Origin: a virus
UHGV virus genome: UHGV-1367038
Length of the DNA stretch: 52,981 nucleotides
Direction: 5' to 3' (one strand)
Part shown: positions 1-52,981 of the stretch, one piece after another
Numbering within the stretch: the first letter of the stretch is position 1
Layout of the letters: every line of letters begins with the position of its first letter
Notes under the pieces: generated by a model
The model's database searches: none
What the model was told of the DNA's origin: nothing
Seen by the model: the letters and a program-made list of their open reading frames with translations, nothing else
Position numbers and translations under genes: made by a program

Positions 1-2265
1 ACGCTTACTACCGATACGTCATATGAATTCTACTATGCAGGGGAAAATCAGATCACAGATCCGGCAAAAATAACCACGTCGGCACAGTTTACCGGGCGCG
101 GGTATCAGTGGACGTTCGGCGGCATGAATACGGGCCATACTTATTACGTTTATGTGCGCACTCGTAATGCTTTTGGTGTGTCTGATTTCGTCGAGGCATC
201 AGGTAAGCCAACAGAGGATTTTGACGAAATCACTGATTACGTTACAAAGGATGTAATGGAATCAGAGCAATTCAAGGAGATGATTAGCGACATTAAAGAT
301 CTTGGTGATCGCACTGATATTGTAGAAGGAGCTACCGAAGACCTTAAAATAGCTACAGAGGATCTTAAAGCTGACACAGATACACTTAAAAAAGACACCG
401 AAGACCTTTATAAAAAAGTCGAAGAAAACGCCGATGAAATAGGCAAACATGAGGTAAGAATAGACTCATTAGAGGTATCAAACGAAAACGTTAACAACGA
501 ACTGGCACAGGCAAAAGCAAGTTTACAAAACGCTTCGCTTGCTCTGATCAATAACTCGCTTGCTCAAACTAACACGCGGGTTACTCTTACCGCTCAATAT
601 AAGAAAGGTCGCAACGAAACAAAGGCACAGATTGACCGCATCGACAACGTTATCGCAGAGGAGAAAAAAGCGACAGCGGAATCACTGGAAACCATCACAG
701 CCGAAATAAATACGATAGACTCAAACATCAAAGGAGAAATAGCCCGCGTAGACAAAGCAATAGCAACCGAAACGCAGGCGAGAACGGAAGCTATAAGCAA
801 CGTTAACGCCAGTATCAGCAGCCTGGAAAACAAAACTGATGCGAGCGTTTCTCGTCTCGATCAAGCTATCGCTGACGAATCAAGCGCCCGCGCTCAGGCA
901 ATATCAGGAATCAGTGCGGAGCTTGGTCTTGTTGAAAATGAGGTTGATAAAAACAGCGACGAAATAGATCAGGCGAAAGCAAGCCTGCAAAATGCCTCAC
1001 TTGCACTTATTAATAACTCAATAGCGCAAAGCAAAATGAGCACTGTTATTGAGGCAAAATACAGGAAAGGCCAGACAAAAACAAAAGCGGAAATAGCAAG
1101 AATCGACACCGCAATAGCAGACGAAACCCAGGCCCGCGCGGAGGCTATAGCATCGCTTGAGGCAAATATTAATGAAAACATTTCAGCAAAAATAACGGAT
1201 GTCTCAACGGCACTCGCAACTCACGAGGCATCAAGCGCTGAAAAATTTGTCCAGATCTCGGCGTCTTTCGAAGATGTAAATTCAAGCATCACGGAATGGT
1301 CGCGGGCTATGGCAACGGCAGACGAGGCTTTATCAACCAAAATTGACCAGTTAAAAGTAACTATTGACGGGAACACAACAGCCATAGAGACGACATCGAA
1401 AGCGTTAACGGACTTTAAGGGGAATGTTGACGCATCATACTCTATTAAGATCGCGACAGACAGCAGGGGCGTAAAATACGCTACTGGTATGTCACTTGGC
1501 CTTACTGGTAGCGGAACTAACGTGCAATCGCAGTGTATTTTCCTCGTTGATCGCTTCGTGTTAATGACTGCGGCAAACGGTTCATATCAGACCCCGTTCT
1601 ATGTTACTAACGGCGCTTGCTACATTCGTGAAGCGTGGATCAAAGACGCATCCATCACTACCGCGAAGATCGCGCAGCAAATCCAGTCAACCAACTATAC
1701 ATCTGGTTCGGCTGGCTGGATGCTAAACAAAAACGGTAACGCGGAGTTCAATAACGTCACTGTTCGGGGTACGGTATACGCCACAAACGGTAAATTTACT
1801 GGTGAGATTCAGGCCACAAGCGGGACGTTTAAAGGGACTGTACAGGCTAACAAATTTGTCGGTGATATTGTGGCTATTCACACTTTCCCTGATTCCAGCA
1901 CTGTCTATAACTCAAGCCAGCGTGTAGCGCGTTTCTGTTATCGCTATGTGGACTCAACATCCGAAGGGACTTATAAAAACGTTATGTTCCAGGCAAGGTT
2001 ATCAGGGGCTACTGGCAACTCACAGATCAATACCTGGATAGCTGGTTCTCAGGTATTGGTTGGTAAGAAATACGGTAACGAAAACTCGAACGGCATGTTC
2101 TGTTTCGGTAGGGATGGTGTAACAAATCAGACGGTCGATGTTATTATCGAGATCTACACTCCGTGGTCAACAGGTAACATCACCGGGATTACGTTAAGTT
2201 GTCCGACTATGTTTATCGGTCGCAGTAACGGCACATGGTCGAAATGGGAAGAATCACACGACTAA
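1..2265 (+). CDS. J: Host specificity / central tail fiber protein J, C-terminal part (5' partial; continues from window end)
   Basis: Open frame from base 1; FN3-like segment (HTYYVYVRTRNAFGVSDFVEASG) resembles lambda J; long coiled-coil with internal duplication; C-terminal receptor-binding-like domain. Confidence 0.8.
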   Translation, partial: TLTTDTSYEFYYAGENQITDPAKITTSAQFTGRGYQWTFGGMNTGHTYYVYVRTRNAFGVSDFVEASGKPTEDFDEITDYVTKDVMESEQFKEMISDIKDLGDRTDIVEGATEDLKIATEDLKADTDTLKKDTEDLYKKVEENADEIGKHEVRIDSLEVSNENVNNELAQAKASLQNASLALINNSLAQTNTRVTLTAQYKKGRNETKAQIDRIDNVIAEEKKATAESLETITAEINTIDSNIKGEIARVDKAIATETQARTEAISNVNASISSLENKTDASVSRLDQAIADESSARAQAISGISAELGLVENEVDKNSDEIDQAKASLQNASLALINNSIAQSKMSTVIEAKYRKGQTKTKAEIARIDTAIADETQARAEAIASLEANINENISAKITDVSTALATHEASSAEKFVQISASFEDVNSSITEWSRAMATADEALSTKIDQLKVTIDGNTTAIETTSKALTDFKGNVDASYSIKIATDSRGVKYATGMSLGLTGSGTNVQSQCIFLVDRFVLMTAANGSYQTPFYVTNGACYIREAWIKDASITTAKIAQQIQSTNYTSGSAGWMLNKNGNAEFNNVTVRGTVYATNGKFTGEIQATSGTFKGTVQANKFVGDIVAIHTFPDSSTVYNSSQRVARFCYRYVDSTSEGTYKNVMFQARLSGATGNSQINTWIAGSQVLVGKKYGNENSNGMFCFGRDGVTNQTVDVIIEIYTPWSTGNITGITLSCPTMFIGRSNGTWSKWEESHD

Positions 2266-2269
2266 TACT

Positions 2270-2291
2270 AACCCCGCTACGGCGGGGTTTA
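2270..2291 (+). terminator. Rho-independent terminator-like hairpin after J
   Basis: CCCCGC-tacg-GCGGGG followed by TTTAT. Confidence 0.5.
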
Positions 2292-2373
2292 TACATATAG
2301 TAAACACATATTCGTCTGCGTAATGACAAAACGTTAAAATAGTATGGTTAATTAACAAGATGGAGTCATTGCG

Positions 2374-4149
2374 ATGATTTACACAACAGGCACGATAGCC
2401 GTTAGCGGAAAAACAGTTACCGGAACGGGGACTGAATTCAACGCCGCATTATCTCTGATCAGAGTGGGTTGCACTCTTATTGCCATTAGTAATCCGGTGC
2501 AGATTTTCTCAATCACAGAGGTAAAAAGCGCGACAAGTTTGTCAGTAACTCCGGCAGCAAGCCCGGCAATTCCGGCTGGAACTAAATTTAGCATCCTGCT
2601 TTCAGATTCGATCTCTGTGGATGGTCTTGCTCAGGATGTTGCAGAAACACTGCGTTACTATCAGGGCAAGGAATCAGAAATAGCTGACGCCGTTGAATTT
2701 TTTAGCGACAACAAAGATGTGATTTCAGCCTCAAAATTAGCATCAGAATCAGCTACCACTGCAACCAATGCGGCAACAACAGCGACAACCGCCGCCAATT
2801 CAGCAAAGACATACAGAGACGAGGCCCACGAATACGCCAATCAGACGGCGCAGCCTTACGCGTATGTTTTGCAGCCGCTGCCGGACGTATGGATACCGTT
2901 TAATGATTCACTTGATATGCTCACTGGCTACGGCCCTGGCACTAAAAAAGTAACCATTGATGGTGAAGAAAAAACAATATCATCAGATAAGGTTGTTTCT
3001 TTCTCACGCGCAAGCACTGCGACCTATATCAATAAATCCGGTGTACTCACCACTGCTGATATTGATGAGCCGCGTTTCGAACGCGATGGATTATTAATCG
3101 AAGGCACACGCACAAATTACCTTACCAATTCTAATACGCCGACGTCGTGGAATGCTAACACAGGCGTCTTAGAATTAACTGAATCAGGGACGGATAGTTA
3201 CGGCTTTAATTATGGAACATTTACATGCACAGCAGATGCGGCATCAACAGCGACGTTAATTTCGACAGGCACATCAAGAGTAATAGCTACCGCATCCGGC
3301 GAATCAGTTACTATTTCCGGGCGCTTTAAGGGTACTGGCGTCCGCGCACGGGCGCGTATCTCAAAACTTAATGAAGATGGATCAGGTAATACATTCATTG
3401 CTGACGCGCTTTTGGATCTTGATACAAAAGTTTTAACGTACGCCGCTAATTATCTATCTGCTTACTTCGTTGATGAAGGAAACGGATGGCTTTTCTTTTC
3501 CACCACGTATACAGCAACCGAAGATATTGACGTCTACGCACGCTTTGAATTATCACCAAAAACCGGGGAAACATTAGCAATAGGCGACAGTATCACCATG
3601 ACCACGCCGCAGTATGAGTCTGGTTCTTGCGCATCATCGTTTATTGTATCAGGTGACAATCCAACCACACGAGCAAGCGACCTGGTAAGCATACCGACTA
3701 AGAATAACTTATTTAAGCCACCATTCAGTTTTTTACTTGAATTACATAAGGAATGGACAACAGCGCCAAACGCAGCACCTAGAGTATTTGATATTGCAAA
3801 CGCAAGCACAGGACAATCTATTATAGCTGCCATTAACAGAGGTAGCAGTAAATTTTACGTTTCCTTGTCTAACAGTTCTGGTGATTACATCAATTCTGCC
3901 GCTGATTCCGTATTGCCAAGTAAAGCCATTGTTGGTGCGGTAGCTAAAGGTGATGATACTTTTCACGCGATCATGGATGGTGTGGCCGTTGCAGATGCAA
4001 CATGTTCTTACGGTGGAGTAACTCAAGGCAAAAACATCAGATTCGGCGGTCAGGTAGCAGACGGAGCGCGCCACTTGTTCGGACATATAAGAAATTTTCG
4101 TATCTGGCACAAAGCATTAACTGATTCTCAATTAAGCGAAATTGTTTAA
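2374..4149 (+). CDS. Side tail fiber protein with C-terminal lectin/LamG-like domain
   Basis: 591 aa; GGAG RBS; N-terminal MIYTTGTIAVSGKTVTGTGTEF typical of enterobacterial phage tail fibers; Ala/Thr-rich shaft; position after J. Confidence 0.6.
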   Translation: MIYTTGTIAVSGKTVTGTGTEFNAALSLIRVGCTLIAISNPVQIFSITEVKSATSLSVTPAASPAIPAGTKFSILLSDSISVDGLAQDVAETLRYYQGKESEIADAVEFFSDNKDVISASKLASESATTATNAATTATTAANSAKTYRDEAHEYANQTAQPYAYVLQPLPDVWIPFNDSLDMLTGYGPGTKKVTIDGEEKTISSDKVVSFSRASTATYINKSGVLTTADIDEPRFERDGLLIEGTRTNYLTNSNTPTSWNANTGVLELTESGTDSYGFNYGTFTCTADAASTATLISTGTSRVIATASGESVTISGRFKGTGVRARARISKLNEDGSGNTFIADALLDLDTKVLTYAANYLSAYFVDEGNGWLFFSTTYTATEDIDVYARFELSPKTGETLAIGDSITMTTPQYESGSCASSFIVSGDNPTTRASDLVSIPTKNNLFKPPFSFLLELHKEWTTAPNAAPRVFDIANASTGQSIIAAINRGSSKFYVSLSNSSGDYINSAADSVLPSKAIVGAVAKGDDTFHAIMDGVAVADATCSYGGVTQGKNIRFGGQVADGARHLFGHIRNFRIWHKALTDSQLSEIV

Positions 4150-4159
4150 GGTGGTTAGC

Positions 4160-4426
4160 ATGAAAGACGTTAGCTTGCAATTTACTGATAAACAGCAATA
4201 CAACGACATTGTGATTAACAGCGGCTGGCTGGACGAAAATCAGCAAACCGTGTTTATTGATGATATTGGTTTTGTTCTTGTATTCGATGATCCAGAAAGC
4301 GACACGCCTGTACTGATTGAGAAAAAAGGCTATTACGTCAACATGCGCATAACTGGTGACGATGTTGATTTGTCGCCGCTGGAAAAATTCATCATTCCAG
4401 ATCCCGGCGTCCGCGCATGGGCTTAA
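4160..4426 (+). CDS. Hypothetical protein downstream of tail fiber
   Basis: ATG with AAGGTGG RBS; 88 aa; the listed ORF start at 4142 is a TTG. Confidence 0.5.
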   Translation: MKDVSLQFTDKQQYNDIVINSGWLDENQQTVFIDDIGFVLVFDDPESDTPVLIEKKGYYVNMRITGDDVDLSPLEKFIIPDPGVRAWA

Positions 4427-4470
4427 TGGTGCGATAGTAACAGCATGGTGATGTTGAAGACATCGCCGCG

Positions 4471-4500
4471 AAACGAGGCTAACGCCTCGTTTCTTTTTGT
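4471..4500 (+). terminator. Rho-independent terminator
   Basis: AAACGAGGC-taac-GCCTCGTTT then CTTTTTGT. Confidence 0.7.
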
Positions 4501-4519
4501 GTACCAAATAGTGACCAAA
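4499..4519. repeat. Arm-type direct repeat copy 1 (GTGTACCAAATAGTGACCAAA), candidate integrase arm site in attP
   Basis: 19/21 identical to copy at 4740..4760; flanks int. Confidence 0.45.
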
Positions 4520-4702
4520 TATCAAAAATCAAAAGCAAAAATAACGTAATACACTGTTTTATAAATGATTATTCGTTGCGCTAACCATTCCAGACAGGAC
4601 CAGCGCACTATGTTTAAAGGTGTTTAACTCCGTTCAATCTCTCCACTAAAATTACTTAAAAATCATCCGGTTGTAACCAAAATCAAGCGTCACGTTTCTA
4701 AT

Positions 4703-4731
4703 TCCGTACAATACTGTTAATATCCGTACAA
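4703..4731. repeat. Two direct copies of TCCGTACAA spaced 20 bp, inside attP-like region
   Basis: Exact 9-bp repeats at 4703..4711 and 4723..4731. Confidence 0.35.
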
Positions 4732-4739
4732 CAAAAACT

Positions 4740-4760
4740 GTGTACCAAAACGTGACCAAA
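4740..4760. repeat. Arm-type direct repeat copy 2 (GTGTACCAAAACGTGACCAAA)
   Basis: Immediately upstream of int start. Confidence 0.45.
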
Positions 4761-4774
4761 AATGGGGGTGCAGC

Positions 4775-5989
4775 ATGCTTACGGATACCAGGTTAAGGAC
4801 TATTGCCAACAAGCCATATGACGGCCCAGGCGAGATAGCTGATCGTGATGGCCTGTCAGCCAGGATAAGCCCAAAAGGGAAAATTACCTTTCAGTACCGT
4901 TACAGATTCAACGGTAAGCCAGTGCGAATGAAGATCGGCGAGTACGGGAAAATGAGTCTGAAAGACGCCCGCTACGCGGTGGCTGAATACAGGGAGTTGC
5001 TTACGAAAGGGAAGAATCCGGCACTGTGCGTAAAGCAGGCCATAGCCTTTGAGCAGGGCAAGCGATCTATATCCGACGTAGTGGAAGACTACCTATCCCT
5101 GCCGAACGTCATTAAGCTGGTGGCGTATAAAGAAGTAAAAAGCGCATTGATGCGCCACGTGGTCAACAAGTACGGCGACTACATAGCTGACGACGTAACG
5201 ACAAAACAGTGGATGGATATATTTGGCGAGATCACGAAGGCGGGGCACGCCGTTACGGCGGGTTTGATATTAAAGCGAATGAAAATCATCGTTAACAGCG
5301 CAATCAGGCGCGGGATAATGACTAACACAGCGATAAACAATATCCGTGTCGCTGACGTTGGCGAGCATTATGCGGTGGGTGAACGTTATTTATCATGCGA
5401 GGAGATAGGTCACTTCTGGCGCACTGTAGACAGTTCGCAGATCTATCCGCAGAACAAAATAGCCTTAAAGCTATTATTGCTAACAGGGTGTAGGGTTGGT
5501 GAATTGCAGAAAATGAGAAGGGAACACCTCGACCTGGATAACGGTGTGTGGACCGTTCCGGCGGCGGTGGCGAAGACAAGAAGTGAAATCAGGCGGGGAT
5601 TATCTGACTTGTCGATAAAAATGCTCAGGGAGGTTTTAACCTCCCATGAGTATGATTATGTATTCCCGCCAGTGATTAACGGCGGCAACAGGCCAGTAAA
5701 CGTATCAGTGATAAAAGTAGCTGCAATATTCGTGCGTAAAAGGATGGGCGGTAAATCATGGTCCTGTCACGACCTCCGCAGGACGTGCCGGACACACCTT
5801 TCAGCTATAGGTGTTCCGGTACATATTGCAGAAAAGATCTTAGGCCATTCATTAAGGGGAATACTGGCGGTGTACGACAAATATGATTATCTTGATGAAC
5901 AAAAGGAGGCACTAAATAAGTTTGCTGATTATGTGTTATCTTTGGCTGACGTTAAACCAATCCGATCAAAGAACTGCATTACGTCCTGA
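4775..5989 (+). CDS. int: Tyrosine integrase (P4-like, N-terminal arm-binding domain)
   Basis: 404 aa; N-terminal DUF4102-like arm-binding pattern; C-terminal HDLRRT...HSLRG...Y catalytic motifs; GGGGG RBS. Confidence 0.9.
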   Translation: MLTDTRLRTIANKPYDGPGEIADRDGLSARISPKGKITFQYRYRFNGKPVRMKIGEYGKMSLKDARYAVAEYRELLTKGKNPALCVKQAIAFEQGKRSISDVVEDYLSLPNVIKLVAYKEVKSALMRHVVNKYGDYIADDVTTKQWMDIFGEITKAGHAVTAGLILKRMKIIVNSAIRRGIMTNTAINNIRVADVGEHYAVGERYLSCEEIGHFWRTVDSSQIYPQNKIALKLLLLTGCRVGELQKMRREHLDLDNGVWTVPAAVAKTRSEIRRGLSDLSIKMLREVLTSHEYDYVFPPVINGGNRPVNVSVIKVAAIFVRKRMGGKSWSCHDLRRTCRTHLSAIGVPVHIAEKILGHSLRGILAVYDKYDYLDEQKEALNKFADYVLSLADVKPIRSKNCITS

Positions 5990-6159
5990 TAGCGGTACAT
6001 AACGCCACGCCCGGTCCCAAGTACGTCAACCGGGTCGGGGAACGGAGTTCCGTTCCGTTCCCATTTTTTACGCCATAAGTAAAACGTTCCCCTGCTAATT
6101 CCCCCAAGCATCCGGCAGATGGCAGGGCGACTAAGAAGGATTGTCCCGGTTTTATCCAT
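5929..6159 (-). CDS. AlpA-family HTH regulator / putative excisionase
   Basis: 76 aa; AlpA-like HTH (LLSRPAICRMLGGISRGTFYLWRKK); 3' end overlaps int 3' end by 61 nt. Confidence 0.65.
   Translation of the reverse strand: MDKTGTILLSRPAICRMLGGISRGTFYLWRKKWERNGTPFPDPVDVLGTGRGVMYRYQDVMQFFDRIGLTSAKDNT
6038..6070 (+). terminator. Terminator-like hairpin downstream of int, embedded in the AlpA-like coding region
   Basis: GGAACGG-agtt-CCGTTCC followed by ATTTTTTA. Confidence 0.4.
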
Positions 6160-6806
6160 TATTTATCCCCCGTGTATTCAACGTGTCCGATACATCCGTC
6201 TATAATAGCTTGCGCCATGTTGCGATAATCACGCGAATAATCATTATCACGATTGAAATTTATTTCTCCTGCTGCGTCTTCACCAATAACCTTAGTAGCC
6301 AGTGCAAACGCAATTTGCGCCAGTGCTTTTTCTTTCGGATCTATCCAGCGGCGATACCTAAAACGGTTCCATCTTGCTGTTTCTTCACATTTTCCAGTCC
6401 TTCTAACAAATATCCCTATTTCATCGCCAGTAAAAATATATTTGGCTACGCAGTATACAGGCGCAAAGTCACCTGGGTAAAATTCGAGCCATACATCTAA
6501 CGGCGGTCTTTCCCCTGGCTGCCATTCCTCGACTTTTGGTTTATCACAATCATGGCGCTCATCTTCGATTAACTCGTCAATGATTTCACTTTCTTTATTC
6601 ATGCCATCATCATCAATGTTTTTATATTCTTCAAAAACCCATGAAGCCGCCATTACTGAATAAGTGCCGCCAGTATCAGCGCGAACGCCCAAAAGGAAAG
6701 ATGATCCATATTGGTATTCGCTGCGGTATGTAGCAACCTCAAAAGAAGGGTAAAAGTCCGGATCTACACGATGTCGAATTATGCCAATTGCTTTAAGTTT
6801 ATTCAT
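6159..6806 (-). CDS. Hypothetical protein
   Basis: 215 aa ORF; GAGGGT RBS; stop overlaps the AlpA-like start. Confidence 0.6.
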   Translation of the reverse strand: MNKLKAIGIIRHRVDPDFYPSFEVATYRSEYQYGSSFLLGVRADTGGTYSVMAASWVFEEYKNIDDDGMNKESEIIDELIEDERHDCDKPKVEEWQPGERPPLDVWLEFYPGDFAPVYCVAKYIFTGDEIGIFVRRTGKCEETARWNRFRYRRWIDPKEKALAQIAFALATKVIGEDAAGEINFNRDNDYSRDYRNMAQAIIDGCIGHVEYTGDK

Positions 6807-6821
6807 TTTGTTTACCCTCAG

Positions 6822-6998
6822 TTACGCCACAGTTACATTGTCAACCTTGATATAATATTCAGGGTTGTTTTCTATTTCAGATTTAAACTTAGAAAAACAT
6901 TCGCGCCACTCATTTGCTGGTCTACTAAAATAATAAACTGTATGGTTTTCTATTTTGTACAGGATACCAGTAACCTTAGCTTTGTAATAACTCACCAT
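6822..6998 (-). CDS. Small hypothetical protein (58 aa)
   Basis: ATG 2 nt after NinB stop; GGGGG RBS; MVSYYKAKVTGILYKIEN... Confidence 0.4.
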   Translation of the reverse strand: MVSYYKAKVTGILYKIENHTVYYFSRPANEWRECFSKFKSEIENNPEYYIKVDNVTVA

Positions 6999-7000
6999 TA

Positions 7001-7429
7001 CTACCCCCAGCGCTTTATGAATTCCTCGTTTAATTTAGTATCACCTGACCATTGAACACCATGTTCAGCGCCGAACGAGTAGATCAGTTCGATTAGTTCG
7101 CTGAATTCTGATTTACTCATCCTGCTAGTCGATGTTCCCAATACAACGAAGCCTGATTTATCCAGGTTAGGCACGACGCCATATTTCTTAAGCCCGGCAG
7201 TAAATACCGCTTTCCAGTCATCCGGCGACAGCTTCTTGCCGTACCAATTAACCTGATCGCTAACGTCTGTTAGCAGCGCCCAAAGCAATGCATTTTGGCT
7301 TAGCGAGCGGGTTTTCTCCTGAATGGTAATTATCAGCGGGCTTTTGCTATCAGGCTGGATCTCCCTTATCTGCCTGATAGCGTTTTCTTTTACTGCGTCG
7401 TTTACTATTTCAAATCTTATTTGCCTCAT
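7001..7429 (-). CDS. ninB: NinB/Orf-family recombination protein
   Basis: 142 aa; resembles lambda NinB along its length (VVPNLDKSGFVVLGTSTSRM..FSELIELIYSFGAEHGVQWS). Confidence 0.8.
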   Translation of the reverse strand: MRQIRFEIVNDAVKENAIRQIREIQPDSKSPLIITIQEKTRSLSQNALLWALLTDVSDQVNWYGKKLSPDDWKAVFTAGLKKYGVVPNLDKSGFVVLGTSTSRMSKSEFSELIELIYSFGAEHGVQWSGDTKLNEEFIKRWG

Positions 7430-7623
7430 GATACACCATTACTATTTTTCCATTGCGCCCGCGCATACATGATCGCCCATAAAGAAATTAGTCTTGAACT
7501 AGACATAAAATCGTTTTTAAGTTTTTTCATATCAATGACGACAGGGCGATCAGGATCATCTCCGCGCATGTATTCCGCAATCGTGCTCAGGTCTTCAACA
7601 GTTAAATCAAGTTCTTTATCCAT
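7426..7623 (-). CDS. Hypothetical protein
   Basis: 65 aa; stop overlaps NinB start. Confidence 0.5.
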   Translation of the reverse strand: MDKELDLTVEDLSTIAEYMRGDDPDRPVVIDMKKLKNDFMSSSRLISLWAIMYARAQWKNSNGVS

Positions 7624-7631
7624 AACTCACC

Positions 7632-7838
7632 TCACACAATGCGCATTGTGTTTCGTAATTCACCGCGCAGCGCCTGTAACGCTTCACGAATTGGAACAAA
7701 AACCCGTTTAAATTTTACGTGTCTGTACTTGCGCATAAGTGGAGGTGTATAAACCATCGCGCCGCGAGAATCGCACGGGAAACGGAAATGTGATTCATCA
7801 ATGAATGTTTCAACTGAATAAAAGATTACCCGTCTCAT
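7632..7838 (-). CDS. Hypothetical protein
   Basis: 68 aa ORF in operon context. Confidence 0.45.
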   Translation of the reverse strand: MRRVIFYSVETFIDESHFRFPCDSRGAMVYTPPLMRKYRHVKFKRVFVPIREALQALRGELRNTMRIV

Positions 7839-8392
7839 AATTCTAACCCCGTTTCGCTGTTAAGTTTTTCGATTTCAAATACTGGTTTATCCGGCAGCAG
7901 GCCGTTTTTTCTCCGGTATTCGTTAAGGCGGCTGTCAAAATCAAACGCAAGATCATTAGCGTGACCGAAGCGCCCAGGCTTAAACAGTGAGTAAAAATTA
8001 AGTCCGTGTTTATTGGTATCAATGCAAAGCGTTTCATCAAGGACCATTAAACGCAGAGTGCGAGAAAGATAATTCCACGGGATACCAGTTTCAGCGCTAA
8101 TGTCACGCATACGTTTTTTGACGCTGTAGTCACTAAATAACGCCGCCACACGATCACGACGTTGTGCATACAAATGTTTAATCCGATACCCAAGCAAGCG
8201 GCGGCGCGGTCCGAAATATGTATAGACGCGCTCTACAATACCGCTATCTATTAAGTGTTTAATTGTCTCAGGCAAGCATCCTGCTTCGTCATATTCCGCT
8301 GATAATCCTGTTTTCTGGCGTAACTGCTGCATTGTGTCGATGCCATCCAGTTCAAGGATGTTGATAATTTTTGTTTCAAGTTCAATGCTCAT
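7835..8392 (-). CDS. Hypothetical protein (replication module)
   Basis: Start taken at ATG 8392 (MSIELETKI..) with GAGG RBS; listed ORF extends to 8428. Confidence 0.5.
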   Translation of the reverse strand: MSIELETKIINILELDGIDTMQQLRQKTGLSAEYDEAGCLPETIKHLIDSGIVERVYTYFGPRRRLLGYRIKHLYAQRRDRVAALFSDYSVKKRMRDISAETGIPWNYLSRTLRLMVLDETLCIDTNKHGLNFYSLFKPGRFGHANDLAFDFDSRLNEYRRKNGLLPDKPVFEIEKLNSETGLEL

Positions 8393-8471
8393 TGTTTTTA
8401 GCCTCAATTTAAGCGCGAAAACAGCCACCAGAAAGCGGTAAACTTTCCGGTAAGCCGTTTGCTCAAGTTAA

Positions 8472-9893
8472 TTAAAAAGATGCTTTATTCTGGTTGTTTC
8501 GTGGCGAGAATCGGCTTACCGCCGGACGTTGTTGCATTGACTGGATGCAAGCTGACGCCGCGCGGGCCTGGTCACACGGTAATATGTTGCCGTTGTCGTC
8601 AAAACGCTGGTAAACAGTCCCGGTTTTTCCGTGACGGTTTTTTGAAACGATAATCTCCATGTATTCGCGTGCAACAGATTGTTCGTTGTAGTAGCCGTCG
8701 CGGTATACCATGATGATCCGGTCTGCGTCCTGTTCAAGATTGCCGGAATCGCGCAGATCAGAATTGTTCGGTCGCTTGTTCGGTCGTTCCTCGACGCGGC
8801 GGGATAATTGCGCCAGCGCCGCCACTGGTACGCGCAATTCTTTCGCCATCATTTTCAACGACCATGATAATTGCCCTACAGCGAGATCATGACGTTCGGC
8901 CTTAGCCAGCTTCATTAACCCGATGTAGTCAATCATTACCATACCCAGGTTAGGGTGATCCTGTTTCATTCGTTCGGCGGTGGCGCGTATTTCCTCGACC
9001 GTTAACTGTGATGCGTCAACAATCCATACTTCAAGATCAGCAAGTGCGCTCATACCCTGGGCTACGTGCGCCCATCCTTCATCATCAAGTTTTACCGGGT
9101 TACGCAGGCAATCAGTTGATAAGTTCCCAGCGCCAGCTATAGCGCGTTCGGTCATTTGATCAAGCGACATTTCAAGCGTAAAGAGCAAAACACCGACCCG
9201 CTGGCCTTCGCCGCCAGGGTAGGGGCGTTCAGCCGCCGAGCGGGCTATTGCTAACGCTAACGCTGATTTGCCAGACCCAGGACGTCCGGCGATAAGCACA
9301 AGATCAGTGGCGTTAATGCCGCCTAACATTTCGTCGAGTGGTTCTATCCCTGTTTTTATGTTGTCAGAATTGACACCGCATTCCATGCGCTTACTTAAAA
9401 CTTCCGTGTACTCCTGTACTGCGTCGCGCAACAGTACCGGAAGGATCTTGTCTTTCGTTACCTTTAATTTTGAATACCGGGAATCAAAATCCTTCATCGT
9501 CTCCTTGACAACCTCAAGCGTCCCCGTTTCCAGCTTGTAGCGAACGTCTTCCATTAGCTCCAGCATTTGCCGCCGCTGGTGTTCTTCCTGTAGTAGCTGC
9601 GCGTACCCTTTCAGGTTGGCAGCAGAAGGACACGATCGCGCCGTTTGCATTAGCGGTATGAAATTTTCGTTACCGATTTCATCACCAACCAATAACGCGT
9701 CGATAAGATTTCTGTTTCTGGCTTGCGCCCTGATGATTTCGAACGCGCGCCTGTACAGAGGAATAGTGAATACATCAGGATCGAGTGTAGCAAGAACATC
9801 TTGCGCGTTAGGAGTAAGCCCGCCTAACAGGAGGCCACCTATAACAGCCGCTTCGCGCTCCTGCCGCAATGAGTTCACTTGCTCAGTTATCAT
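8472..9893 (-). CDS. dnaB: Replicative DNA helicase (DnaB family)
   Basis: 473 aa; Walker A GRPGSGKSALALAIA; DnaB-like N- and C-terminal domains. Confidence 0.9.
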   Translation of the reverse strand: MITEQVNSLRQEREAAVIGGLLLGGLTPNAQDVLATLDPDVFTIPLYRRAFEIIRAQARNRNLIDALLVGDEIGNENFIPLMQTARSCPSAANLKGYAQLLQEEHQRRQMLELMEDVRYKLETGTLEVVKETMKDFDSRYSKLKVTKDKILPVLLRDAVQEYTEVLSKRMECGVNSDNIKTGIEPLDEMLGGINATDLVLIAGRPGSGKSALALAIARSAAERPYPGGEGQRVGVLLFTLEMSLDQMTERAIAGAGNLSTDCLRNPVKLDDEGWAHVAQGMSALADLEVWIVDASQLTVEEIRATAERMKQDHPNLGMVMIDYIGLMKLAKAERHDLAVGQLSWSLKMMAKELRVPVAALAQLSRRVEERPNKRPNNSDLRDSGNLEQDADRIIMVYRDGYYNEQSVAREYMEIIVSKNRHGKTGTVYQRFDDNGNILPCDQARAASACIQSMQQRPAVSRFSPRNNQNKASF

Positions 9894-9911
9894 TATGGAA
9901 TTACCTCATGT

Positions 9912-11030
9912 TTACAAAATGGAATATTCAGGGTAATAAACAAAGCGCCCAATTTCTCCATGAGCCGGGCTGTAAATAATCACCGCCGCCAGCCGCCGTG
10001 AACGCCAGCCGCCATTCGTCGAGTAAGCATCTTTGCCAGCTAACGTTCCGTGATACTCGACAACGCCTAACGATGATTCAATCAGCCGCTGGTGATGCCA
10101 GTGTCCGCAATGAGCGTAAACCGACGACGATTTACCGAAATCCTCCCGCCAGTCAGAAACACAGGCAGCAAGTAAGGTTTCTGGTTTTTTGATGGTGTGT
10201 CCGTGGTGGTAAGCAAGGAATGTTTTTCCGTATTGTGTGTGGTGGACGATAGCAGGGGACACATCAACCGTTACGCGCGGTTCATCTTCGTAAAAAGCCG
10301 CCAGCGCCGCACGTAGCCAAATCATCCCCGACTGATCGTGATTGCCGGATAACACCTGGATCTCGACGTCCTTATGGTTTAACAACATTTTCCCCACCGC
10401 ACGCCGGACCGACCGGATCGCCACATAAACAAGTTTTGCGTAGCGTGAATCGCAATCTAAGACGTGATTACTTGATGGCGTCACTGGTAATAGCCCGTCC
10501 GTGTGAAGCACATCACCGCCGAGAAGCAATACAGCTTTTTCAGACGTTGGTGCAGCGCCTACAGCGTAGTCAAAGAAGTCATTTAACACGCGTTCAGCGA
10601 TCCCGGTGTCGTAGCTTTCTCCGCATTCAGCTTTATGCGCAAGCGCCCCGATATGCAGATCGAATACCGGATAAAGGGCCAGGCTTTTCTGAAAATCAAT
10701 TTCCGGCACTGGCACGGCTTCCGCGCGCGGCATTTCTTCCGTAAATGCGTCACAAGCTGCCTGCATTAGCCTTTCCATTTCCTCACGGTCACGGGCCGTT
10801 TTAATCCAGCGCATGATTACATTGCCATCTTTATCAACGAGCAATGATTCACCATTGACACCAAAACCCGGCGCGCGGCGCGTGGATATTAAACCGCGTT
10901 TCGCCAGCCGTGCGCCCAGGCGCTCGACGTTGCGTTTTGCCATGCCGTACTTCTCAGCGATCTGTTTATACGTCAGGCCGCTGTTATGTTCAGCGATTAA
11001 TTCCTCATCGCTGATCTTTCTTTGTGACAT
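9912..11030 (-). CDS. HTH domain fused to calcineurin-like metallophosphoesterase (Mre11/SbcD-like motifs)
   Basis: N-terminal HTH (LTYKQIAEKYGMAKRNVERL); DLH, GGDVLH, GNHD, GHWHH motifs; start taken at ATG 11030 with GAGGA RBS (alternative 11045). Confidence 0.6.
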   Translation of the reverse strand: MSQRKISDEELIAEHNSGLTYKQIAEKYGMAKRNVERLGARLAKRGLISTRRAPGFGVNGESLLVDKDGNVIMRWIKTARDREEMERLMQAACDAFTEEMPRAEAVPVPEIDFQKSLALYPVFDLHIGALAHKAECGESYDTGIAERVLNDFFDYAVGAAPTSEKAVLLLGGDVLHTDGLLPVTPSSNHVLDCDSRYAKLVYVAIRSVRRAVGKMLLNHKDVEIQVLSGNHDQSGMIWLRAALAAFYEDEPRVTVDVSPAIVHHTQYGKTFLAYHHGHTIKKPETLLAACVSDWREDFGKSSSVYAHCGHWHHQRLIESSLGVVEYHGTLAGKDAYSTNGGWRSRRLAAVIIYSPAHGEIGRFVYYPEYSIL

Positions 11031-11159
11031 AACGTTATTCCTCATGTTTACAGAATGTATATTTATTTTCCGTAAAACGCGCTACAACGCAAAATCCCAC
11101 CGCGTAACCCACTTATAAGAGTGCAGTGTCTTTCTTGCGTCAGAGGCGCTATCAGGTGG

Positions 11160-11393
11160 CTATTTTTTGATTTTTAAGATGACATAAACGTTAGCTTGTT
11201 GGCGTCCATGCAATTTACTCCTGCAAATGGCTATTACTCCGGCCTGTTCCAGAGATCGGATCGCTAGCTTAACACTTTGCCGACTCACTCCCAACCTGTC
11301 AGCAAGCATGATAAGTGATATTTGATAACCTCCCGTCCGGCAATGCACAGCCAGCAGATCGTAAACTTTACGCTCAGTTTTGGTTAATTTCAT
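11160..11393 (-). CDS. Small winged-helix DNA-binding protein
   Basis: 77 aa; wHTH pattern LADRLGVSRQSVKLAIRSLEQAGVI. Confidence 0.5.
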   Translation of the reverse strand: MKLTKTERKVYDLLAVHCRTGGYQISLIMLADRLGVSRQSVKLAIRSLEQAGVIAICRSKLHGRQQANVYVILKIKK

Positions 11394-11520
11394 GAAAAGC
11401 CCTTAAACGCTCTATAACGAAGAAAACGCATTAAGCCAAGCAAGTCTAGCACTTGATATGTTTTATCGCGTTAGTGGCGCGTTTAAGTTGGTTATTTGGG
11501 GTTTTTGTGAAGCTTGGTAG

Positions 11521-12513
11521 TCAAAGAGCGCCAGCGCGGGTGTCGCGTAGCGTTTTTGGTTTTAGTAAGAAATCTAGTGTCGCAGTGAAGCCATTGCCGA
11601 AGTAAAAATCTGAGGCCGTATTTTTGAACGCTTCGAAGTAGCTGATAAAGCCTTTGATGCTTTTATCTTTCAGGTAGTCAGAGAACGCATAAATTTTACG
11701 TTCCAGATCCCGATCAAGTTCAGCAGGTGGTAACAGGCCATCAAACGTGCTGTTAAATGCTTCCACTACGTCGGCGGCGTTTACGGTAGCTGATAGCTTG
11801 CGCCATTGTTCAGCATCAGCCAGATACCCATCGAATTTAGTTACCCGGCAAATGTTAATAGGCTTAGGCACTCCACCACGACTACGCCATTGAGTCAAAG
11901 CCCATTCAATTACTAATGTGATCTCATCCTCCGTATATGCCTTACGTGTTTTTGTTTCTGTCAGTAGTTCGATAAATGGTTTTGCGTCACGACATTTGCA
12001 TCCTGCCTTGTCGTTGTAGAAGGCTAGGCAACGCAATGCTGCCAAATTAGCCGCCTGATCTTCTTCGCTAATAGGCCCGTCTTTTTCCAATACACGGAGT
12101 GTATTGTTTTTAATGTTCTCTTTACTGGTTATATATGACTGATTAGGGTGTCTCTCTGACACTACCCCCGGTGTCACAGTGACACTACCCTGGTGTCTCT
12201 CTGACACTACCCCCGGTGTCTCTCTGACACTACCCTGTAATGATGGTAAGACGATTACATAGAAGTTACTTGTTTGCTCTTTTCCTCCTATTAGATATCG
12301 AGGTTGCTTAATCAATAACCCTTTCTCACAAAGAGCATCAATAGCCCGCATAGCTGTGCTTTTGCCTATTTCGCATTGCTTTGCTATGTGCTGGTAAGAA
12401 GGGTAACATTCGCCGTTATCGTTAGCGTTATCAGCCAACTTTAACAGCACAAGTTTGTGCATTGGGTTGCCGACTTCAGTATGAAAGACTTCAACCATTA
12501 GCCGCATACTCAT
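11521..12513 (-). CDS. Replication initiator (lambda O-like, N-terminal HTH) containing origin iterons
   Basis: HTH (SYQHIAKQCEIGKSTAMRAIDALCEKGLL); four iterons inside the ORF; AGGAGG RBS before ATG 12513 (alternative 12519; listed start 12561 is TTG). Confidence 0.7.
   Translation of the reverse strand: MSMRLMVEVFHTEVGNPMHKLVLLKLADNANDNGECYPSYQHIAKQCEIGKSTAMRAIDALCEKGLLIKQPRYLIGGKEQTSNFYVIVLPSLQGSVRETPGVVSERHQGSVTVTPGVVSERHPNQSYITSKENIKNNTLRVLEKDGPISEEDQAANLAALRCLAFYNDKAGCKCRDAKPFIELLTETKTRKAYTEDEITLVIEWALTQWRSRGGVPKPINICRVTKFDGYLADAEQWRKLSATVNAADVVEAFNSTFDGLLPPAELDRDLERKIYAFSDYLKDKSIKGFISYFEAFKNTASDFYFGNGFTATLDFLLKPKTLRDTRAGAL
12147..12236. repeat. Four tandem ~22-bp iterons (GGTGTCTCTCTGACACTACCCC), candidate replication origin
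   Basis: Direct repeats each containing a GTGTC..GACAC palindrome; AT-rich segment on the gene-downstream side; inside O-like gene. Confidence 0.7.
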
Positions 12514-12821
12514 AAACATTGGCCTCCTATGGTTAAAATGAACGCGCGGGCGGGTATCCAATTAGCATTAGATAGCGGTGAGTGACCGCTTAACAGATCC
12601 CGCCGTTGCGTGATATTTGTCTTTCGCTTCGCAGCGACACCGGATTTTTAAAGAGCATGAGGTATGCGCCTTTTTGTGCTATTCCGTTATCTTTTTTCTT
12701 GCGTCTTTGCAACTATGGCCTTACCTTGTCTGCAAGTTTACAGAATGGAGTTTTTAGATCAAGACTTGAAAAATACATTTTGTGACTTGTATCAAACTTT
12801 TTGAGGTTATAGGGTAGCGAC

Positions 12822-13469
12822 ATGAAAACAAAATGGTATGACTTAGCAAAGCAGCTCATGCGAGCGCAAGGCATGAGCCAGGATTCACTCGCGGATCTCA
12901 TGGGGATAACTAAAGGCGGCCTGTCACACTGGCTTAACGGTCGCCGCGAGCCAAATCTTGAAGATATTGCGCGGATTATGCGGGCACTTGGTCGTCGGCA
13001 GTTCACTGTTACCCATGATGGAATGGTCATTGATGATTCTGTTTCTAACACGTTACCGGGAGCGCCGCAGCGTGATTTAGGCAGTTACCCGGTTGTTGAC
13101 TGGAAGGACACAGTAAACAATATGGAAGATACAAGGCGATCAACATTACCACACGTTACGACTAGCGTTATTTGTTCAGATGATAGTTACTGGCTGGTTG
13201 CTAAAGGTGAATCAATGAACGCGCCGCAGGGGTTGAGCATCCCTGCCGGGACGATGATACTTGTTGACCCACACGCGCCAGCTATCGATGGAAAGCTGGT
13301 TATAGCACAGCTTGAGGAAGGGCAAATACCGACGTTTAAACAGTTGATTATTGATGGAGGTCAAAGGCTTTTACGTTCGCTTAACCCGCTGTATCCACCA
13401 ATCCCCATGAATCCTGAATCGAAAATCATAGGCGTGGTGGTGGACGCGAAGATCGTAAACCTGCCATAA
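12822..13469 (+). CDS. cI: CI-like repressor (HTH plus S24 LexA-like peptidase domain)
   Basis: 215 aa; N-terminal XRE HTH; C-terminal AKGESM serine motif; ATG 8 nt after a TATAGG -10-like hexamer (possibly leaderless). Confidence 0.85.
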   Translation: MKTKWYDLAKQLMRAQGMSQDSLADLMGITKGGLSHWLNGRREPNLEDIARIMRALGRRQFTVTHDGMVIDDSVSNTLPGAPQRDLGSYPVVDWKDTVNNMEDTRRSTLPHVTTSVICSDDSYWLVAKGESMNAPQGLSIPAGTMILVDPHAPAIDGKLVIAQLEEGQIPTFKQLIIDGGQRLLRSLNPLYPPIPMNPESKIIGVVVDAKIVNLP

Positions 13470-13475
13470 AAAATT

Positions 13476-13500
13476 AGCCGCCGAATGGCGGCTTTTCTTT
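13476..13500 (+). terminator. Rho-independent terminator after cI
   Basis: AGCCGCC-gaat-GGCGGCT then TTTCTTT. Confidence 0.7.
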
Positions 13501-13593
13501 GCCCTGAAAACACCAAAACGTAAACATAAAACGTGTTTTATTATTTAAATATCAATGACATATAAAATATTTTAAAAAAGTATACAAAATGGA

Positions 13594-13622
13594 TTGACTC
13601 GGTGTATCACGGGGCGTATATT
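13594..13622 (+). promoter_or_regulatory. pL-like sigma70 promoter
   Basis: TTGACT - 17 bp - TATATT; TATACAAAATGGA motif abuts the -35. Confidence 0.55.
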
Positions 13623-13664
13623 TCGAGGCAAAGGAGGTAGCAAGGCAGGGGAAAGAAGGTTACT

Positions 13665-13702
13665 TGCTCTTTAACAATCTGGTCAGCCGCTGGAAGTGCG
13701 GC
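13665..13702 (+). promoter_or_regulatory. nutL-like site: boxA-like TGCTCTTTAAC plus boxB-like hairpin GCCGC-tggaagt-GCGGC
   Basis: Between pL-like promoter and N-like gene, spacing as in lambda nut sites. Confidence 0.4.
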
Positions 13703-13758
13703 AATTAATGAAGATGATTTTTATTAAGTATCATCATGGGATATAAGGAGATCAGATT

Positions 13759-14049
13759 ATGACCGTAACAATTATGTATGGCAAATGTGATAGCAAAATA
13801 AATGCCAGGGAACGCAGAAGAATAAAAAGAGAAAACGAAAGAAAATCATCACCTGCAATCAATAAAACTGACAATGTTGATAAAGCTATTCGTTTTGCAA
13901 ACGTAGAAAGATGCAAACCGAATGGCATTAAAGAGCATCGCAAAGGTGCGGCAAAATGGTATGCGGAAAACGAAAGCGGCAATTACTACCACGCAACACA
14001 ACCGCGTAGTCTAGGGGAAAAACCCCTGGATAAAGTACGCTACAGATAA
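13759..14049 (+). CDS. N-like transcription antiterminator
   Basis: 96 aa basic protein; N-terminal MTVTIMYGK..INARERRRIKRENERK resembles the P22/lambda N arginine-rich motif; AAGGAG RBS; first gene after pL-like promoter. Confidence 0.55.
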   Translation: MTVTIMYGKCDSKINARERRRIKRENERKSSPAINKTDNVDKAIRFANVERCKPNGIKEHRKGAAKWYAENESGNYYHATQPRSLGEKPLDKVRYR

Positions 14050-14079
14050 TACAAAATGTAAACTTTCAAAGGTGACATT

Positions 14080-14202
14080 ATGGTTGTTCAGGCGCTTCAA
14101 TTCAAACTGGCTGTAGCGGAAATGCTTCACGATGCCGAAATGTGGAGCACCGCGAATAAAGCTTTATATGTAGTGTTAACAGCGAGGGAGATTAAAGGGT
14201 GA
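14080..14202 (+). CDS. Small hypothetical protein (40 aa)
   Basis: AAAGGTGA RBS; stop overlaps GTG start of erf. Confidence 0.35.
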   Translation: MVVQALQFKLAVAEMLHDAEMWSTANKALYVVLTAREIKG

Positions 14203-14840
14203 AAACAGAATTACATAAAAAGCTGTGGACTATTCAGCAGACGCTGAATGCGCCGAAAAGTCAGCGCAATAATTTTGGCGGTTATAATTATCGTTCGGCA
14301 GAAGATATTTTAGAGGCTGTTAAACCACTGCTTCAAAATATCACTCTGACGGTAAGTGATGAAATCGTCTTAATTGGCGAACGCTATTACGTGAAAGCTA
14401 CGGCGACACTAAGTGACGGTGAGGACGCGATAGCGGTAACTGCTTACGCAAGGGAGGAAGATAATAAGAAGGGAATGGATGCAAGCCAGCTAACAGGAGC
14501 AACATCAAGTTACGCGCGGAAATATGCTTTGAACGGTTTATTCTGCATAGACGATGCAAAAGACGCGGATACTGATGCTTACAGTAAGCAGACAGGCCAG
14601 CAGCCTAGACAGCAGAAAAACCAGCCAAAACAACAACAGCAGAAGCAGAAAGCGCCGCCAAATCCTGATGAAGTGTTAGCGCGTTTCTGTGATGCAGCAG
14701 CGAAAGCGCCGGACGCTAACAAGTTGCGTGAAATATTCGGTAAATGCTGGAAATTACTGCCGGAAGGATCGGAACATCGAGTTAAAGCAAAAGATGTTTA
14801 TGACATCCGGATCGCAGAGCTTAATGGGGAGATGAGCTAA
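14199..14840 (+). CDS. erf: ERF-family single-strand annealing protein
   Basis: 213 aa; NFGGYNYRSAEDILEAVKPLL typical of Erf; GTG start. Confidence 0.7.
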   Translation: MKTELHKKLWTIQQTLNAPKSQRNNFGGYNYRSAEDILEAVKPLLQNITLTVSDEIVLIGERYYVKATATLSDGEDAIAVTAYAREEDNKKGMDASQLTGATSSYARKYALNGLFCIDDAKDADTDAYSKQTGQQPRQQKNQPKQQQQKQKAPPNPDEVLARFCDAAAKAPDANKLREIFGKCWKLLPEGSEHRVKAKDVYDIRIAELNGEMS

Positions 14841-15289
14841 TGAGTTTAAATTCAATCACGCTTGGCGGGAATATCGGAAACGACATGGAAGTACGCTATA
14901 CGCAAAACGGGAAGGCGATTGGTAGTTTTCCGTTAGCTGTAACGAATGGCTACGGCGATAATAAGCGGGTAATGTGGATCACTTGTCTGGTATTCGGTGA
15001 GCGTGCTGAAAAATTAGCGCCGCATATCCGCAAGGGTGGAAAGATAGTGGTAAGCGGTCGCCTGGATGTTCGGCAATATGACCGGAACGACGGCACGAAA
15101 GGAACGGCGGTAGAAGTGGCGGTTAATGAATTCGAGTTTTGCAGCAGGAATGACCAACAGCAACAACAGCAGAAAGCGCAACCGCAAAACAATAATGGAA
15201 ACTATCCACCGCCGGATGATTTCGATCCAGACATTCCGTTTAGTCCTGTGGGGTTGCAATATGGACGACACAGAATCTACGCGCTATAA
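14840..15289 (+). CDS. ssb: Single-stranded DNA-binding protein with C-terminal extension
   Basis: OB-fold N-terminus; Gln/Pro-rich linker; DFDPDIPF followed by 15 extra residues before the stop. Confidence 0.8.
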   Translation: MSLNSITLGGNIGNDMEVRYTQNGKAIGSFPLAVTNGYGDNKRVMWITCLVFGERAEKLAPHIRKGGKIVVSGRLDVRQYDRNDGTKGTAVEVAVNEFEFCSRNDQQQQQQKAQPQNNNGNYPPPDDFDPDIPFSPVGLQYGRHRIYAL

Positions 15290-15782
15290 ACGATGTTTTA
15301 AATGTGGGGCATTATTGCCCCTTTCTTGTTTCTATAAAAATAAACAAATGGCTGATGGTCACGTAAATAAATGCAAGGAATGCACAAAACGAGATGTTAG
15401 AGATAATTACAGGAAAAATAGAGAATATTACAAGGAATATGACAGAATAAGAGATCAGTCGGAAGAAAGAAAGGAGATGAAAAGAAAGTATATTCAAACC
15501 GAAAAAGGCAAGGAAGCACATAAAAGATGTTGCGATAAATGGCAGGAAAATAACCAGAAGAAAAGACACGCTGAAATAATGGTAGGAAATGCCATCCGTG
15601 ATGGCAAGCTGGTCAAACAACCTTGCGAAGTATGCGGAAGAAGCGAACGCGTTCACGCTCACCATTGCGATTATGATAAGCCGTTAGACGTTATGTGGCT
15701 TTGTCCTATTTGCCATCGAGCGTGGCACAATGAGCATGGTGAAGGAGCCAACGCACATGACGAGGTGGTTAGCGATGGGTGA
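15261..15782 (+). CDS. HNH endonuclease with zinc-finger motifs
   Basis: CFKCG, CEVCG, HAHHCDYDKPLDVMWLCPICHRAWH; start at ATG 15261 inside SSB 3' end. Confidence 0.6.
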   Translation: MDDTESTRYKRCFKCGALLPLSCFYKNKQMADGHVNKCKECTKRDVRDNYRKNREYYKEYDRIRDQSEERKEMKRKYIQTEKGKEAHKRCCDKWQENNQKKRHAEIMVGNAIRDGKLVKQPCEVCGRSERVHAHHCDYDKPLDVMWLCPICHRAWHNEHGEGANAHDEVVSDG

Positions 15783-16053
15783 TTATTTAAAACAGCCACC
15801 GCCACCGCGAACAAAAGAGCAAGTACTAAAAGAAGCCCGTGATCAAATCGATCGCGGGTTTTTTATTACTGGCAGTTCGGCTGAACGGATGGCGAGAAGA
15901 TTTAGTGACCTGTACGCAAAGCAAATCTGGTTTGACAACTGGCAAGCGAGTTTTTACCCGCTACAGAAAACTGATGATATGCATTGGCCTGAATATGTCG
16001 ATCCACGTATGCGCAAATATCGCGGGCGTATGGGCCAGGTTATTAACGATTAA
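15775..16053 (+). CDS. Hypothetical protein
   Basis: GAGGTGG RBS; 92 aa. Confidence 0.5.
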   Translation: MGDYLKQPPPPRTKEQVLKEARDQIDRGFFITGSSAERMARRFSDLYAKQIWFDNWQASFYPLQKTDDMHWPEYVDPRMRKYRGRMGQVIND

Positions 16054-16067
16054 TGAGGTATTAAATC

Positions 16068-16292
16068 ATGGTCGAAGATAAAGAAGTCGATAAAGAAATG
16101 CCGGACGGTGCTGATGATCTTATTACTTTTAGCGGTGGTTTGTATGAATTCGAAACGTCTGCGGGTTGGCATGATCACTGGCACTTTCCAACGCGCAAGG
16201 AATTAAGCGAACGTAAATCATTTGGCGAAGATGCCGAACGTCTGGCTAATAACAAATGGCTTGATAAATTCATTGCGGAGGCTGAAAAATGA
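16068..16292 (+). CDS. Hypothetical acidic protein
   Basis: 74 aa ORF. Confidence 0.5.
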   Translation: MVEDKEVDKEMPDGADDLITFSGGLYEFETSAGWHDHWHFPTRKELSERKSFGEDAERLANNKWLDKFIAEAEK

Positions 16293-16402
16293 ATTTTGCA
16301 AAAATTGCAGCACTGGCTGCGGCGGTGGCGGTGGCTGCGCTATATCTTAGCCTATCGCTTTATATCACTGTGGCGATCATCAAGCTGATTACAACTATGT
16401 GA
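16289..16402 (+). CDS. Small membrane peptide (37 aa)
   Basis: ATGA overlap with upstream stop; MNFAKIAALAAAVAVAALYLSLSLYITVAIIKLITTM. Confidence 0.4.
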   Translation: MNFAKIAALAAAVAVAALYLSLSLYITVAIIKLITTM

Positions 16403-16409
16403 GGCAATC

Positions 16410-16532
16410 ATGAGAGTCAGTAAGGATATTGTGACGGTCGCATTTTGCGTTATTTGCTTCCTGTTTACTGTTATATTTTGCGGAGCACTTGCTGCGGTAG
16501 TGGCCTTTATTGGTAAGGGGGTGATGCTATGA
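16410..16532 (+). CDS. Small membrane peptide (40 aa)
   Basis: GAGG RBS; MRVSKDIVTVAFCVICFLFTVIFCGALAAVVAFIGKGVML; stop overlaps next start. Confidence 0.4.
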   Translation: MRVSKDIVTVAFCVICFLFTVIFCGALAAVVAFIGKGVML

Positions 16533-16801
16533 CTCCGTGGAATGCAAAGGCTGGTGATCTGGTTGTGCTTCCTGCATATCGTAGCGATCCAGGTCTTGTT
16601 GTGCTGAATAAATCATGTATAGAAATTGAACGCCCGATCCTGGTTAAGTACTTGGATGGAACAATTATAGAGCCTATTTTCTTTGACAAGATTGAGCTAA
16701 AGGCACGCAATGTTCGCGTTAAGCCGTTCCGGGCTTATGTTGAAAACCACTGGCGGCGGTTATTCGCCGGACTTAATGGGATGTTCGGAGTATGGCTATG
16801 A
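16529..16801 (+). CDS. Hypothetical protein
   Basis: 90 aa ORF, translationally coupled. Confidence 0.5.
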   Translation: MTPWNAKAGDLVVLPAYRSDPGLVVLNKSCIEIERPILVKYLDGTIIEPIFFDKIELKARNVRVKPFRAYVENHWRRLFAGLNGMFGVWL

Positions 16802-16983
16802 AATTAGTGAAGGTAAAAGACCTGAAAGGCGGCGAAAGATTAATGTCGTGGTTCGGGTATGAATTTATTGCTACTGACTTTTATTTCGGCCCTGGTGGGC
16901 AGGTAACAATATTCGATGAAGATTACGACGAGGTAGGACAATGGCATCTTGATCAATATGTCGAGGTGTTAAATGAAAATTAA
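16792..16983 (+). CDS. Hypothetical protein
   Basis: 63 aa ORF; GGAG RBS. Confidence 0.45.
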   Translation: MAMKLVKVKDLKGGERLMSWFGYEFIATDFYFGPGGQVTIFDEDYDEVGQWHLDQYVEVLNEN

Positions 16984-17305
16984 ATTCCATAAGTCATATG
17001 ATAGCAAGACGAACAAGCTATCTCTATTCATTGAATTCGAGCGCAGGATCGTGGTTGTGCCTTATTCGCGGCGTTTCAATGACGCTGGCGGGCGGCGACA
17101 GTTCGCGTTAGATATGCTGTTACGCGGATGTGGTCTTATGCGCCCGCTATCTGATTTAAAACGAATGATGCCGGGATCGTTCGGTCAGATTGATGAAATA
17201 GAAATAAGCCCGGAAGAACTGAAACGGGAGCGTGATTTATTCCTTTCAAGCGAAGGAAGCCCGTTCAATTCAGAAACTGAAATGAAATGGCATCATCCAC
17301 TATAA
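16973..17305 (+). CDS. Hypothetical protein
   Basis: 110 aa ORF. Confidence 0.5.
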   Translation: MKIKFHKSYDSKTNKLSLFIEFERRIVVVPYSRRFNDAGGRRQFALDMLLRGCGLMRPLSDLKRMMPGSFGQIDEIEISPEELKRERDLFLSSEGSPFNSETEMKWHHPL

Positions 17306-17316
17306 GGATAAATATC

Positions 17317-17937
17317 ATGAACGACGTCAAAACAGCTTATTCACTCGGCAGCGAAGGCATGTTAATCACTCGCTACACTGAAGACGCCAGCTTTCACGAA
17401 GTGTTAACTAAGGACTATCACGAAGTTATTAAAGATATGGATGCAGGCGTGTATGACGGTGATTTAAACCTGGCGCTACAGGTTGTTGACATTGTGATGG
17501 ATGCATCAATCCGCGATTACGTGTCTTTAAGCGCGGAAGAAAAAATATCGGTAGCACGTTACGTGTTCTGCCTCACTTTTGTGAAACGCATGGAGGAAGA
17601 ATTCGGGCGAGTACCAGTGCCGGAAGATCTGGACCCGCTTGCACATGGTAGCGCGGTAATGGTCCCGCTGGGCGACGGGGTGATGGGAAGTGCTTCATTG
17701 CATACAATCCGCGGACTGATGCGAGATGTGCTTGAGGATGGAGCACTTAAGAAAGCGGTAGAAGACGGTCGCGACGAGGAAGAATTTAAAAAATTCATGC
17801 CTGCTATTTATGGCGATATGGTCGGCGATAACATGCGTGCTAATGATTTCGGTGTTCAGTGCGTCATGGCTGTACTTAATGATGCCAGAAAACGTGCACA
17901 GCCAATGCCGAAACAGGAAAAACGTGTACTACATTAA
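17317..17937 (+). CDS. Hypothetical protein
   Basis: AAGGA RBS before ATG 17317; 206 aa. Confidence 0.55.
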   Translation: MNDVKTAYSLGSEGMLITRYTEDASFHEVLTKDYHEVIKDMDAGVYDGDLNLALQVVDIVMDASIRDYVSLSAEEKISVARYVFCLTFVKRMEEEFGRVPVPEDLDPLAHGSAVMVPLGDGVMGSASLHTIRGLMRDVLEDGALKKAVEDGRDEEEFKKFMPAIYGDMVGDNMRANDFGVQCVMAVLNDARKRAQPMPKQEKRVLH

Positions 17938-17940
17938 CAG

Positions 17941-18008
17941 CGTGATTGCGATCACATAAATATACATTTTGTATTGTGATCGCATATCCGTTTTGTAAAC
18001 TGAAATCG
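17941..18008 (+). promoter_or_regulatory. Conserved intergenic element: CRP-like palindrome cGTGA-N6-TCACA plus ATCCGTTTTGTAAAC block
   Basis: About 65-bp element shared with 21509..21576; lies 30-95 bp upstream of the next ATG. Confidence 0.45.
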
Positions 18009-18035
18009 AAAGGTTTACGACACGGAGGAAACAAG

Positions 18036-18254
18036 ATGGAACGCGAATTGATGCTCTACTGCGTAGAATGTGGCGTAGGTCATGATGCCTACGTCGCCGG
18101 GAAAAGCTATCCAGCCGATGAAGTGCTTTCTAATATGCACTTTAGAGAAAACGAATTTCAAATATCAGTATGGAAGCGATGCATTGATGGAATTGAGGTC
18201 GTTAGCCTTGAAAGATATTTAGGTAAATTCGACTACGGATTAATGGAGGCTTAA
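18036..18254 (+). CDS. Hypothetical Cys-containing small protein
   Basis: GGAGG RBS; MERELMLYCVECGVGHDAY. Confidence 0.5.
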   Translation: MERELMLYCVECGVGHDAYVAGKSYPADEVLSNMHFRENEFQISVWKRCIDGIEVVSLERYLGKFDYGLMEA

Positions 18255-18256
18255 CA

Positions 18257-18349
18257 ATGGACGACGCATTGTTATTCATGTGCATTTGCTGGGGATTTAT
18301 TGCTTTATGCTTATTTGTAAGATGGTTTATTGAATATCATATGAGGTGA
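18257..18349 (+). CDS. Small membrane peptide (30 aa)
   Basis: GGAGG RBS; MDDALLFMCICWGFIALCLFVRWFIEYHMR. Confidence 0.4.
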   Translation: MDDALLFMCICWGFIALCLFVRWFIEYHMR

Positions 18350-18352
18350 TGT

Positions 18353-18547
18353 ATGGAACAGGAAACTGATTACAGAATACCTGAAAACCTAAAGTTGGTA
18401 GGCATTGGTTTTGATTGTAGTTTTGTATCTGACGCAAACGGGGCGATTTATTTAGTGCGCATCATTGATGGCGTTCAGCATATAAGAAGGCTAGGACTTT
18501 ACATCAAAGCATTCAGAAGAGGTTATTTAAAAGCTCATGAAGTTTAA
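18353..18547 (+). CDS. Hypothetical protein
   Basis: 64 aa ORF. Confidence 0.45.
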   Translation: MEQETDYRIPENLKLVGIGFDCSFVSDANGAIYLVRIIDGVQHIRRLGLYIKAFRRGYLKAHEV

Positions 18548-18740
18548 ACACTATAAAGAATGGAAAATTCCAGAATCAGCAACAAAGGCAGCGCCAGGAA
18601 ATTTTTCTGGAGTTTATTTTTATATGGATGGCAAATGGTATTTCGGCAGCAGGCCGGATCACTATTATCAGGAAATATGCAAGACGCACGTATGGGATAT
18701 TAAAGAGCGTGTGAAAGATGGGGTGATCGAGGACGTTTAA
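18537..18740 (+). CDS. Hypothetical protein
   Basis: 67 aa ORF. Confidence 0.45.
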   Translation: MKFKHYKEWKIPESATKAAPGNFSGVYFYMDGKWYFGSRPDHYYQEICKTHVWDIKERVKDGVIEDV

Positions 18741-18741
18741 A

Positions 18742-18978
18742 ATGATTAAGAGCTTTTTTAACTGGTTGGGAGCGTGGATTTTATCCACGTTTTTTGTTTT
18801 CATGGCGTTCATGGCTGTTATCACTGTTATCATGCTTGGCGCTATGTTTATTACGTGGTCGCTGCCTGAATTTAACGAAATAGGCGATATCCTTGCCGCA
18901 GGTCGCGCTTTATTAACGGTTAGCGCATTTATCGGGTTTTGCTGGGCTGCCGCGCCAGATTGGGATGATCCTTTTTAA
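18742..18978 (+). CDS. Hypothetical membrane protein
   Basis: 78 aa; two predicted TM segments. Confidence 0.5.
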   Translation: MIKSFFNWLGAWILSTFFVFMAFMAVITVIMLGAMFITWSLPEFNEIGDILAAGRALLTVSAFIGFCWAAAPDWDDPF

Positions 18979-18980
18979 TT

Positions 18981-19214
18981 ATGGCTTTATTCAACATGTC
19001 AGAGCCGCAATTCAACGCCGTTAAAAATGCCGCCCGCGCGGCGCTTTCTGCCTGCAAAACTGAGGTGGAAAGAAACGGCTATAGCGATAAAGCCACGCGG
19101 CTGATACTCGACGAGCATTATCGCAAGGTCGCCCCGCTAATCAGCATTGAGCGTTTCGTGTGGTTGGTGGGGTATATGAATAACAGATGGGGAACTGATC
19201 AGGATTATTTCTAA
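18981..19214 (+). CDS. Hypothetical protein
   Basis: 77 aa ORF. Confidence 0.5.
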   Translation: MALFNMSEPQFNAVKNAARAALSACKTEVERNGYSDKATRLILDEHYRKVAPLISIERFVWLVGYMNNRWGTDQDYF

Positions 19215-19223
19215 GGGGGCGTA

Positions 19224-19763
19224 ATGAAAAATGATTTCGGCGGTAGCCATACGCCGCAGGAAATTAAAGACCTATGGCAAACGCCTAAGCCTGTCTTTAG
19301 AGGAATGGATCGGGAATTCGAATTCGTCGCGGATGTGGCGGCAAACAAGGCAAATGCATTAGTTCCGCGATATATAACCGAAGAAATGGACACACTACAT
19401 TATCCATGGGGAGCGGTGGCGATGCCTGGTGAATATGTCTGGATGAATCCACCATATTCTAATCCTGGGCCATTCGTTGATAAAGCGGCGCTGGAACATC
19501 ATCGAAACCATATCGGATGCGTAATGTTATTGCCCGCTGACATTTCTGTTAACTGGTTTATGAACGGCGTGGAGACGGCAAACGAATGCCGTTTAATCAC
19601 GCGCGGGCGACTGGCGTTTATCAATGCCGCGACTGGTAAACCAGTAAGCGGAAACAATAAAGGGAGCTTATTCTTGATCTGGCATCCACGATGCAGACAT
19701 GAATGTATTTTCACGCAGATAACACGTAAAGAGCTATATGCAAGAGGTGCAGAAAATGAGTAA
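19224..19763 (+). CDS. dam: Phage N6-adenine DNA methyltransferase (Dam-like)
   Basis: 179 aa; NPPY catalytic motif (VWMNPPYS). Confidence 0.7.
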   Translation: MKNDFGGSHTPQEIKDLWQTPKPVFRGMDREFEFVADVAANKANALVPRYITEEMDTLHYPWGAVAMPGEYVWMNPPYSNPGPFVDKAALEHHRNHIGCVMLLPADISVNWFMNGVETANECRLITRGRLAFINAATGKPVSGNNKGSLFLIWHPRCRHECIFTQITRKELYARGAENE

Positions 19764-20247
19764 AGCGGCTGAATTGCTAAGACTTGCGGCTGAAACTATT
19801 GAAGCAAGAGGGGAACAAAACGGATACGATCGAAAAGAAGAAAAATCAGCGCCAAAAATAGCCACTATTTACAACGCTAAGAAGGGGACAAATCTAACCA
19901 CGCTTGATGTATGGGATCTACTAATTTGTCTCAAGGAGGCGCGATTAGAGGCCATTTTAAGCAATGGTAGCGACCCGCTCGATACTCTTATAGACCTTAT
20001 TGCTTATAACGCGCTAAAAGCGGAGCAAATATTAACGGAGCGGGAGGAAGAACAAAGAAAGAAACAGGCTGTTTTTGATATGCCGTTAAATTGCGGCTGT
20101 AAGAAAGCCTCAATACCTGGCGACCTGATCGCCAGTGGTGAAGTAACGCTAAATGATAGCTTCCTACTTGATAACGGCTGGCGGTTTAATAAAGAGGCTT
20201 TATTGTATACACCGAAGGATCATAAAGATGGAAAGGGTGATGATTGA
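19756..20247 (+). CDS. Hypothetical protein
   Basis: GAGG RBS; 163 aa. Confidence 0.5.
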   Translation: MSKAAELLRLAAETIEARGEQNGYDRKEEKSAPKIATIYNAKKGTNLTTLDVWDLLICLKEARLEAILSNGSDPLDTLIDLIAYNALKAEQILTEREEEQRKKQAVFDMPLNCGCKKASIPGDLIASGEVTLNDSFLLDNGWRFNKEALLYTPKDHKDGKGDD

Positions 20248-20731
20248 CAGGTTATTAGCCTGCGTTTATGTCGCCGTTTTCGTTATCATCAATCTTATTG
20301 TTAATCACTGCGGCCCGTGGGTAATTCCGATCACCACGGTAGCCGCCGTGTATGTCAATATGATGATCCGTGACTTCCTGTTATATGACGGCGGCCTGAA
20401 ATGGTCGGCTACAACATGCGCCGCCGCTGGCGCAATCACGGTGCTGATAAACTACGATGCCGGAATGGTGGCGATTGCGTCATTCGTCGCGGTTGTTTCC
20501 GGTGCGCTTATTTCTGGCGGTGTTTACAGGATTTTACCTGGCGATTTCGACTCAAAACGCTGGCCTGCGAATATAGCGTCAGCCATTGGCGATTCGTTAA
20601 TTTTCCCCACGCTATCGTTTATGGCATTCATGCCGGAAATATCAGCTATGCAATTCATCTCAAAAATGGCAGCGGTAACGGTGATCACTATCATCATGCG
20701 CCGCTACTTTACATTCGAGGGTAGGAAATGA
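20228..20731 (+). CDS. Integral membrane protein; weak resemblance to YhhQ/DUF165 transporter family
   Basis: Multiple hydrophobic segments; RW...AS..G..D..F..F.AF pattern near C-terminus; family assignment is speculative. Confidence 0.5.
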   Translation: MERVMIDRLLACVYVAVFVIINLIVNHCGPWVIPITTVAAVYVNMMIRDFLLYDGGLKWSATTCAAAGAITVLINYDAGMVAIASFVAVVSGALISGGVYRILPGDFDSKRWPANIASAIGDSLIFPTLSFMAFMPEISAMQFISKMAAVTVITIIMRRYFTFEGRK

Positions 20732-21486
20732 GTGGGCTTAGAAATTGGGTGGTGTGGTCGCTGTACGACGGCAGCGGATACGCCGTTAAAGATTGGGCCG
20801 ACGCTGGTTATAAATGCTATTGCTTCAACTATGATGGCGCTAATCACGGCGATTATGAAGGCGTCAAAATCATTCATCCGAACATTGAGTATGTCAACGT
20901 ATGGATTGACAGCCATTTCCTGGTGATGTTCTCCCCTGAATTGTCTGTATATCCAGATCCTGACATTATTTTGGCCTTCCCGCCGTGCGACGATCTCGCT
21001 GTTTCCGGCGCTCGCTGGTTTGCTGATAAGCGGAAAAAAGATCCTCACTTTCAGGATAAGGCAGCGTATAACGCAAAACTGGTGGAAACGCTGGCTGACA
21101 TGTACCACGTGCCGTGGATGGTGGAAAATCCGGTGGGCGCACTGTCAACGTTATGGCGTAAACCGGATTTTATCTTTAATCCGTGCGCTTACGGTGGTTA
21201 TCTGCCTGAAGATGATGAACATCCATCTTTCCCGGATGTTTACCCTCCGCGCGACGCGTATACGAAGAAGACTTGTATCTGGTGTGGTAACGGATTTAAA
21301 CAGCCTCTTTTTAGACCTGTAGATCTTAACTCTGATGATAACCCTGGCTGGGCGAAAACAGGAGGCAGGACGAAAAGGACTAAGATGATCCGCTCGCTAA
21401 CGCCGCGTGGATTCGCCAGAGCTGTATTCCTGGCTAACGACCGGGCAATCACGAGGACTACTCTTAACCGCGTTTTACCGGATTGA
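20728..21486 (+). CDS. DNA cytosine-5 methyltransferase-like protein (short form)
   Basis: FPPCDDLAVSG resembles C5-MTase motif IV (PPCQxFSxAG); ENPVG resembles motif VI (ENV); DGSG motif I-like. Confidence 0.45.
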   Translation: MSGLRNWVVWSLYDGSGYAVKDWADAGYKCYCFNYDGANHGDYEGVKIIHPNIEYVNVWIDSHFLVMFSPELSVYPDPDIILAFPPCDDLAVSGARWFADKRKKDPHFQDKAAYNAKLVETLADMYHVPWMVENPVGALSTLWRKPDFIFNPCAYGGYLPEDDEHPSFPDVYPPRDAYTKKTCIWCGNGFKQPLFRPVDLNSDDNPGWAKTGGRTKRTKMIRSLTPRGFARAVFLANDRAITRTTLNRVLPD

Positions 21487-21508
21487 TGTTTACAAAATGG
21501 CGTCATTG

Positions 21509-21576
21509 TGTGATGAGGATCACATAATGGCGCTTTATTGCTTGTTCGCATGTATCCGTTTTGTATACTTCAAACA
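21509..21576 (+). promoter_or_regulatory. Conserved intergenic element: perfect CRP-consensus palindrome TGTGA-N6-TCACA plus ATCCGTTTTGTATAC block
   Basis: TGTGATGAGGATCACA at 21509..21524; homologous to 17941..18008. Confidence 0.5.
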
Positions 21577-21647
21577 AACAAAATGCTCTTTAAAAATCCG
21601 GTAACGCTGAAATGCGTAAAAATCACCTGAAAAAAGGAGAGAGCATT

Positions 21648-21824
21648 ATGCCTTTTGAGAATTACCAATGGCATGACGACTATGAGAGAGAAAGTGTCAT
21701 GCGTGCAATGTGCAATGTATGTAGCACTAAGAAAGGAGAATGTAACGAGTGCAACGAATGCGTAGATCGCTTGCTAAGGGCAGGACACGCCGAAAGGCTG
21801 AACGAAACAGAGAATCAAAAATAA
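21648..21824 (+). CDS. Small Cys-rich (zinc-finger-like) protein
   Basis: GGAGAG RBS; CNVCSTKKGECNECNEC. Confidence 0.5.
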   Translation: MPFENYQWHDDYERESVMRAMCNVCSTKKGECNECNECVDRLLRAGHAERLNETENQK

Positions 21825-21838
21825 TCGGGGTGGTTTTT

Positions 21839-22444
21839 ATGCAAAACCCTAAGAAACCAATAAGACGCCGTTGCAAATGCTGCGGCGTTTTTTTTGAGCC
21901 TAAATATCACAATCAGACGTGGTGCAGTGACGAATGCCTGGAAGAACTGAAGTTTGACCAGCTATGCCGCGACCGTGAGAAGGCTATGAAGGCAATGGAA
22001 CGGAAGAAACGCCGTGACAGCCAGCGGGAAGAACGCAACCGGAAGCGGAAACAGTTAAATCCGCGCAGCTACTGGCTGAAACAGGCGCAAGCGGTATTTA
22101 ATGCCTATATCCGCGAACGTGACGCGCGGTTACCGTGTATATCATGCGGCACTTACTACGGTGAGCAATGTTCATGGGATGCGGGCCATTATAGAACGGT
22201 CGCCGCCGCCGGACACCTTCGCTTCAATGAAGATAACGTCCACAAACAATGCAGACACTGCAACCAGACGTTAGACGGCAACATCGGAGGTTATCGCCAG
22301 GCGCTGATTAGAAAAATCGGCCTAGCCAGGGTGGTAGCACTGGAGAACAACAACGATACGCACAAATGGACGATCGAAGAATGTAAGGAGATCATAAAAG
22401 TTTATCAGGCGAAGTTGGACGCCTTAAGGAGAAAGGCAGCATGA
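21839..22444 (+). CDS. ninG: NinG/Rap recombination-associated protein
   Basis: Resembles lambda NinG (RRCKCCGVFF..LPCISCGT..WDAGHYRT..HKQCRHCNQ..WTIEECKEI); GGGGTGG RBS. Confidence 0.8.
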   Translation: MQNPKKPIRRRCKCCGVFFEPKYHNQTWCSDECLEELKFDQLCRDREKAMKAMERKKRRDSQREERNRKRKQLNPRSYWLKQAQAVFNAYIRERDARLPCISCGTYYGEQCSWDAGHYRTVAAAGHLRFNEDNVHKQCRHCNQTLDGNIGGYRQALIRKIGLARVVALENNNDTHKWTIEECKEIIKVYQAKLDALRRKAA

Positions 22445-22848
22445 ATGAATATACTTTTAGCCTGCCTTACCCTCCATCAGCAAATAAATATTACCGCCAC
22501 GCCAGAGGATTTAACTATATAAGCAAGGAAGGCAAGGAATACAGGGAGCAGGTAAAAGATATTATAGAACTGCTTAATCTGAATATTAACCTTAAGTGTA
22601 GGCTATCAATAACGGTGTATATTGCGCCGCCAGATAGTAGACGCCGCGATATTGATAATGTAGGAAAAGCGTTATTTGACGCTATAACTTATTCCTGTTT
22701 TTGGGCTGATGATAGCCAGGTTGATGCAATGAAGTTTGTCCGCTGCCGGAAGGTAAAAGGAGGGCGACTATTTATCAAGGTACGCGAACGCGGCGACCTG
22801 CTACCGGATATTGACGAATACGCGACCAATATGTGGGGTGAGCAATGA
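22441..22848 (+). CDS. rusA: RusA-family Holliday junction resolvase
   Basis: 135 aa; LPYPPSANKYYRH..RRRDIDN..FWADDSQV..KGGRL pattern of RusA. Confidence 0.85.
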   Translation: MNEYTFSLPYPPSANKYYRHARGFNYISKEGKEYREQVKDIIELLNLNINLKCRLSITVYIAPPDSRRRDIDNVGKALFDAITYSCFWADDSQVDAMKFVRCRKVKGGRLFIKVRERGDLLPDIDEYATNMWGEQ

Positions 22849-23027
22849 AAAACGAAATTAAAGATCTGCAAATTGATATTCAGCGCGACGAGCGTGATTT
22901 AGAAACGGTCAGACAAATCCAGGCTTTCCACATGCGAGAATTACTCGCGCTAAAAGAGTTTGAAAGGAAGTTAGTGCAAGCTATTTCTGATCGCAAACGC
23001 CTTGTTGCTCGTTACGGGGGCAAATAA
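22845..23027 (+). CDS. Hypothetical protein
   Basis: 60 aa ORF, coupled. Confidence 0.45.
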   Translation: MKNEIKDLQIDIQRDERDLETVRQIQAFHMRELLALKEFERKLVQAISDRKRLVARYGGK

Positions 23028-23755
23028 TGAATTTAGAGTCAATTCTAAAATTCCACTTTCCTAAATCGCCGCGATTATCAGACGAAAGCCGTGGTACATC
23101 CCCTGATGCGCTTAATACTACTGATGCGCTTACCGCAGCTGGTATGGCGCAATCTCGCGTAGAGCTTGGATATAGCGCTTTTTTGGGAAAGATGGAGCTA
23201 TCGCAAGCCGAAAAACACAGGGCCGTAGTTTTGCTTACAGAGCGTTTAAGAGCTATGGCAAAAGATTACGAATACGTCATGGAACTGGACGAGGAAAAGC
23301 GCAATGATTTTATTATTCTTGTTGCCGTTTTCGCGTTTCGGGATTACTGCCAGAGTGCAGCGACCGAAAAAGTTTGCCCTAAGTGCTGCGGTCACGGGCA
23401 TTTACCAAATCAATATTGCAAATACACATCAACAATTTGCGCACGGTGCGGCGGCAAAGGCTACGTTAAAAACCATTGCCAGCGGTGCAAGGGCCGTGGC
23501 GAAGTACCGGATAAAGCAGCCAGCGAGGCAGCGGAAATGCCAGTTTTCAGAACGTGCCAGCATTGCGGCGGGCGCGGGTACTCGCGTTTCCCTGTAGATC
23601 TTGTCCGGCAGGCGGTTAATCAGCTTGTTTTTCCGGTAAGCCGATCAACATGGTGGAAGAAATACAGGGTTTTCTATGAGGACGCCATAGCTGAGCTATT
23701 CAAAGAAGAAGCCCGCGCGGAAAGCGAAATCAAGCGAGTGACGAGAGGTGAATAA
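23027..23755 (+). CDS. Putative late-gene regulator (Q-like antiterminator candidate) with DnaJ-type CxxCxGxG zinc fingers
   Basis: CPKCCGHGH, CARCGGKGY, CQRCKGRGE, CQHCGGRGY; position after NinG-RusA as in lambdoid phages. Confidence 0.4.
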   Translation: MNLESILKFHFPKSPRLSDESRGTSPDALNTTDALTAAGMAQSRVELGYSAFLGKMELSQAEKHRAVVLLTERLRAMAKDYEYVMELDEEKRNDFIILVAVFAFRDYCQSAATEKVCPKCCGHGHLPNQYCKYTSTICARCGGKGYVKNHCQRCKGRGEVPDKAASEAAEMPVFRTCQHCGGRGYSRFPVDLVRQAVNQLVFPVSRSTWWKKYRVFYEDAIAELFKEEARAESEIKRVTRGE

Positions 23756-23958
23756 TGGATAAGTTGGAAATAAACGATCAGTTCGCTGTTATCTTATTCG
23801 AAGATAAAACAGGCGGCGCATGGTGTAAGAAAGTCACTGGTGCTGAAGCGCGTTTAATATTAGGCATGGCAAGCGCATTAAACGAAGGCGAATTACCAGC
23901 AGTTCCCATTGAACCAGTTCACATTTACGGACGGAAGAAAGACGATGAAAATAATTAA
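23755..23958 (+). CDS. Hypothetical protein
   Basis: 67 aa ORF. Confidence 0.45.
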   Translation: MDKLEINDQFAVILFEDKTGGAWCKKVTGAEARLILGMASALNEGELPAVPIEPVHIYGRKKDDENN

Positions 23959-24292
23959 CATTGGGTGGTTGTATTGCGAAAACTGCGACGAAGACGGCAT
24001 GGTCGTTAAGACTGAAAAAGGCTGCGGCCTCTTTCTGTATCAAGGCGATAAGTTTGTTTGCCCGCGATGCGGTGGTAGTGGTGAAATAGAAATTATTGAA
24101 GATAGCGCAACAGCGCCAGATCCAGAGCGCATTGTTCTTGATGAAAAAATAAAAATTCATCCTGATTTATTACAGCAAATCATCGATCACGTATCGGCAG
24201 CAGCAATCTACAGCAATAACAATTATCAGCGTGAAATTAACGTCAAACGTGCGCTTGAGCAATATTTTAAGGGTGACGATGATGAAGCCTAA
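23945..24292 (+). CDS. Small zinc-ribbon protein
   Basis: CENCDEDG...CPRCGGSG. Confidence 0.5.
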   Translation: MKIINIGWLYCENCDEDGMVVKTEKGCGLFLYQGDKFVCPRCGGSGEIEIIEDSATAPDPERIVLDEKIKIHPDLLQQIIDHVSAAAIYSNNNYQREINVKRALEQYFKGDDDEA

Positions 24293-24551
24293 ATTAAAAG
24301 AACATCTATTTGCAAAGCTGGTTAATGACCTGACATTATCCGCGCGGTTGTGTCGTGATACGCAACAATTAGGGGCGTGGATAGCAAGGGATTTAAGAAA
24401 ATACATTGAGCCGGGCGGACCAGGCGATGAAATGACGATGGATAAGGCCATCAAGCGCCGGACGGCTGAATGGTCAGTGAGTAATACCGGATTAACCGGA
24501 TACATCGAAGGCTACAACGACTGCTTACAGGATCATAGCGATGGCAAGTAA
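24282..24551 (+). CDS. Hypothetical protein
   Basis: AAGGGTG RBS; 89 aa. Confidence 0.45.
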   Translation: MKPKLKEHLFAKLVNDLTLSARLCRDTQQLGAWIARDLRKYIEPGGPGDEMTMDKAIKRRTAEWSVSNTGLTGYIEGYNDCLQDHSDGK

Positions 24552-24849
24552 AGATCTACATTTAAACCTGAAAGGAGAATACTTTTACGCTATCCGGGCG
24601 GGAAAGAAGGTGGAGGAATACCGACTTTATAATGACTACTGGCGTAAACGCCTGGAATGGCGGGAATATGAACGCCTGATCATTAAGCTGGGCTATCCAG
24701 CCAGCCACGAAACACACCGGATCATAAACCTGCCTTATTTCGGGTATGAAGTGAAAACTATCACACATCCATTGTTCGGCCATGATCCTGTAAAGGTATT
24801 CGCAATTAAGTGTGATGTGAATTGGATGTTAAGGTGGGGTGAGCAATGA
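24541..24849 (+). CDS. ASCH-domain-like protein
   Basis: GEYFYAIRAGKKVEEYRLYND resembles ASCH GxKxxExR. Confidence 0.45.
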   Translation: MASKDLHLNLKGEYFYAIRAGKKVEEYRLYNDYWRKRLEWREYERLIIKLGYPASHETHRIINLPYFGYEVKTITHPLFGHDPVKVFAIKCDVNWMLRWGEQ

Positions 24850-25064
24850 AAAGTAACCGTAAACGCCTGGTAAGGGCATATGACAAAGCGTTAAAGGCTT
24901 TTGATGATCTGCGACACAATAAGCGACAGCGCCGTAAATGGGCGCGAATGCTTGTTCATGAATGGCATTATCCTGATGCTGCCTTGATAGAAGGCGCACC
25001 GCCATTTACACAGGAACAAGCCGACGAAGTAGCTAGCGATAACGTTTATTACATGATGTGGTGA
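24846..25064 (+). CDS. Hypothetical protein
   Basis: 72 aa ORF. Confidence 0.45.
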   Translation: MKSNRKRLVRAYDKALKAFDDLRHNKRQRRKWARMLVHEWHYPDAALIEGAPPFTQEQADEVASDNVYYMMW

Positions 25065-25068
25065 CAAT

Positions 25069-25434
25069 ATGAAAATAATCATTGATTACCTTTGCCATAT
25101 ATTCAATACAATTTTTGGTTTTTATCAACATCCGTTTCTTAAAGAATGGGATGCGATGCTAAACGAAATCCTCGACAAAGGATTAATAATGGAGGTTGAC
25201 GAGCTTACAATAAAAATTAATTATGATGGTGAAGAATATCAAATTTGGGTGGGTAATAGATGGTATGCATACGCACATATTTATTCACTAAATGGAAAAC
25301 TCCTAACTAATAGACAGGAATTCCGACCGCGATTCCGCACAATGCGCCGACTACATAACCTGCATATGAATCTATTTGAAGACCAGGAAGCACGGGAATT
25401 ATTCAAGATCTATGGAGATAAATCATGGAGCTAA
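25069..25434 (+). CDS. Hypothetical protein
   Basis: 121 aa ORF. Confidence 0.5.
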   Translation: MKIIIDYLCHIFNTIFGFYQHPFLKEWDAMLNEILDKGLIMEVDELTIKINYDGEEYQIWVGNRWYAYAHIYSLNGKLLTNRQEFRPRFRTMRRLHNLHMNLFEDQEARELFKIYGDKSWS

Positions 25435-25655
25435 AAATCTGGCAGGCTATCGACGTAGTTGATAATGAATTATCTATGTTTGCCACTGATGGAAAGCGCG
25501 TGGTGATCGCTACATGGACGCGCAACCATGATGATATTGTTTTTCGTCGCAAGGCTGCGGAGTGGCTTTTCTCTGATGAAGGCTACACGATGAACATCAC
25601 ACAGCTTGCCAGAATGAAGGATGAAAAGCTGGTAGATAGTTACACGACTGCATAG
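25425..25655 (+). CDS. Hypothetical protein
   Basis: 76 aa ORF. Confidence 0.45.
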   Translation: MELKIWQAIDVVDNELSMFATDGKRVVIATWTRNHDDIVFRRKAAEWLFSDEGYTMNITQLARMKDEKLVDSYTTA

Positions 25656-25665
25656 TGGGGCAAAT

Positions 25666-25899
25666 ATGCGTATCTATGAACACAAGCGGGATAAAACCCG
25701 CTTTTTTGTTCGTGCTGGCGTGGCGTACCAGTATCACGAATGCGGATATATCGAGGCGCTTGCTTACGACCTTGATTTTGAACAAGAAAAAGAATGGTTT
25801 GACTTTAAGATTTACCGGAAGCGCAAGCCGACGCGCGACGAGCGCCACGCTATTCGTGACTTTTTAATCAGCATTGACCGGTGGGAGGCAGAAGAATGA
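25666..25899 (+). CDS. Hypothetical protein
   Basis: 77 aa ORF. Confidence 0.45.
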   Translation: MRIYEHKRDKTRFFVRAGVAYQYHECGYIEALAYDLDFEQEKEWFDFKIYRKRKPTRDERHAIRDFLISIDRWEAEE

Positions 25900-26123
25900 A
25901 AGTTAAATTCTTGCACGATCACGGATACCCGTCATTTAAACAGGTTGTTGGTAAGGTCGTTAATGTCGTTCATAGCGATGATGTTACTTGCATGATTAAT
26001 GGTGCTGATCTCATCGCCGCTGGTGCTGACGACCATTACATCAATCCTGCTTGGTCGTATACGTTCAGCCTTGGTGATTTCGTCGGGGATAAGGGGCGCG
26101 GGCTTGAGATTGTAGAGGATTAA
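25896..26123 (+). CDS. Hypothetical protein
   Basis: ATGA overlap; MKVKFLHDHGYPSFKQVVGK. Confidence 0.45.
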   Translation: MKVKFLHDHGYPSFKQVVGKVVNVVHSDDVTCMINGADLIAAGADDHYINPAWSYTFSLGDFVGDKGRGLEIVED

Positions 26124-26127
26124 CAGT

Positions 26128-26343
26128 ATGGACGTTTACGAGGATCTATACCTCCAGACAAATAGCCGCATTTTTTATTTTCTGAAAAACAGCGTCGTAT
26201 ATCGCAGCGACGACGGGGTGATAATGAAAGAGTGGCTATTTAAGAGCAAAGACCTACTCGATGATCTGGTTTTTGCCGGAATATTCCGTAAACGTCCGGC
26301 TAACCTGGAAGAAGAAATGCTGATCGACGAGGTATTGAGATGA
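26128..26343 (+). CDS. Hypothetical protein
   Basis: 71 aa ORF. Confidence 0.45.
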   Translation: MDVYEDLYLQTNSRIFYFLKNSVVYRSDDGVIMKEWLFKSKDLLDDLVFAGIFRKRPANLEEEMLIDEVLR

Positions 26344-26591
26344 AAATGAAAGTTAACTATTTCAGGGCAAAAGACAAGGCAACAGGGAAACGGGTAGTTA
26401 TCCTGGTTAATGAGGCCAATTATATGTTTGTTCTCCAGCCGTGGTGCATAGCTGACTATAACGATGATTATCGCCGTCATGCAGCGCGGCGGGCGGTCGG
26501 CATGAAAGGCTGGCAACCGCGCGACATGCTTAATTATTGCGACTGGAATCTTATAGCAAAATACACGGTCGATTATAAAGGGGTTTTCTGA
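26340..26591 (+). CDS. Hypothetical protein
   Basis: 83 aa ORF. Confidence 0.45.
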   Translation: MKMKVNYFRAKDKATGKRVVILVNEANYMFVLQPWCIADYNDDYRRHAARRAVGMKGWQPRDMLNYCDWNLIAKYTVDYKGVF

Positions 26592-26593
26592 TT

Positions 26594-26809
26594 ATGTTTG
26601 CAAGATGCGTTTATTCTGATACTTCGTGCTTCACTACTGGCGAACTATATAGCGTTGATCTTCTTAATGGGTGCAAGCGCGGCGCTGGCGGTATTCATTA
26701 TGTAAAAGATAATGATGGCGATGCGTGGCAATTTTACGGAGATCATGCAAAAGGTGTTGTTAAGGGTAGTTTTGATAATCGTGTAATGGCGCGTTTTGTT
26801 AAGTGGTGA
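26594..26809 (+). CDS. Small protein, paralog family member 1
   Basis: C.YS...F..G.LY.V ... DNDGDAWQFY pattern shared with neighbours. Confidence 0.5.
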   Translation: MFARCVYSDTSCFTTGELYSVDLLNGCKRGAGGIHYVKDNDGDAWQFYGDHAKGVVKGSFDNRVMARFVKW

Positions 26810-26818
26810 GGTGAATTT

Positions 26819-27031
26819 ATGCAGGTTAAATGTTCATATTCAAGCAATGACAGTGTTTTCACGATTGGGCGTATTTATGACGTTCACATTGTTTATGGCA
26901 ACGAAAATCACACAATGAGTAATTGCCTTGCCTTGATTGATAATCATGACGAAATATGGATATTCAGGCCAACTTATCGTGGCGGAGAAATATCAGGTAT
27001 TGAATTTGCAGCCAGCTTTGAACGTTATTAA
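26819..27031 (+). CDS. Small protein, paralog family member 2
   Basis: KCSYSSNDSVFTIGRIYDV ... DNHDEIWIF. Confidence 0.5.
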   Translation: MQVKCSYSSNDSVFTIGRIYDVHIVYGNENHTMSNCLALIDNHDEIWIFRPTYRGGEISGIEFAASFERY

Positions 27032-27040
27032 GGGGTAAGC

Positions 27041-27292
27041 ATGAAGCGATTATATTTTGATGTAGTGCAGACGCGCGACCGCGACATATTCGATGAGGGG
27101 AAAGTTTATTGCGGTGTTCAACTCCACGGCGCACCGGGCGGCGAGGCGATGGCGATAACTGGTGATGATAATAAGGTTTATTTTGCTTATGTCACACGCT
27201 TTCCGCACACTGACAAGGTTTATTATCGCATCGTGCATGACTTCCAGGGCGTAGCTGTATTTTGTGACCGCGAAGGCAGTAAACCGGAATAG
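27041..27292 (+). CDS. Small protein, possible divergent paralog
   Basis: DEGKVYCGV ... GDDNKVYFAY. Confidence 0.45.
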   Translation: MKRLYFDVVQTRDRDIFDEGKVYCGVQLHGAPGGEAMAITGDDNKVYFAYVTRFPHTDKVYYRIVHDFQGVAVFCDREGSKPE

Positions 27293-27541
27293 GTGATGGT
27301 TATGAGTCGGAAACATAGATACCAGTGCACGTACTCACGATGCAGTGCGTTTTTTAAGAATGGCAAGATCTACGATGTTGGCGCGGCATTGGTTGACGCA
27401 AAGAATCAGGAATATATTTACGCCATTACTGACGACCAGGGCCAGCTATGGCGATTTTATAAGATGGGGTACGGCACGGCGCTTGTTTATGCGCGTGCTG
27501 GTGGTGGCGCTTTTGCTGCATTTTCGTATGTAGGTGCGTGA
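27293..27541 (+). CDS. Small protein, paralog family member 3
   Basis: QCTYSRCSAFFKNGKIYDV ... DDQGQLWRFY. Confidence 0.5.
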   Translation: MMVMSRKHRYQCTYSRCSAFFKNGKIYDVGAALVDAKNQEYIYAITDDQGQLWRFYKMGYGTALVYARAGGGAFAAFSYVGA

Positions 27542-27544
27542 AAA

Positions 27545-27763
27545 ATGATTTTAACGTGTAATAGATCGGAATTAGGTTGTTTTGAGGAAGGCGTACAGTA
27601 TGCGGCTGAAAAACCGATGGGGTTGTCTCCTAAATTCCCGTTCATCGTCGTGACTGACACTTACGGTCACTTATGGTACGCAGAGCCGCTGTGCGGTATT
27701 GGTCGTTATGTTGTCCGTAGCTCTGACGGTGCGATGAAGGTTAATTTTACGGAAGAAACATAA
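27545..27763 (+). CDS. Small protein, paralog family member 4
   Basis: TCNRSELGCFEEGVQY ... DTYGHLWYA. Confidence 0.5.
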   Translation: MILTCNRSELGCFEEGVQYAAEKPMGLSPKFPFIVVTDTYGHLWYAEPLCGIGRYVVRSSDGAMKVNFTEET

Positions 27764-27782
27764 ATGTGATCTACCCCGCAAA

Positions 27783-27826
27783 GTTTACAAAATGGCATTG
27801 TTCCGGCAGTGCCATTTTGTTATAAA
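27783..27826 (+). promoter_or_regulatory. Conserved inverted-repeat element ACAAAATGGCA-N12-TGCCATTTTGT followed by TATAAA
   Basis: Homologous to elements at 44124..44166 and 47170..47217. Confidence 0.45.
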
Positions 27827-27861
27827 GAAGCTGAAGAGAGAACGATGCGGAGGGTAGAAAA

Positions 27862-28140
27862 ATGAAACGCTGGATTAACAAAGAAGTCGAATCTCGCTTA
27901 AACGCATTTTGGGAGATGGTGGAGAAAGAAGACCCAGCACACGCTGCAAGCCCTTATCTGAACAACATTGAATATCACTACATTGCAGCAAACAACGCGG
28001 AGTTCGAGGAAGAAGGAGGGGCAGACAAGTTTGCACAAAGTAACGCATTCAACAACGCAAACGAAATGATGATGGCAGTTATCGAACAGGCAGAGGAAGA
28101 CTACGAATGCAAAGCACTTGAATTTGCACGCATGGCATAA
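27862..28140 (+). CDS. Hypothetical acidic protein
   Basis: GGAGGG RBS; 92 aa. Confidence 0.5.
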   Translation: MKRWINKEVESRLNAFWEMVEKEDPAHAASPYLNNIEYHYIAANNAEFEEEGGADKFAQSNAFNNANEMMMAVIEQAEEDYECKALEFARMA

Positions 28141-28149
28141 GGGGGAACC

Positions 28150-28290
28150 ATGAACGCTAACGCTAAATATCCGGCCTGGGTTTTTGAACTGTATGCTCGC
28201 TACTTTGAATTGCTGGAACCAGGTGAAGAAGCATTGAGCATTGACGAATACGCGGAGTGTTTAGGATTTAAAGGAGACGAAGAAGAATAA
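28150..28290 (+). CDS. Small acidic protein (46 aa)
   Basis: GGGGGA RBS; similar in pattern to 29142..29273. Confidence 0.35.
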   Translation: MNANAKYPAWVFELYARYFELLEPGEEALSIDEYAECLGFKGDEEE

Positions 28291-28330
28291 AACACGGGGC
28301 CGGATGGCCCCATCAAACGGAGTATAAATT

Positions 28331-28585
28331 ATGGTTGTGATCAGACTATGGCGCGGAGTTAGTAGGCTTGATGGTATATACAGCCGCGTAATTGAGGATG
28401 TTAACAATAGTCGGTTTTATGAGCTTGAATACAGCGAAAAAAGGGAGAATGAATATTTGAACGAATCGACACCTATGTGGTGCAAAGTGGCTGGCCTTTC
28501 TTCACTTATGCGTCACGGGTTTTATACAGATTATAACACGCTAACAGATGCCGAACTGGTAGCAACTCTTTACGAAGGAGAATAA
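28331..28585 (+). CDS. Hypothetical protein
   Basis: 84 aa ORF. Confidence 0.45.
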   Translation: MVVIRLWRGVSRLDGIYSRVIEDVNNSRFYELEYSEKRENEYLNESTPMWCKVAGLSSLMRHGFYTDYNTLTDAELVATLYEGE

Positions 28586-28588
28586 ATA

Positions 28589-28912
28589 ATGACTAAATTT
28601 ATCAGCGTTAAAGTTTTCCGTGGAACTATTCCAGAAGGTGAGAAATACGGTGAATTCGGTGGAATGACTGGAGCATGTTTCCGTGTAGCAACGGAAGACG
28701 ACGATCATGTTAAATGCTTCCACGTATCGGAGCCGCCTTTTAGTCCAGAGCATCTTGAAGACCCTGGTAAAATTAAAATGTTCGTCTTCGCATCACTAAC
28801 GATTAATCCTTACCCTGATCCTGATGTCGAATTGATCGGGGCTGAAATGGTCGCTGAATACAAAATAACCCCGGCAGACAACGGAGACTCTAAAATTGAG
28901 CGCATCAAATAA
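28589..28912 (+). CDS. Hypothetical protein
   Basis: 107 aa ORF. Confidence 0.5.
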   Translation: MTKFISVKVFRGTIPEGEKYGEFGGMTGACFRVATEDDDHVKCFHVSEPPFSPEHLEDPGKIKMFVFASLTINPYPDPDVELIGAEMVAEYKITPADNGDSKIERIK

Positions 28913-29120
28913 ACCTTACAAAATCCGCTGCAAAGGCAGTTATGACGGATTCACTCAGGGGTGTGAATACCTGGGCCACATTGGACATGGCCCGTTCGGT
29001 GAATTAGGGATGAATACGATAGACGACGACGGCGACAACAGGACGCTTGATCTTGATTCTGATGATTTCGAATACATCCCGCCAGTAACTTACCGCGACG
29101 TCGATGAATTTCCGGCATAA
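28896..29120 (+). CDS. Small protein, possible divergent paralog
   Basis: RCKGSYDGFTQGCEY ... DDDGDNRTL. Confidence 0.45.
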   Translation: MSASNKPYKIRCKGSYDGFTQGCEYLGHIGHGPFGELGMNTIDDDGDNRTLDLDSDDFEYIPPVTYRDVDEFPA

Positions 29121-29141
29121 CAAGAAGACGAGGACGATTAA

Positions 29142-29273
29142 ATGGAAGAGTGGTATAAAAATCTATTAATCATGTTTCTTGCTGAAAATTGGGCGCTATT
29201 TGAGCGTTTTTGCGATGAACATGGTGAAGACCCTAACGATATTTATCACGATCTTGGGGGCGAAGATGATTGA
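29142..29273 (+). CDS. Small acidic protein (43 aa)
   Basis: GAGGA RBS; MEEWYKNLLIMFLAENWALFERFCDEHGEDPNDIYHDLGGEDD. Confidence 0.35.
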   Translation: MEEWYKNLLIMFLAENWALFERFCDEHGEDPNDIYHDLGGEDD

Positions 29274-29466
29274 ATTTCTTATCGCTGCAATTATCTTTCT
29301 TTATATCGCTGGCGCTATATTAATGTCTTGCTTTGTTAGAAGTAACGATCTCGGCCCGGCTTACCTTGAAGTTACTTTTTGGCCTGTAGCAGTCTTTTAC
29401 GCTTTTGTAGACGCTACGCGCATACAGATCATGCGAGCTATTAAGGAGCGTAAAAATGGGAAATAG
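29266..29466 (+). CDS. Small membrane protein
   Basis: GGGGG RBS; MIEFLIAAIIFLYIAGAILMSCFV; the listed ORF from 29179 is probably an over-extension. Confidence 0.45.
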   Translation: MIEFLIAAIIFLYIAGAILMSCFVRSNDLGPAYLEVTFWPVAVFYAFVDATRIQIMRAIKERKNGK

Positions 29467-29653
29467 CGACCATAAATATGATGGCGTTTATCAGTCATTG
29501 GTGTCACGCGCTTATTATCGACTTGAAGGTGAACACGTAATGATGCGATTACGCCAGTGTGATCCGTGGCATGAAACGATTTTACCTGTGACAGCGAAAG
29601 AAGTTATCGCGATGTTTAATCACGGATACTGGCGCAAGGTTGGTGATTTATGA
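29456..29653 (+). CDS. Hypothetical protein
   Basis: 65 aa ORF. Confidence 0.45.
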   Translation: MGNSDHKYDGVYQSLVSRAYYRLEGEHVMMRLRQCDPWHETILPVTAKEVIAMFNHGYWRKVGDL

Positions 29654-29823
29654 ACGAGATCGAAGATGGTATCTATGTGCATAACTTATTTGATATTACT
29701 TACTTGCTGAAAGAAGAAAAGGTTTTTGTTATGTCGAGTGGGCATCCTTTCTGGACTTTCGTAAACATGGATCGTGAACAGATGCAAATATTGCTTGATA
29801 ATGGCCTGATAAAGAAGAAATAG
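29650..29823 (+). CDS. Hypothetical protein (57 aa)
   Basis: ATGA overlap with upstream stop. Confidence 0.4.
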   Translation: MNEIEDGIYVHNLFDITYLLKEEKVFVMSSGHPFWTFVNMDREQMQILLDNGLIKKK

Positions 29824-29889
29824 AAACCATAATCGCGCATAAAAAACAAATAGATTAAAATACTTCCTAACAATGCGAAATTGTAATTA

Positions 29890-29912
29890 CCCGGCACCGC
29901 GCCGGGTTTTTG
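29890..29912 (+). terminator. tR'-like terminator about 20 nt upstream of holin
   Basis: CCCGGC-accgc-GCCGGG then TTTTT. Confidence 0.7.
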
Positions 29913-29931
29913 CTTTGTTGGAGGTAAATCT

Positions 29932-30132
29932 ATGTTCGACAGAATACGGGAGGCGTGCGCGTATGTGACTGGGGCCGTAACTGCTTTTTTCGGCGCGATA
30001 ACCATCAATGACATTGCCGTCTTTGTGGGTATCTTATCAACCATTGGCACATTTGCCGTTAATTATTACTTCAAATCACAGGAGAACAAGCGAGCGCAAG
30101 AGGAACACGACGCGCGAATGGGGAATAAGTAA
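29932..30132 (+). CDS. Class II holin (phage 21 S-like pinholin candidate)
   Basis: 66 aa, two TM segments, charged C-terminus; GGAGG RBS. Confidence 0.6.
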
Positions 30133-30133
30133 A

Positions 30134-30625
30134 ATGATTAGCCAATCGCTGAAAAACAAAATTGTTGCGGCGGCGGCTGGTGGGGCGATCGCTATTGCGG
30201 CGGTGATGATAAAAGATCTTGAAGGCGTTGAGTATGAGCCATACAGAGATGTTATCGGTGTTTACACAATATGTTATGGTCACACCGGAAAGGACATTAT
30301 GTTGGGTAAGACTTACACGCAATCAGAATGCGATGCTTTGTTAAATAAAGATCTCCACAAAACCGCAAAAGCGATCGACCCCTATATTAAAGTCGAAATA
30401 TCAGATTTTACCCGCGCGGCGCTTTATTCATTCGCCTATAACGTAGGCGCTACAAACTTCAAAACATCAACCTTATTGAAGCTACTTAATGACGGCAAGA
30501 AATCAGAAGCGTGCGCACAGCTTAAACGCTGGATATACGCTGGCGGCAAGAAGTGGCAAGGCCTTGTTAACCGCCGTGATGTTGAATATGCCGTTTGCGA
30601 ATGGGGTGAAACATGGACAAGGTAA
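30134..30625 (+). CDS. SAR endolysin (T4-type lysozyme, GH24)
   Basis: N-terminal Gly/Ala-rich signal-anchor-release segment; E..D..T catalytic pattern ([22 protein letters not shown]). Confidence 0.8.
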
Positions 30626-31080
30626 AGGCGTTAATTATTGCCGTTGTTCTCTGTGTTGTTACCGCTCTGGTAGCTGCGTTATCTCACACTACCAGTCAGA
30701 TTTCTGCATTAGAGGCAGAGTTACAGACCACACAGGGCGCACTTAAGACAGCAAGTAACACTATTCAGCAGATGAAGGAGCGAAACGCCGAACTGTCAAA
30801 ACTTGATAAGAGGTATCACGATGAAATTAAAGCTATCAGGTCTGACATTGCCGATCTGCGCACTGGCATTGACAATGGCACTATCAAGCTGCGCGTCAAC
30901 GCAATGCCAGTGCGAGTGGACTCCGCCACAGGAACCGCCAGCAGCATTGATGGAGCCACCTGTAGACTCACTGCCAGTGCTCAATCAAATTATCTATCCC
31001 TCAGAGAACAATTAAAAGAGAAAGACGCGAAGATCACCGGATTGCAGGACTACATCAAGACGCAGTGCTTACGCAAATAA
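30613..31080 (+). CDS. Rz: Rz-like i-spanin
   Basis: N-terminal TM segment plus coiled-coil periplasmic domain; overlaps lysozyme stop. Confidence 0.7.
30821..31015 (+). CDS. Rz1: Rz1-like o-spanin lipoprotein, embedded in Rz in the +1 frame
   Basis: AGAGG RBS; lipobox LSSC; Pro-rich mature region. Confidence 0.6.
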   Translation: MKLKLSGLTLPICALALTMALSSCASTQCQCEWTPPQEPPAALMEPPVDSLPVLNQIIYPSENN

Positions 31081-31362
31081 TAACAGCGCGTGGACGTGTC
31101 GCCGTTTCCGCCAGCCAGCCATAACCGGGCCAATCCTTCCCGCGAGCGACGGCGGAATAGTCAAAAACACGTAATACCGGAACATCCATCCCATTAACAG
31201 GTCCGGCGCTACCTGGGTAGAAGAAAGCGCCATTCGCCAATTTTATAAAATTCTGGAAACGGTACTGATGAAGCGCCGTTTTCAGTGTTTTATAGCTGTT
31301 TTCACTCCCTGCGGTGTCGAGTTTTGCGGGGGTTATATTTTTCAGAATAGGAGATTATTCTG

Positions 31363-31905
31363 ATGGCTAAGGCTAAAGGCATTAAGTTGCCTCACTTCAA
31401 AATCCCACTATTTGAGCATACAACCGTTTTCTTTTGCCCGACCCGCGAGATGTTTTATGAATTTTGCGAAAAGGCAGGAATTCCAATCGAGCCTGATTTC
31501 GAACTGGCAGGCGGCCTGACACTCACTTGCACTGGCGAGAAAGGCGGTAACTTCTACGTGATCGCAGTATTCGACAATGAGTTAGGAACGCTGGTACATG
31601 AATGCGCTCACACCACATTCCATGTTTTAAGTGATGTAGGCGTCGTGGCGACCACTGATCCAACTCATCCGGCGAATGAGACTTACGCTTACATGGTAGG
31701 CCGCATCTTTGATGCATTTTTCCCTATCCTGGCTGAATCAAACGAAGCACAGGTTGCAGCAATGCAGGCGGCTGAAGTCGTTGAGCAGGCATTAGAACAG
31801 GCAGAACAGCCGAAGGAAGAAGAAAAACCCGCTAAGAAAGGCAAACGTAAGCCGAAATCAAAAGAAGCGTATGTACCGCGTGTAATGAGCTTTAAGCGAG
31901 GCTGA
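31363..31905 (+). CDS. Hypothetical protein with HExxH zincin-like motif
   Basis: LVHECAHTTFH; Lys-rich C-terminus. Confidence 0.5.
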   Translation: MAKAKGIKLPHFKIPLFEHTTVFFCPTREMFYEFCEKAGIPIEPDFELAGGLTLTCTGEKGGNFYVIAVFDNELGTLVHECAHTTFHVLSDVGVVATTDPTHPANETYAYMVGRIFDAFFPILAESNEAQVAAMQAAEVVEQALEQAEQPKEEEKPAKKGKRKPKSKEAYVPRVMSFKRG

Positions 31906-31907
31906 TT

Positions 31908-32003
31908 ATGGATGAATGCATCATCGCCGGATTAATTGGTATTTCTGTATTTCTGGTGAGTTTTATTATTGCCGTGCTGATAACCGTAAAGAGTAAATTA
32001 TGA
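31908..32003 (+). CDS. Tiny hydrophobic peptide 1 (31 aa)
   Basis: GAGG RBS; MDECIIAGLIGISVFLVSFIIAVLITVKSKL. Confidence 0.45.
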   Translation: MDECIIAGLIGISVFLVSFIIAVLITVKSKL

Positions 32004-32074
32004 ACACCTACGATCTCATCTGGTTATTGGTGCTCATCGTAGGTATTGGCGTGAACATTTACAGGCTATGGTGA
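32000..32074 (+). CDS. Tiny hydrophobic peptide 2 (24 aa)
   Basis: ATGA overlap; MNTYDLIWLLVLIVGIGVNIYRLW. Confidence 0.45.
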   Translation: MNTYDLIWLLVLIVGIGVNIYRLW

Positions 32075-32078
32075 AAAT

Positions 32079-32153
32079 ATGATTGACCCGCTTATTATCC
32101 TTTCTGCCTGCGTCGCTGTATGGCTGGCGATCATGATATTCATTGAAAGCTGA
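32079..32153 (+). CDS. Tiny hydrophobic peptide 3 (24 aa)
   Basis: MIDPLIILSACVAVWLAIMIFIES. Confidence 0.4.
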   Translation: MIDPLIILSACVAVWLAIMIFIES

Positions 32154-32164
32154 AGGTATTCACC

Positions 32165-32239
32165 ATGAATATTTACGATCTCATCTGGTGGTCGTTGGTC
32201 GCCGTAATTATCTATTTCTGGTGGAAGAATGTTGTATAG
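32165..32239 (+). CDS. Tiny hydrophobic peptide 4 (24 aa), paralog of peptide 2
   Basis: AAGG RBS; MNIYDLIWWSLVAVIIYFWWKNVV. Confidence 0.45.
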   Translation: MNIYDLIWWSLVAVIIYFWWKNVV

Positions 32240-32246
32240 GTGAATT

Positions 32247-32336
32247 ATGTATGGCCCATTCTACGAGTTAATACCGCTTGTTGTTCTGGCGATTGTTATA
32301 TGGTTTTTCTATGCGATGTTCAGAGTTCGCCCATAG
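32247..32336 (+). CDS. Tiny hydrophobic peptide 5 (29 aa)
   Basis: AGGTGA RBS; MYGPFYELIPLVVLAIVIWFFYAMFRVRP. Confidence 0.45.
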   Translation: MYGPFYELIPLVVLAIVIWFFYAMFRVRP

Positions 32337-32344
32337 GTGACTGC

Positions 32345-32443
32345 ATGGATATATTCGAACTACTGGCGATTATGTGCGGCATGATGTTAGGCATTGTCGC
32401 CATAATTATCATCATCGGCCTTGTTATGGGTAGCATCAAATGA
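32345..32443 (+). CDS. Tiny hydrophobic peptide 6 (32 aa)
   Basis: AGGTGA RBS; MDIFELLAIMCGMMLGIVAIIIIIGLVMGSIK. Confidence 0.45.
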   Translation: MDIFELLAIMCGMMLGIVAIIIIIGLVMGSIK

Positions 32444-32529
32444 ACGCATACGAAATGCTATTGCTGGTGGCTGTAGTTGTAGTCATTGCCGTAGATGTTT
32501 ATCGGGAGTTTAAAAATGAAATGGCTTGA
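32440..32529 (+). CDS. Tiny hydrophobic peptide 7 (29 aa)
   Basis: ATGA overlap; MNAYEMLLLVAVVVVIAVDVYREFKNEMA. Confidence 0.4.
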   Translation: MNAYEMLLLVAVVVVIAVDVYREFKNEMA

Positions 32530-32584
32530 TTTCTTTTTCCTGATTGTTGCGATTGTTCTCACCATGACCGCGCTGACTCAATAG
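32516..32584 (+). CDS. Tiny hydrophobic peptide 8 (22 aa)
   Basis: GGGAG RBS; MKWLDFFFLIVAIVLTMTALTQ. Confidence 0.4.
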   Translation: MKWLDFFFLIVAIVLTMTALTQ

Positions 32585-32592
32585 GTGAGCGA

Positions 32593-32667
32593 ATGAACGC
32601 TATTGACATTATGTTGATCGTGTGTACCGTTGCGTTAATTATCGTTGGGGTGATTATCAATGTCTGA
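32593..32667 (+). CDS. Tiny hydrophobic peptide 9 (24 aa)
   Basis: AGGTGA RBS; MNAIDIMLIVCTVALIIVGVIINV. Confidence 0.45.
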   Translation: MNAIDIMLIVCTVALIIVGVIINV

Positions 32668-32728
32668 CAGTGATTTCTTAATCATGGCTATATGCACGTT
32701 GTTAGTCGTTATAGTTTTCTTCGCGTAA
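32660..32728 (+). CDS. Tiny hydrophobic peptide 10 (22 aa)
   Basis: MSDSDFLIMAICTLLVVIVFFA. Confidence 0.4.
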   Translation: MSDSDFLIMAICTLLVVIVFFA

Positions 32729-32742
32729 ACAAGGTGGACAAT

Positions 32743-32814
32743 GTGAGAGAGTCAGATTTTATCTATATGGTTTTGGCTATCGTCCTCATTACCTGGGCGC
32801 TTTCGATTATGTGA
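32743..32814 (+). CDS. Tiny hydrophobic peptide 11 (23 aa, GTG start)
   Basis: AAGGTGG RBS; (M)RESDFIYMVLAIVLITWALSIM. Confidence 0.35.
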   Translation: MRESDFIYMVLAIVLITWALSIM

Positions 32815-32825
32815 AGGGGTAAACA

Positions 32826-32909
32826 ATGAAAGAGCTATTCGACTGGTTGGAAGTATTAACATACTGTGCAAGTTTTGTCGCTTGCGTATATATCATCAAT
32901 AAATATTGA
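32826..32909 (+). CDS. Tiny hydrophobic peptide 12 (27 aa)
   Basis: GAAGGGG RBS; MKELFDWLEVLTYCASFVACVYIINKY. Confidence 0.4.
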   Translation: MKELFDWLEVLTYCASFVACVYIINKY

Positions 32910-32919
32910 GAGGTGAATT

Positions 32920-33420
32920 ATGGCCCGCACTAAAAAGGCAAAAGCTGACGATAAAAAGCCAGCCGCAAAAAGGGTGGGCCGTCCGCATGGTTATACAGAA
33001 GAAAAAGCGTTAGAGATATGCGAACTGGTGGCGGACGGTCAGAGCATTAACAAAATATCAAAAATGCCAGGTATGCCTACCCGTTCAACAATCCTGAAAT
33101 GGTTTAGGGATGTACCGGAATTCTCGATCATGTACGCACGCGCGAAGGAGATCGGTTTCGAGGTGTTGGCTGACGAAATTATCGACCTGGCTGACTCCGA
33201 GAATAACGCTAATAAAGATCAGTGCCGCCGCCATCAACTGATGATTGATACCCGCAAATGGTTACTGGCAAAACTCCAACCGCGCAAATACGGCGAACGC
33301 GTCACACAGGAGATTGTTGGTGATGCAAATAATCCGGTACAGGTTGAACAACATACGCAAATGTCGATCGAGGACTACAGAAACGCCCGCCGTGAAATGC
33401 TCGAAGAAGATGATTGTTAA
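32920..33420 (+). CDS. Terminase small subunit
   Basis: 166 aa; N-terminal HTH-like basic region; position immediately upstream of large terminase; GAGAGGTGA RBS. Confidence 0.55.
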   Translation: MARTKKAKADDKKPAAKRVGRPHGYTEEKALEICELVADGQSINKISKMPGMPTRSTILKWFRDVPEFSIMYARAKEIGFEVLADEIIDLADSENNANKDQCRRHQLMIDTRKWLLAKLQPRKYGERVTQEIVGDANNPVQVEQHTQMSIEDYRNARREMLEEDDC

Positions 33421-33431
33421 GGCGGTAAATC

Positions 33432-34919
33432 ATGAAATCAACCAGTAAGCAAAGAACAGAAGCCAGACGAATAGAATGTATAGAAAGCGGTGAGTATTTT
33501 TGCCGCTACTTCTATAAACAGCGCACTGGCGCAAAGATGATAATTAGCGCACATCATAGAGTTATCCTTGAAACACTACAAAAAGTCATTAATGGCGAAA
33601 TAACCCGTTTAGTCATTAACATTCCTCCAGGGTATTCCAAAACAGAGATCGCGACAATTAATTTCATGTGTCGCGGCCTCGCCATCAATAACCGCTCCCG
33701 CTTCCTTCATTTATCCTACTCAAATAACCTTGCATTACTTAATTCATCAACAGCCAGAACAACTATCAAATCCAGATCCTTCCAGGATATGTGGAGGATG
33801 GATATAAGGGCCGATGCTGACAGTAAATCTATGTGGTGGAATCAGTACGGCGGCGGCGTGTATGCGACGTCAACGCTTGCGCAGGTCACGGGATTTCGAG
33901 CGGGCCATATGGAGGACGGATTTAACGGCGCGATGATTATCGACGACCCGTTAAAACCCGCTGACGCTTACTCTGATGTAGTTAGAACGCAGGTTAACAC
34001 CAACTACAACGATACTCTGGCTTCACGTCTGGCAGTGCAAACAACGCCAGTGATCGTTATCATGCAGCGTATCCACTACGATGATTTGTCCGGATACCTG
34101 TTACGCGGTGGGAGCGGTGAGAAATGGTATCACCTCAACCTGCCAGTGAAGATCGACAATAGCATTGACTATTGGGATCTGTACCCGGAAAATGAATTCG
34201 CTATTCCTATTGCTCACAACCTTCCTGACGGATGGCTATGGCCTAAAAAGCACAATGACAGCCACGAAGCCGGACTAAAGGCACACCGCAGGTCATTCGA
34301 AGCCCAATATATGCAGCGCCCGCGTAAATTCGACGAAGAAGGCGCATTGTGGACGGAAGCGATGATTACCGCTGCGCACCGGATGCAGATAACGCAGGAC
34401 AAGATCCGCACGGTGATAGCCATCGACCCGGCGACAACATCATCTGATGAGTCGGACGAAACCGGGATCGTGGCATGTTCAGCCTATGGTGGTGGCAAGT
34501 ACGCACAGTATTCAGTGGACGGTGACTACTCAGGCCGCATGTCTCCTAACGATTGGGCGCAAGCATCAATGAACGCTTATAACATCCATGAGGCTGATGC
34601 GATAGTTATCGAAACCAACCAGGGCGGCGAAATGGCAGAGGCCACGTTGCGTAATGCCGGATTTAAAGGCCGCATTGTTAAGGTGCACGCAAGCAAAGGT
34701 AAATTCGCCCGCGCCGAGCCAATATCGGCACTGTATGCACAAGGAAGGGTGGCCCACACAGGCAGCCTGTACACGCTGGAAAATCAAATGATGGAATACG
34801 TGCCAGCCACCGCCAAAAAATCACCTGACCGACTCGACGCAATGGTATGGGGTATCACTGAACTAAGCCAGCCTCAGGCAATGGGCCTGATGTTACCGAA
34901 GCGCCTGCGCGGATTTTAA
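33432..34919 (+). CDS. Terminase large subunit
   Basis: 495 aa; ATPase-like N-terminus; C-terminal nuclease-like VIAIDPATTSSDESDETGIVACS. Confidence 0.7.
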   Translation: MKSTSKQRTEARRIECIESGEYFCRYFYKQRTGAKMIISAHHRVILETLQKVINGEITRLVINIPPGYSKTEIATINFMCRGLAINNRSRFLHLSYSNNLALLNSSTARTTIKSRSFQDMWRMDIRADADSKSMWWNQYGGGVYATSTLAQVTGFRAGHMEDGFNGAMIIDDPLKPADAYSDVVRTQVNTNYNDTLASRLAVQTTPVIVIMQRIHYDDLSGYLLRGGSGEKWYHLNLPVKIDNSIDYWDLYPENEFAIPIAHNLPDGWLWPKKHNDSHEAGLKAHRRSFEAQYMQRPRKFDEEGALWTEAMITAAHRMQITQDKIRTVIAIDPATTSSDESDETGIVACSAYGGGKYAQYSVDGDYSGRMSPNDWAQASMNAYNIHEADAIVIETNQGGEMAEATLRNAGFKGRIVKVHASKGKFARAEPISALYAQGRVAHTGSLYTLENQMMEYVPATAKKSPDRLDAMVWGITELSQPQAMGLMLPKRLRGF

Positions 34920-34997
34920 AATCTGCCTCACAATCCCCCACAAATTTTTCTATTTTTCGCGTAGCAACGCGTAAACATGTATTCAGGAGTAAACATT

Positions 34998-36371
34998 ATG
35001 CCATCCAATTTAGAATTGGCGGTTAATGCTGCCTTGTCTCAACGCCAGGCGGCCTTTGCACGCTATGCAGCCGCTAACCCATTCTCGATGGGTATTGATG
35101 CAAAGCGTGACGCTGCGTGGAGTGAATACGGATTCAAAGAAGAAATTACCTATGGCGATCTATACAAACTGTATCGTCGCGGTGGTATCGCTCACGGTGC
35201 TATCGAGAAAATCATCACAACGTGCTGGCGCACCAGGCCAATGCTGATAGAAGGTACGGAAGACGAGAAAGCAGAAACCGAAACGCCGTGGGAAAGGGAA
35301 ATCAAAAAGCAATTTGATAATCGTTTCTGGCGCGTCATAGCTGAATGCGATCGTCGCCGCCTCATTGGTCGTTATGCTGGCCTGTTAATTCATGTCAGAG
35401 ATAACCAGCCGTGGGATCGTCCAGTTACTAAAGGTGTAGGCATTGCCAAGTTTACCCCTGTATGGGCTGGCGCTCTCACACCGAAGGATTTCGAAGAAAA
35501 CCCGGAAAGCGAAAACTATGGTCTGCCTACATGGTGGGAATACAAGGAGCGCATTAACAATAAGACCATAACAAGAAAGATACATCCTGACCGGATATTC
35601 ATCTTCGGTGACTATTCTGATGATGCCATCGCTTTCCTTGAGCCGTCCTATAACGCATTCGTTTCGCTGGAGAAAGTGGAAGGCGGTAGCGGTGAGTCAT
35701 TCCTGAAAAACGCCGCACGTCAACTGGCTATCTCATTCGATAAAGAGATTGATTTCCGTTCCCTGGCTGCAACATACGATTGCGACGTTACAGAGCTACG
35801 CGAGAAATTCAACGAGGCAGCAGCAGAAATGAACAGGGGTAATGATGTGATGATGGCGTTACAGGGAGCTAACGTTAGCCCGCTGGTAACTGCCGTGGCA
35901 GATCCGTCCGCTACCTATGACGTCAACCTGCAAACTGCCGCCGCTGGTATCGACATCCCGACGCGCATCCTTGTAGGAAATCAGCAGGGTGAACGCGCGT
36001 CAACAGAAGACCTCCGCTACTTCAATAACCGCTGTATGACACGCCGCGAGGAAATCGGTGGCGAGCTTGAAGAACTATTCCGCAAGATGGCAGATCTGCG
36101 CCTTATCAGTACGCCAGTCGATGTATCGGTGCTGTGGGATGATCTGAACGCCATGACGAAATCCGAGCTACTCGACGCGGCACACAAAATGGCGCAAATC
36201 AATCAAGCGTGTCTCGCTACTGGTGAGCAGGTGTTCAGTGGTGACGAGATCCGCGAAGCTGCCGGATATGAGGGGCCAACGCAGGAAGTAGAACTGGAAG
36301 ACGAGGAAAACGATAATGAAGGTGAAGAAAATAATCAGGCGAATACCTCCCGCCGCGATAATGCCATCTAA
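34998..36371 (+). CDS. Putative portal protein
   Basis: Position after terminase; size; acidic C-terminus; GGAG RBS before ATG 34998. Confidence 0.5.
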   Translation: MPSNLELAVNAALSQRQAAFARYAAANPFSMGIDAKRDAAWSEYGFKEEITYGDLYKLYRRGGIAHGAIEKIITTCWRTRPMLIEGTEDEKAETETPWEREIKKQFDNRFWRVIAECDRRRLIGRYAGLLIHVRDNQPWDRPVTKGVGIAKFTPVWAGALTPKDFEENPESENYGLPTWWEYKERINNKTITRKIHPDRIFIFGDYSDDAIAFLEPSYNAFVSLEKVEGGSGESFLKNAARQLAISFDKEIDFRSLAATYDCDVTELREKFNEAAAEMNRGNDVMMALQGANVSPLVTAVADPSATYDVNLQTAAAGIDIPTRILVGNQQGERASTEDLRYFNNRCMTRREEIGGELEELFRKMADLRLISTPVDVSVLWDDLNAMTKSELLDAAHKMAQINQACLATGEQVFSGDEIREAAGYEGPTQEVELEDEENDNEGEENNQANTSRRDNAI

Positions 36372-37257
36372 CACCGAAGATCCGACCATGACAGGGAAGT
36401 TACGGTCTGGAGCTGTTAAGCGTTTCAAATCCTGCCTGAAGAAAGTAGCCGATCCATACATCGCCATACTGGACAGAATCCAATATAGCCTGGCTGTTAA
36501 TAAGAAATACACCTTTCAGATTTACATGGATGAACTGCATGACATGCTGGAGGACGCCAGCGACATGATTGATGAGATATTCGAACTAACCGACCCGGAA
36601 AGTTTTTGGTTTTGGCAGGAATACGTGAAGGTGGCTTATCAGCGCGGCACGGCACAGGAATATGCCAACCTTGCTAACCAGTCGGTCACATACTCAAGCG
36701 CATATCCAGATGTATCTGCCGTGTTATCCAGCACAACTTACCGCACACGCCTTGCTCTGGTCCGTACCCGTGTCTTTGAGGAAATGCGCGGTCTTACCGC
36801 ACAGATCAAAAAGGATATGGCCCGGCGATTAACAGAAGGTATGGCCCGTGGCTTAAATCCGCTGGAAATAGCGCGCACATTGCAGCAGGAAACGCAATTA
36901 CCACTGTACAGGTGCAAACGTATTGCCAGAACTGAAATATGCACAGCGTTACGCACAGCGCGTATGGATGAGGCAGAAGCGGCGACAGAAGAATTTAATC
37001 TGCGCACTATGCAAATGCACATTTCTGCATTATCACCGACAACCAGGCTATCACACGCGCAGCGGCACGGGAAAACATACACCATAGATGAGCAGCGCGA
37101 ATGGTGGAGCAGATCCCCTAATTCAATTAACTGCAAATGCACCACGATTACCGTATTGGTTGATGAAGACGGTAATATATTAAACAAGCGAATACTGGAG
37201 CGGGCGCAAGAAAACTATAAGGTTGCGCACTCTAAATATGGCGAAGATTGGGAGTAA
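36361..37257 (+). CDS. Putative head morphogenesis protein (Mu F / SPP1 gp7-like)
   Basis: Position after portal; size about 300 aa; start uncertain (36361 or 36388). Confidence 0.4.
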   Translation: MPSNTEDPTMTGKLRSGAVKRFKSCLKKVADPYIAILDRIQYSLAVNKKYTFQIYMDELHDMLEDASDMIDEIFELTDPESFWFWQEYVKVAYQRGTAQEYANLANQSVTYSSAYPDVSAVLSSTTYRTRLALVRTRVFEEMRGLTAQIKKDMARRLTEGMARGLNPLEIARTLQQETQLPLYRCKRIARTEICTALRTARMDEAEAATEEFNLRTMQMHISALSPTTRLSHAQRHGKTYTIDEQREWWSRSPNSINCKCTTITVLVDEDGNILNKRILERAQENYKVAHSKYGEDWE

Positions 37258-37262
37258 AAACC

Positions 37263-38531
37263 GTGAGTAAAGAATTAATTCAGGTTAATACCAAATTAAC
37301 CGCTAATACCATACGCCGGGAAACGTATAACGGGCGGGAACATATTGTTGTTCCGTCATATACGTTGCCATTCAATATCGTTATGAATAAAGAGTATTAC
37401 CCTGAAGCTGAAATTATTGCTAATTATCAGTCTCTGGAGGGTACACTTGCCCCGCTGGGCCATCCTACCGTTGACGGTAAATTTGTCTCCGCATTTAGCC
37501 CGGAAGGATTAAACATCGGTTTTTGTGGAGCGTGGAACAGAAATGTTGAGTTACGCGGCAACCGTGTTTATGTGGAAAAATGGGTTGATGTGGAAACCGC
37601 CAGCCATTCAGAGCAGGGCCGCGAATTATTAAGCCGACTGGAGGCACTGGAGAAAGGCGAGAGCAAAGATCCGATCTGGTCGTCCGTCGCTGTATATCGT
37701 CAACGTATGCCAGCCACCGAAGAAATGAAAGCGCAGGGCGCTGACAGCGTTGTTAAAATTATGTCGATCGACCATGACGCTATTTTACTGCATGAGCCGC
37801 CAGCCGCATCACCGGAACAGGGTGTTGGCCTGATGGTTAACACTGACCAGGCTAAACCATTAATGGCGGTGGCAATGAAAGAAAACAGCTACCGCACGCT
37901 TGAGAAACAATTAACCGACGCGGCGAGGGAATTATTCCCTGACGCTGATTATGTATATGTGGTGGACTTTACTGATAAAGAGGTGACAATCGCCACTAAT
38001 ACTGAAAGTGCTCAAGTTTGCACATATGAAAAACAGGCTGATAAAATTATTCTCAATAATGGCGAGCTTGCAACCAACGAGGAAAGTAAATCCTGGTTTA
38101 GTCAGTTCGCTGAACACCTTTCTAATCTTTTCTCCCTGAATGAAAAAATTAAGGCCAATAAATCGGAGGACGATCCCATGCCTTTGACCAAAGAAGAACG
38201 CGCCGAACTGGTAAAAGAAATTAACGAAGGCTTATCCGCCAATATCGCTAATGCAGTAGCAGAAGCATTAAAACCAGTACAGGCAAGCGTGGAAGAATTA
38301 CAGACCAACCAGAAAGCAATTAAAGAAGAAATTGCAGCAAACGCAAATAAAGAAGAAACAGAAAAACGCGCCGCAGTAGCAAAAGTACACGGCGAAATTG
38401 TTGCTAACGCATTAAGCGGTGAAGCGCTCGATGCAATGTTTAAATCCCTGGGCAAAGCAGCGCCGATGGCTACCAACGCAGCAAGCGAAGGTAAAAAAGG
38501 CGAAGTCCCGGACTTTAACACCTATTTCTGA
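37263..38531 (+). CDS. Putative scaffold protein, possibly prohead protease/scaffold fusion
   Basis: C-terminal Ala/Glu/Lys-rich coiled coil; GTG start with GGGAG RBS; precedes capsid gene. Confidence 0.4.
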   Translation: MSKELIQVNTKLTANTIRRETYNGREHIVVPSYTLPFNIVMNKEYYPEAEIIANYQSLEGTLAPLGHPTVDGKFVSAFSPEGLNIGFCGAWNRNVELRGNRVYVEKWVDVETASHSEQGRELLSRLEALEKGESKDPIWSSVAVYRQRMPATEEMKAQGADSVVKIMSIDHDAILLHEPPAASPEQGVGLMVNTDQAKPLMAVAMKENSYRTLEKQLTDAARELFPDADYVYVVDFTDKEVTIATNTESAQVCTYEKQADKIILNNGELATNEESKSWFSQFAEHLSNLFSLNEKIKANKSEDDPMPLTKEERAELVKEINEGLSANIANAVAEALKPVQASVEELQTNQKAIKEEIAANANKEETEKRAAVAKVHGEIVANALSGEALDAMFKSLGKAAPMATNAASEGKKGEVPDFNTYF

Positions 38532-38547
38532 TTAAAAGGGGATCACA

Positions 38548-38919
38548 ATGTTTCGTTTTCGTCGTGTAAATATTGATGGTAAATCCATTACCGAAACCCG
38601 CCTCGCTGGTGCTGAATTAAATCCAGGTGAACTGGTAAAACTGGAAGACGGTAAATTCGTCAAAGCTGAAACCGCAGAAGGCCGCCTGTATATCGTTAAC
38701 CCTGCATTCCATGAAGGCAAAACCATTGCTGATGCGATCGCAGCAGGTGAAACAGTCGTAGCTGACTACGTGGAAGAAGGGCGCGAATTCGCAATGCGAG
38801 TGGAAGCGTCAACCTACAAAAAAGACCAGGCCATCAAACTTGGTGAAGTAACAGTTGCATACTGCCAGGAAGATGTAACCCTGGAAGATGTAGACTTTAT
38901 CCGCGTTCGCGTCGCTTAA
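38548..38919 (+). CDS. Small capsid-associated (decoration-like) protein
   Basis: GGGGA RBS; 123 aa; position between scaffold and major capsid. Confidence 0.3.
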   Translation: MFRFRRVNIDGKSITETRLAGAELNPGELVKLEDGKFVKAETAEGRLYIVNPAFHEGKTIADAIAAGETVVADYVEEGREFAMRVEASTYKKDQAIKLGEVTVAYCQEDVTLEDVDFIRVRVA

Positions 38920-38936
38920 TTTAAAAGGGGAACAGT

Positions 38937-39986
38937 ATGTACTTTACAAAACAAAATTTAGCCACTAACAGCCGGATGCAAGCACATTGGGCTGAACTGT
39001 GGGCGCAACGCAACATCTTCAACAATCAGCATGACGCCATGATTGCGGCTAACAAGGCAAACATGACCGCTGAAATGTTGGCCTGTAACGCAGTTGGCGG
39101 CTTCGCAAAAGAATTCTGGAAAGAAATTGATAACCAGATCATCGAACTGAACACCGAAGAAATCGGTATCGAAATCGTAAACGACCTGATGGGTGTACAA
39201 ACCGTATTACCAATCGGTAAAACACTGAAAATGTACAACGTATCCGGCGATATCAACGATGAAGTCGTAATGTCTATGGATGGTCAAGCGCCACACGGCT
39301 TTGATCACACCGAATACGGTAGCGATGGCGACCCGATCCCGATGTTCGCCGCTGGTTATGGTGTTAACTGGCGTTTAGCTCAGGGCCTGAATACTGTAGG
39401 TATTGACCTTGCTCTGGATAGCCAGCGCCTGAAACTGAAAAAATTCAATAAGGCCCGTGTTAAATTCTACCTCAGCGGTAACGAAAATATCGTGGTAGAC
39501 GGTCATAAAGCTATGGGTATTAAAAACCATAAAAACACTCAGCAGCTTACCCTGACCACTGACCTGACCACAGCAGATTTCGAGGCGATTATCGACTTCT
39601 TCACCATTGGTGAATTCGGCGTATTGGCCCGCAATAACTTCGTTGCAAAATACGATGTTATGTGGGTATCTCCTGAAATCATGGCTAACCTGGCACGTCC
39701 GCACATCGTTAACGGTGCTGTGGTTGGTAGCGTACTGCAAACGGTTATGCCGTTCGCCCCGGTCGGCGAAATCCGTCAGACCTTCGCACTGAAGGGCAAT
39801 GAAATTATTGCTTATCAGCGCCGTCGTGATGTGATTTCTCCGCTGATTGGTATGACTACTGGTGTAGTACCTCTGCCGCGCTTCATGCCGACTGACAACT
39901 ACAACTTCCGTATCATGTCAGCAGAAGGTTTACAGATCACCTGCGACATGTTAGGCCGTTCCGGTGTCGTTTACGGTCACGCATAA
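38937..39986 (+). CDS. Major capsid protein
   Basis: 349 aa; GGGGA RBS; strong terminator directly downstream; position in head module. Confidence 0.6.
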   Translation: MYFTKQNLATNSRMQAHWAELWAQRNIFNNQHDAMIAANKANMTAEMLACNAVGGFAKEFWKEIDNQIIELNTEEIGIEIVNDLMGVQTVLPIGKTLKMYNVSGDINDEVVMSMDGQAPHGFDHTEYGSDGDPIPMFAAGYGVNWRLAQGLNTVGIDLALDSQRLKLKKFNKARVKFYLSGNENIVVDGHKAMGIKNHKNTQQLTLTTDLTTADFEAIIDFFTIGEFGVLARNNFVAKYDVMWVSPEIMANLARPHIVNGAVVGSVLQTVMPFAPVGEIRQTFALKGNEIIAYQRRRDVISPLIGMTTGVVPLPRFMPTDNYNFRIMSAEGLQITCDMLGRSGVVYGHA

Positions 39987-40006
39987 TCTGACGTTTTCCT
40001 GTAACT

Positions 40007-40034
40007 CCCCGGCGCGATGCCGGGGATTTTTTTT
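40007..40034 (+). terminator. Strong rho-independent terminator after major capsid gene
   Basis: CCCCGGC-gcgat-GCCGGGG then ATTTTTTTT. Confidence 0.8.
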
Positions 40035-40051
40035 GTATGTGGAGAAAGCAA

Positions 40052-40438
40052 ATGGTCACTACAGAACAGGCGCGGGAATATCTTGAAAGCCAGGGTATTG
40101 ACCTGCCAGACATTATCTTATCTTTGCTGGTGGAGCAGGCAAACAGCGTTAATGAATGCCTTGATGCCAATTATCCGGCCTCCACTGCAACATTAATTCA
40201 GCTTTATCTCATTGGCCTGTTAGGGCTAACTCAGGCTGATAAATACATTTCCTCACAGACAGGTCCGAACGGTGCTAGCCAGTCCTACCGCTACGTCGAT
40301 TTCAATAAAAGATGGAAGGCAGCTTGCTCGTTGCTTCGCTCGATTGACAAGCATAATTGCACAGCCGAACTGATTCCGGCAGATCCTGAAGCCACCGCGC
40401 ACGCCGGACTATGGATCGGCAAAAGCGGGAGGATGTAA
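40052..40438 (+). CDS. Putative head-tail connector/adaptor protein
   Basis: GGAGA RBS; position after capsid. Confidence 0.35.
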   Translation: MVTTEQAREYLESQGIDLPDIILSLLVEQANSVNECLDANYPASTATLIQLYLIGLLGLTQADKYISSQTGPNGASQSYRYVDFNKRWKAACSLLRSIDKHNCTAELIPADPEATAHAGLWIGKSGRM

Positions 40439-40440
40439 CC

Positions 40441-40626
40441 ATGTGGAACGACATTACATTACCAAAACCACTAATGCCGAAGCCGTTTACCCGCGTGTGG
40501 GTGAAGACTGACACCGGGCGACAGGTGGCGGCATATCTCAATGATGCTGGTGAATGGGTAATTCTTTGCCCGCGCGTGGCGAAAACTCATCCGAAAATTG
40601 TTAAATGGAGTCATGGCTATGAGTAA
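40441..40626 (+). CDS. Hypothetical small structural protein
   Basis: GGGAGG RBS; 61 aa. Confidence 0.4.
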   Translation: MWNDITLPKPLMPKPFTRVWVKTDTGRQVAAYLNDAGEWVILCPRVAKTHPKIVKWSHGYE

Positions 40627-40987
40627 GATCGCGCGATTCAGTTACAAGGCATTAGCCACCATTTACCCCGTAACGCATGACGACTGGACAAACGCCGACG
40701 TATACGGCGATCCATACCTGATTAACTGCGCATGGGAGCGCACCGACGGCACTGCTACAGACACAAACGGCAATGAGGTTAGCAATACGATAACCGTATT
40801 TACCGAACTGCTTCACAACATGCAGCCAGTGCAGCGCCCGGAAAGGGGCTGGATGGTTGCTACTGGCGACACTACTGATATTCCAGACCCACTGGCGGCT
40901 GGGGCCAACGTTATAACCGGAATCGTTGAATGGGATATGAGCATGTTCAACGACACGCCGGATTATAAGATCGTTACAGGGGGTTAA
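40619..40987 (+). CDS. Putative head-tail joining protein
   Basis: GGAG RBS; 122 aa. Confidence 0.35.
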   Translation: MSKIARFSYKALATIYPVTHDDWTNADVYGDPYLINCAWERTDGTATDTNGNEVSNTITVFTELLHNMQPVQRPERGWMVATGDTTDIPDPLAAGANVITGIVEWDMSMFNDTPDYKIVTGG

Positions 40988-40989
40988 TT

Positions 40990-41454
40990 ATGCCGATTAA
41001 AGGCGTTAAGCGCGTAAGGGAGCGATTGAAACAGGAATTAAAGGAAATAGCCGACAAGAAGACGCATGAGGTTTTATGGCGCGTAGGTATGCTGGCTGGT
41101 GGCTTTGCTGCGAATATGACGCCAGTCGATACGGGTTTTTTAATTAACAGCCAGTTTCAGTATATAGGGAACACGGCTGACGGTATGCAATTACGCCTTG
41201 GATATACGGCCCGCTATGCTGAATGGGTGCACAATATGCCAGGTAAATTAAAAGGACAGCCGCGCGAACATTTCGGGAAAACAAATAACCTTTCAGATTT
41301 CGGGCCGAAACAGGTAATTGAGTTTGGCGGCGGTACTGGTAAGGGTAATTATTGGGACCCAAACGGTGAGCCGGAATTCTTGCTCAATGCGTTCGAAGAT
41401 CCAAACAACGCTGATGATATTTACAAAGAAATTGTAGAAGGTTACAAGGTATGA
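40990..41454 (+). CDS. Putative head-tail joining / tail completion protein
   Basis: 154 aa, coupled. Confidence 0.35.
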   Translation: MPIKGVKRVRERLKQELKEIADKKTHEVLWRVGMLAGGFAANMTPVDTGFLINSQFQYIGNTADGMQLRLGYTARYAEWVHNMPGKLKGQPREHFGKTNNLSDFGPKQVIEFGGGTGKGNYWDPNGEPEFLLNAFEDPNNADDIYKEIVEGYKV

Positions 41455-41837
41455 AACGCAGCGAAGTATACGACGAAATAAGGGATTGGATTAAATCCCA
41501 CGGATACGATGAAGGCTATATTTTGCAGGCCCGTTTCTGGAATGAGCGAAGCAATTCGAATAACGACAGATACATCGTGATCCAGCAAAACGGCGGCGCG
41601 GCTGGAGAAGAAGCAATTACCCGTGACTATTTCCGCATTCTGGTTATTTCAGCGCGTAATGATGCAAATATCAGTGAAGTGGAAGACCTTGCCGACGCCA
41701 TCCGTCAAAGTATGTTAACAGAATATAAAACTGATAAAATTACACACATGAAGCCAGTTGGCGCTATTCCTGCGATGCAAACGAGAGAAGGGCGCTTTAT
41801 TTTTACCGTAGCTTTTCAAACCATCATATCTAGATAA
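41451..41837 (+). CDS. Putative tail completion protein
   Basis: 128 aa, coupled. Confidence 0.35.
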   Translation: MKRSEVYDEIRDWIKSHGYDEGYILQARFWNERSNSNNDRYIVIQQNGGAAGEEAITRDYFRILVISARNDANISEVEDLADAIRQSMLTEYKTDKITHMKPVGAIPAMQTREGRFIFTVAFQTIISR

Positions 41838-41850
41838 GAGGTAATTAAAC

Positions 41851-42327
41851 ATGTCTCAGACTTGCGAAAAAGGCGCATTTTTGGGCCGCGACGTGGCTGT
41901 ATTCTTCGCTATCGCTTGTCCTAACGCGAAGCCAGAAGATGGAGAATACAATGCGTTAGGCATGATGCGCGGCAAAACGCTTTCCGTTGAATGGGAAACG
42001 GCAGACGCCACCGCTGATAAATCAGCAAACTACACTAAGGAATCAATGGTAACTTACAAATCCGTTTCTTTCTCCGGCGACGGCGTATCCCGTACTGAAG
42101 AAATCCACAACCAGAAGACGTTGAAACGTCATACCATTAACCCTGGTGAAACTACTGGTAATCAACCTTATGTATGGTTGAAAATCGTTTCTCCTGTAGA
42201 TGTGACCGAGGGGCCGTTCCTTTGCACCTCCTTTAAAGAAGAAGATCCACACGATGATGTTTCCACCTGGTCAATCGAGTGTGAAAGCGCTGGACAGGTA
42301 AGTGTGGAAGATATTCCAGAAGCATAA
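41851..42327 (+). CDS. Major tail (tube) protein
   Basis: 158 aa; followed by terminator; position before chaperone and tape measure. Confidence 0.5.
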   Translation: MSQTCEKGAFLGRDVAVFFAIACPNAKPEDGEYNALGMMRGKTLSVEWETADATADKSANYTKESMVTYKSVSFSGDGVSRTEEIHNQKTLKRHTINPGETTGNQPYVWLKIVSPVDVTEGPFLCTSFKEEDPHDDVSTWSIECESAGQVSVEDIPEA

Positions 42328-42345
42328 CAAATAACATTAACAATC

Positions 42346-42369
42346 GGGGCCATCTGGCCCCTTTCTTTT
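42346..42369 (+). terminator. Rho-independent terminator after major tail gene
   Basis: GGGGCC-atct-GGCCCC then TTTCTTTT. Confidence 0.7.
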
Positions 42370-42381
42370 AGGGTGACAGTT

Positions 42382-43059
42382 ATGATCCATGTTCGAACAG
42401 GACAATTTGCAGCCGTGGTAGACGGCAGGCGGTACGTATTTAATCCCTGCTTCGCCGCGATGGCTAAGATCGGCAGTGACACCGAACTGGTGGAATACTT
42501 CGCAATCATCCACGGTGGCAAATATCCATCACGATTACCAGCAGATCCAGACTTACGCAATCGCATTCTGGCGCGCTGTTATGGTGAGATAGTGCAAACG
42601 TCCATGCACATCCTGAAATGTTGCGCAGAAGACGAAACAGGGCCATTGCTGGGCGAATGCAGATTCACTTCCTCCGGCAAGTTGAGACTAAAACCCGGAT
42701 TGATGCCAACAGAGGATGTAATCACGCTGGCACAGCATTGCATGTACCACGGTTTAATCGGTGACGGGCCGGAAGAATACGACGGTGAGATCCGGGAAGG
42801 TGAATATAAGCCGACATTTGATGTTCTTGAATTCGTTTACTCTGCCGTTGCTCACCTTGGATTGTCAGAATCAGAAGCGTGGAACATGACAATGACCGGA
42901 TACAGGGCCGCTGTACGTGCTAAAACGCCTCCAGACGAAAGAAACGAAAGAAGTAAGCCAAACGTTCACATAAATAAACGTGCTTATGACGAGCAAATGG
43001 AGGCCGCTAAAAAGGCGCTGGAAAGAATGAAAAATCGCAAGCAAGAAAAAGCCCGGTAG
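42382..43059 (+). CDS. Putative tail assembly chaperone
   Basis: AGGGTGA RBS; position between major tail and tape measure. Confidence 0.45.
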   Translation: MIHVRTGQFAAVVDGRRYVFNPCFAAMAKIGSDTELVEYFAIIHGGKYPSRLPADPDLRNRILARCYGEIVQTSMHILKCCAEDETGPLLGECRFTSSGKLRLKPGLMPTEDVITLAQHCMYHGLIGDGPEEYDGEIREGEYKPTFDVLEFVYSAVAHLGLSESEAWNMTMTGYRAAVRAKTPPDERNERSKPNVHINKRAYDEQMEAAKKALERMKNRKQEKAR

Positions 43060-43082
43060 ATCCGGGCGTTCTCTTTTATTTG
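43045..43082. terminator. Bidirectional terminator between the plus-strand chaperone gene and minus-strand moron cassette 1
   Basis: CCCGG-tagat-CCGGG flanked by A-run upstream and T-run downstream. Confidence 0.55.
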
Positions 43083-43378
43083 TATGCTGAAAACCTGCAT
43101 CTTGCTTCTTCTAAATCGCTTACTGTATACACGTTCTCAAAAACATACGTCGCAACCTGTACTTTTTGCACGTCCGTAGCGTTAGGGAATTCCATGCTGG
43201 CGAACGTTAAAGCGTCGACGTAGTGTTTAAACATTTTCTTGTTTACGCATAGCGCGTAAATCAATACAGCAGGCCAAAAAATCAGAGCGCCAATAAAAGC
43301 CATAAGCATGTTTAAGTGTTTTTTACCAGCTACGACCATAGTCACAACGAATCCAATGAAGCCAATTATTAGTTCCAT
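43076..43378 (-). CDS. Moron 1d: membrane protein
   Basis: AAGGAGG RBS; MELIIGFIGFVVTMVVAGKK; two TM segments. Confidence 0.5.
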   Translation of the reverse strand: MELIIGFIGFVVTMVVAGKKHLNMLMAFIGALIFWPAVLIYALCVNKKMFKHYVDALTFASMEFPNATDVQKVQVATYVFENVYTVSDLEEARCRFSAYK

Positions 43379-43389
43379 GATGCGCCTCC

Positions 43390-43497
43390 TTATTTGCATT
43401 CGCCTTTTATTGTCAGTGCCAGCACGAATACAGCCATTACATTAAAAGCTACCCATGCTGACATATACACGTCTATGATGCTTTTGATAATATCCAT
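43390..43497 (-). CDS. Moron 1c: small membrane peptide (35 aa)
   Basis: GGGGG RBS; MDIIKSIIDVYMSAWVAFNVMAVFVLALTIKGECK. Confidence 0.4.
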   Translation of the reverse strand: MDIIKSIIDVYMSAWVAFNVMAVFVLALTIKGECK

Positions 43498-43498
43498 G

Positions 43499-43849
43499 TT
43501 ACGCCCCCGCCTCAATTCTGTTATGAATTGCGAATCCTTTAACTTCGCCGTCATGAATCACTTTTAATTGTTCAGGATCTTTTAATCCTTCAACTATTTC
43601 TTTGTATTTTTCGTGTAGTCTATATTCTTCAACAATTTTTTTATCAAGAAATGGCACTACTGCTTTATATTCACATGCTGCGTTATATACGATCTCAACA
43701 TAACCCATGCTGTCACCATACTTGATGTCGTACAATTCAGCGGCAACCGCGCATTCATGTTTTGCTTTATCAACTTTGTTTTCTGCGTTAGCACCAAATG
43801 CAAATGCTGCAATCATCGCCGCCATCACTGCTTTTGCTAACCGTTTCAT
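43499..43849 (-). CDS. Moron 1b: secreted/periplasmic protein
   Basis: GAGGTGG RBS; Sec signal peptide MKRLAKAVMAAMIAAFAFGANA. Confidence 0.6.
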   Translation of the reverse strand: MKRLAKAVMAAMIAAFAFGANAENKVDKAKHECAVAAELYDIKYGDSMGYVEIVYNAACEYKAVVPFLDKKIVEEYRLHEKYKEIVEGLKDPEQLKVIHDGEVKGFAIHNRIEAGA

Positions 43850-43861
43850 AAACCACCTCGC

Positions 43862-43951
43862 TTAATTTTTGTTTTTAAGTGCTTTTAACATTTCTTCGAT
43901 GAAATCAGCATAGCGTTCATATTCGTTGGGGCGGTAGTTTACGTTTTTCAT
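43862..43951 (-). CDS. Moron 1a: small hydrophilic peptide (29 aa)
   Basis: AGAGGA RBS; MKNVNYRPNEYERYADFIEEMLKALKNKN. Confidence 0.35.
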   Translation of the reverse strand: MKNVNYRPNEYERYADFIEEMLKALKNKN

Positions 43952-44123
43952 TTTCTTATCCTCTTTTGCTTCCTCCGGTTTATCCGGCCTTTTAAAATCC
44001 TTTTCCTGCTTCCTTAGTTTTAGGGGATTTCGCCTCCCTCGTTCCTTCGGTTAGCTGGGCTTCAAGTCTCAATCCTTTATATCCTTCGACCTTCTTTTCC
44101 CTCTCTCATCCTTCACCTTCTTT

Positions 44124-44166
44124 ATACAAAATGGAGTCGTTGAAGTGAAGCCATTTTGTATAAAAT
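44124..44166 (+). promoter_or_regulatory. Conserved inverted-repeat element TACAAAATGG-N16-CCATTTTGTA followed by TATAAAAT
   Basis: Near-identical to 47170..47217; lies between moron cassette 1 and tape measure gene. Confidence 0.5.
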
Positions 44167-44201
44167 AGAGACGTAGATCACATTTTGTATGAGGTTAAAT
44201 C

Positions 44202-46544
44202 ATGGCTACCAGTTTAGGTACAATTTATTACGAAGTTGACGCCAAAACGGGGCAACTTCTTGTCGTGCAGCGGCAAGCAGATCAAACGTTTGACACCATC
44301 GAGCGCGGCGCAAAACGTGCCGATCGCCAGGTGAATACACTTAAAACGTCAATCAAAACACTGACCAGGGCAATCCACCTGCTACTTGCTGCCGAGGCTG
44401 TGCGCCAGTTTATTGATATGGCGGAACAGGCAAAACAGTTACGCGTAAAAATCAAAATGCTGACAGGTGATGCCGAGTCTGCCGGACGGGTTTTCGATGG
44501 TCTGAAAGCAATATCCAGGGAGACAGGTCAGAGCCTGAAAGATACTGGCGAATTATGGCAAGGACTGGCTATCTCACTCAAGAACACCTCCGCCACGGAA
44601 GGGCAACTGCTTAACCTGGTTGGCACTATTCAGAAAATGGGTGCGCTAGGAGGTGCGTCAGCGGAACAAATGTCTAACTCAATGCGCCAGTTCCGCCAGG
44701 CTATCGACGGCGGCGTATTGCGTGCTGAAGAATTCAACAGCCTACTTGAAAACACTCCCACCATCGTACAGACAATGGCCCGCCAGATGGGGTTATCAAT
44801 GGGCCAGTTCCGCGCTGAAATGCTGGACGGCAAGATCACGGCTGAAAGGATGGTCAACGCAATCCAGGCGGCTACGCAGGAAACAAACGATAAGTTTGCT
44901 CAGTTGCCGCGCACATCCGGCATGGCTATCAACGAACTAAAAGTCGAAGTGATGGGCCTGGTTGAGCAACTGGACGATCTTTTCGGTGTATCAGATGGCG
45001 TGGTATCAGCTATCGACTTAATCACGAAGGTCGTTAAAGGGTTAGGTGAGGGCGCTAAATTCGCTAAAACCTGCTTCGACACACTCAAAACGGCTGGTAG
45101 CGAATTTATCGACATGTTTGATGATGTTGCTGTTAAAGCTGGTGAGGTGGCGGAGAAGATCATCGCAATGGTGACGCCAATCAAGGCGCTAATGGATGCA
45201 TATAAATGGATGAAGGAGGTAGTAGGAGAGCAAACCGACGAATATAACAGCAACTACGAGAAGAAATACGGGAAGACCGTTGGCAAGGTCATGCAACTAC
45301 AGGATGATCTGACAGCAGCAATCCAGGCTACAGAAGAAGCAAGGAAAAATGAACAGAATGCTGCCAATGACGGAGCGATTACCGGATTCGACAAGCCAGT
45401 TGATAAGCCGAAAAAGCAGAAAAAAGAGAAGAAATCGGAAGCCGATCGTCTTGGTGACAGGGGTATAAGCGTTTCTGACCAGTACAATAAAGACGCAGCA
45501 GCTATGCGCAAAGCGTTAGAGAACGGCAAGGCTATTGATGCTGCATTCGCTCAGGGGAAAATAACACTCCTTGAGTACCGCGCAGCGCAAAAGGGGATCG
45601 GCAAGGAACTGAAGGAAGAATTAGCGCAGATCCCTGCAGATGAATTACGTGATAAATGGGCGCAAATAGTAAGCCCGATGGATCAGCTTAAAGGCGAGGT
45701 TGACCCTATTCAGCAGGCGCAAAATGAATGGGCCGTCCGTAAGCAAATGTTGTTAGATCTGAACGCATCAGAGGCGCAAATCAGGGCCGAGCAACTCCAG
45801 CATGAAAGGACCATCACCAGCCTTAAATGGGAACAATGGCAGGCGCAAAGCGATACAAACGGCCTGATCGGTGATTGCGTTAACGGCCTTAAAGGCGGTA
45901 TGAGCAATGCGCTCGTCGGCCTGCTTAACGGTACTCAATCATTGAGCGATGTTTTTGCTAACTTAGGGAGCAATATACTAGGGAACATCGGTAGCAGACT
46001 TTCTGACATAGCCGCCGACTGGATAGCAGATCAAATCATGATGGAGACGCAAAGCAAGGCCACGCAAGCCAGTACAACGGCAAGCGCGGTAGCCGCTCAG
46101 GGAAGCATAGCGGCGGCGGCGGCCCCGGCGGCGGCAGCGACAGCGGCATCAACTGGCGGTAGCTGGGCGGCGGCTGGTTCTGCGGCGCTAACTGCAATCA
46201 TGTCGCTGGCAACATCCATTTTCGGCGGCAGGCGCTTTAATGGTGGTAGTGTCATTGGCGGCAATTTGTACCGTGTCGGGGAAAATAACAGAATGGAGCT
46301 ATTCCAGACGCCTAACGGCAACCAATATATGATCCCTGGCGAGAATGGCAGAATCATCCCTGGCCGTGACATTGGCGGCGGTGGCGGTATTAGTATGCCT
46401 GTCAGTATCAGCATTCAGACCACAAACGGATTTAGCGAAGAAGACAGCCGCAGACTTGAATCAACAATGGAACGTGTAGCCATGAAAATGATAACAAGGG
46501 AGTCGCAAAGACCAGGCGGTATATTGCAGCCGCGCCGCAAATAA
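44202..46544 (+). CDS. Tail tape measure protein
   Basis: 780 aa; tape-measure N-terminal domain; coiled-coil middle; Gly/Ala-rich C-terminus. Confidence 0.85.
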   Translation: MATSLGTIYYEVDAKTGQLLVVQRQADQTFDTIERGAKRADRQVNTLKTSIKTLTRAIHLLLAAEAVRQFIDMAEQAKQLRVKIKMLTGDAESAGRVFDGLKAISRETGQSLKDTGELWQGLAISLKNTSATEGQLLNLVGTIQKMGALGGASAEQMSNSMRQFRQAIDGGVLRAEEFNSLLENTPTIVQTMARQMGLSMGQFRAEMLDGKITAERMVNAIQAATQETNDKFAQLPRTSGMAINELKVEVMGLVEQLDDLFGVSDGVVSAIDLITKVVKGLGEGAKFAKTCFDTLKTAGSEFIDMFDDVAVKAGEVAEKIIAMVTPIKALMDAYKWMKEVVGEQTDEYNSNYEKKYGKTVGKVMQLQDDLTAAIQATEEARKNEQNAANDGAITGFDKPVDKPKKQKKEKKSEADRLGDRGISVSDQYNKDAAAMRKALENGKAIDAAFAQGKITLLEYRAAQKGIGKELKEELAQIPADELRDKWAQIVSPMDQLKGEVDPIQQAQNEWAVRKQMLLDLNASEAQIRAEQLQHERTITSLKWEQWQAQSDTNGLIGDCVNGLKGGMSNALVGLLNGTQSLSDVFANLGSNILGNIGSRLSDIAADWIADQIMMETQSKATQASTTASAVAAQGSIAAAAAPAAAATAASTGGSWAAAGSAALTAIMSLATSIFGGRRFNGGSVIGGNLYRVGENNRMELFQTPNGNQYMIPGENGRIIPGRDIGGGGGISMPVSISIQTTNGFSEEDSRRLESTMERVAMKMITRESQRPGGILQPRRK

Positions 46545-46548
46545 ACAA

Positions 46549-46580
46549 AACCCCGGTACAATGCCGGGGTTATCTTTTAT
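46549..46580. terminator. Bidirectional terminator after tape measure gene
   Basis: CCCCGG-tacaatg-CCGGGG then TTATCTTTTAT. Confidence 0.7.
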
Positions 46581-46753
46581 TCATTATCAAAACTTGTATA
46601 TCCTCTCTCAATTTTCCCGCCTCTTACGCTTTTGGCGAATACTGCGTCAGTGTATTTGAAAAACGGTTCTGTGTATGTATCGCCTTTCGTGTCCATCCAT
46701 TTTACGATCCAGGCCATGCGTTTGACGTTGCTTTTATTTGCAGTGACTTTCAT
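46577..46753 (-). CDS. Moron 2c: small protein (58 aa)
   Basis: GGAGG RBS; MKVTANKSNVKRMAWIVKWMDTKGDTYTEPFFKY. Confidence 0.45.
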   Translation of the reverse strand: MKVTANKSNVKRMAWIVKWMDTKGDTYTEPFFKYTDAVFAKSVRGGKIERGYTSFDNE

Positions 46754-46771
46754 TTTATTTTCCTCCGCAAA

Positions 46772-46864
46772 TTACAATCTTCCGTTTCTTGCTATGTAGC
46801 TGCGAGCAAACATCACTTGCCAGATGTTCCATATTTCACGCCAGGTGAATTTATCGTCATTCAT
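46772..46864 (-). CDS. Moron 2b: small protein (30 aa)
   Basis: GAGGTAGG RBS; MNDDKFTWREIWNIWQVMFARSYIARNGRL. Confidence 0.35.
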   Translation of the reverse strand: MNDDKFTWREIWNIWQVMFARSYIARNGRL

Positions 46865-46871
46865 ACCTACC

Positions 46872-47126
46872 TCACTTATGCGCACCTTTGACGCCGCAGT
46901 GCCTGTTATATTCAAGATGATCGATGATTAACCATACCTTGAGGTCTTCACTGAACAGCCGCCAATCAGGGTTGATGTCAAATTTGAAACCGTATCCGTC
47001 GCGTAACTTTTTGGGGTACGCTTCTTTCTTCAGAAACGCTTTGAGCAATTCCTTACCTTTCTTGATGATCCGGTCCTGTGCGTTTTTCTGTGCTTTCAGG
47101 TTTTTGTCAATCGCTACCAGTTTCAT
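46872..47126 (-). CDS. Moron 2a: basic hypothetical protein (84 aa)
   Basis: ORF with start at 47126. Confidence 0.5.
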   Translation of the reverse strand: MKLVAIDKNLKAQKNAQDRIIKKGKELLKAFLKKEAYPKKLRDGYGFKFDINPDWRLFSEDLKVWLIIDHLEYNRHCGVKGAHK

Positions 47127-47169
47127 AACATCCCCCTTTGCGTAACGTCTTTCTCATTTGCTTTCTGTA

Positions 47170-47217
47170 TACAATATGGAGTTCATAAAGTGAAGCCATT
47201 TTGAAAACTGGTTATAA
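47170..47217 (+). promoter_or_regulatory. Conserved inverted-repeat element TACAATATGG-N16-CCATTTTG followed by TATAAT
   Basis: Homolog of 44124..44166; near-CRP site TGTGA-N6-TCTCA at 47222..47237. Confidence 0.5.
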
Positions 47218-47293
47218 TTCCTGTGATGAATGTCTCATTTTTCGCGTAGAATCGCGTAAAGATATATACAAAATGTAACTTATAGGGGGTTTT

Positions 47294-47647
47294 ATGCCTG
47301 AAGTGTTCCGATGGACACCACAAAGAAGCTACAGCGTAAACAGTGAGCCTAACGTGTCTGTCATTAAACTGGGTGATGGGTATGAACAGAGGCAGACAAA
47401 AGGGATTAACCCTTTACTTGATAGCTATACGCTGGTCTTTAAGGGTACGAGCGCAGGATGCGGTGACGCCGGAAACGTAGCGCTACAGGTTGACGCATTT
47501 TTAAGAGCACGTTGCGCGGTCGAGGCGTTTTACTGGACTCCATCAACGGATGGAGTTCAAAGGCTTTTTGTATGCCGAAAGTGGAGCATGACGAAAGACG
47601 GCCCGGTATGCACGCTGAATGCAACGTTTGAACAAGTTGTCAATTAA
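47294..47647 (+). CDS. M: Minor tail protein M-like
   Basis: 117 aa; DGYEQR motif and C-terminal ATFEQVVN resemble lambda M. Confidence 0.8.
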   Translation: MPEVFRWTPQRSYSVNSEPNVSVIKLGDGYEQRQTKGINPLLDSYTLVFKGTSAGCGDAGNVALQVDAFLRARCAVEAFYWTPSTDGVQRLFVCRKWSMTKDGPVCTLNATFEQVVN

Positions 47648-47660
47648 TGGAGGTGTCAAT

Positions 47661-47846
47661 ATGTATGCTATTTGTGTAGTTGACCGCACTGGCGCTTTTA
47701 CATTGTTTGACGACTACGAGATCAACGACCTTACTGTAAAAGCTGATAATGGTGAGACCTGGTATCTTCATGACGTTGGTGACGGGTATGTTGGGTGCAG
47801 GTCGAGAGAAGGCAAGGAAGTTTTATTCTTACTTGATGGCGTATAA
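47661..47846 (+). CDS. Hypothetical protein
   Basis: GGAGG RBS; 61 aa. Confidence 0.45.
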   Translation: MYAICVVDRTGAFTLFDDYEINDLTVKADNGETWYLHDVGDGYVGCRSREGKEVLFLLDGV

Positions 47847-47852
47847 ACACGA

Positions 47853-47876
47853 CCCCGCGCGAAGCGGGGTTTTACA
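47853..47876 (+). terminator. Rho-independent terminator
   Basis: CCCCGC-gcgaa-GCGGGG then TTTTAC. Confidence 0.65.
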
Positions 47877-47947
47877 TTGTTGATAGCAGAATAAACAATA
47901 ATCCTATTATTATAATAATCACTTCTAATATGTAGTGATAACACATA

Positions 47948-48196
47948 TCATAATGTTTCCCTTAAGTATGTTAACCCCTTATCAGTGACGAATGAATGAT
48001 TAACCTGGTTTTCATCCGTCATGATGATGAATAACTTTTCCTGTAGGTATTTCGCTTTAGGGTACAGCGTTAAGCAGACCTTGTACAGTATCCCGCGCTC
48101 AATCAGCAAATCAATAAATTCGTGCTCATGATAACCGATGAGGCGGGCGGCCTGTTTCAACGTGTACACATAATCGCCGTGATTGCGCCGCCCCAT
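47948..48196 (-). CDS. Moron 3c: small protein with possible HTH
   Basis: AAGGCGG RBS; YTLKQAARLIGYHEHEFIDLLIERGILY. Confidence 0.5.
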   Translation of the reverse strand: MGRRNHGDYVYTLKQAARLIGYHEHEFIDLLIERGILYKVCLTLYPKAKYLQEKLFIIMTDENQVNHSFVTDKGLTYLRETL

Positions 48197-48205
48197 GTTG
48201 CCGCC

Positions 48206-48568
48206 TTATTTATCGAATGCGCTCAGGTTATCTATGCAGAAGTCTTTCGCGGCTTTTTCGTATTCGAGTTTTGCTTTCGGGTCGTCTGCCGGGAAACCTT
48301 TTGCGTGTATTTCGCCAGGGCAAGCCTGATCCATAGAGTTAGCAAAATTAACATTGAGGTTCACATTAATATCTTTCGGGTTCATAGCATTGTCCTCGTC
48401 TTGTTCGTCGTCTGGTATTTCTATCGGGTTAACTGTAAAGTCACATGCCCTGTTCCAGCACCGGAGTATTTCAATACCTTCGACTCGCGCCTTTTCATAC
48501 GTTTCGAATATCCCAAGATATTCCCATTCTTGCCTGTCAGTCCATACATCTAAACGCCATTTTCTCAT
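48206..48568 (-). CDS. Moron 3b: hypothetical acidic protein
   Basis: Start at 48568 or 48580; overlaps 3a by at least 32 nt. Confidence 0.45.
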   Translation of the reverse strand: MRKWRLDVWTDRQEWEYLGIFETYEKARVEGIEILRCWNRACDFTVNPIEIPDDEQDEDNAMNPKDINVNLNVNFANSMDQACPGEIHAKGFPADDPKAKLEYEKAAKDFCIDNLSAFDK

Positions 48569-48755
48569 TTCGCCCACCATTGAATTTAATAGGTTTAATC
48601 CGGTAGCCCATTACTCGATCATCTTTTTCTGATAGGTCTAAGGCCGTATCTAATGCGTCTCCAGGATTATCGAATTCAGCATCGACATCACGCCCATTAC
48701 TCATAAATAAGGTTAGTATCCATAACTTGTCATTCATTCCGCGCCATTGTTCCAT
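48537..48755 (-). CDS. Moron 3a: hypothetical protein
   Basis: AAGGAGG RBS before ATG 48755; MEQWRGMNDKLWILTLF. Confidence 0.5.
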   Translation of the reverse strand: MEQWRGMNDKLWILTLFMSNGRDVDAEFDNPGDALDTALDLSEKDDRVMGYRIKPIKFNGGRNEKMAFRCMD

Positions 48756-48831
48756 TTTGTTGACCTCCTTCCGTTTGAGTAAAATATACATATTGTAAAA
48801 ACCGAGATCAATCCATTTTGGTATGATTTAG

Positions 48832-48847
48832 CGTGACACAGATCACA
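48832..48847 (+). promoter_or_regulatory. CRP-like palindrome cGTGA-N6-TCACA about 20 bp upstream of L
   Basis: CGTGACACAGATCACA; preceded by ATCCATTTTGGTATGA block. Confidence 0.4.
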
Positions 48848-48865
48848 AAATGACAAGGTGAGAAA

Positions 48866-49570
48866 ATGCGCAGTATACCTACAGAGATGATTATTGATTC
48901 CGTCGACGCCGGAGTTGGCGCGGTCATTGACTTATTCGAACTGGATTTATCGCCCATGGGTGGCGATGTTATCCGATTCCATTCCGGCGCAAACGGCTAT
49001 TACGGTCCGGTTATCTGGAAGGGCGTAGCTTACAACAGCTACCCGATCGAGGCTACTGGCTTCGAAATGAAAAACGAAGGCGTTTATTCGCGTCCTCAAA
49101 TGGTTGTAGCCAACATCGGCGGGCTAATTACGGGGATGAATAACGATTTCAACGACCTAAGAGGAATGAAGGTGACGCGCCGCCAGGTGGAGGTTAAATA
49201 TCTGGACGCTGTTAACTTCCCTAACGGCAATCCAGATGCAGATCCATCCATTGAGGCTGTGTCGTTTTATGTCGTCGAATCAATGAGCGAAGAAACTGCG
49301 GACCAGGTGCAATACGAACTGTCAACGCCAATTGATGCTGACAAAGCCGTTATTCCTGGTCGCACCATCCTTGCTGATGTTTGCCAGTGGCAGTACAGGG
49401 GCGACGGGTGCATGTATTCTGGCGGCCCTGTAGCAACGGATAAAGATGTACCGACAAGCGATCCAACGTTAGACAAATGCAGCCACAGATTGAGTGGTTG
49501 CCGTTTGCGTTTCCCGCGTCCGGCAGCACTGCCAATCTCCTGTTTCCCTGGTTCCAGCAAGGTAGGTTAA
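48866..49570 (+). CDS. L: Minor tail protein L-like
   Basis: 234 aa; resembles lambda L (FLDAVNF.NGN..ADP ... WQYRGDGC.YSG ... DKCS..LSGC). Confidence 0.85.
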   Translation: MRSIPTEMIIDSVDAGVGAVIDLFELDLSPMGGDVIRFHSGANGYYGPVIWKGVAYNSYPIEATGFEMKNEGVYSRPQMVVANIGGLITGMNNDFNDLRGMKVTRRQVEVKYLDAVNFPNGNPDADPSIEAVSFYVVESMSEETADQVQYELSTPIDADKAVIPGRTILADVCQWQYRGDGCMYSGGPVATDKDVPTSDPTLDKCSHRLSGCRLRFPRPAALPISCFPGSSKVG

Positions 49571-49572
49571 TC

Positions 49573-50304
49573 ATGGTTATGGAAGGCAAAATGTCGCGTT
49601 ATGCCGCCGCGCATCCGTTTGAGGAAGTATGCGGTCTTGTAATAGATAACGAGTATTTTTACCCGTGCGCTAACGTGTCTGAAACGCCTCACAACAGCTT
49701 TAAAATTTCGCCAGACGATTACATCAAAGCGGACGAATTGGGTGTTATAACCGCCGTTTTCCACTCCCACGTTGATGATATTCCGGTATTGTCTGCGCGG
49801 GATAGACAACAGCAGGTTATTTCCGGTCTGCCGTGGTTTTTATACTCCGGCGGCAAGATCAGAAAATTCCGTCCGGTGGCGCACCTGTTAGGCCGTAAAT
49901 TTGTACACGGAACGACAGATTGTTATGCGCTTCTCCGCGACGCCTATCACCTTTGCGGCGTGGACCTGCCGGACTTCGAGCGCTTTGATGGATGGTGGCT
50001 TCGTGGCGAAAACCTGTATTTAAAAAACTTGCCATTGAACGGGTTTCATCAGGTTGATGCGCAAAGCATACAGCAAGGTGACGTAATCATCAGGCAACCG
50101 TTTAAAGGTGCTGATCCGTGTCACGCGATGATTTACCTGGGTGATAACACGGTTTTGCATCATGACCATGCCGGACTGTTAAGTCGCCGCGAGCAAATGC
50201 GGCCCGCGTATGTTCGACAGACTCATTCAATATGGAGATCTGATAAATGCTCAAATTTAGATTTACGGGCAATCTTCGAAGATATTACAGCAAAGTGTGT
50301 TTAA
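49573..50304 (+). CDS. K: Tail tip assembly protein K-like (MPN/JAB plus NlpC/P60 domains)
   Basis: JAMM-like HSHVDDIPVLSARD; NlpC/P60 Cys (DCYALL) and His (HAMIYLGDNTVLHH). Confidence 0.8.
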   Translation: MVMEGKMSRYAAAHPFEEVCGLVIDNEYFYPCANVSETPHNSFKISPDDYIKADELGVITAVFHSHVDDIPVLSARDRQQQVISGLPWFLYSGGKIRKFRPVAHLLGRKFVHGTTDCYALLRDAYHLCGVDLPDFERFDGWWLRGENLYLKNLPLNGFHQVDAQSIQQGDVIIRQPFKGADPCHAMIYLGDNTVLHHDHAGLLSRREQMRPAYVRQTHSIWRSDKCSNLDLRAIFEDITAKCV

Positions 50305-50777
50305 ACGTTGAAACGCCAGCGCAAGGACTTCGCTTATTGACAGCGCAGAATCAGGAATTCAAGAAGGCGTTTTTAAATACACCTTTGCGTTTACGGATTG
50401 CCGGGAAAGATTACGACGAAAAGACCGCGCCAGCGGCTGTTAACAGCAAATATCCAGATGGAACTACGGTAATCATCGCGCCAATAGTGGAAGGTGGTAT
50501 TGCAGGGATTGGCGTGGTCGGCTGGATTATGATCGGAATATCAGTTGTTAGTGTCGCATTTTCTATTTTCATGTCTCGCAACATGAAGGTGAAAACATCA
50601 TCAGAAAGTGCACAGGACAATACAATCACAAATAACACCTATACCAGCGTAGAAAACAAGGTAGGCCAGGGTAGACCAGTGCCGATTCTCCTTGGCGAAA
50701 TGAAAGTAGGTTCAAACGTCGGATCGTTAGGCATAGACACAACCAACAATAAAGACGCCTTAGACGTTGTAAGTTAA
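50247..50777 (+). CDS. I: Tail assembly protein I-like
   Basis: N-terminal ubiquitin-like region; hydrophobic Gly-rich segment; QGRPVPILLGEMKVGSNV resembles lambda I. Confidence 0.7.
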   Translation: MLKFRFTGNLRRYYSKVCLNVETPAQGLRLLTAQNQEFKKAFLNTPLRLRIAGKDYDEKTAPAAVNSKYPDGTTVIIAPIVEGGIAGIGVVGWIMIGISVVSVAFSIFMSRNMKVKTSSESAQDNTITNNTYTSVENKVGQGRPVPILLGEMKVGSNVGSLGIDTTNNKDALDVVS

Positions 50778-50791
50778 CAGGAGAAATAACC

Positions 50792-52981
50792 ATGAGTAGC
50801 GGCGGCGGCAAAGCAAAAACACCGACTTTGATTAATGATAACCTTTATCACAAACAGTTTTATCGTGTGCTGGATATTATTTCGGAAGGTCCGATTTATG
50901 GCCCTGTCAATACCAGTGCGCCATTAAATAGCGTAATGCTTAATGACACTCCTGTAACTGACGCTAACGGTAATACCAGTATCCCTGGTGTTAGCGTTGC
51001 GTGGCGTAATGGTACGTTAGATCAATCACCTATTAACGGCTTTAATGCCATCGAATCAACGGTAATGGTTAACGCGCAGGTGAAACACGACACGCCACTT
51101 GTAAGGACGGTATCAGATCCGAACGTGACGCGAGTCCGGTTAAATATTGGCGTGGATTCTCTGGTGGAAAGCGATAGCCAATCAAACCAGAAAGAAACAT
51201 CTGTCATTATGGCGATCGACGTTAAACCGTCCTCATCTTCCACATGGTCGTCTATTAAGGCCGTGCAAATAGGCCCAGGTAAAATCAGCGGAGAATACCT
51301 TGAAGCGCATATTATTGATGCGCCAGATGAAAAGCCGTTTGATATTCGCGTTCGCCGCGTAACCGCTGATAGCACAAGTGATCTATTGCAGAATGATACG
51401 CGGTGGAGTAGCTACAGCGAAATAATCGACGATAATTTGTCTTATCCTCACACTGCTGTAGCAGGCGCGGTTATTGATCACGATCAGTACACTGACACAC
51501 CTACTCGCACTTATCACCTGCGTGGGCTTATTGTTGACGTGCCTGATAACTACGACCCGGAAACGCGCACTTATTCCGGTTTATGGCTTGGTGGTTTGAA
51601 ACGGGCTTACACTAATAACCCTGCGTGGATCTTCCGCTACCTGGTAAAAAATGAGCGTTTCGGCCTTGCCCGTCATGCTGGTTATATCGACGTTGACGAC
51701 GGCGCATTATATACACTCTCCCAATACTGCGACCAGTTGGTCGATGATGGTTACGGTGGCCTTGAGCCGCGCGTGACGCTTAATGCGTACATAACAGAGC
51801 AAATGAGCGCACGCGATTTGCTGGACAACATCGCCGGGATGTTCCGTGGCATCGCGTTATGGGACGGGCAACGCCTTACCGTAATGATTGATGCACCGCA
51901 AGATCCAATCGCCACCATTACTAATGCAAACGTTGTTGATGGCGCGTTTACTCGTTCAAGTATCTCCCGTGCGGAATGCTACAACGCCGTGATCGTATCC
52001 TGGACTGACCCGGAAAACGGTTGGGAACAATCAAAAGAGTATGTAGCAGATGATGAGCTAATAGCCCGCGATGGCTACAACGAAACCACGATGGAGGCGT
52101 TCGGGTGCACGTCACGCGGGCAAGCGTACCGTGCTGGCAAATGGCTGATAGAAACAGCAAAACGCGAGCCGTCAAAATTCACGTTTAAAATGGCACGTGA
52201 CGCAATTCACTTTACGCCAGGGGATATAATCGAGATCCTCGACAATAACCGCGCAGGCGCTCGTTTAGGCGGTCGTATTGTGGCGAACAATGGGAACGTA
52301 ATAACAGTTGATAAGGTTGACAGTGAGTATATCACGGCGGGTGATACTATCAGCCTTCTCGATAGCGATGGCAAATTTAAAAAACATCAGATTACTGGTG
52401 TAAACGGAAACGAAATCACACTAGCGGCGGCCCCGGCATGGATTCGGAACGGTACTGTATTTGCTGTATCCACCGAAGCGGCAAAACCCGTTTTATGCCG
52501 GATCACCAGTGTAGCCGAAACCGAAAATAATAGCGTGTATACCATCGAAGCAGCGCAACATGACCCGAACAAACAAGCGGTAGTCGATGAAGGCGCGATA
52601 TTTGAAATCAACAACGACACGCTTAATCACTTCCGTGTCCCGAACATTGAAAACCTGAAAGTGGTAAACATCGGATCTGAAACAGTTCAATGCCGAGCTA
52701 CATGGGAAACACAGACAACCACGCATCGCATGACATTCGAGATCCGCATATACAATACTGATGGTGCGGTGGTTAAAAGCTACGAAACAACGAAATACAG
52801 TTATGATTTTTATGGTATTGACGCTGGCGCGTATTCGTTAGGCGTTCGCGGAAGAAACGATACTGGCATGAAAGGCGCTGAAAGCATTGTTGATCTTGTT
52901 ATTGGTGCTCCAGCCGCGCCAGTTGGCGTAAATTGGGTTCCAGGCGTATTTCAGGCGACCGTGTACCCGATAAGCAAAACC
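50792..52981 (+). CDS. J: Host specificity protein J, N-terminal 730 codons (3' partial; continues at base 1)
   Basis: AGGAG RBS; similarity to lambda J along the whole segment (ISEGPIYGPV..., WSSYSEIID, MEAFGCTSRGQAYRAGKWLIET); no stop before window end. Confidence 0.9.
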   Translation, partial: MSSGGGKAKTPTLINDNLYHKQFYRVLDIISEGPIYGPVNTSAPLNSVMLNDTPVTDANGNTSIPGVSVAWRNGTLDQSPINGFNAIESTVMVNAQVKHDTPLVRTVSDPNVTRVRLNIGVDSLVESDSQSNQKETSVIMAIDVKPSSSSTWSSIKAVQIGPGKISGEYLEAHIIDAPDEKPFDIRVRRVTADSTSDLLQNDTRWSSYSEIIDDNLSYPHTAVAGAVIDHDQYTDTPTRTYHLRGLIVDVPDNYDPETRTYSGLWLGGLKRAYTNNPAWIFRYLVKNERFGLARHAGYIDVDDGALYTLSQYCDQLVDDGYGGLEPRVTLNAYITEQMSARDLLDNIAGMFRGIALWDGQRLTVMIDAPQDPIATITNANVVDGAFTRSSISRAECYNAVIVSWTDPENGWEQSKEYVADDELIARDGYNETTMEAFGCTSRGQAYRAGKWLIETAKREPSKFTFKMARDAIHFTPGDIIEILDNNRAGARLGGRIVANNGNVITVDKVDSEYITAGDTISLLDSDGKFKKHQITGVNGNEITLAAAPAWIRNGTVFAVSTEAAKPVLCRITSVAETENNSVYTIEAAQHDPNKQAVVDEGAIFEINNDTLNHFRVPNIENLKVVNIGSETVQCRATWETQTTTHRMTFEIRIYNTDGAVVKSYETTKYSYDFYGIDAGAYSLGVRGRNDTGMKGAESIVDLVIGAPAAPVGVNWVPGVFQATVYPISKT

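Follow-up and report, generated by a model that had tools for sequence, protein, structure and literature searches.

Six small genes upstream of the lysis cassette of an mEp021-like (mEpimmI) temperate coliphage form a tandem family of paralogs, in a stretch hitherto annotated in these phages as hypothetical proteins only. We propose, with middling confidence, that the family is a lineage-specific expansion of one SH3-like barrel of 60 to 85 amino acids (aa), the copies of which would serve as dispensable accessory binders expressed in lytic growth from a recombining block. The window (the whole stretch of DNA analyzed, 52,981 nucleotides of UHGV virus genome UHGV-1367038) comes from a group of phages that are reportedly as common in human feces as lambdoid phages (PMC11893012).

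A family of six small genes

The paralogs lie inside a long array of small genes that runs from a Q-type antiterminator to the lysis cassette. Five of them, all on the plus strand, are contiguous: A (26594..26809; 71 aa), which occupies slot 1 of the block, B (26819..27031; 70 aa), E (27041..27292; 83 aa), C (27293..27541), and the final gene, D (27545..27763; 72 aa). The right end of this block is a conserved hairpin. The sixth paralog, F (28896..29120, plus strand; 74 aa in the window), stands separately, nearby. The open reading frame (ORF) of C opens with GTG at 27293, but its start is likely the ATG at 27302 (79 aa), since orthologs begin MSR(K/N) and have equal length. F carries a GAA-to-TAA nonsense change at 29118, with loss of the acidic tail (EQEDEDD) found in orthologs. 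Slot 1 is filled in relatives by A, by a variant, A′, or by a third type, M.

The initial annotation had described a shared pattern in A, B, C, and D, with E and F as probable further members. Sequence comparison clearly supports A, B, and C as paralogs, with profile E values of 1e-6 to 1e-9. These three genes matched each other by blastp against a local database of 19 ORFs (A and C, 2e-5; A and B, 1e-4; B and C, 1e-4), and their family profiles matched by hhalign at 96% (A-B; E, 1e-9), 94% (A-C), and 90% (B-C). D and E are remote paralogs: A matched D at 71% (E, 4e-5) across 53 collinear columns, and C matched E at 45% (E, 2e-4). F is a weaker member, matching B at 21% (E, 1e-3). Unrelated neighbor families scored no more than 18 in the same profile comparison. 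When alignment columns were shuffled, the observed score was reached in none of 40 alignments for D (z=6.3), E (z=6.1), or F (z=3.5). The shared pattern, at the coordinates first given for it, is therefore above chance.

Searches with family hidden Markov models (HMMs) against all 448 ORFs of the window agreed with this grouping. The best nonself match was always another family member and, for the HMM of E, it was C. In a superfamily alignment of 38 sequences, F13 and Y19 are invariant, G16 is nearly so (at least 90%), and a [D/N]-x-G-x-x-[W/Y]-x-[F/A] hairpin and the C-terminal strand match up. All copies except E have the N-terminal Cys that was part of the pattern first described, five out of six in total. 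Ten neighboring small ORFs, starting at 25425, 25666, 25881, 26128, 26340, 27862, 28331, 28589, 29456, and 29650, scored no more than 17 and were rejected as members. Type M has an independent match to the superfamily profile of 26% (E, 7e-4); a value of 92% was discarded as inflated, since an M-F hybrid sits in that alignment.

Among PHROGs, A matched phrog_31142 strongly (E, 1.8e-44), B and C matched it weakly (9e-5 and 7e-5), F matched phrog_25234 (E, 1.9e-45), and D and E had no match. Pfam, NCBIfam, and PADLOC yielded no match for any family member, and PDB sequence searches with the family returned nothing significant. No DNA-level repeats were found among the six paralogs by blastn-short, and the duplications are therefore old.

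These proteins are very short and share pairwise identities of just 18 to 28%, so the pattern could in principle be a product of chance, or the ORFs might not be genes. However, the profile and shuffle statistics oppose this explanation, as do purifying selection (see below) and conservation, which holds for all six ORFs among relatives and extends to 34 E. coli genomes. We consider it extremely improbable and count it as refuted. We conclude that the tandem paralogy of the six genes is real.

Two small acidic proteins encoded on the plus strand, a1 (28150..28290; 46 aa) and a2 (29142..29273; 43 aa), lie outside the family. They had been suggested to be a pair, but homology between them was not detectable by hhalign or PHROGs: they scored 7.7 in hhalign, as against a mean of 9.7 for shuffles, 45 of 60 shuffles scored equally well or better, and the two proteins have no PHROG in common.

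Copy number, selection, and hybrid genes

Across 17 related phages and prophages, the number of copies per locus ranges from 0 to 6, and the plaque-forming phages mEp021 and mEp515 have none. The family is therefore dispensable.

The family genes are under purifying selection. The ratio pN/pS among orthologs is 0.34 for A, 0.16 for C, 0.33 for D, and 0.24 for E. Only loop segments rise, to local values of 0.6 to 0.8 (B, codons 26 to 40; A, codons 6 to 15; E, codons 56 to 65), whereas B outside codons 26 to 40 has a pN/pS of 0.1 to 0.25. Column entropy in B is maximal at residues 29 to 36, a variable loop, and at residues 42 to 52. The diversifying selection suggested by the initial annotation is thus not supported: gene-wide pN/pS is 0.16 to 0.34 and never exceeds 1.

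Natural in-frame hybrids between paralogs are present in public databases, with A, A′, or M fused to F at a common motif, and they illustrate the reshuffling of small domains in the wild. The two hybrids for which DNA was examined are deletions between paralogs, with 8 to 16 nt of microhomology in the D-x-D-G-D motif. We regard dispensability, coding status, block structure, and hybrid formation as established. The block evolves by three routes: copies are gained and lost slot by slot, one allele replaces another in slot 1, and paralogs are joined into in-frame hybrid proteins when microhomology at the conserved D-x-D-G-D hairpin mediates a deletion between them.

Terminators and expression

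The right end of the block is marked by a terminator-like element (27789..27818, plus strand), a GC-containing hairpin with a U-rich tract behind it, which has a folding energy of -37 kcal/mol (z=-5.55). It is present in 14 of 14 sources that retain the right end of the block (the window and 13 related loci), and it is missing in the 5 sources that lack the family or have a deletion across this point. Records of relatives label it as a Rho-independent terminator. Another terminator-like hairpin, at 25684-25703, lies upstream of the block in the same co-oriented array. A third, an intrinsic terminator hairpin at 29889..29907 (plus strand), belongs to a leader of ~90 nt that is conserved in 17 of 17 loci and immediately precedes the holin gene (29932). 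TERM_5 is annotated at the corresponding position in the mEp021 record; it is presumably the terminator t5 that is listed as experimentally demonstrated (PMC11893012). A late promoter was not located; upstream of the conserved leader, two variants differ in their -35 region, and the array may accordingly be either delayed-early or late. Since terminator-like hairpins occur within and after the array, we infer that expression occurs solely by antiterminated lytic transcription. The paralogs would then be transcribed only under antitermination, in lytic growth.

Alternatively, the paralogs could be morons, expressed from the prophage and aiding the lysogen by superinfection exclusion or by defense against other phages. 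A temperate phage carries the genes, their presence/absence polymorphism is typical of morons, and a terminator-like hairpin closes the block. However, no space is left for a dedicated promoter: the stop of the preceding gene and the start of A are 2 nt apart, and the genes overlap or are closely packed. A promoter scan showed no enrichment (13 sites versus 15.9 expected), and the hairpin at 25684-25703 places a terminator-like element upstream within the same array. The lack of PADLOC matches and the occurrence of related small proteins in virulent T1-like phages also argue against a function in the lysogen, which we consider improbable.

Predicted fold and comparison with known systems

Prediction gives the domain a six-stranded, SH3-like β-barrel fold like the one solved for Gp54 of Escherichia phage Bas11. 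The AlphaFold model of A is a barrel (pLDDT, 71), and the family shares with Gp54, in prediction, a prominent β1-β2 loop. Each copy would be a free-standing protein-binding module in which the conserved core keeps the barrel together and the variable loops or edge strands contact a host or host defense protein. By analogy with Gp54, binding of such a protein is the most likely role. Canonical SH3 domains (e.g., the RecD SH3; 5LD2) have five strands and usually lie within larger proteins, and their likeness to the family is weak. RNA or DNA binding is also frequent among small β-barrels, and the stretch from Q to the late genes, in which the paralogs lie, is regulatory. Nonetheless, we think it quite unlikely that the paralogs bind nucleic acids, as small barrels of the Sm, KOW, or OB-like kind, and thereby tune the transcription or translation of the phage. 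Matches to β-propellers (RCC1, BNR/GH43-like, Reg_prop) in an exhaustive HMM search arose via profile positions 32 to 56 only, the hairpin, summed over 4 to 11 repeats; these were rejected, as the window proteins carry a single hairpin of this kind and their predicted fold is a barrel. A lipoprotein assignment was likewise rejected: the Cys is residue 5 (M-x-x-x-C), and no hydrophobic signal segment precedes it.

DUF7244 (PF23896) has been proposed to be a standalone SH3 domain in the lysis module of Drexlerviridae (Eremina et al. 2026, PMC13164509), where cell-wall binding or endolysin modulation was hypothesized. The paralogs could be auxiliary lysis proteins of this kind. Both families consist of small all-β proteins encoded upstream of a holin/endolysin cassette, and both have an M-x-V-K-C start and a G-x-x-Y motif. 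The superfamily profile has a weak and remote similarity to that of the DUF7244 family (54%; E, 1.3e-4), as compared with 24% for A alone and 31% for B alone. In addition, the DUF7244 gene of Bas11 directly precedes the holin gene, and the holin-adjacent endolysin of the window bears an N-terminal hydrophobic segment. However, the proposal for DUF7244 is itself a hypothesis, and only 1 of the 38 alignment members matched DUF7244 in Pfam, at an E value of 0.11 that falls short of the threshold; no window protein matched. The family proteins lack both signal peptides and membrane segments. DUF7244 is present in one copy adjoining the holin gene, whereas there are several copies in the window, of which A to D lie 2.2 to 3.3 kb from the holin gene, with two terminator-like hairpins and 8 or 9 unrelated genes intervening. 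F is not adjacent to the holin gene either, ending 0.8 kb away. Moreover, mEp021 and mEp515 share the lysis cassette yet have no copies, and six divergent copies, one of them acidic-tailed in orthologs, are hard to fit to a single role. We therefore consider a lysis function unlikely.

The closest structural relative of the family is Gp54 (PDB 9AXB; Pfam PF25180, “Phage antiviral trigger protein Gp54”). As the trigger of CapRelSJ46, Gp54 takes a direct part in the interplay of phage and defense, and its authors speculated on an anti-defense role for it (PMC11578894). Gp54 binds the zinc-finger-like domain of CapRel by β-sheet augmentation. The paralogs are candidate immunity triggers or inhibitors, because the sole characterized protein with this fold directly triggers CapRel. 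Like Gp54, they are small nonessential accessory genes, with 0 to 6 copies in 17 loci. Unlike the window family, Gp54 lacks the β1 Cys, and it is encoded by a single-copy gene of a virulent T1-like phage, whereas the paralogs are arrayed in tandem and their phage is temperate. Similarity to Gp54 is not significant by sequence or by profile: neither the six window proteins nor the 38 alignment members matched PF25180 in Pfam, and all window families scored <15 against the Gp54 family in hhalign, with a forced alignment reaching an E value of 0.17. Even close homologues of Gp54 do not trigger CapRel (PMC11578894). The initial annotation had suggested that the array might be directed against host functions. 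The paralogs are indeed a dispensable tandem accessory family, but Pfam, PHROGs, NCBIfam, and PADLOC gave no indication of anti-defense or host takeover activity.

A more specific version of host protein binding, to which we assign a low probability, is that the Gp54-like barrels of the block form a recombining repertoire of inhibitors or decoys. Their targets would be host immune sensors, such as the zinc-finger-like sensor domains in fused toxin-antitoxins of the CapRel type. Exchange of N- and C-terminal halves between paralogs at D-x-D-G-D would create new binding specificities. If true, this would be modular counterdefense diversification in temperate phages. If the accessory binders that we favor have no host target, the finding would still be a useful annotation, although a biologically modest one.

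Beyond the mEp group, the best sequence-level relatives are small proteins of T1-like phages: those like gp71 (phrog_9181) and gp61 (phrog_25234) of Bas11, and the C-terminal domain of gp48. The superfamily profile matched the gp71 family at 90% (E, 2e-6), and F matched the gp61 family at 91% (E, 1e-6). Bas11 gp61 and F match one PHROG, phrog_25234, and Bas11 has several such genes. The Bas11 relatives are dispersed among small genes of the early region, whereas copies A to E in the window form a contiguous block. One fold for six genes would give these proteins a testable identity and would tie them to a larger class of small T1-like phage proteins that lack annotation.

A tandem family of six small proteins upstream of the lysis genes

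The window belongs to the mEp021 (mEpimmI) group of temperate coliphages. Between 25400 and 30000 it is 82 to 87% identical to MagusPhagus, mEp010, mEp044, mEp554, mEp013, mEp021, and mEp515, with only 31 to 75% of the length covered. A Q-type antiterminator gene (23027-23755; its homologue in related contigs has PF03589) is followed by about 27 small, closely spaced ORFs on the plus strand, which extend up to the holin gene (29932); endolysin and Rz-like genes come next. Six more small plus-strand ORFs (23755-25434) separate the Q-like gene from ORF 25425. In mEp021 and mEp515, the 25425 homologue directly abuts the Q-like gene; this segment is another variable insert of the same small-gene array. 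The lysozyme (30132-30625, plus strand) has an N-terminal hydrophobic stretch and, judged by sequence, looks like a SAR (signal-anchor-release) endolysin whose partner is a small holin with two TM segments. One related contig has an intervening HNH endonuclease gene (PF13392; L021, 5064-5585) that separates the lysozyme gene from the Rz-like lysis gene.

The initial annotation had proposed that at least four, and probably six, genes in the middle of this array are paralogs: A (26594-26809), B (26819-27031), E (27041-27292), C (27293-27541), D (27545-27763), and F (28896-29120), all on the plus strand. All-against-all blastp of 19 ORFs, from 25425 to 29823, linked A, B, and C at 2e-5 to 1e-4 and E to F at 0.015. 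We built one profile per gene family, with relatives drawn from a 5.8-billion-protein collection, and compared the profiles with hhalign. The family was connected through A-B (96%, E 1e-9), A-C (94%, E 1e-7), B-C (90%, E 2e-6), A-D (71%, E 4e-5), C-E (45%, E 2e-4), and B-F (21%, E 1e-3). Neighbouring unrelated ORF families never scored above 18, with the sole exception of a separate pair, 29456/29650. In column-shuffle controls (40 each), D, E, and F gave z values of 6.3, 6.1, and 3.5, and no shuffle reached the observed score. When the family HMMs were run against the full set of 448 ORFs in the window, their top non-self matches were other family members. An alignment of 38 sequences was collinear throughout, with F13 and Y19 invariant, G16 nearly so, a beta1 Cys present except in E, a [D/N]-x-G-x-x-[W/Y]-x-[F/A] hairpin, and a C-terminal x-[R/A]-[F/I/V]-x-x-[F/Y/W] strand. 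We concluded that the proposal of six paralogs was right. The two small acidic proteins (28150-28290 and 29142-29273), which had been proposed as a second pair, have no detectable similarity to each other (hhalign 7.7, compared with a shuffled mean of 9.7), and that part of the proposal was rejected.

Shortly before the holin leader, two adjacent small genes at 29456-29653 and 29650-29823 (plus strand) are paralogs of each other (hhalign 96%, E 2e-9), with one to three copies in relatives. They form a second tandem family, unrelated to A-F. A small plus-strand ORF in the tail-gene region (47619-47846; likely start an internal Met, MYAICVV...) is a weak candidate for a distant seventh member: it matched the A-family HMM at E 0.004 (448 ORFs) and aligned with A at 71% over 25 columns only, and the other family profiles were at noise. 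Matches to beta-propellers (RCC1, BNR/GH43-like, and Reg_prop), which reached E 1e-14 when summed over repeats, covered only profile positions 32-56. We treated the likeness of the I-D-x-x-G-x-x-W-x-F hairpin to propeller blade hairpins as motif-level resemblance, not homology.

Conservation and transcriptional context

Sixteen loci related to the window, 7 from phages and 9 from prophages in complete E. coli genomes, were used for comparison. The genes follow a fixed order: five conserved ORFs; A, or its variant A' or another type, M; B, E, C, and D; a hairpin; about nine small genes including F; a terminator; and the holin gene. Family copies per locus range from 0 (mEp021 and mEp515) to 6. 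Pooled ortholog pN/pS was 0.34 for A, 0.30 for B, 0.24 for E, 0.16 for C, 0.33 for D, and 0.21 for F, compared with 0.10 to 0.21 for the five conserved upstream ORFs and 0.09 for the holin gene, indicating that the ORFs are protein coding and under purifying selection somewhat looser than that of their neighbours. In sliding windows, pN/pS rose locally to 0.6 to 0.8 in loop segments (codons 26-40 of B, 6-15 of A, and 56-65 of E) and exceeded 1 in none. Amino acid variability of B was concentrated at residues 29-36 and 42-52. Homologues fell into 45 clusters for A, B, and C and 73 for D, E, and F, and all those with a named source organism in the protein collections were from E. coli or phage. 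The region is carried by only 34 of 5426 complete E. coli genomes, at 88% identity or less in all, and tblastn found members in mEp-type phages only. We concluded that the paralog genes are real, dispensable, and narrowly distributed.

Several lesions were seen. Compared with mEp010 and KKa019, F has a nonsense change from GAA to TAA (29118-29120) that removes the acidic tail EQEDEDD, whose codons are still readable in frame to 29141. An ORF at 27345-27533 (plus strand) overlaps C in another frame, and the C variants P0023, P0030, and P0033 are frameshifted into this overlap, ending ...DFIRWG..LLLRFRM; hence, some copies are decaying. A frameshift divides B into two pieces in E. coli PAR (L012, ~1736-1950), and a 28331-type gene is split in MagusPhagus (L003, 4499-4755).

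A hairpin at the right end of the A-B-E-C-D block (27789-27818; -37 kcal/mol, z -5.55) was present in all 14 sources that keep this end (the window and 13 related loci) and absent from 5 loci without the family or with a deletion through that point. Inside ORF 25666-25899, at 25684-25703 (plus strand), is a strong terminator-like hairpin that has a T-run; relatives have an annotated terminator there. A third, at 29889-29907, coincides with TERM_5 of the mEp021 record, which is presumably the experimentally demonstrated terminator t5 of the mEpimmI paper (PMC11893012). These three hairpins imply that transcription of the array needs antitermination, and we infer that the paralogs would be expressed during lytic growth. 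A late promoter could not be placed. The third hairpin, an intrinsic terminator, belongs to a ~90-nt leader (~29840-29931) just before the holin start that is nearly identical in 17 of 17 loci, whatever gene precedes it, and resembles a lambda-type late leader and terminator; the sequence just upstream of it has two variants. The minus strand has a GC-rich hairpin and T-run (28294-28313) between 28150-28290 and 28331-28585.

In-frame hybrids between paralogs

Natural in-frame hybrids were found in the protein collections. Four join an N-terminal part to F at the D-x-D-G-D motif: P0032 (A), P0126 (A'), P0125 (M), and P0132 (28589 type). P0136 joins M to D at the T-C-N motif of beta1, and P0045 joins B to a 28331-type protein at G-R-F-Y-E-L. 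C is fused to the C terminus of 28589 in P0026 and P0044 and to a 29456-type C terminus in P0016 (mEp013 gp60). In the P0032 and P0126 contigs, the hybrid occupies the first slot and is followed directly by genes normally 3' of F, indicating that each is a deletion from mid-A to mid-F. Their A-like and F-like parts overlap in DNA by 8 to 14 nt (P0032) and ~16 nt (P0126), exactly at the motif-coding bases. The six paralogs of the window otherwise have no DNA similarity; hence, the duplications are old, and the hybrids for which DNA was checked (P0032 and P0126) arose by microhomology-mediated deletion.

Relationship to SH3-like proteins and possible function

Among predicted viral structures, Foldseek matched dozens of small proteins that are uncharacterised (TM 0.65 to 0.79); most are encoded by T1-like phages or other siphophages of enterobacteria, often with several in one phage. 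We scanned the ORFs of phage Bas11 (MZ501085) with the family HMMs. The 38-sequence superfamily profile matched gp71 (E 6e-5), the C-terminal domain of gp48 (E 7e-5), and gp41 (E 0.013); the F and A profiles matched gp61 (E 1.4e-6) and gp60 (E 2e-4), respectively. With hhalign, the superfamily aligned with the gp71 family (90%, E 2e-6) and the gp41 family (54%, E 1e-4), and F aligned with the gp61 family (91%, E 1e-6).

In Pfam, gp41 is DUF7244 (PF23896), hypothesised, without experiments, to assist the T1 lysis module as an SH3-type protein (PMC13164509); no window protein reaches this model. A similar role in lysis is possible for the window family, at lower probability than the role we favour, in which the proteins would work as free-standing modules that bind host or defence proteins in lytic growth. 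Unrelated genes and two terminator-like hairpins part the block from the lysis genes, and the block is missing in relatives with the same lysis cassette, both of which favour binding modules. So do the dispensability of the family, its multiple copies with a conserved core and variable loops, and the lack of a signal peptide. The acidic tail of F orthologs argues in the same direction. Nucleic acid binding is less probable, as is carriage as a prophage moron. The binding-module role, like the original suggestion that the array acts against host functions, is plausible but unproven.

Bas11 Gp54, a six-stranded SH3-like barrel (PDB 9AXB), is non-essential. It directly binds CapRelSJ46 at the zinc-finger-like antitoxin domain and activates it; in doing so Gp54 unfolds in part and contributes strands to a hybrid beta-sheet. 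The authors of that study suggested that it may inhibit another defence system (PMC11578894). The Gp54 family did not score above noise against the window family profiles in hhalign, and no window protein reaches its Pfam model (PF25180), indicating a relation at the level of the predicted fold only. F-K-K-G-I-E-I-T-I ... W-S-L-A-G-D in Gp54 and F-T-T-G-E-L-Y-S-V ... W-Q-F-Y-G-D in A have equal 29-residue spacing, a suggestive likeness seen by eye that is not statistically significant. We conclude that these six proteins represent a new and unannotated branch of the known small SH3-like/Gp54-like phage accessory barrels, set apart by tandem expansion within a temperate phage and by documented in-frame hybrids between paralogs.

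Follow-up and report, generated by a model that had tools for sequence, protein, structure and literature searches.

The window analysed here, a stretch of 52,981 nucleotides of the virus genome UHGV-1367038, comes from a coliphage of the mEpimmI group related to mEp021. It carries one short palindromic element several times, mostly beside genes of the tail operon, and the question is what this element does. The mEpimmI phages have recently been recognised as a family-level group of their own, common in the human gut, and their regulation has so far been mapped for a CI-like repressor and an N-like antiterminator (PMC11893012). This paper, the only one on the group, does not mention the element. 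A full-text literature search for its signature word returned unrelated primer sequences only, literature on the spacer T-tract or on TRTG offered nothing helpful, and the whole window has no match to an Rfam family at gathering score. In a scan of IMG/VR with 16 specified bases, the element is found in the mEpimmI phage group only, plus scattered matches that look like chance. Most likely, the element is the shared core of two-way promoter and control regions where forward tail genes meet backward accessory cassettes. We see about an even chance that the repeats are specifically the cores of regulated bidirectional sigma-70 promoter modules.

The core motif is CAAAATGG-N16-CCATTTTG. A sequence-only reading had listed three copies in front of plus-strand genes, and all three are found where it placed them; the gap between the two 8-mers, given there as 12 to 16 bp, is exactly 16 bp in each copy. 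A genome-wide pattern search for ACAAWATGG-N10-20-CCATTTTG returned the same three loci only (0.00 expected, 100 shuffles). In addition there is a degenerate fourth copy, CATATTGT-N16-CCATTTTG, which had been missed and lies upstream of the L-like tail gene (Table 1); chance would yield none of the four. Copies 2 and 3, described as nearly identical over about 38 bp, share 80% identity over 50 nt. The alignment of all copies on the same strand holds for the palindromic core but not for the flanks (AAATGTGATCTAC ... TATAAAGAAG), by which the plus strand of copy 1 is the counterpart of the minus strand of copy 2, so that the two copies are inverted with respect to each other. The -10-like hexamer said to follow the right arm adjoins it in copies 1, 2 and 4, but in copy 3 of this window stands 9 bp further on. 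The repeat is real and conserved: about 45 relatives carry it at matching positions. In mEp021, copy 1 is absent altogether.

Table 1. Coordinates of the repeat copies, neighbouring CRP-like sites, further promoter-family members and reverse cassettes (promoters and CRP-like sites are predicted).
Feature	Coordinates	Core	Strand	Composition
Copy 1	27787..27820	27788-27819		arms CAAAATGG (27788-95) and CCATTTTG (27812-19)
Copy 1, outward -10-like hexamers	27782..27826			TAAACT minus (27782-87); TATAAA plus (27821-26)
CRP-like site by copy 1	27765..27780			TGTGATCTACCCCGCA; left half alone intact in window
Copy 2 (before TMP)	44121..44166	44127-44158		palindrome TTTATACAAAATGG-N16-CCATTTTGTATAAA, 14+14 bp
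Copy 2, predicted promoter	44140-44166		+	TTGAAG 44140-45, N15, TAAAAT 44161-66
Copy 2, predicted promoter			-	TTCACT, N17, TATAAA 44126-21
CRP-like site by copy 2	44167..44189		+	AGAGACGTAGATCACA; right half alone good; then third word copy ACATTTTGTA
Copy 3 (before M)	47166..47218	47172-47203		minus TATACA; arms CAATATGG, CCATTTTG; plus GTGAAG 47190-95, N17, TATAAT 47213-18
CRP-like palindrome by copy 3	47222..47237			TGTGATGAATGTCTCA
Copy 4 (before L)	48783..48827	48789-48820		minus TTGATC 48811-06, N17, TATATT 48788-83; plus TGgTATGAT 48819-27
CRP-like palindrome by copy 4	48832..48847			CGTGACACAGATCACA
PL-type member	12735..12796		-	TGTGACTTGTATCAAA, TTGATC, CCATTCTG, TAAACT; nutL downstream
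Early-operon member	17941..18001		+	CGTGATTGCGATCACA, ACATTTTG, TTGTGA, CCGTTTTG, TAAACT
Pre-nutR2 member	21509..21569		+	TGTGATGAGGATCACA, TTGTTC, CCGTTTTG, TATACT; boxA at 21584
Reverse cassette 1	43051..43951		-	genes 43076-43399, 43499-43849; 29-aa ORF 43862-43951; bidirectional terminator 43051-67
Reverse cassette 2	46549..47126		-	genes 46577-46753, 46872-47126 (ParE-like); bidirectional terminator 46549-71
Reverse cassette 3	47852..48755		-	genes 47948-48196 (KilAC-like), 48206-48580, 48537-48755; GC hairpin 47852-70 at its end

Copies 2-4 occupy gaps in which a reverse accessory cassette, bounded by a terminator, diverges from the gene for TMP, M or L. The statement that the copies precede plus-strand genes is right for these tail genes, but each of copies 2-4 also heads a minus-strand cassette; by their architecture, the elements at these flips of gene orientation are directed into the tail genes no more than into the reverse cassettes. 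A strong terminator closes each cassette, TMP, M and L each follow a terminator, and the cassettes have no place for a promoter other than copies 2-4. With their own terminators, accessory content that varies between relatives and an inferred promoter, the cassettes have the features of moron cassettes. Juhala et al. reportedly described in 2000 the morons of lambdoid and HK97-like phages as units of a promoter, a gene and a terminator between late genes. The likeness extends to small accessory genes of variable content among tail genes, a factor-independent terminator and a predicted sigma-70-like promoter. Unlike in morons, all three cassettes here are reversed and their promoter regions repeat a single conserved palindromic module that includes a CRP-like site and faces the next tail gene as well.

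Among the approximately 45 relatives the elements remain at the same three tail junctions, and the intervening cassettes differ widely in length; L061 has lost a cassette and kept the element. The sequence diverges immediately outside the modules, and downstream of copy 1 three different genes are found. This is what one would see if the elements were passive junction DNA from cassette (moron) exchange, offering homology for recombination only. However, the intergenic modules are near-invariant even though the TMP protein flanking them falls to about 50% identity, which indicates purifying selection rather than neutral junction DNA, and the same word and geometry recur at PL and the pre-nutR2 promoter, which are not cassette junctions. 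We regard a passive role as very unlikely. The earlier idea of a recombination boundary is compatible with a constant element beside variable cassettes; recombination at the element would be ordinary homologous exchange at conserved DNA, not the work of a dedicated site.

We scored all 105870 positions with a simple sigma-70 scheme, which ranks PR first and PL 28th. The minus-strand promoter of copy 4 takes rank 2, the plus-strand promoters of copies 3 and 2 take ranks 16 and 43, and the copy-1 hexamers reach only about rank 480 in both directions. On one strand or both, all four copies have a -10 hexamer whose second letter is A and whose sixth is T: TAAACT on the minus strand of copy 1, TAAAAT and TATAAT on the plus strands of copies 2 and 3, and, at copy 4, TATGAT (plus) and TATATT (minus). 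The opposite, away-facing hexamers of copies 1-3 (TATAAA, TATAAA and TATACA) have no T at the last position. Among the -35-like hexamers, that of the copy-4 minus strand (TTGATC, N17) is good, and TTCACT, TTGTTC and GTGAAG are fair; the plus strand of copy 2 requires a 15-bp spacer. TGn is present on the plus strand of copies 1 and 4, in copy 1 together with TTGTTC 17 bp upstream of TATAAA. The arms and TAAAAT of copy 2 are near-invariant in 30 distinct relatives. Copy 3 has the left arm CATCTTGT in relatives, with GTGAAGCCATTTTGTAAACT..TATAAT conserved. Copy 4 is conserved in 33 distinct relatives, its variable columns falling within the spacer of the minus-strand promoter, with TTGATC and TATATT fixed.

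We infer from these patterns that transcription starts at the elements, which would be compact, regulated promoter regions used in both directions by the host's sigma-70 RNA polymerase. The cores consist of two mirror words CCATTTTG(TA), 16 bp apart and each adjoining an outward -10-like hexamer, and the common 16-bp spacer supplies -35-like hexamers for both directions. Leftward, copies 2-4 would head the reverse accessory cassettes, and rightward they would face TMP, M and L. Copy 1 heads forward accessory genes and would double as a terminator-type hairpin in plus-strand RNA.

The elements are not isolated in this respect. Their core arms are mirror copies of CCATTTTGTA, which is the most over-represented 10-mer of the genome (6 occurrences, 0.16 expected); the most over-represented 9-mer is ACAAAATGG (10 occurrences, 0.66-0.92 expected). 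At least 15 of 21 near-matches to the word fall between genes, with about 91% of the genome coding. The word is also found singly, and its copies adjoin a hexamer TA(T/A)A(A/C)(A/T), including those at PL and the pre-nutR2 promoter. It is present at each predicted regulated early promoter, namely PL, the spacer of the rep promoter, beside the -35 of PR, pre-nutR2 and 17988. A single architecture aligns seven regions, among them PL and the pre-nutR2 promoter, which stands 7 nt before the nutR2 boxA; the arrangement at the pre-nutR2 member is the same in mEp021, where the early-operon member is conserved too. Since the unit of CRP-like site, -35, word and -10 also forms PL and the pre-nutR2 promoter, the elements appear to belong to the phage's own promoter family. 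Of the three functions first proposed for the repeat, an internal promoter family fits best, with the correction that the promoters would be bidirectional and part of a genome-wide set of CCATTTTG plus hexamer. Two further readings were dropped. Dam control is not reflected in the GATC counts, which show no depletion across the genome (252, 203 expected) and no clear excess in the regulatory regions (10, 6.6 expected); sigma-32-like and sigma-54-like readings of the word and the copy-1 spacer, made by eye, involve key positions that are not conserved in relatives.

A second component of the modules is a CRP-consensus palindrome beyond one arm. With up to one mismatch, TGTGA-N6-TCACA occurs at 8 sites (1.36 expected); the consensus is perfect at 21509-24 and in most orthologues of copy 1, where the core reads TGTGATCTGTATCACA. 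Only half-sites are present at copy 1 in this window and at copy 2, the latter with GATCACA invariant in relatives and with a third copy of the word, ACATTTTGTA, after AGAGACGTAGATCACA and adjoining the Shine-Dalgarno sequence of TMP. At five promoters, 47.5-48.5 bp separate the centre of the CRP-like site from the -10 hexamer (48.5 bp for the plus-strand TATAAA of copy 1); the distance is 58.5 bp at copy 3 and, off phase, 51.5 bp at copy 4. If transcription starts 7 nt after the hexamer, the calculated centres for the five promoters are -59.5 to -60.5. For the promoter pointing away, the palindrome at about -60 would have class-I activator geometry, and for the promoter pointing toward it, the palindrome would cover +2 to +6, a repressor position. 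Class I CRP promoters of the lac P1 type have TGTGA-N6-TCACA centred near -61.5. The promoters predicted here resemble them in the consensus core, its distance upstream of the -10 and the weak -35s, and differ from them in the calculated centre and in the single good half-site at copies 1 (in the window) and 2, all sites being predicted ones. CRP or another protein would bind the palindrome.

The word itself may be an upstream A-tract or spacer element, or a regulator site. It is conserved more tightly than the promoter spacer requires, and also more tightly than the -35 of copy 2, which points to an additional binding factor as a candidate. It is possible, though we hold this only tentatively, that CCATTTTG(TA) is above all the site of a specific phage- or host-encoded DNA-binding regulator, asymmetric, dispersed and sometimes paired, such that the 32-bp palindromes are double sites clamping the -35 region and shutting both promoters. 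This is compatible with the promoter reading and differs in making arm binding the main point. Conservation of the word above -35 hexamers and spacer and its presence at all predicted regulated early promoters agree with it, as does the enrichment of inverted word pairs (6, 0.96 expected) with spacers of 16, 16, 16, 25 and 26 bp, roughly one helical turn apart. Moreover, the pre-nutR2 promoter leads to Q and must presumably be silent in the lysogen, which would require a repressor site. Against this, no candidate protein was identified. A look for an autoregulator among the cassette proteins found no DNA-binding family. In PR, the strongest promoter, the word is found upstream of the -35 and nowhere else. 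Short palindromes are what dimers of the CI type would be expected to bind; the word has no such symmetry, and a local 18-bp dyad (CCATTTT-N4-AAAATAG, plus strand) occurs at copy 2 only.

The phage does encode a repressor, Rep, that is a dimer of the lambda-CI type. Its recognition-helix residues are unlike those of lambda, so that its operator cannot be read from an alignment with lambda CI; Rep is at least 92% identical in all 43 relatives, leaving co-variation of operator and repressor without variation to compare.

In the form first proposed, a bipartite operator for a dimeric regulator, the palindrome gains something from the enriched inverted pairs and their roughly phased spacers. Two conserved mirror halves, as for a palindromic operator of a dimeric HTH protein, are seen in copies 1 and 2. 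In the relatives, however, the left arms of copies 3 and 4 (CATCTTGT and CATATTGT) are not mirrors of the right arm, and the copy-2 arm variants, CAAAATGT with CCATTTTG and CAAAACGG with ACATTTTG, give no symmetric co-variation. The arms are 24 bp apart from centre to centre, compared with about 10-11 bp for a dimeric HTH operator, and single occurrences of the word exist as well. With its left arm degenerating in copies 3 and 4, the element offers poor support for a simple dimer-binding palindromic operator. In the immI region of P22, divergent overlapping promoters, Pant and Pmnt, with symmetric Arc and Mnt operators lie inside the late region. The present modules are similar in their predicted back-to-back promoters in the late or tail region and in a dyad across the shared promoter DNA, and one cassette has an antirepressor-like (KilAC) gene. 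They differ in that the cassettes yielded neither an Arc-like nor a Mnt-like protein, that the arms are so far apart and that the module is repeated four times. Dispersed asymmetric operators are also known for the P1 C1 repressor and, as "stoperators", for gp71 of mycobacteriophage L5. A short asymmetric word in about 15-20 intergenic copies that overlap promoters, with some inverted pairs, recalls these systems; in contrast, the word here, a candidate binding site, has mixed orientation to transcription, and the repressor is lambda-CI-like rather than C1-like or gp71-like.

Another reading has the palindromes acting as RNA, in the manner of intrinsic terminators or insulators, and not as DNA. 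The whole stretch of copy 1 forms a hairpin with a 15-bp stem and a 4-nt loop, and the plus-strand RNA folds at -20.5 kcal/mol (z = -4.9). Across 14 distinct orthologues 209 of 210 stem cells are paired (99.5%), and by our own tally of the variable pairs seven of about eight substitutions leave the pair intact as G-U, and do so on the plus strand alone. An ARNold terminator is annotated at the mEp044 orthologue; a simple terminator scan did not flag copy 1. As in bidirectional intrinsic terminators, the GC-containing stem of copy 1 lies between an A-run and a U-run, but the U-run is within the stem, and copies 2-4 have no GC core. Copy 2 folds well (z = -5.5), yet its stem is built of AU pairs only, its 16-nt centre is unstructured, a U-tail is absent, and inner-arm variants break pairs without compensation; copies 3 and 4 fold no better than shuffled sequence (z = -0.8 to +0.6). 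A GC-rich stem-loop with a U-run is found in none of copies 2-4, double compensatory changes are absent throughout, and real terminators already stand at the other end of each cassette. We consider it unlikely that the palindromes work as RNA hairpins in general.

The phage encodes an antiterminator of the Q-lambda family, and the elements could in principle be additional Q-loading late promoters, with the word as a Q binding element between -35 and -10 for reloading after terminators. Q-lambda binds an asymmetric 13-bp site as a monomer (PMC9388147), and the word lies just upstream of the -10. The likely PR', upstream of the lysis genes, combines TAAAAT (29856-61) with AACAAT at roughly +1 to +6 and, after it, a terminator (29889-29907). 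This locus is conserved in mEp021, and the pause element of lambda PR' is AACGAT at the corresponding position (PMC4005639). This promoter is without the word, all four elements lack a -10-like pause element at +1 to +6, and the word is also found at the early promoter PL. We therefore reject Q-loading promoters as extremely improbable, and with them the earlier suggestion of a Q-like regulator; the pause element is present at the separate locus 29856-29907. It counts against the promoter reading that, given a Q-lambda-type antiterminator and the likely PR', the tail genes would be readable through the terminators without internal promoters.

Returning to the two-way promoter reading, a more elaborate version is that CCATTTTGTA is the dispersed operator of one regulator and forms a direction switch with host CRP at the adjacent palindromes. 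We find this doubtful. With CRP bound, the module would fire away from the palindrome, into the accessory cassettes, PL and the nutR2 operon; the CRP-covered outward promoter facing the tail genes would be blocked, and the word-binding protein could shut both. If true, a P1-C1-like or stoperator-like regulon would be layered on the lambda-type circuit of CI, N and Q, and early, accessory and internal tail transcription would be tied to the carbon status of the host.

More generally, the result is useful as a map of regulation and does not amount to a system of a new kind. For the mEpimmI group it provides testable predictions: the signature word at about 15 regulatory sites, seven promoters of one architecture and a likely PR'. 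Through the CRP-type sites, phage development and the expression of accessory genes could be tied to host metabolism. Three reverse accessory cassettes appear wired into the tail operon by copies of one module, which would matter for how cassettes are exchanged and expressed. The prophage of E. coli UMNK88 is 95.5% identical at copy 2, and the copy-2 region is matched in only 15 of the 5426 complete E. coli genomes.

The element is real and conserved; judged from its sequence and setting, the best explanation is that it forms the core of regulated two-way promoter modules belonging to one family. Its three copies of two mirrored arms (27788-27819, 44127-44158 and 47172-47203) are present where a sequence-only reading had placed them, and the pattern ACAAWATGG-N10-20-CCATTTTG matches at these loci only (0.00 expected from shuffling). 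The bipartite architecture proposed there stands, with the spacer corrected from 12-16 bp, as the gap between the 8-mers CAAAATGG and CCATTTTG is invariably 16 bp; the near-identity of copies 2 and 3 over about 38 bp becomes 80% identity over 50 nt on alignment. Copy 2 is a palindrome of 14+14 bp, and comparison of flanks makes the plus strand of copy 1 the counterpart of the minus strand of copy 2. A fourth, degenerate copy (CATATTGT-N16-CCATTTTG, 48789-48820) lies just 5' of the L-like tail gene.

The window represents a temperate coliphage of the mEpimmI group, its genome complete or nearly so; the nearest database relatives are MagusPhagus, mEp010, mEp044, mEp021, mEp554, mEp013 and mEp515 (~80-83% DNA identity). 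PMC11893012, the sole paper on the group, reports a CI-like repressor, Gp17 as an N-like antiterminator, nutL, nutR1, nutR2 and several terminators, and contains nothing resembling the element. Scanning IMG/VR with the exact pattern returned matches in the mEpimmI group only, plus scattered chance-like ones.

The tail operon is broken up by three minus-strand cassettes of small genes, each closed by a strong hairpin. The copies do precede plus-strand genes, as had been noted: copies 2, 3 and 4 occupy the divergent gaps that separate the leading gene of a cassette from the tail genes TMP, M and L, respectively. Among the cassette products are a ParE-like toxin and a fragment of a KilAC-type antirepressor, beside small proteins of unknown function; the annotations of mEp021 and MagusPhagus have the same cassette/tail gene layout. 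The three tail-junction modules (element plus surrounding gap) are found at the same places in 47 relative loci collected via the TMP protein. In MAFFT alignments of 30, 34 and 33 distinct sequences, the whole ~110-bp gaps are nearly invariant, even with TMP down to ~50% identity. The cassettes behind them vary, with 684-1569 bp between TMP and M and 646-1278 bp in the gap 5' of TMP. One relative (IMGVR_UViG_3300045988_076424, 9378-9504) has lost cassette 3 and the small gene after M and retains element 4 together with ~30 nt from the start of the leader of cassette 3. In relatives the left arm reads CATCTTGT at copy 3 and CATATTGT at copy 4, and in these two copies nothing is fixed beyond the right arm, the outward hexamers and a GATCACA motif; arm variants of copy 2 have no symmetric co-variation among relatives. 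Copy 1 is surrounded by small early or accessory genes, has three different downstream genes across relatives, and is absent from mEp021.

Each arm is an instance of a word that recurs across the genome. ACAAAATGG (10 occurrences, 0.66 expected) and CCATTTTGTA (6, 0.16 expected) are the most over-represented 9-mer and 10-mer of the genome; at least 15 of 21 near-matches are truly intergenic in a genome that is ~91% coding, and every copy abuts a -10-like hexamer, TA(T/A)A(A/C)(A/T). Inverted word pairs number 6 against 0.96 expected (maximum 4 in 100 shuffles), with spacers of 16 bp in copies 1-3, 25 bp at the nutR2 promoter and 26 bp at PL. This spacing and the tight conservation of the word leave room for a word-binding regulator, as a partner or less likely rival of the promoter reading. 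The CI-like repressor Rep resembles lambda CI but differs in its recognition residues, all relatives have the same Rep (≥92% identical), and a search for DNA-binding families among the cassette proteins found none.

TGTGA-N6-TCACA is the core of the E. coli CRP consensus. Counting sites with up to one mismatch, it occurs 8 times (1.36 expected) and accompanies the word; five of the eight sites are in regulatory gaps. The site is perfect at 21509-24, 5' of the nutR2 promoter, as it is in most copy 1 orthologues (TGTGATCTGTATCACA). The distance from site centre to hexamer is 47.5-48.5 bp at PL, at the promoters of nutR2 and of the 17988 unit, at copy 1 (plus) and at copy 2 (minus), 58.5 bp at copy 3 and 51.5 bp at copy 4. 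Alignment of seven such regions gives one order: CRP-like site, A/T-rich stretch, -35-like hexamer, word, hexamer. For the promoter facing it, the CRP-like site would cover about +2 to +6.

All 105870 positions were ranked by a simple position-weight promoter score with textbook hexamer frequencies (see table). In all four copies a hexamer carrying the critical A2 and T6 occurs on the flank towards the CRP-like site; on the opposite flank this holds for copy 4 alone. Since the reverse cassettes offer no alternative position for a promoter, and the variable columns of site 4 are confined to the spacer of its minus-strand promoter, the modules are read as putative two-way promoters. An internal promoter family, as suggested earlier, fits best, with the correction to two-way modules. 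Such modules would wire the reverse accessory cassettes into the tail operon and have a design in common with the early promoters of the phage. By sequence, the element would be a variant of moron promoters, divergent overlapping promoters and CRP-type promoters. The leftward unit beside PR could yield an RNA of ~100 nt.

Features, coordinates and promoter ranks in the window
Feature	Position	Strand	Sequence	Rank	Remarks
PR				1	
Site 4		minus	TTGATC-N17-TATATT	2	
Site 3		plus	GTGAAG-N17-TATAAT	16	
Predicted PL			TTGATC-N16-TAAACT	28	word; nutL downstream
Site 2		plus	TTGAAG-N15-TAAAAT	43	
nutR2 promoter and 17988 promoter				76	
Copy 1, either direction				about 480	
Leftward word unit	13470-13592		word + TATACT		back-to-back with PR, facing bidirectional terminator after repressor gene
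Word inside 17988 unit	17988				conserved in mEp021
Word near nutR2	21556-69		CCGTTTTG-TATACT		~7 nt of transcript 5' of nutR2 boxA; conserved in mEp021
CRP-like palindromes	10502, 12781, 17941, 21509, 24750, 47222, 48832, 49678				
Reverse cassette 1	43076-43951	minus			GC hairpin with T-runs at convergent end, 43051-67
Reverse cassette 2	46577-47126	minus			GC hairpin with T-runs at convergent end, 46549-71
Reverse cassette 3	47948-48755	minus			GC hairpin with T-runs at convergent end, 47852-70

A gene for a Q-lambda-family antiterminator is located at 23027-23755 (PHROG 127, E = 3.5e-78; PDB 7UBM chain Q, E = 1.5e-36), with neither promoter nor terminator directly after it. Just 5' of the holin gene (start 29932), TAAAAT (29856-61) is followed by seven bases, the pause-like element AACAAT and a strong terminator (29889-29907), a stretch conserved in mEp021, whose terminator there is named TERM_5. 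Because lambda PR' carries AACGAT at +1 to +6 (PMC4005639), the locus 29856-29907 is likely PR'; the Q gene lies ~6 kb 5' of it, with about 25 small genes inserted between. Internal tail promoters are not strictly needed. A Q-like regulator acting at the elements, with the word as Q binding element (cf. PMC9388147), is rejected, since the likely PR' lacks the word and all four copies lack a pause element.

An RNA hairpin is a further candidate role at copy 1, whose plus strand folds into a 15-bp stem (-20.5 kcal/mol, z = -4.9) that is paired in 209 of 210 cells across 14 distinct orthologues. Six pairs vary, each by a change in one partner that leaves a G-U or better pair, and double changes do not occur. 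On the minus strand the substitutions are A-C mismatches and only 11-13 of 15 positions pair. By our own count about 7 of 8 transitions in the stem favour the plus strand, a bias that is weak but directional evidence. The orthologue in mEp044 carries an ARNold terminator annotation. Copies 3 and 4 fold no better than shuffled sequence and copy 2 forms an AU stem only, its centre open; a hairpin role would therefore belong to copy 1, not to the family.

Several further features were observed. Word copies directly 5' of Shine-Dalgarno sequences (9893-9928, 11030-11064, 44180-44201), namely CCATTTTGTAAACATGAGG (helicase gene), ACATTCTGTAAACATGAGG (exonuclease-like gene) and ACATTTTGTATGAGG (TMP), are similar to the U-rich enhancer of translation in the T7 gene 10 leader. 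Within the HTH_36 replication gene (11521-12561), two tandem units of 45 bp (GGTGTCTCTCTGACACTACCC..., 12147-12236) are probably origin iterons. The start of a small ORF is duplicated in the gap 5' of the small terminase gene (32000-32046 and 32165-32211, ATGAACACCTACGATCTCATCTGG..., 74% identical). A purine-rich leader of ~160 nt (43952-44113, minus) and a 29-aa ORF (43862-43951) separate element 2 from the first sizeable gene of cassette 1, and the ParE-like toxin gene (46872-47126, minus) comes right after element 3 and has no evident antitoxin gene next to it. Another repeat, TTTTTCGCGTAG(N3)CGCGTAAA, folds into a small GC hairpin; it is located at 34952-34985, between terminase and portal, and at 47237-47270, between element 3 and the M gene, where it is kept in all relatives.

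Follow-up and report, generated by a model that had tools for sequence, protein, structure and literature searches.

The 108-nt noncoding spacer in front of the holin gene of this temperate coliphage is probably the phage's late control region: a compact Q-lambda-type PR'-qut-tR' module lying apart from the Q gene. The window analysed here (the whole 52,981-nucleotide stretch of virus genome UHGV-1367038) represents the genome, complete or nearly so, of a member of the mEpimmI group. Judged from sequence, the elements of the spacer match the PR' regions of the Q-lambda family in their order and spacing and, because a block within the spacer shares this layout, the interval 29824..29889 is the best-supported location of the late promoter. 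The features on which this reading rests are collected in Table 1.

Table 1. Features of the window that bear on late gene control (positions in the window's numbering)
Feature	Position	Strand	Basis or remark
Gp17 homologue, N-like early antiterminator	13759..14046	+	tblastn, 94% identity over 95 aa; function in mEp021 (PMC11893012)
Counterpart of the nutR2 region, upstream of Q	21467..21653	+	blastn, 90% identity to mEp021 20087-20220; nutR2 position (PMC11893012)
Terminator-like hairpin preceding the nutR2 counterpart	21499..21534	+	
Q antiterminator gene, Q-lambda family, 242 aa	23027..23755	+	PF03589, phrog_127, PDB 7ubm
25 small ORFs, 43-127 aa, tightly packed	23755..29823	+	ORF list
Noncoding spacer before the holin gene	29824..29931	+	108 nt
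Variable 5' part of the spacer, including the -35 position (29833..29838)	29824..29843	+	nucleotide diversity 0.29 over 29824..29844
Conserved A-rich segment AAACAAATAGAT, candidate Q-binding element	29844..29855	+	assigned by position only
Predicted -10 hexamer TAAAAT, PR' analogue	29856..29861	+	invariant in 30/30 distinct sequences
AACAAT, predicted sigma70-dependent -10-like pause element	29869..29874	+	invariant in 30/30 distinct sequences; 7 nt after the -10
Intrinsic terminator, tR' analogue	29889..29912	+	hairpin and T-run; TERM_5 of mEp021
Holin Shine-Dalgarno sequence GGAGG	29920..29924	+	read from the sequence; kept in the alignment
Holin, 66 aa, HP1-type family	29932..30132	+	PF16080, E = 1.8e-14; phrog_20, E = 5.1e-20
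SAR endolysin, phage 21 R / RrrD type	30134..30625	+	PF00959, E = 6.3e-44
Rz (i-spanin), N-terminal transmembrane segment	30613..31080	+	PF03245, E = 2.2e-23; phrog_13, E = 3.4e-40; hydropathy
Rz1 (o-spanin lipoprotein)	30821..31015	+	PF06085, E = 8.4e-07; phrog_3198; lipobox LSSC at residues 21-24

The phage, its lysis genes and its Q gene

Assignment of the window to the mEpimmI group follows from nucleotide identities of 84-91% over most of its length, together with synteny, a Gp17 homologue and nut regions. The lysis region is 87-91% identical to those of mEp010, mEp013, mEp021, mEp044, mEp515, mEp554 and MagusPhagus, and the first 25 kb are approximately 84-85% identical to mEp021 and its relatives; the gene order is a circular permutation relative to that of mEp021. 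Phages of the mEpimmI group are Nus-dependent and non-lambdoid, with an N-like protein, Gp17, that acts at nutL, nutR1 and nutR2, and with a 'Q-lambda-like' protein (PMC11893012). In one study of human faecal samples, mEpimmI and lambdoid phages were equally common. An Rfam scan of the whole window matched no family.

The lysis cassette begins with a small holin whose hydropathy profile contains two hydrophobic segments and appears to fit a class II topology. A sequence-only reading of the window had called this protein a class II holin, and its two segments within 66 residues agree with that name, but membership of the S21 family does not fit: PF04971 reached 22.6 of the 26 bits of its cut-off, as opposed to 53.9 bits for PF16080, the best family. 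The adjoining endolysin is a close homologue of PDB 3hde (E = 2e-62), the SAR endolysin of phage 21, and of 4zpu (RrrD of E. coli, E = 1.9e-63), the SAR endolysin of DLP12. Residues 8-29 form a Gly/Ala-rich N-terminal hydrophobic segment, followed by the triad E30-x8-D39-x5-T45. The predicted combination of a T4-lysozyme-like fold with an N-terminal signal-anchor-release-like segment is that of a SAR endolysin. Rz1 is contained wholly within Rz in another reading frame, with PF06085 and PF03245 both scoring above their cut-offs. The SAR endolysin, the nested Rz/Rz1 pair and the phage 21-type configuration of the earlier reading were thus borne out. The architecture resembles that of phage 21 in an endolysin close to the 3hde chain with a SAR-like N-terminus, a small two-segment holin and an Rz1 gene embedded in Rz. 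It differs in the family of the holin, which is HP1-type (PF16080) with the S21 family PF04971 below cut-off, and in the holin N-terminus, which is devoid of a dual-start motif.

The Q protein is a member of the Q-lambda family, as the description of 23027..23755 as a Q-like zinc-finger gene had suggested. It scored 103.7 bits against PF03589 (E = 5.8e-30; cut-off 26.7 bits), and it matched phrog_127 (E = 3.5e-78) as well as lambda Q (PDB 7ubm, chain Q; E = 1.5e-36). In an alignment with lambda Q the two proteins are 38% identical, and both the body residues and the CXXC motifs align. Residues 1-60 align free of gaps with many invariant positions (M1, L3-S5, K8-H10, P12-P15, S18, D19 and others). 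Residues 1-44 of lambda Q are the N-terminal segment that forms a torus at the RNA exit channel (PMC9388147), and the alignment suggests that this torus-forming segment is conserved in the Q protein of the window. The zinc arm has four CXXCXGXG motifs as opposed to two in lambda Q. This longer arm is not special to the phage, since alignments of lambda Q and five other members showed the same longer arm in SfV, Bp96115, EhrS_59, a Klebsiella phage and Edno5.

The Q stop codon is separated from the holin start by 6,176 nt, which are filled by an array of 25 small ORFs with a coding coverage of approximately 100%; the Q stop codon overlaps the ATG of the first of them. These figures agree with the earlier estimate of about 6 kb and about 25 small genes. 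The array has weak internal paralogy, and none of its 25 ORFs reached the cut-off of a Pfam family; all are orphans. Among the 46 loci in which both genes could be located, the gap between Q and the holin gene is between 2.0 and 6.8 kb long, and from one relative to another the array is hypervariable. mEp021 itself, which has the same terminator (TERM_5, MH706966), Q, Gp17 and nut regions, differs in a gap of 2.0 kb with 8 genes as opposed to the 6.2 kb and 25 ORFs of the window.

The conserved block and terminator of the spacer

Canonical late cassettes of the Q-lambda family have PR', a sigma-dependent pause element and a terminator directly behind the Q gene (PMC9388147). Q binds DNA at an element situated between the -35 and -10 hexamers (PMC4914094, PMC9388147), and the pause element, found early in the transcribed region, resembles a -10 sequence (PMC4914094). 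Six canonical phages (lambda, P22, SfV, Bp96115, EhrS_59 and Klebsiella ST16-OXA48phi5.1) matched a common pattern that lies no further than about 110 nt beyond the Q stop codon and in which a hexamer is followed by 17 nt, TAnnnT, 5-6 nt and AACnnT (Table 2). The pause element of the Klebsiella phage is AACGAT. Looser versions of the pattern were recognised by eye in Edno5, YeP3 and mEp460, and by eye the pattern was not seen in PSTCR3. A terminator follows the pattern in those canonical phages that were read. In the P22 record, the first A of AACGAT is the probable 5' end of the late RNA, with the terminator at +31..+59.

Table 2. Elements of PR' regions in five phages of the Q-lambda family and their counterparts in the spacer of the window
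Region	-35 and distance to -10	-10	Discriminator	Pause element and following bases
lambda PR'	TTGACT, 17 nt	TAAATT	TGACTC	AACGAT-GGG
P22 PR'	as lambda	as lambda	as lambda	AACGAT-GGA
SfV PR'	TTGCAT, 17 nt	TAAGAT	TTTTCC	AACGAT-GGG
Bp96115 PR'	TTGCAA, 17 nt	TATCAT	AACCCT	AACAGT-AGAAATCC
EhrS_59 PR'	TTTACA, 17 nt	TATAGT	CCTAT	AACACT-AGAAATCC
Window	(TCGCGC), 17 nt	TAAAAT	ACTTCCT	AACAAT-GCGAAATT

The window departs from the canonical definition (PMC9388147) in that its Q gene does not lie immediately upstream of a PR' unit. No conserved promoter and terminator were found directly after Q. A sequence resembling a canonical PR', TAAGTT-N7-AACGAT, is present at 23760..23778, within the coding sequence of the following ORF. 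We rejected it because several relatives, mEp021 among them, have other sequence in its place and because no terminator comes after it. The spacer, by comparison, reads TAAAAT-ACTTCCT-AACAAT-GCGAAATTG and then the terminator (in summary form, TAAAAT-N7-AACAAT-GCGAAAT). At the sequence level, AACAAT is thus a -10-like sequence at the start of the predicted transcribed region, and this early transcribed region resembles those of Bp96115 and Edno5 (AGAAATCC and GGAAATTC, respectively). Transcription is predicted to start at about A29869, which would give a leader of approximately 44 nt with the terminator at about +21..+44. The sequence-only reading had placed the late promoter in 29824..29889; the conserved -10/pause block in that interval and its PR'-like layout favour this placement, as nothing comparable follows Q.

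In order to measure conservation, 45 loci from IMG/VR found by way of the Q protein were combined with mEp021 and prophages of E. coli. An alignment of the 170 nt that precede the holin gene in 48 loci gave 30 distinct sequences, and nucleotide diversity was measured on 38 distinct longer sequences. From 29844 onwards the 30 sequences are near-invariant, with the form AAACAAAYRGATTAAAATA-yttcCTAACAATGCGAAAyTGTAAy followed by the hairpin. The invariant columns are 29844..29849 and 29853..29862, and a further invariant block spans 29867..29880. Diversity across 29845..29888 is 0.061, below that of third codon positions in the holin (0.114) and endolysin (0.214) genes, which indicates that the noncoding block is under purifying selection. 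The gene upstream of the spacer varies freely among the 48 loci, and the block is kept even where that gene has been replaced; it is also kept in two loci with a holin only 57% identical. The invariance of the block carries limited weight, since all 48 loci come from one closely related phage group. In a pattern scan of IMG/VR the exact block occurred in 46 contigs, all of them the same as, or of the same kind as, the loci of the group, and among species-representative genomes there were two hits, both in Bacteroidota and at chance level.

Matches to the generic pattern TAnnnT-N5-7-AACnnT are no more frequent in the window than expected (21 as compared with 24.9), and the exact-site pattern, when up to two mismatches are tolerated, yields 16 hits where 11.4 are expected. 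The case for a late promoter is therefore one of position, context and conservation. An inverted repeat within the block, ACAAT-GCGAA-ATTGT at 29870..29884, was considered as a structure and rejected, since in many relatives one of its pairs is lost through an uncompensated T-to-C change.

The hairpin of the terminator (ACCCGGC-ACCGC-GCCGGGT, 29889..29907) has 7 pairs, 6 of them G-C, and a 5-nt loop, and it is followed by TTTTTGCTTTG. The 48-nt RNA from the predicted start folds at -18.5 kcal/mol as compared with -10.2 +/- 2.4 kcal/mol in shuffled sequences (z = -3.46; 0 of 200 shuffles as good). Terminator-like matches are enriched across the region as a whole, with 18 observed and 9.6 expected. 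Nucleotide diversity in the 38 sequences is 0.007 in the stem arms and 0.221 in the loop; with arms that are near-invariant and a loop that is free to vary, the hairpin is selected as a structure. In the mEp021 record (MH706966), the same hairpin is annotated as TERM_5, directly before a 'putative class II holin'. It lies downstream of the predicted pause element and upstream of the late genes, as the terminator of a late cassette does. The strong intrinsic terminator that had been read at 29890..29912 is thus present with its 5' end one nucleotide further upstream, and 19 nt, rather than the 20 nt first given, separate the end of the T-run (29912) from the holin ATG (29932). All sequence features of that reading were found, with coordinates that were exact or within 1-2 nt.

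Proposed initiation in the spacer and possible read-through from upstream

The first 20 nt of the spacer occur in two mosaic versions, with TCGCGC at the -35 position in type A, to which the window belongs, and TTGTRG in type B, the majority form. The -35 position is thus both weak and variable, and a sigma70 scan made no call on the TAAAAT promoter. What the scan did call was CTGATA-16-CATAAT at 29806..29833 (9/12 matches), which we rejected as the late promoter because the majority type B has not kept it; it survives as a low-probability rival. On that alternative, the type A promoter would lie further upstream, with CATAAT (29828..29833) as its -10 and a start at about 29840, and TAAAAT and AACAAT would be pause elements at about +17 and +30, comparable to the pause at +25 in phage 82. 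Q systems with a pause at 16-25 nt are indeed known (PMC4914094). Type B sequences, however, have CCGTATT and lack both CATAAT and its -35 element, the -35 differs even among type A sequences, and the Q protein is of the lambda family, whose members have the pause element at +1..+6. We regard such an upstream start as decidedly unlikely.

No Q-binding site was recognisable by sequence in the spacer, and the A-rich segment listed in Table 1 is a candidate by virtue of its location just upstream of the predicted -10. Covariation between Q and the spacer was also absent: a 242-aa and a 240-aa form of Q each occur with type A and with type B spacers, and because both forms pair with both types, the comparison carries no information on the Q-binding site.

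A second route to the late genes was passed over by the sequence-only reading. The window encodes a Gp17 homologue, and its nutR regions are approximately 90% identical to those of mEp021, so that a Q-independent passage through the terminator may exist. A terminator designated 't5' is among those demonstrated experimentally in a figure on Gp17/nut antitermination in mEp021 (PMC11893012), and we take t5 to be TERM_5. Since the Gp17/nut system works in mEp021, N-modified polymerase from PR may already pass the terminator before the holin gene, and in the window polymerase modified at the nutR2 counterpart would be expected to traverse Q and the 25 small ORFs and probably reads through 29889..29912 as well.

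This route could in principle be the whole explanation. The spacer would then contain no promoter, the hairpin would be the end of a long delayed-early PR operon passed only by polymerase modified by Gp17 at nutR1 and nutR2, and Q would have another site of action or be redundant as far as the lysis genes are concerned. The upstream parts needed for this are in place: the Gp17 homologue (94% identity), the nutR2 counterpart (90%) and a good PR-like promoter at 13594..13622. Antitermination by Gp17 at three nut sites and the demonstration of t5 as a terminator (PMC11893012) speak for it, as does the weak -35 of the spacer. Left unexplained, however, is the noncoding sequence of approximately 45 nt ahead of the hairpin, which is more conserved than synonymous sites, as well as its -10/AACnnT layout, which is that of Q-lambda PR' regions. 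A well-conserved Q would also be left without a candidate target in the genome. We consider this explanation unlikely.

The weak or absent -35 also bears on a further alternative, in which the early operon delivers elongating polymerase onto which Q is loaded, and no initiation takes place in the spacer; sigma70 would re-bind in trans and pause the complex at the conserved block. Such engagement has a precedent in vitro, where 82Q acts on a promoter-distal paused complex with sigma70 supplied in trans (PMC4914094), and the module does come last in a long operon of which Q is the first gene. Against it, NusA inhibits the engagement of Q when the nascent RNA is long (PMC4914094), while Q-lambda needs NusA (PMC9388147), and sigma70 has mostly been released before promoter-distal -10-like elements are reached, which makes their recognition inefficient (PMC4914094). 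An invariant TAAAAT 7 nt before a purine start also has the look of an ordinary promoter, and loading of this kind seems to us very improbable. Taken more broadly, a late switch that operates without a conventional promoter, whether by Q acting on early-operon polymerase with sigma70 in trans or from a -35-independent promoter that needs a further phage factor, is quite unlikely. If true, promoter-distal engagement of Q would have an example in nature, and the drift of Q and its target to distances of 2-7 kb would be explained.

Proposed operation of the detached module and its implications

On our preferred reading, that of a PR'-qut-tR' module in the spacer, host sigma70 RNA polymerase would start at about A29869 from the predicted -10 hexamer. 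Sigma70 would re-bind AACAAT at +1..+6, and polymerase would pause at about +16. Without Q, transcription would stop at the hairpin and U-tract, leaving the lysis and structural genes off and producing only a dead-end leader. Q would be made earlier from a gene transcribed, along with the 25 small ORFs that follow it, from PR with the help of Gp17 and nut. Upon binding DNA just upstream of the -10, possibly at 29844..29855, Q would load onto the paused complex and yield a terminator-resistant polymerase. This polymerase would pass the terminator and later plus-strand hairpins (for example, 40006..40026) and transcribe the lysis cassette and the morphogenesis genes. The likeliest overall picture is lambda-like: read-through of the N type would supply Q and an early leak into the late region, and Q acting at the local promoter would then bring about the large late burst.

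The module shares with lambda and P22 the Q family (PF03589) and the order of -10, discriminator, AACnnT, terminator, and lysis and morphogenesis genes. It also resembles P22 in having a short leader, the predicted leader of the window being even shorter. The differences lie chiefly in placement. In lambda and P22, PR' is at most about 100 nt from the Q stop codon and roughly 300-400 nt separate the terminator from the holin gene, whereas in the window Q is 6.2 kb and 25 ORFs away (2.0-6.8 kb in the group) and the terminator is almost adjacent to the holin gene. The lambda -35 is TTGACT, as opposed to the weak -35 of the window.

The terminator (TERM_5) and the Q gene have already been annotated in the group; what is new is the conserved noncoding block upstream of the terminator. 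In the literature covered, which deals with early Gp17 antitermination only (Arch Virol 168:92 lies outside it), we saw neither a late promoter nor a qut site of mEpimmI phages described. The block therefore offers a concrete candidate location for both in these coliphages. The mechanism is standard, textbook Q antitermination, and to that extent little changes for the field. The organisation is not textbook, since in each of the 46 loci a distance of 2.0-6.8 kb separates Q from its target.

Lambda Q has been reported to act preferentially in cis. The arrangement described here suggests that a Q gene and its target need not adjoin, which bears on that preference. It also bears on the accessory genes between them. 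Several kb of accessory genes between Q and the lysis genes are likewise found in Stx-converting lambdoid phages. In the Stx phages the promoter and terminator stay beside Q, so that the accessory genes belong to the late, Q-dependent transcript. In the window, by contrast, the predicted promoter and the terminator are beside the lysis genes. Since the insertion point of the array is upstream of both, the array would belong to the early transcript, dependent on PR and N. This hypervariable array of orphan genes, 2-7 kb in length, would thus be carried on an early N-dependent transcript and insulated from the late transcript by the terminator. Its placement is the reverse of the arrangement in Stx phages and may bear on the timing with which accessory genes are expressed.

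Zinc arm of Q and the sequence following its gene

Relative to lambda Q, the Q-lambda-family antiterminator encoded here (Q) carries an insertion of a second CXXCXGXG motif pair at residues about 115-148 (23369..23470), which is DnaJ-like, with a weak match to PF00684. The longer arm is common to the Q proteins of SfV, Bp96115, EhrS_59, Klebsiella ST16-OXA48phi5.1 and Edno5. The sequence of the insert is not uniform inside the mEpimmI group, as the window and mEp021 differ.

Immediately after Q, at the canonical position of the late promoter PR' of lambda-type phages, is a string resembling the lambda layout of a -10 and a pause element (a -10-like AACnnT). The string is within coding sequence, is not conserved among the relatives compared, and is not followed by a terminator. 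Either a PR' that lay beside Q in an ancestor left it behind, or it arose by chance; both might be the case.

Features between Q and the late genes and within the late operon
Feature	Coordinates	Strand	Description
PR'-like string	23760..23778		TAAGTT-GGAAATA-AACGAT; 5 nt past Q stop codon
Small-ORF array	23755..29823		25 back-to-back small ORFs, 43-127 aa; ~6 kb
Terminator-like hairpin	25684..25703	+ (coding)	Start of ORF 25666..25899; 7 pairs, then TTTTTGTT
Strong terminator-like hairpin	28313..28294	- (opposite)	8 pairs, 6 G-C
Noncoding sequence after Rz	31081..31362		283 nt
Gene next after lysis cassette	31363..31905		5' neighbour of ORF-poor stretch
Small terminase gene	32920..33420		Directly 3' of ORF-poor stretch
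Very strong terminator-like hairpin	40006..40026	+	9 pairs, 7 G-C, then T8; inside late operon

Small-ORF array and variable start of the spacer

The array separating Q from the late control region is possibly an early-expressed, hypervariable region serving accessory or anti-defence functions. Its length varied from 2.0 to 6.8 kb across the 46 related loci compared, and none of its 25 ORFs matched a Pfam family. Weak paralogy (E about 1e-4) was detected among three ORFs (26594, 26819 and 27293), and both final ORFs (29456..29653 and 29650..29823) matched phrog_15318. Two terminator-like hairpins occur within the array, the minus-strand one sitting in a short gap (28291..28330).

The initial 20 nt of the noncoding spacer preceding the holin gene (29824..29843) exist group-wide in two unrelated versions, type A (CCATAATCGCGCATAAAAAAC) and type B (GCCGTATTTGTRGRGCGWAAAC). 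Each type is paired with several different upstream genes, and both Q length variants are found with either type. Judged from these sequences, the segment looks like a recombination joint, placed exactly at the expected -35 position.

Extent of the late operon

Downstream of the lysis genes, the longest ORF in a stretch of about 900 nt (32004..32919) is <=67 aa; a site for packaging, or sequence with a regulatory role, may lie in this stretch and the noncoding sequence after Rz. Relative to the mEp021 record, the window appears circularly permuted (regions 1..4694 and 50900..52981), similarity to mEp021 position 108 starting at window 4694, and the late operon would thus leave the window's end and resume at its start. 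Within 1..4694, 2830..2927 matches tail-fibre genes from unrelated phages. The very strong hairpin inside the late operon may be the counterpart of TERM_7, a terminator annotated in mEp021 3' of a virion structural gene. The position of this hairpin implies that antitermination has to remain processive far past the lysis genes during late transcription.

Follow-up and report, generated by a model that had tools for sequence, protein, structure and literature searches.

Arrangement of the opposite-strand units

The window, a stretch of 52,981 nucleotides (UHGV virus genome UHGV-1367038), is a mEp021-like (mEpimmI) temperate coliphage. Its late genes follow a lambda-like order, with a promoter-and-terminator pair immediately upstream of the lysis genes, and it encodes a Q antiterminator (PF03589, E 5.8e-30). 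The gene map confirmed the report of the initial annotation that three minus-strand units break up the plus-strand tail module. Cassette 1 (C1) lies between the chaperone-like DUF6246 gene and the tape-measure gene (slot 1), cassette 2 (C2) between the tape-measure gene and M (slot 2), and cassette 3 (C3) between M plus a small gene and L (slot 3). The features, with occurrence among seven relatives, are as follows.

43051-43067, both strands: bidirectional intrinsic terminator common to the DUF6246 tail gene (plus) and C1 (minus); GCCCGG-TAGAT-CCGGGC, scoring on both strands
43076-43951, minus: C1, four ORFs (29, 116 and 35 aa and a two-TM protein)
43076-43399, minus: last gene of C1, two-TM membrane protein; 107-aa ORF, two hydrophobic segments; 3/7 relatives
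43390-43497, minus: C1, 35-aa peptide with one TM segment; 3/7 relatives
43499-43849, minus: C1, 116-aa protein; N-terminal hydrophobic segment, then ANA/E; Sec-type signal peptide MKRLAKAVMAAMIAAFAFGANA/E
43862-43951, minus: first gene of C1, 29-aa peptide; GAGGA Shine-Dalgarno upstream; 7/7 relatives, 86-97% amino acid identity
43952-44201: divergent intergenic region 1; 12-bp inverted repeat TATACAAAATGG (44123-44134) / CCATTTTGTATA (44151-44162)
44149-44121, minus: predicted promoter of region 1; -35 TTCACT (44149-44144), 17-bp spacer, -10 TATAAA (44126-44121)
46549-46571, both strands: bidirectional terminator common to the tape-measure gene (plus) and C2 (minus); 10-bp/8-bp GC-rich stem, T-runs on both strands
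46577-47126, minus: C2, three ORFs (84, 30 and 58 aa)
46577-46753, minus: C2, 58-aa basic protein; strong GGAGG Shine-Dalgarno; 5/7 relatives
46772-46864, minus: C2, 30-aa Trp-rich peptide MNDDKFTWREIWNIWQVMFARSYIARNGRL; start 4 nt past the stop codon of the 84-aa gene; good Shine-Dalgarno
46872-47126, minus: first gene of C2, 84-aa RelE/ParE-superfamily toxin-fold protein; good Shine-Dalgarno
47127-47293: divergent intergenic region 2, with predicted promoters
47194-47166, minus: predicted promoter of region 2; -35 TTCACT (47194-47189), 17-bp spacer, -10 TATACA (47171-47166)
47852-47870, scored on minus: terminator hairpin between a small plus-strand gene (47661-47846) and C3; ACCCCGC-GCGAA-GCGGGGT
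47948-48755, minus: C3, three ORFs (72, 120/124 and 82 aa)
47948-48196, minus: last gene of C3, 82-aa stand-alone KilAC (ANT C-terminal) domain protein, PF03374
48206-48568, minus: C3, 120-aa protein (124 aa from an upstream ATG at 48580); 7/7 relatives
48537-48755, minus: first gene of C3, 72-aa protein, phrog_29559; AAGGAGG Shine-Dalgarno 7 nt upstream of the ATG at 48755
48756-48865: divergent intergenic region 3, with candidate promoters
48811-48783, minus: predicted promoter of region 3; TTGATC (48811-48806), 17-bp spacer, TATATT (48788-48783); 9/12 match, both hexamers kept in 8 sequences

Each unit had been described as lying between a terminator and a conserved intergenic element, and hairpins and conserved divergent regions were indeed found at all three. 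The hairpin beside C3 scores on the minus strand and is followed on the plus strand by a TTTT tail. C1, C2 and C3 thus each carry their own terminator, a mark of morons in the Juhala/Hendrix sense. Another such mark, deviant base composition, was found in their GC content (0.389, 0.420 and 0.417, against 0.47-0.51 for the tail genes). In the gene map, these opposite-strand genes have genes of the same operon on both flanks, which is the arrangement of a non-contiguous operon.

Conserved sigma-70-like sites with a 17-bp spacer were predicted, at the level of consensus matching, on the minus strand of all three divergent regions; a promoter scan of the cassette region as a whole gave no excess (13 sites versus 11.8 in shuffled sequence). 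The proximal ~90 bp of region 1 is kept in 35 of 35 E. coli prophages and could be aligned in the 7 relatives, and the -35 element of region 2 reads TTCACA in relatives. Positions 44109-44158 and 47154-47203 share 80% identity across 50 nt, and the dyad pattern TACAWWWTKG-N12-20-CCATTTTG was seen at 3 loci versus 0 expected. In region 3 it is present only in a looser form. These features support the view that C1-C3 are self-contained opposite-strand units, each with a predicted promoter, genes and a terminator. With moderate confidence, we interpret them as autonomous opposite-strand accessory operons ("reverse morons") occupying three fixed slots of an ES18/mEpimmI-type lambda-like tail module, with putative promoters of their own and antisense within the late operon.

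Conserved and variable parts of the slots

The slots in which the three cassettes sit have been seen before in related phages. In Salmonella phage ES18, whose tail module is homologous (40-43% identity for the DUF6246 protein), accessory genes annotated as "possible moron" (gp18-20, gp22 and gp25) lie at exactly the same three junctions; counterparts of these genes are found in the same three slots of Salmonella phage vB_SosS_Oslo. As in the window, ES18 gp22 and gp25 run against the tail genes, and terminators are annotated for them, whereas slot 1 of ES18 is on the tail-gene strand. The cargo of ES18 and Oslo is, however, unrelated in sequence to that of the window. A lambda-like tail module containing small genes that have a terminator of their own is also seen in HK97, whose gp23, between I and J, is annotated as a "reverse moron product". 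This likeness is one of layout and annotation; gp23 lies at a different junction, and the HK97 insertions are single genes rather than 3-4-gene operons.

Every mEp-type relative has the same slots, in which the intergenic regions are conserved and the gene content varies. Unlike ES18 and Oslo, the mEp-type phages share, across the whole group, a core of genes in slots 2 and 3 and promoter-like intergenic elements that are likewise conserved. The 29-aa peptide, the 84-aa/30-aa pair, the 120-aa protein and the 82-aa protein all occur in 7 of 7 relatives, the slot 2-3 region is matched at a coverage of at least 63% in 34 of 35 E. coli prophages, and a KilAC-like gene is annotated in 34 of 35. A recent event, if "inserted" in the initial annotation is read in that way, is not supported by these counts. 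Two of the three clusters, those of slots 2 and 3, have long belonged to this phage family and are conserved in it, rather than being newly gained cargo. Only slot 1 is truly variable: its cargo is hypervariable among the 35 prophages, of which one shares more than 80% of C1, and ES18 and Oslo have other cargo between the same neighbours. Such hypervariability is as expected for lysogenic-conversion or exclusion cargo and, for slot 1, in line with the earlier proposal, whereas nearly every relative has the cores of slots 2 and 3.

That these two cores are almost universally conserved is easier to reconcile with core phage functions than with optional cargo, and it counts against the accessory-operon explanation. 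The conserved parts (29-aa; 84/30-aa pair; 120-aa; 82-aa) could instead be core genes for the lytic or lysis-lysogeny programme, such as small regulators or assembly factors, with true cargo in slot 1 only. The KilAC domain is known in Rha/Ant-type regulators, and the 82-aa protein, found in 7/7 mEp-type phage records, shows 91-99% identity in the seven relatives, as high as or higher than that of the neighbouring tail genes. A KilAC-like gene also belongs to the core genes of 48 genomes (PMC11893012). However, ES18 and Oslo have homologous tail genes yet none of these proteins, which implies that the tail machinery needs none of them, and in mEp021, for which mass spectrometry mapped 16 structural proteins, none of them carries a virion-protein annotation. 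The lower GC of the cassettes also speaks against core genes, as does the fast divergence of the 120-aa protein in its N-terminal domain, a feature more usual in conflict proteins than in housekeeping ones. This reading is possible, but we lean against it.

Proposed transcription within the late operon

As accessory operons, the units would each be transcribed from a sigma-70-like promoter in the divergent region, through 3-4 small genes with good ribosome-binding sites, to a shared bidirectional terminator. Given the Q antiterminator and the lambda-like late operon, the late transcript would most likely run antisense through the units, which would make the arrangement a non-contiguous operon. 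In a lysogen, promoters within the units could drive their transcription at a time when the late genes are off. Following induction, we infer that Q-modified polymerase would pass the terminators and cross the cassettes in antisense, lowering their expression.

Another possibility is suggested by the plus strand of the divergent regions. Region 1 contains a mirrored half, CCATTTTG-TATAAA, upstream of the tape-measure gene; region 2 has a perfect TATAAT (47213-47218), invariant in 8 sequences, upstream of the M-like gene; and region 3 has an extended -10, TGgTATGAT (48819-48827), upstream of gene L. With these conserved promoter-like -10 elements, transcription of the tail genes might start afresh at each region instead of depending on read-through, and the case for antisense control would be weaker. 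The cassettes would then be insulated and free of antisense control, with a tail module made of four plus-strand units, each restarted in a divergent region, and the strong hairpins downstream of the DUF6246 and tape-measure genes and of the small gene past M would halt both converging transcripts. The plus-strand sites, however, lack good -35 elements, the phage encodes Q, and the related ES18 is annotated with the same kind of terminators inside a single late operon. Q-modified polymerase typically ignores intrinsic terminators, as established for lambda. We therefore consider insulated cassettes doubtful.

Antisense control of accessory operons has an experimental precedent in the TaiEcA/AtiEcA non-contiguous operon of phi80 (He et al. 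[quoted passage not shown] Tai differs in size (~23-26 kDa, larger than any product in the window) and in its position upstream of the packaging module. Compared in this way by size and layout, the likeness implies no tail-assembly-inhibition function for the window products.

Products of the cassettes

The initial annotation found none of the products recognisable and proposed profile searches. These identified two of them above the curated cut-offs: the 84-aa protein matches PF24732 ParE_like (40.8 bits; cut-off 24.4) and the 82-aa protein matches PF03374 KilAC (E 1.3e-7, 32.3 bits; cut-off 25.3). The two-TM protein matched no family above threshold in Pfam, PHROG, PADLOC or NCBIfam, nor did the 58-aa protein in profile searches including Pfam, PHROG and PADLOC. 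The suggestion of defence or anti-defence cargo gained no support from PADLOC-DB 2.0, in which the 9 proteins searched matched 0 families at E up to 0.1.

In C1, the 116-aa protein is rare cargo, found in 1 of 7 relatives (65% identity) and with one distant phage match, mEp515 (38%). In its signal peptide it is similar to two unrelated proteins of slot 1, mEp021_63 and the 138-aa protein of MagusPhagus. The two-TM protein likely starts at M8 (43378), giving 100 aa, since its homologs all begin there; it has only 8 homolog clusters, all of 100 aa and all in E. coli phage contexts. HK97 gp15, reportedly a superinfection-exclusion membrane protein encoded beside the tape-measure gene, would match the layout of C1.

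In C3, the match of the 82-aa protein to KilAC spans residues 10-82. Its distant matches are the C-terminal parts only of longer Rha/Ant regulators, and its length, match extent and distant alignments agree on the lack of an N-terminal AntA, Bro-N, KilA-N or Rha domain. It shares the KilAC domain with Ant/Rha antirepressors but differs from them in being the C-terminal domain alone, with no Arc/Mnt-type regulators adjoining. Slot 1 of phage Oslo holds a full Arc/Arc-like/Ant set in the same tail module, so KilAC/Ant-class regulators are known tenants of these slots; the Oslo cluster resembles P22 immI. The 120-aa protein consists of a fast-evolving N-terminal beta-beta-alpha-beta domain, an acidic linker and a nearly invariant C-terminal ~50 aa. 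It shows 46-92% identity across 49 clusters, all from E. coli, phages or metagenomes. Its predicted structure (pLDDT >90 in the N-terminal domain, <60 in the C-terminal part) gave no fold match in structure comparison. The 72-aa protein has homologs of 51-67 aa (46-52% identity) in 5 of 7 relatives; a longer 84-aa ORF call extends into the predicted promoter.

In C2, the 84-aa protein has the alpha-helical hairpin plus antiparallel beta-sheet fold of the RelE/ParE superfamily, to which two structure comparisons assign it. It resembles type II toxins (YoeB, YafQ, HigB, RelE, ParE) in fold, size and Pfam match. The family is very narrow (6 matches among 1.8 billion representatives), and R56, H83 and K84 are invariant across its alignment, a pattern reminiscent of the catalytic His near the C-terminus of YoeB/YafQ-type RNases. 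C2 might accordingly be a working toxin-first type II toxin-antitoxin module, with the 30-aa peptide as translationally coupled antitoxin (or the 58-aa protein in that role), that stabilises the prophage or aborts infection by other phages. The two genes, 4 nt apart, occur together in 7/7 relatives, and the 30-aa peptide is near full length in 6 of these, the seventh (L007) aligning over the first 56 nt only. Unlike the known toxins, however, the 84-aa protein has no recognisable antitoxin: its neighbours matched no antitoxin family in profile searches including Pfam, PHROG and PADLOC. Around the distant homologs P0094 and P0095 lie unrelated genes, with no 30-aa peptide and no conserved partner, and one distant homolog lacks the C-terminal His. 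An additional 51-aa gene lies upstream in 5/7 relatives and is absent from the window, showing that the set of partners is not fixed. With PADLOC also silent, we judge a working toxin-antitoxin module unlikely. An unrecognisable antitoxin and the lack of any defence family also point against the accessory-operon explanation.

All ten cassette ORFs, even the 29-aa and 30-aa peptides, show the evolution of coding sequence. When substitutions between the window and the 7 relatives were tallied by codon position [1st,2nd,3rd], the third position was enriched for every ORF tested, including the smallest: 29 aa [15,3,44], 30 aa [18,7,57], 35 aa [13,6,28], 58 aa [16,19,92], 82 aa [17,8,67] and 84 aa [50,35,189]. 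Several ORFs encode as few as 29, 30 or 35 aa and the majority lack a family match, but the idea that they are chance open frames in AT-richer spacers of the tail module is refuted by this substitution pattern and has next to no probability, given also the in-frame indels of the 29-aa gene, the Shine-Dalgarno sequences, the Pfam or PHROG matches of 5 cassette proteins and homolog clusters numbering dozens.

As accessory operons in fixed slots, the three units would serve the phage in different ways. The cargo of slot 1 appears to be exchangeable and directed at the envelope; its secreted protein and its two membrane proteins most likely alter the host envelope or bar the entry of other phages. 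Slot 2, with a conserved RelE/ParE-fold toxin-like protein and two small partners, may serve in stress, abortive infection or stabilisation. Slot 3 would provide a conserved KilAC-only protein with a nucleic-acid-binding or antirepressor-like role, along with two small proteins, one of them with a fast-evolving domain.

Three opposite-strand units in the tail module

The initial annotation placed three short minus-strand operons within the plus-strand tail genes and read them as moron cargo. The observation was confirmed, and the interpretation was partly supported. The coordinates of all minus-strand ORFs agreed exactly with our gene map, in which the cassette genes are named by the length of their products.

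Tail genes and the three cassettes, in order along the window
41851-42327, plus strand, tube gene
42373-43059, plus strand, DUF6246 chaperone-like protein (Pfam E 2e-53)
43076-43951, minus strand, cassette 1 (29, 116, 35 and 100/107 aa)
44202-46544, plus strand, tape measure gene
46577-47126, minus strand, cassette 2 (84, 30 and 58 aa)
47294-47647, plus strand, M-like gene
47661-47846, plus strand, conserved 61-aa gene (phrog_3249), between M and cassette 3
47948-48755, minus strand, cassette 3 (72, 120 and 82 aa)
48866-49570, plus strand, L, followed by K, I and J

A comparison with seven relatives revealed an excess of third-codon-position substitutions for every cassette ORF, indicating that these are real genes. 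The substitutions at the first, second and third positions numbered 15, 3 and 44 for the 29-aa gene, 50, 35 and 189 for the 84-aa gene, 18, 7 and 57 for the 30-aa gene, 16, 19 and 92 for the 58-aa gene, 66, 23 and 109 for the 120-aa gene, and 17, 8 and 67 for the 82-aa gene. Indels of the 29-aa gene in the same alignment have lengths that are multiples of three, and a Shine-Dalgarno sequence precedes every cassette gene. For the first cassette 3 gene, the initially annotated start at 48755 holds; a longer 84-aa ORF call takes in the promoter. The membrane protein of cassette 1 probably starts at M8, because all of its homologs have 100 aa. The earlier description of cassette 1 agreed with simple hydropathy, which gave an N-terminal hydrophobic stretch ahead of ANA|E in the 116-aa protein, a single transmembrane segment in the 35-aa peptide and two such segments in the last protein. 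The proposed terminators were also found, as GC-rich hairpins with T-runs at all three convergent junctions. The hairpins at 43051-43067 and 46549-46571 score on both strands; for the third, at 47852-47870, the minus strand gives a score and the plus strand shows a TTTT tail. Another strong hairpin terminator (42346-42361) lies between the tube and DUF6246 genes, where ES18 also has an annotated terminator, and probably lowers chaperone expression relative to the tube.

The window represents an mEp021-group (mEpimmI) temperate siphophage of E. coli. Its closest matches are an E. coli UMNK88 prophage (89% identity) and the phages MagusPhagus, mEp021 and mEp044 (82-85%). Positions 1-4700 have no match to mEp021-type phages; homology begins near 4694, just before an integrase-sized ORF (4775-5989), and the window start is probably bacterial flanking DNA or a different phage end.

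The tail module is common to the Salmonella phages ES18 and vB_SosS_Oslo, whose DUF6246 proteins are 40-43% identical to that of the window. At the same three junctions (DUF6246/tape measure, tape measure/M, and M plus small gene/L), ES18 carries gp18-20, gp22 and gp25, all annotated 'possible moron'; gp22 and gp25 are opposite-strand genes with terminators. In Oslo, slot 1 is filled by a KilA-N/Arc/Arc-like/Ant set and slot 3 by a minus-strand gene, and the HK97 record lists a 'reverse moron product' within its tail module. Thus, the three positions are long-lived accessory-gene slots of this tail module, a category that is already established. The slot genes of ES18 and Oslo have no homology with those of the window. 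At the position of the 61-aa gene, which is 82-97% identical in the seven relatives and belongs to a phrog without assigned function, ES18 carries an unrelated gene (DUF1327) labelled 'possible moron'.

Slot contents and predicted products

Minus-strand genes occupy all three junctions in every mEp-type relative. The moron-cargo reading fits slot 1, which is variable, whereas slots 2 and 3 have cores that are retained across the relatives. Slot 1 is hypervariable, the window's version being shared above 80% in just one of 35 E. coli prophages. The 116-aa secreted protein is present in one of the seven relatives and the cassette 1 membrane proteins in three; in other genomes, their place is taken by a secreted protein of 138 aa or by one annotated as TagO. 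The sole slot 1 gene kept in all seven is the 29-aa first gene. The secreted proteins of the window (116 aa) and of mEp021 and MagusPhagus (138 aa) have a common signal peptide, MKRL.K...AF.ANA, and unrelated mature parts. The segments compared were 43499-43570 in the window, 2625-2696 in L003 (the mEp021 region) and 2600-2672 in L004 (the region of another relative). This pattern suggests that slot 1 cargo may be exchanged by recombination inside the signal-peptide coding region. The signals of the slot 1 proteins are of the Sec and not of the lipoprotein type. We considered the validated mEp superinfection-exclusion lipoproteins as slot tenants and rejected this, as gp81 lies beyond J instead.

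The 84-aa, 30-aa, 120-aa and 82-aa proteins, which form the cores of slots 2 and 3, are each present in 7/7 relatives, the 82-aa protein at 91-99% identity, and the slot 2-3 region matches at a coverage of at least 63% in 34 of the 35 prophages. The paper defining the group lists a KilAC-like antirepressor as a core gene among 48 genomes and has no other discussion of these units (PMC11893012). In slot 2, a 51-aa gene that is absent from the window precedes the toxin-fold gene in five of the seven relatives, and mEp021 (L003 5354-6688) has extra genes for a repeated-zinc-ribbon protein and a T5orf172/GIY-YIG-looking protein, which may be a mobile insertion.

None of the products had been thought recognisable, but two gave Pfam matches above the cut-off. 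The 84-aa protein matches PF24732 ParE_like (E 2.2e-10, above the curated cut-off), and its homologs are named "ParE family toxin-like" by the NCBI pipeline. An exhaustive phmmer search yielded 6 hits from 1.8 billion representatives, which marks a very narrow family. Because no antitoxin partner was recognisable and inspection of the neighbourhoods of two distant homologs found unrelated genes and no conserved partner, giving no support for a toxin-antitoxin pairing, we regard such a system in cassette 2 as no more than possible. A KilAC domain (PF03374) on its own makes up the 82-aa protein, whose distant matches are C-terminal parts of Rha/Ant regulators. PDB sequence searches with the 84-aa and 82-aa proteins revealed no significant match. 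The 120-aa protein has a fast-diverging N-terminal domain that was confidently modelled by AF2 and a nearly invariant C-terminal region with no confident fold. A HicB-like fold is unsupported, because a Foldseek search of this model against the PDB found no match (best E 0.85). Profile and homology searches found no informative family for the cassette 1, 58-aa and 72-aa proteins, and PADLOC and NCBIfam scans of all products gave nothing usable.

Intergenic regions and promoter-like elements

The conserved intergenic element proposed at first was confirmed, with 80% identity between 44109-44158 and 47154-47203. Three loci carry the pattern TACAWWWTKG-N12-20-CCATTTTG, versus none expected, and intergenic region 3 has only a looser version of this dyad. 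In an eight-genome alignment, high conservation extends over the 90-130 bp adjoining the start codons of tape measure, M and L despite differing cassette content, and about 90 bp upstream of the tape-measure gene are kept in 35/35 E. coli prophages of this type. A minus-strand sigma-70-like promoter with a 17-bp spacer is predicted in each region.

Predicted minus-strand promoters (-35 / -10)
43952-44201, minus strand, region 1, upstream of tape measure: TTCACT / TATAAA
47127-47293, minus strand, region 2, upstream of M: TTCACT / TATACA (TTCACA in relatives)
48756-48865, minus strand, region 3, upstream of L: TTGATC / TATATT (also picked up by the promoter scan)

Given a predicted promoter in each region, the block common to regions 1 and 2 is most simply a cassette promoter. 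On the plus strand, a mirrored -10-like element, CCATTTTG-TATAAA, precedes the tape-measure gene, a perfect and invariant TATAAT precedes M, and an extended -10, TGgTATGAT, precedes L. These promoter and -10 assignments on both strands were read off the sequence, and the promoter scan found no excess of promoter-like sites in the cassette region over shuffled sequence. For the shared element we prefer a DNA-level promoter or operator to an RNA hairpin, because just two of its four copies fold better than shuffles. Rfam gave no match over 42000-49500.

The motif CCATTTTGTATA is more frequent in the window than expected (23 hits versus 6.6) and is also seen at other promoter-like places, including beside nut sites. 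It was considered as a candidate operator of the phage repressor Rep because of its copies near early promoters; PMC11893012 defines no operators. A full dyad copy, TACAAAATGGCA-N10-TGCCATTTTGT followed by TATAAA, lies outside the tail module at 27786-27826, upstream of a plus-strand gene (27862-28140), and would form a strong hairpin if transcribed (z = -4.45). CRP-like sites, CGTGA-N6-TCACA (48832-48847) and AGAGA-N6-TCACA (44167-44182), closely precede the start codons of L and the tape-measure gene, respectively, and are kept in relatives; a perfect CRP-type palindrome, TGTGATCCTCATCACA, is found at 21509-21524. An insertion of about 92 nt (~44016-44108) is present in the leader that runs from the cassette 1 promoter to the 29-aa gene; it is purine-rich on the minus strand and shared only by the UMNK88 prophage among the relatives examined.

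Late transcription and implications

The phage encodes a Q antiterminator (PF03589, E 5.8e-30; gene 23027-23755), and the packaging, head and tail genes follow, on one strand, a promoter-and-terminator pair upstream of the lysis genes.

Candidate late control region
29806-29907, candidate late promoter CTGATA-16-CATAAT, then a strong terminator at 29889-29907; the lysozyme (30008-30625) and Rz (30613-31080) genes come shortly after

Although this pair is reminiscent of lambda PR'/tR', the Q gene is about 6 kb upstream of it. With this better candidate immediately ahead of the lysis genes, the dyad copy at 27.8 kb is unlikely to act as the late promoter. A lambda-type boxA (TGCTCTTTAA...) marks nutL (12650-12662, minus), nutR1 (13667-13679, plus) and nutR2 (~21582-21594, plus). 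Each boxA is preceded by a promoter-like site, which contains the CCATTTTG/CCGTTTTG-TAnAnT motif (12737-12750, minus; 21556-21569, plus) or is TTGACT-17-TATATT (13594-13622).

Considering Q, the late promoter-and-terminator pair and the one-strand gene order, the cassettes should be antisense within a single Q-dependent late transcript. A rival view, compatible with the conserved plus-strand -10 elements, is that the tail genes are restarted after each cassette rather than read through. The antisense arrangement resembles that of phi80, whose Q-dependent late operon contains taiEcA in divergent orientation; lysogens express this gene, and its level drops upon Q expression. The authors termed the arrangement a non-contiguous operon (PMC11364771). 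By the same logic, the cassettes would be transcribed from their own predicted promoters in the prophage state and subjected to antisense read-through after induction. Localisation, fold and turnover suggest that slot 1 may hold envelope cargo that serves exclusion or alters the host envelope, slot 2 a module with a toxin fold, and slot 3 a KilAC-type binder with a conflict-like partner.

The conserved slot 2 and slot 3 operons might also form a self/non-self conflict system wired to late transcription, which we consider improbable. The prophage would make the RelE/ParE-fold toxin and the KilAC-like binder, and their neutralisation or silencing would require either antisense passage of the resident phage's Q-driven late transcript or a small product of the late strand, for instance that of the 61-aa gene. 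A foreign phage would trigger or fail to silence both, and the resident phage would escape. The shared dyad (44123-44162 and 47168-47207, with the further copy at 27.8 kb) would be a common control site toggling between strands.

The architecture is of an already-known kind, reverse morons or a non-contiguous operon at ES18-type tail slots, and as it stands the window is an ordinary instance of it with predicted roles only. What is new is modest: the mEpimmI group retains a conserved core in two slots, including RelE/ParE-fold and KilAC-only proteins, and these cores appear to sit under a shared promoter-like element. Opposite-strand accessory genes in phage tail operons are known sites of superinfection-exclusion and defence genes. 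The window adds a well-defined three-slot example, with one hypervariable slot carrying orphan envelope proteins and with toxin-fold and KilAC-only proteins retained by a whole recently described gut coliphage family. If expressed in lysogens, these products would be candidates for new exclusion, abortive-infection or regulatory functions, and the conserved divergent promoter regions would offer a tractable model for mutual regulation between a late operon and embedded antisense units.
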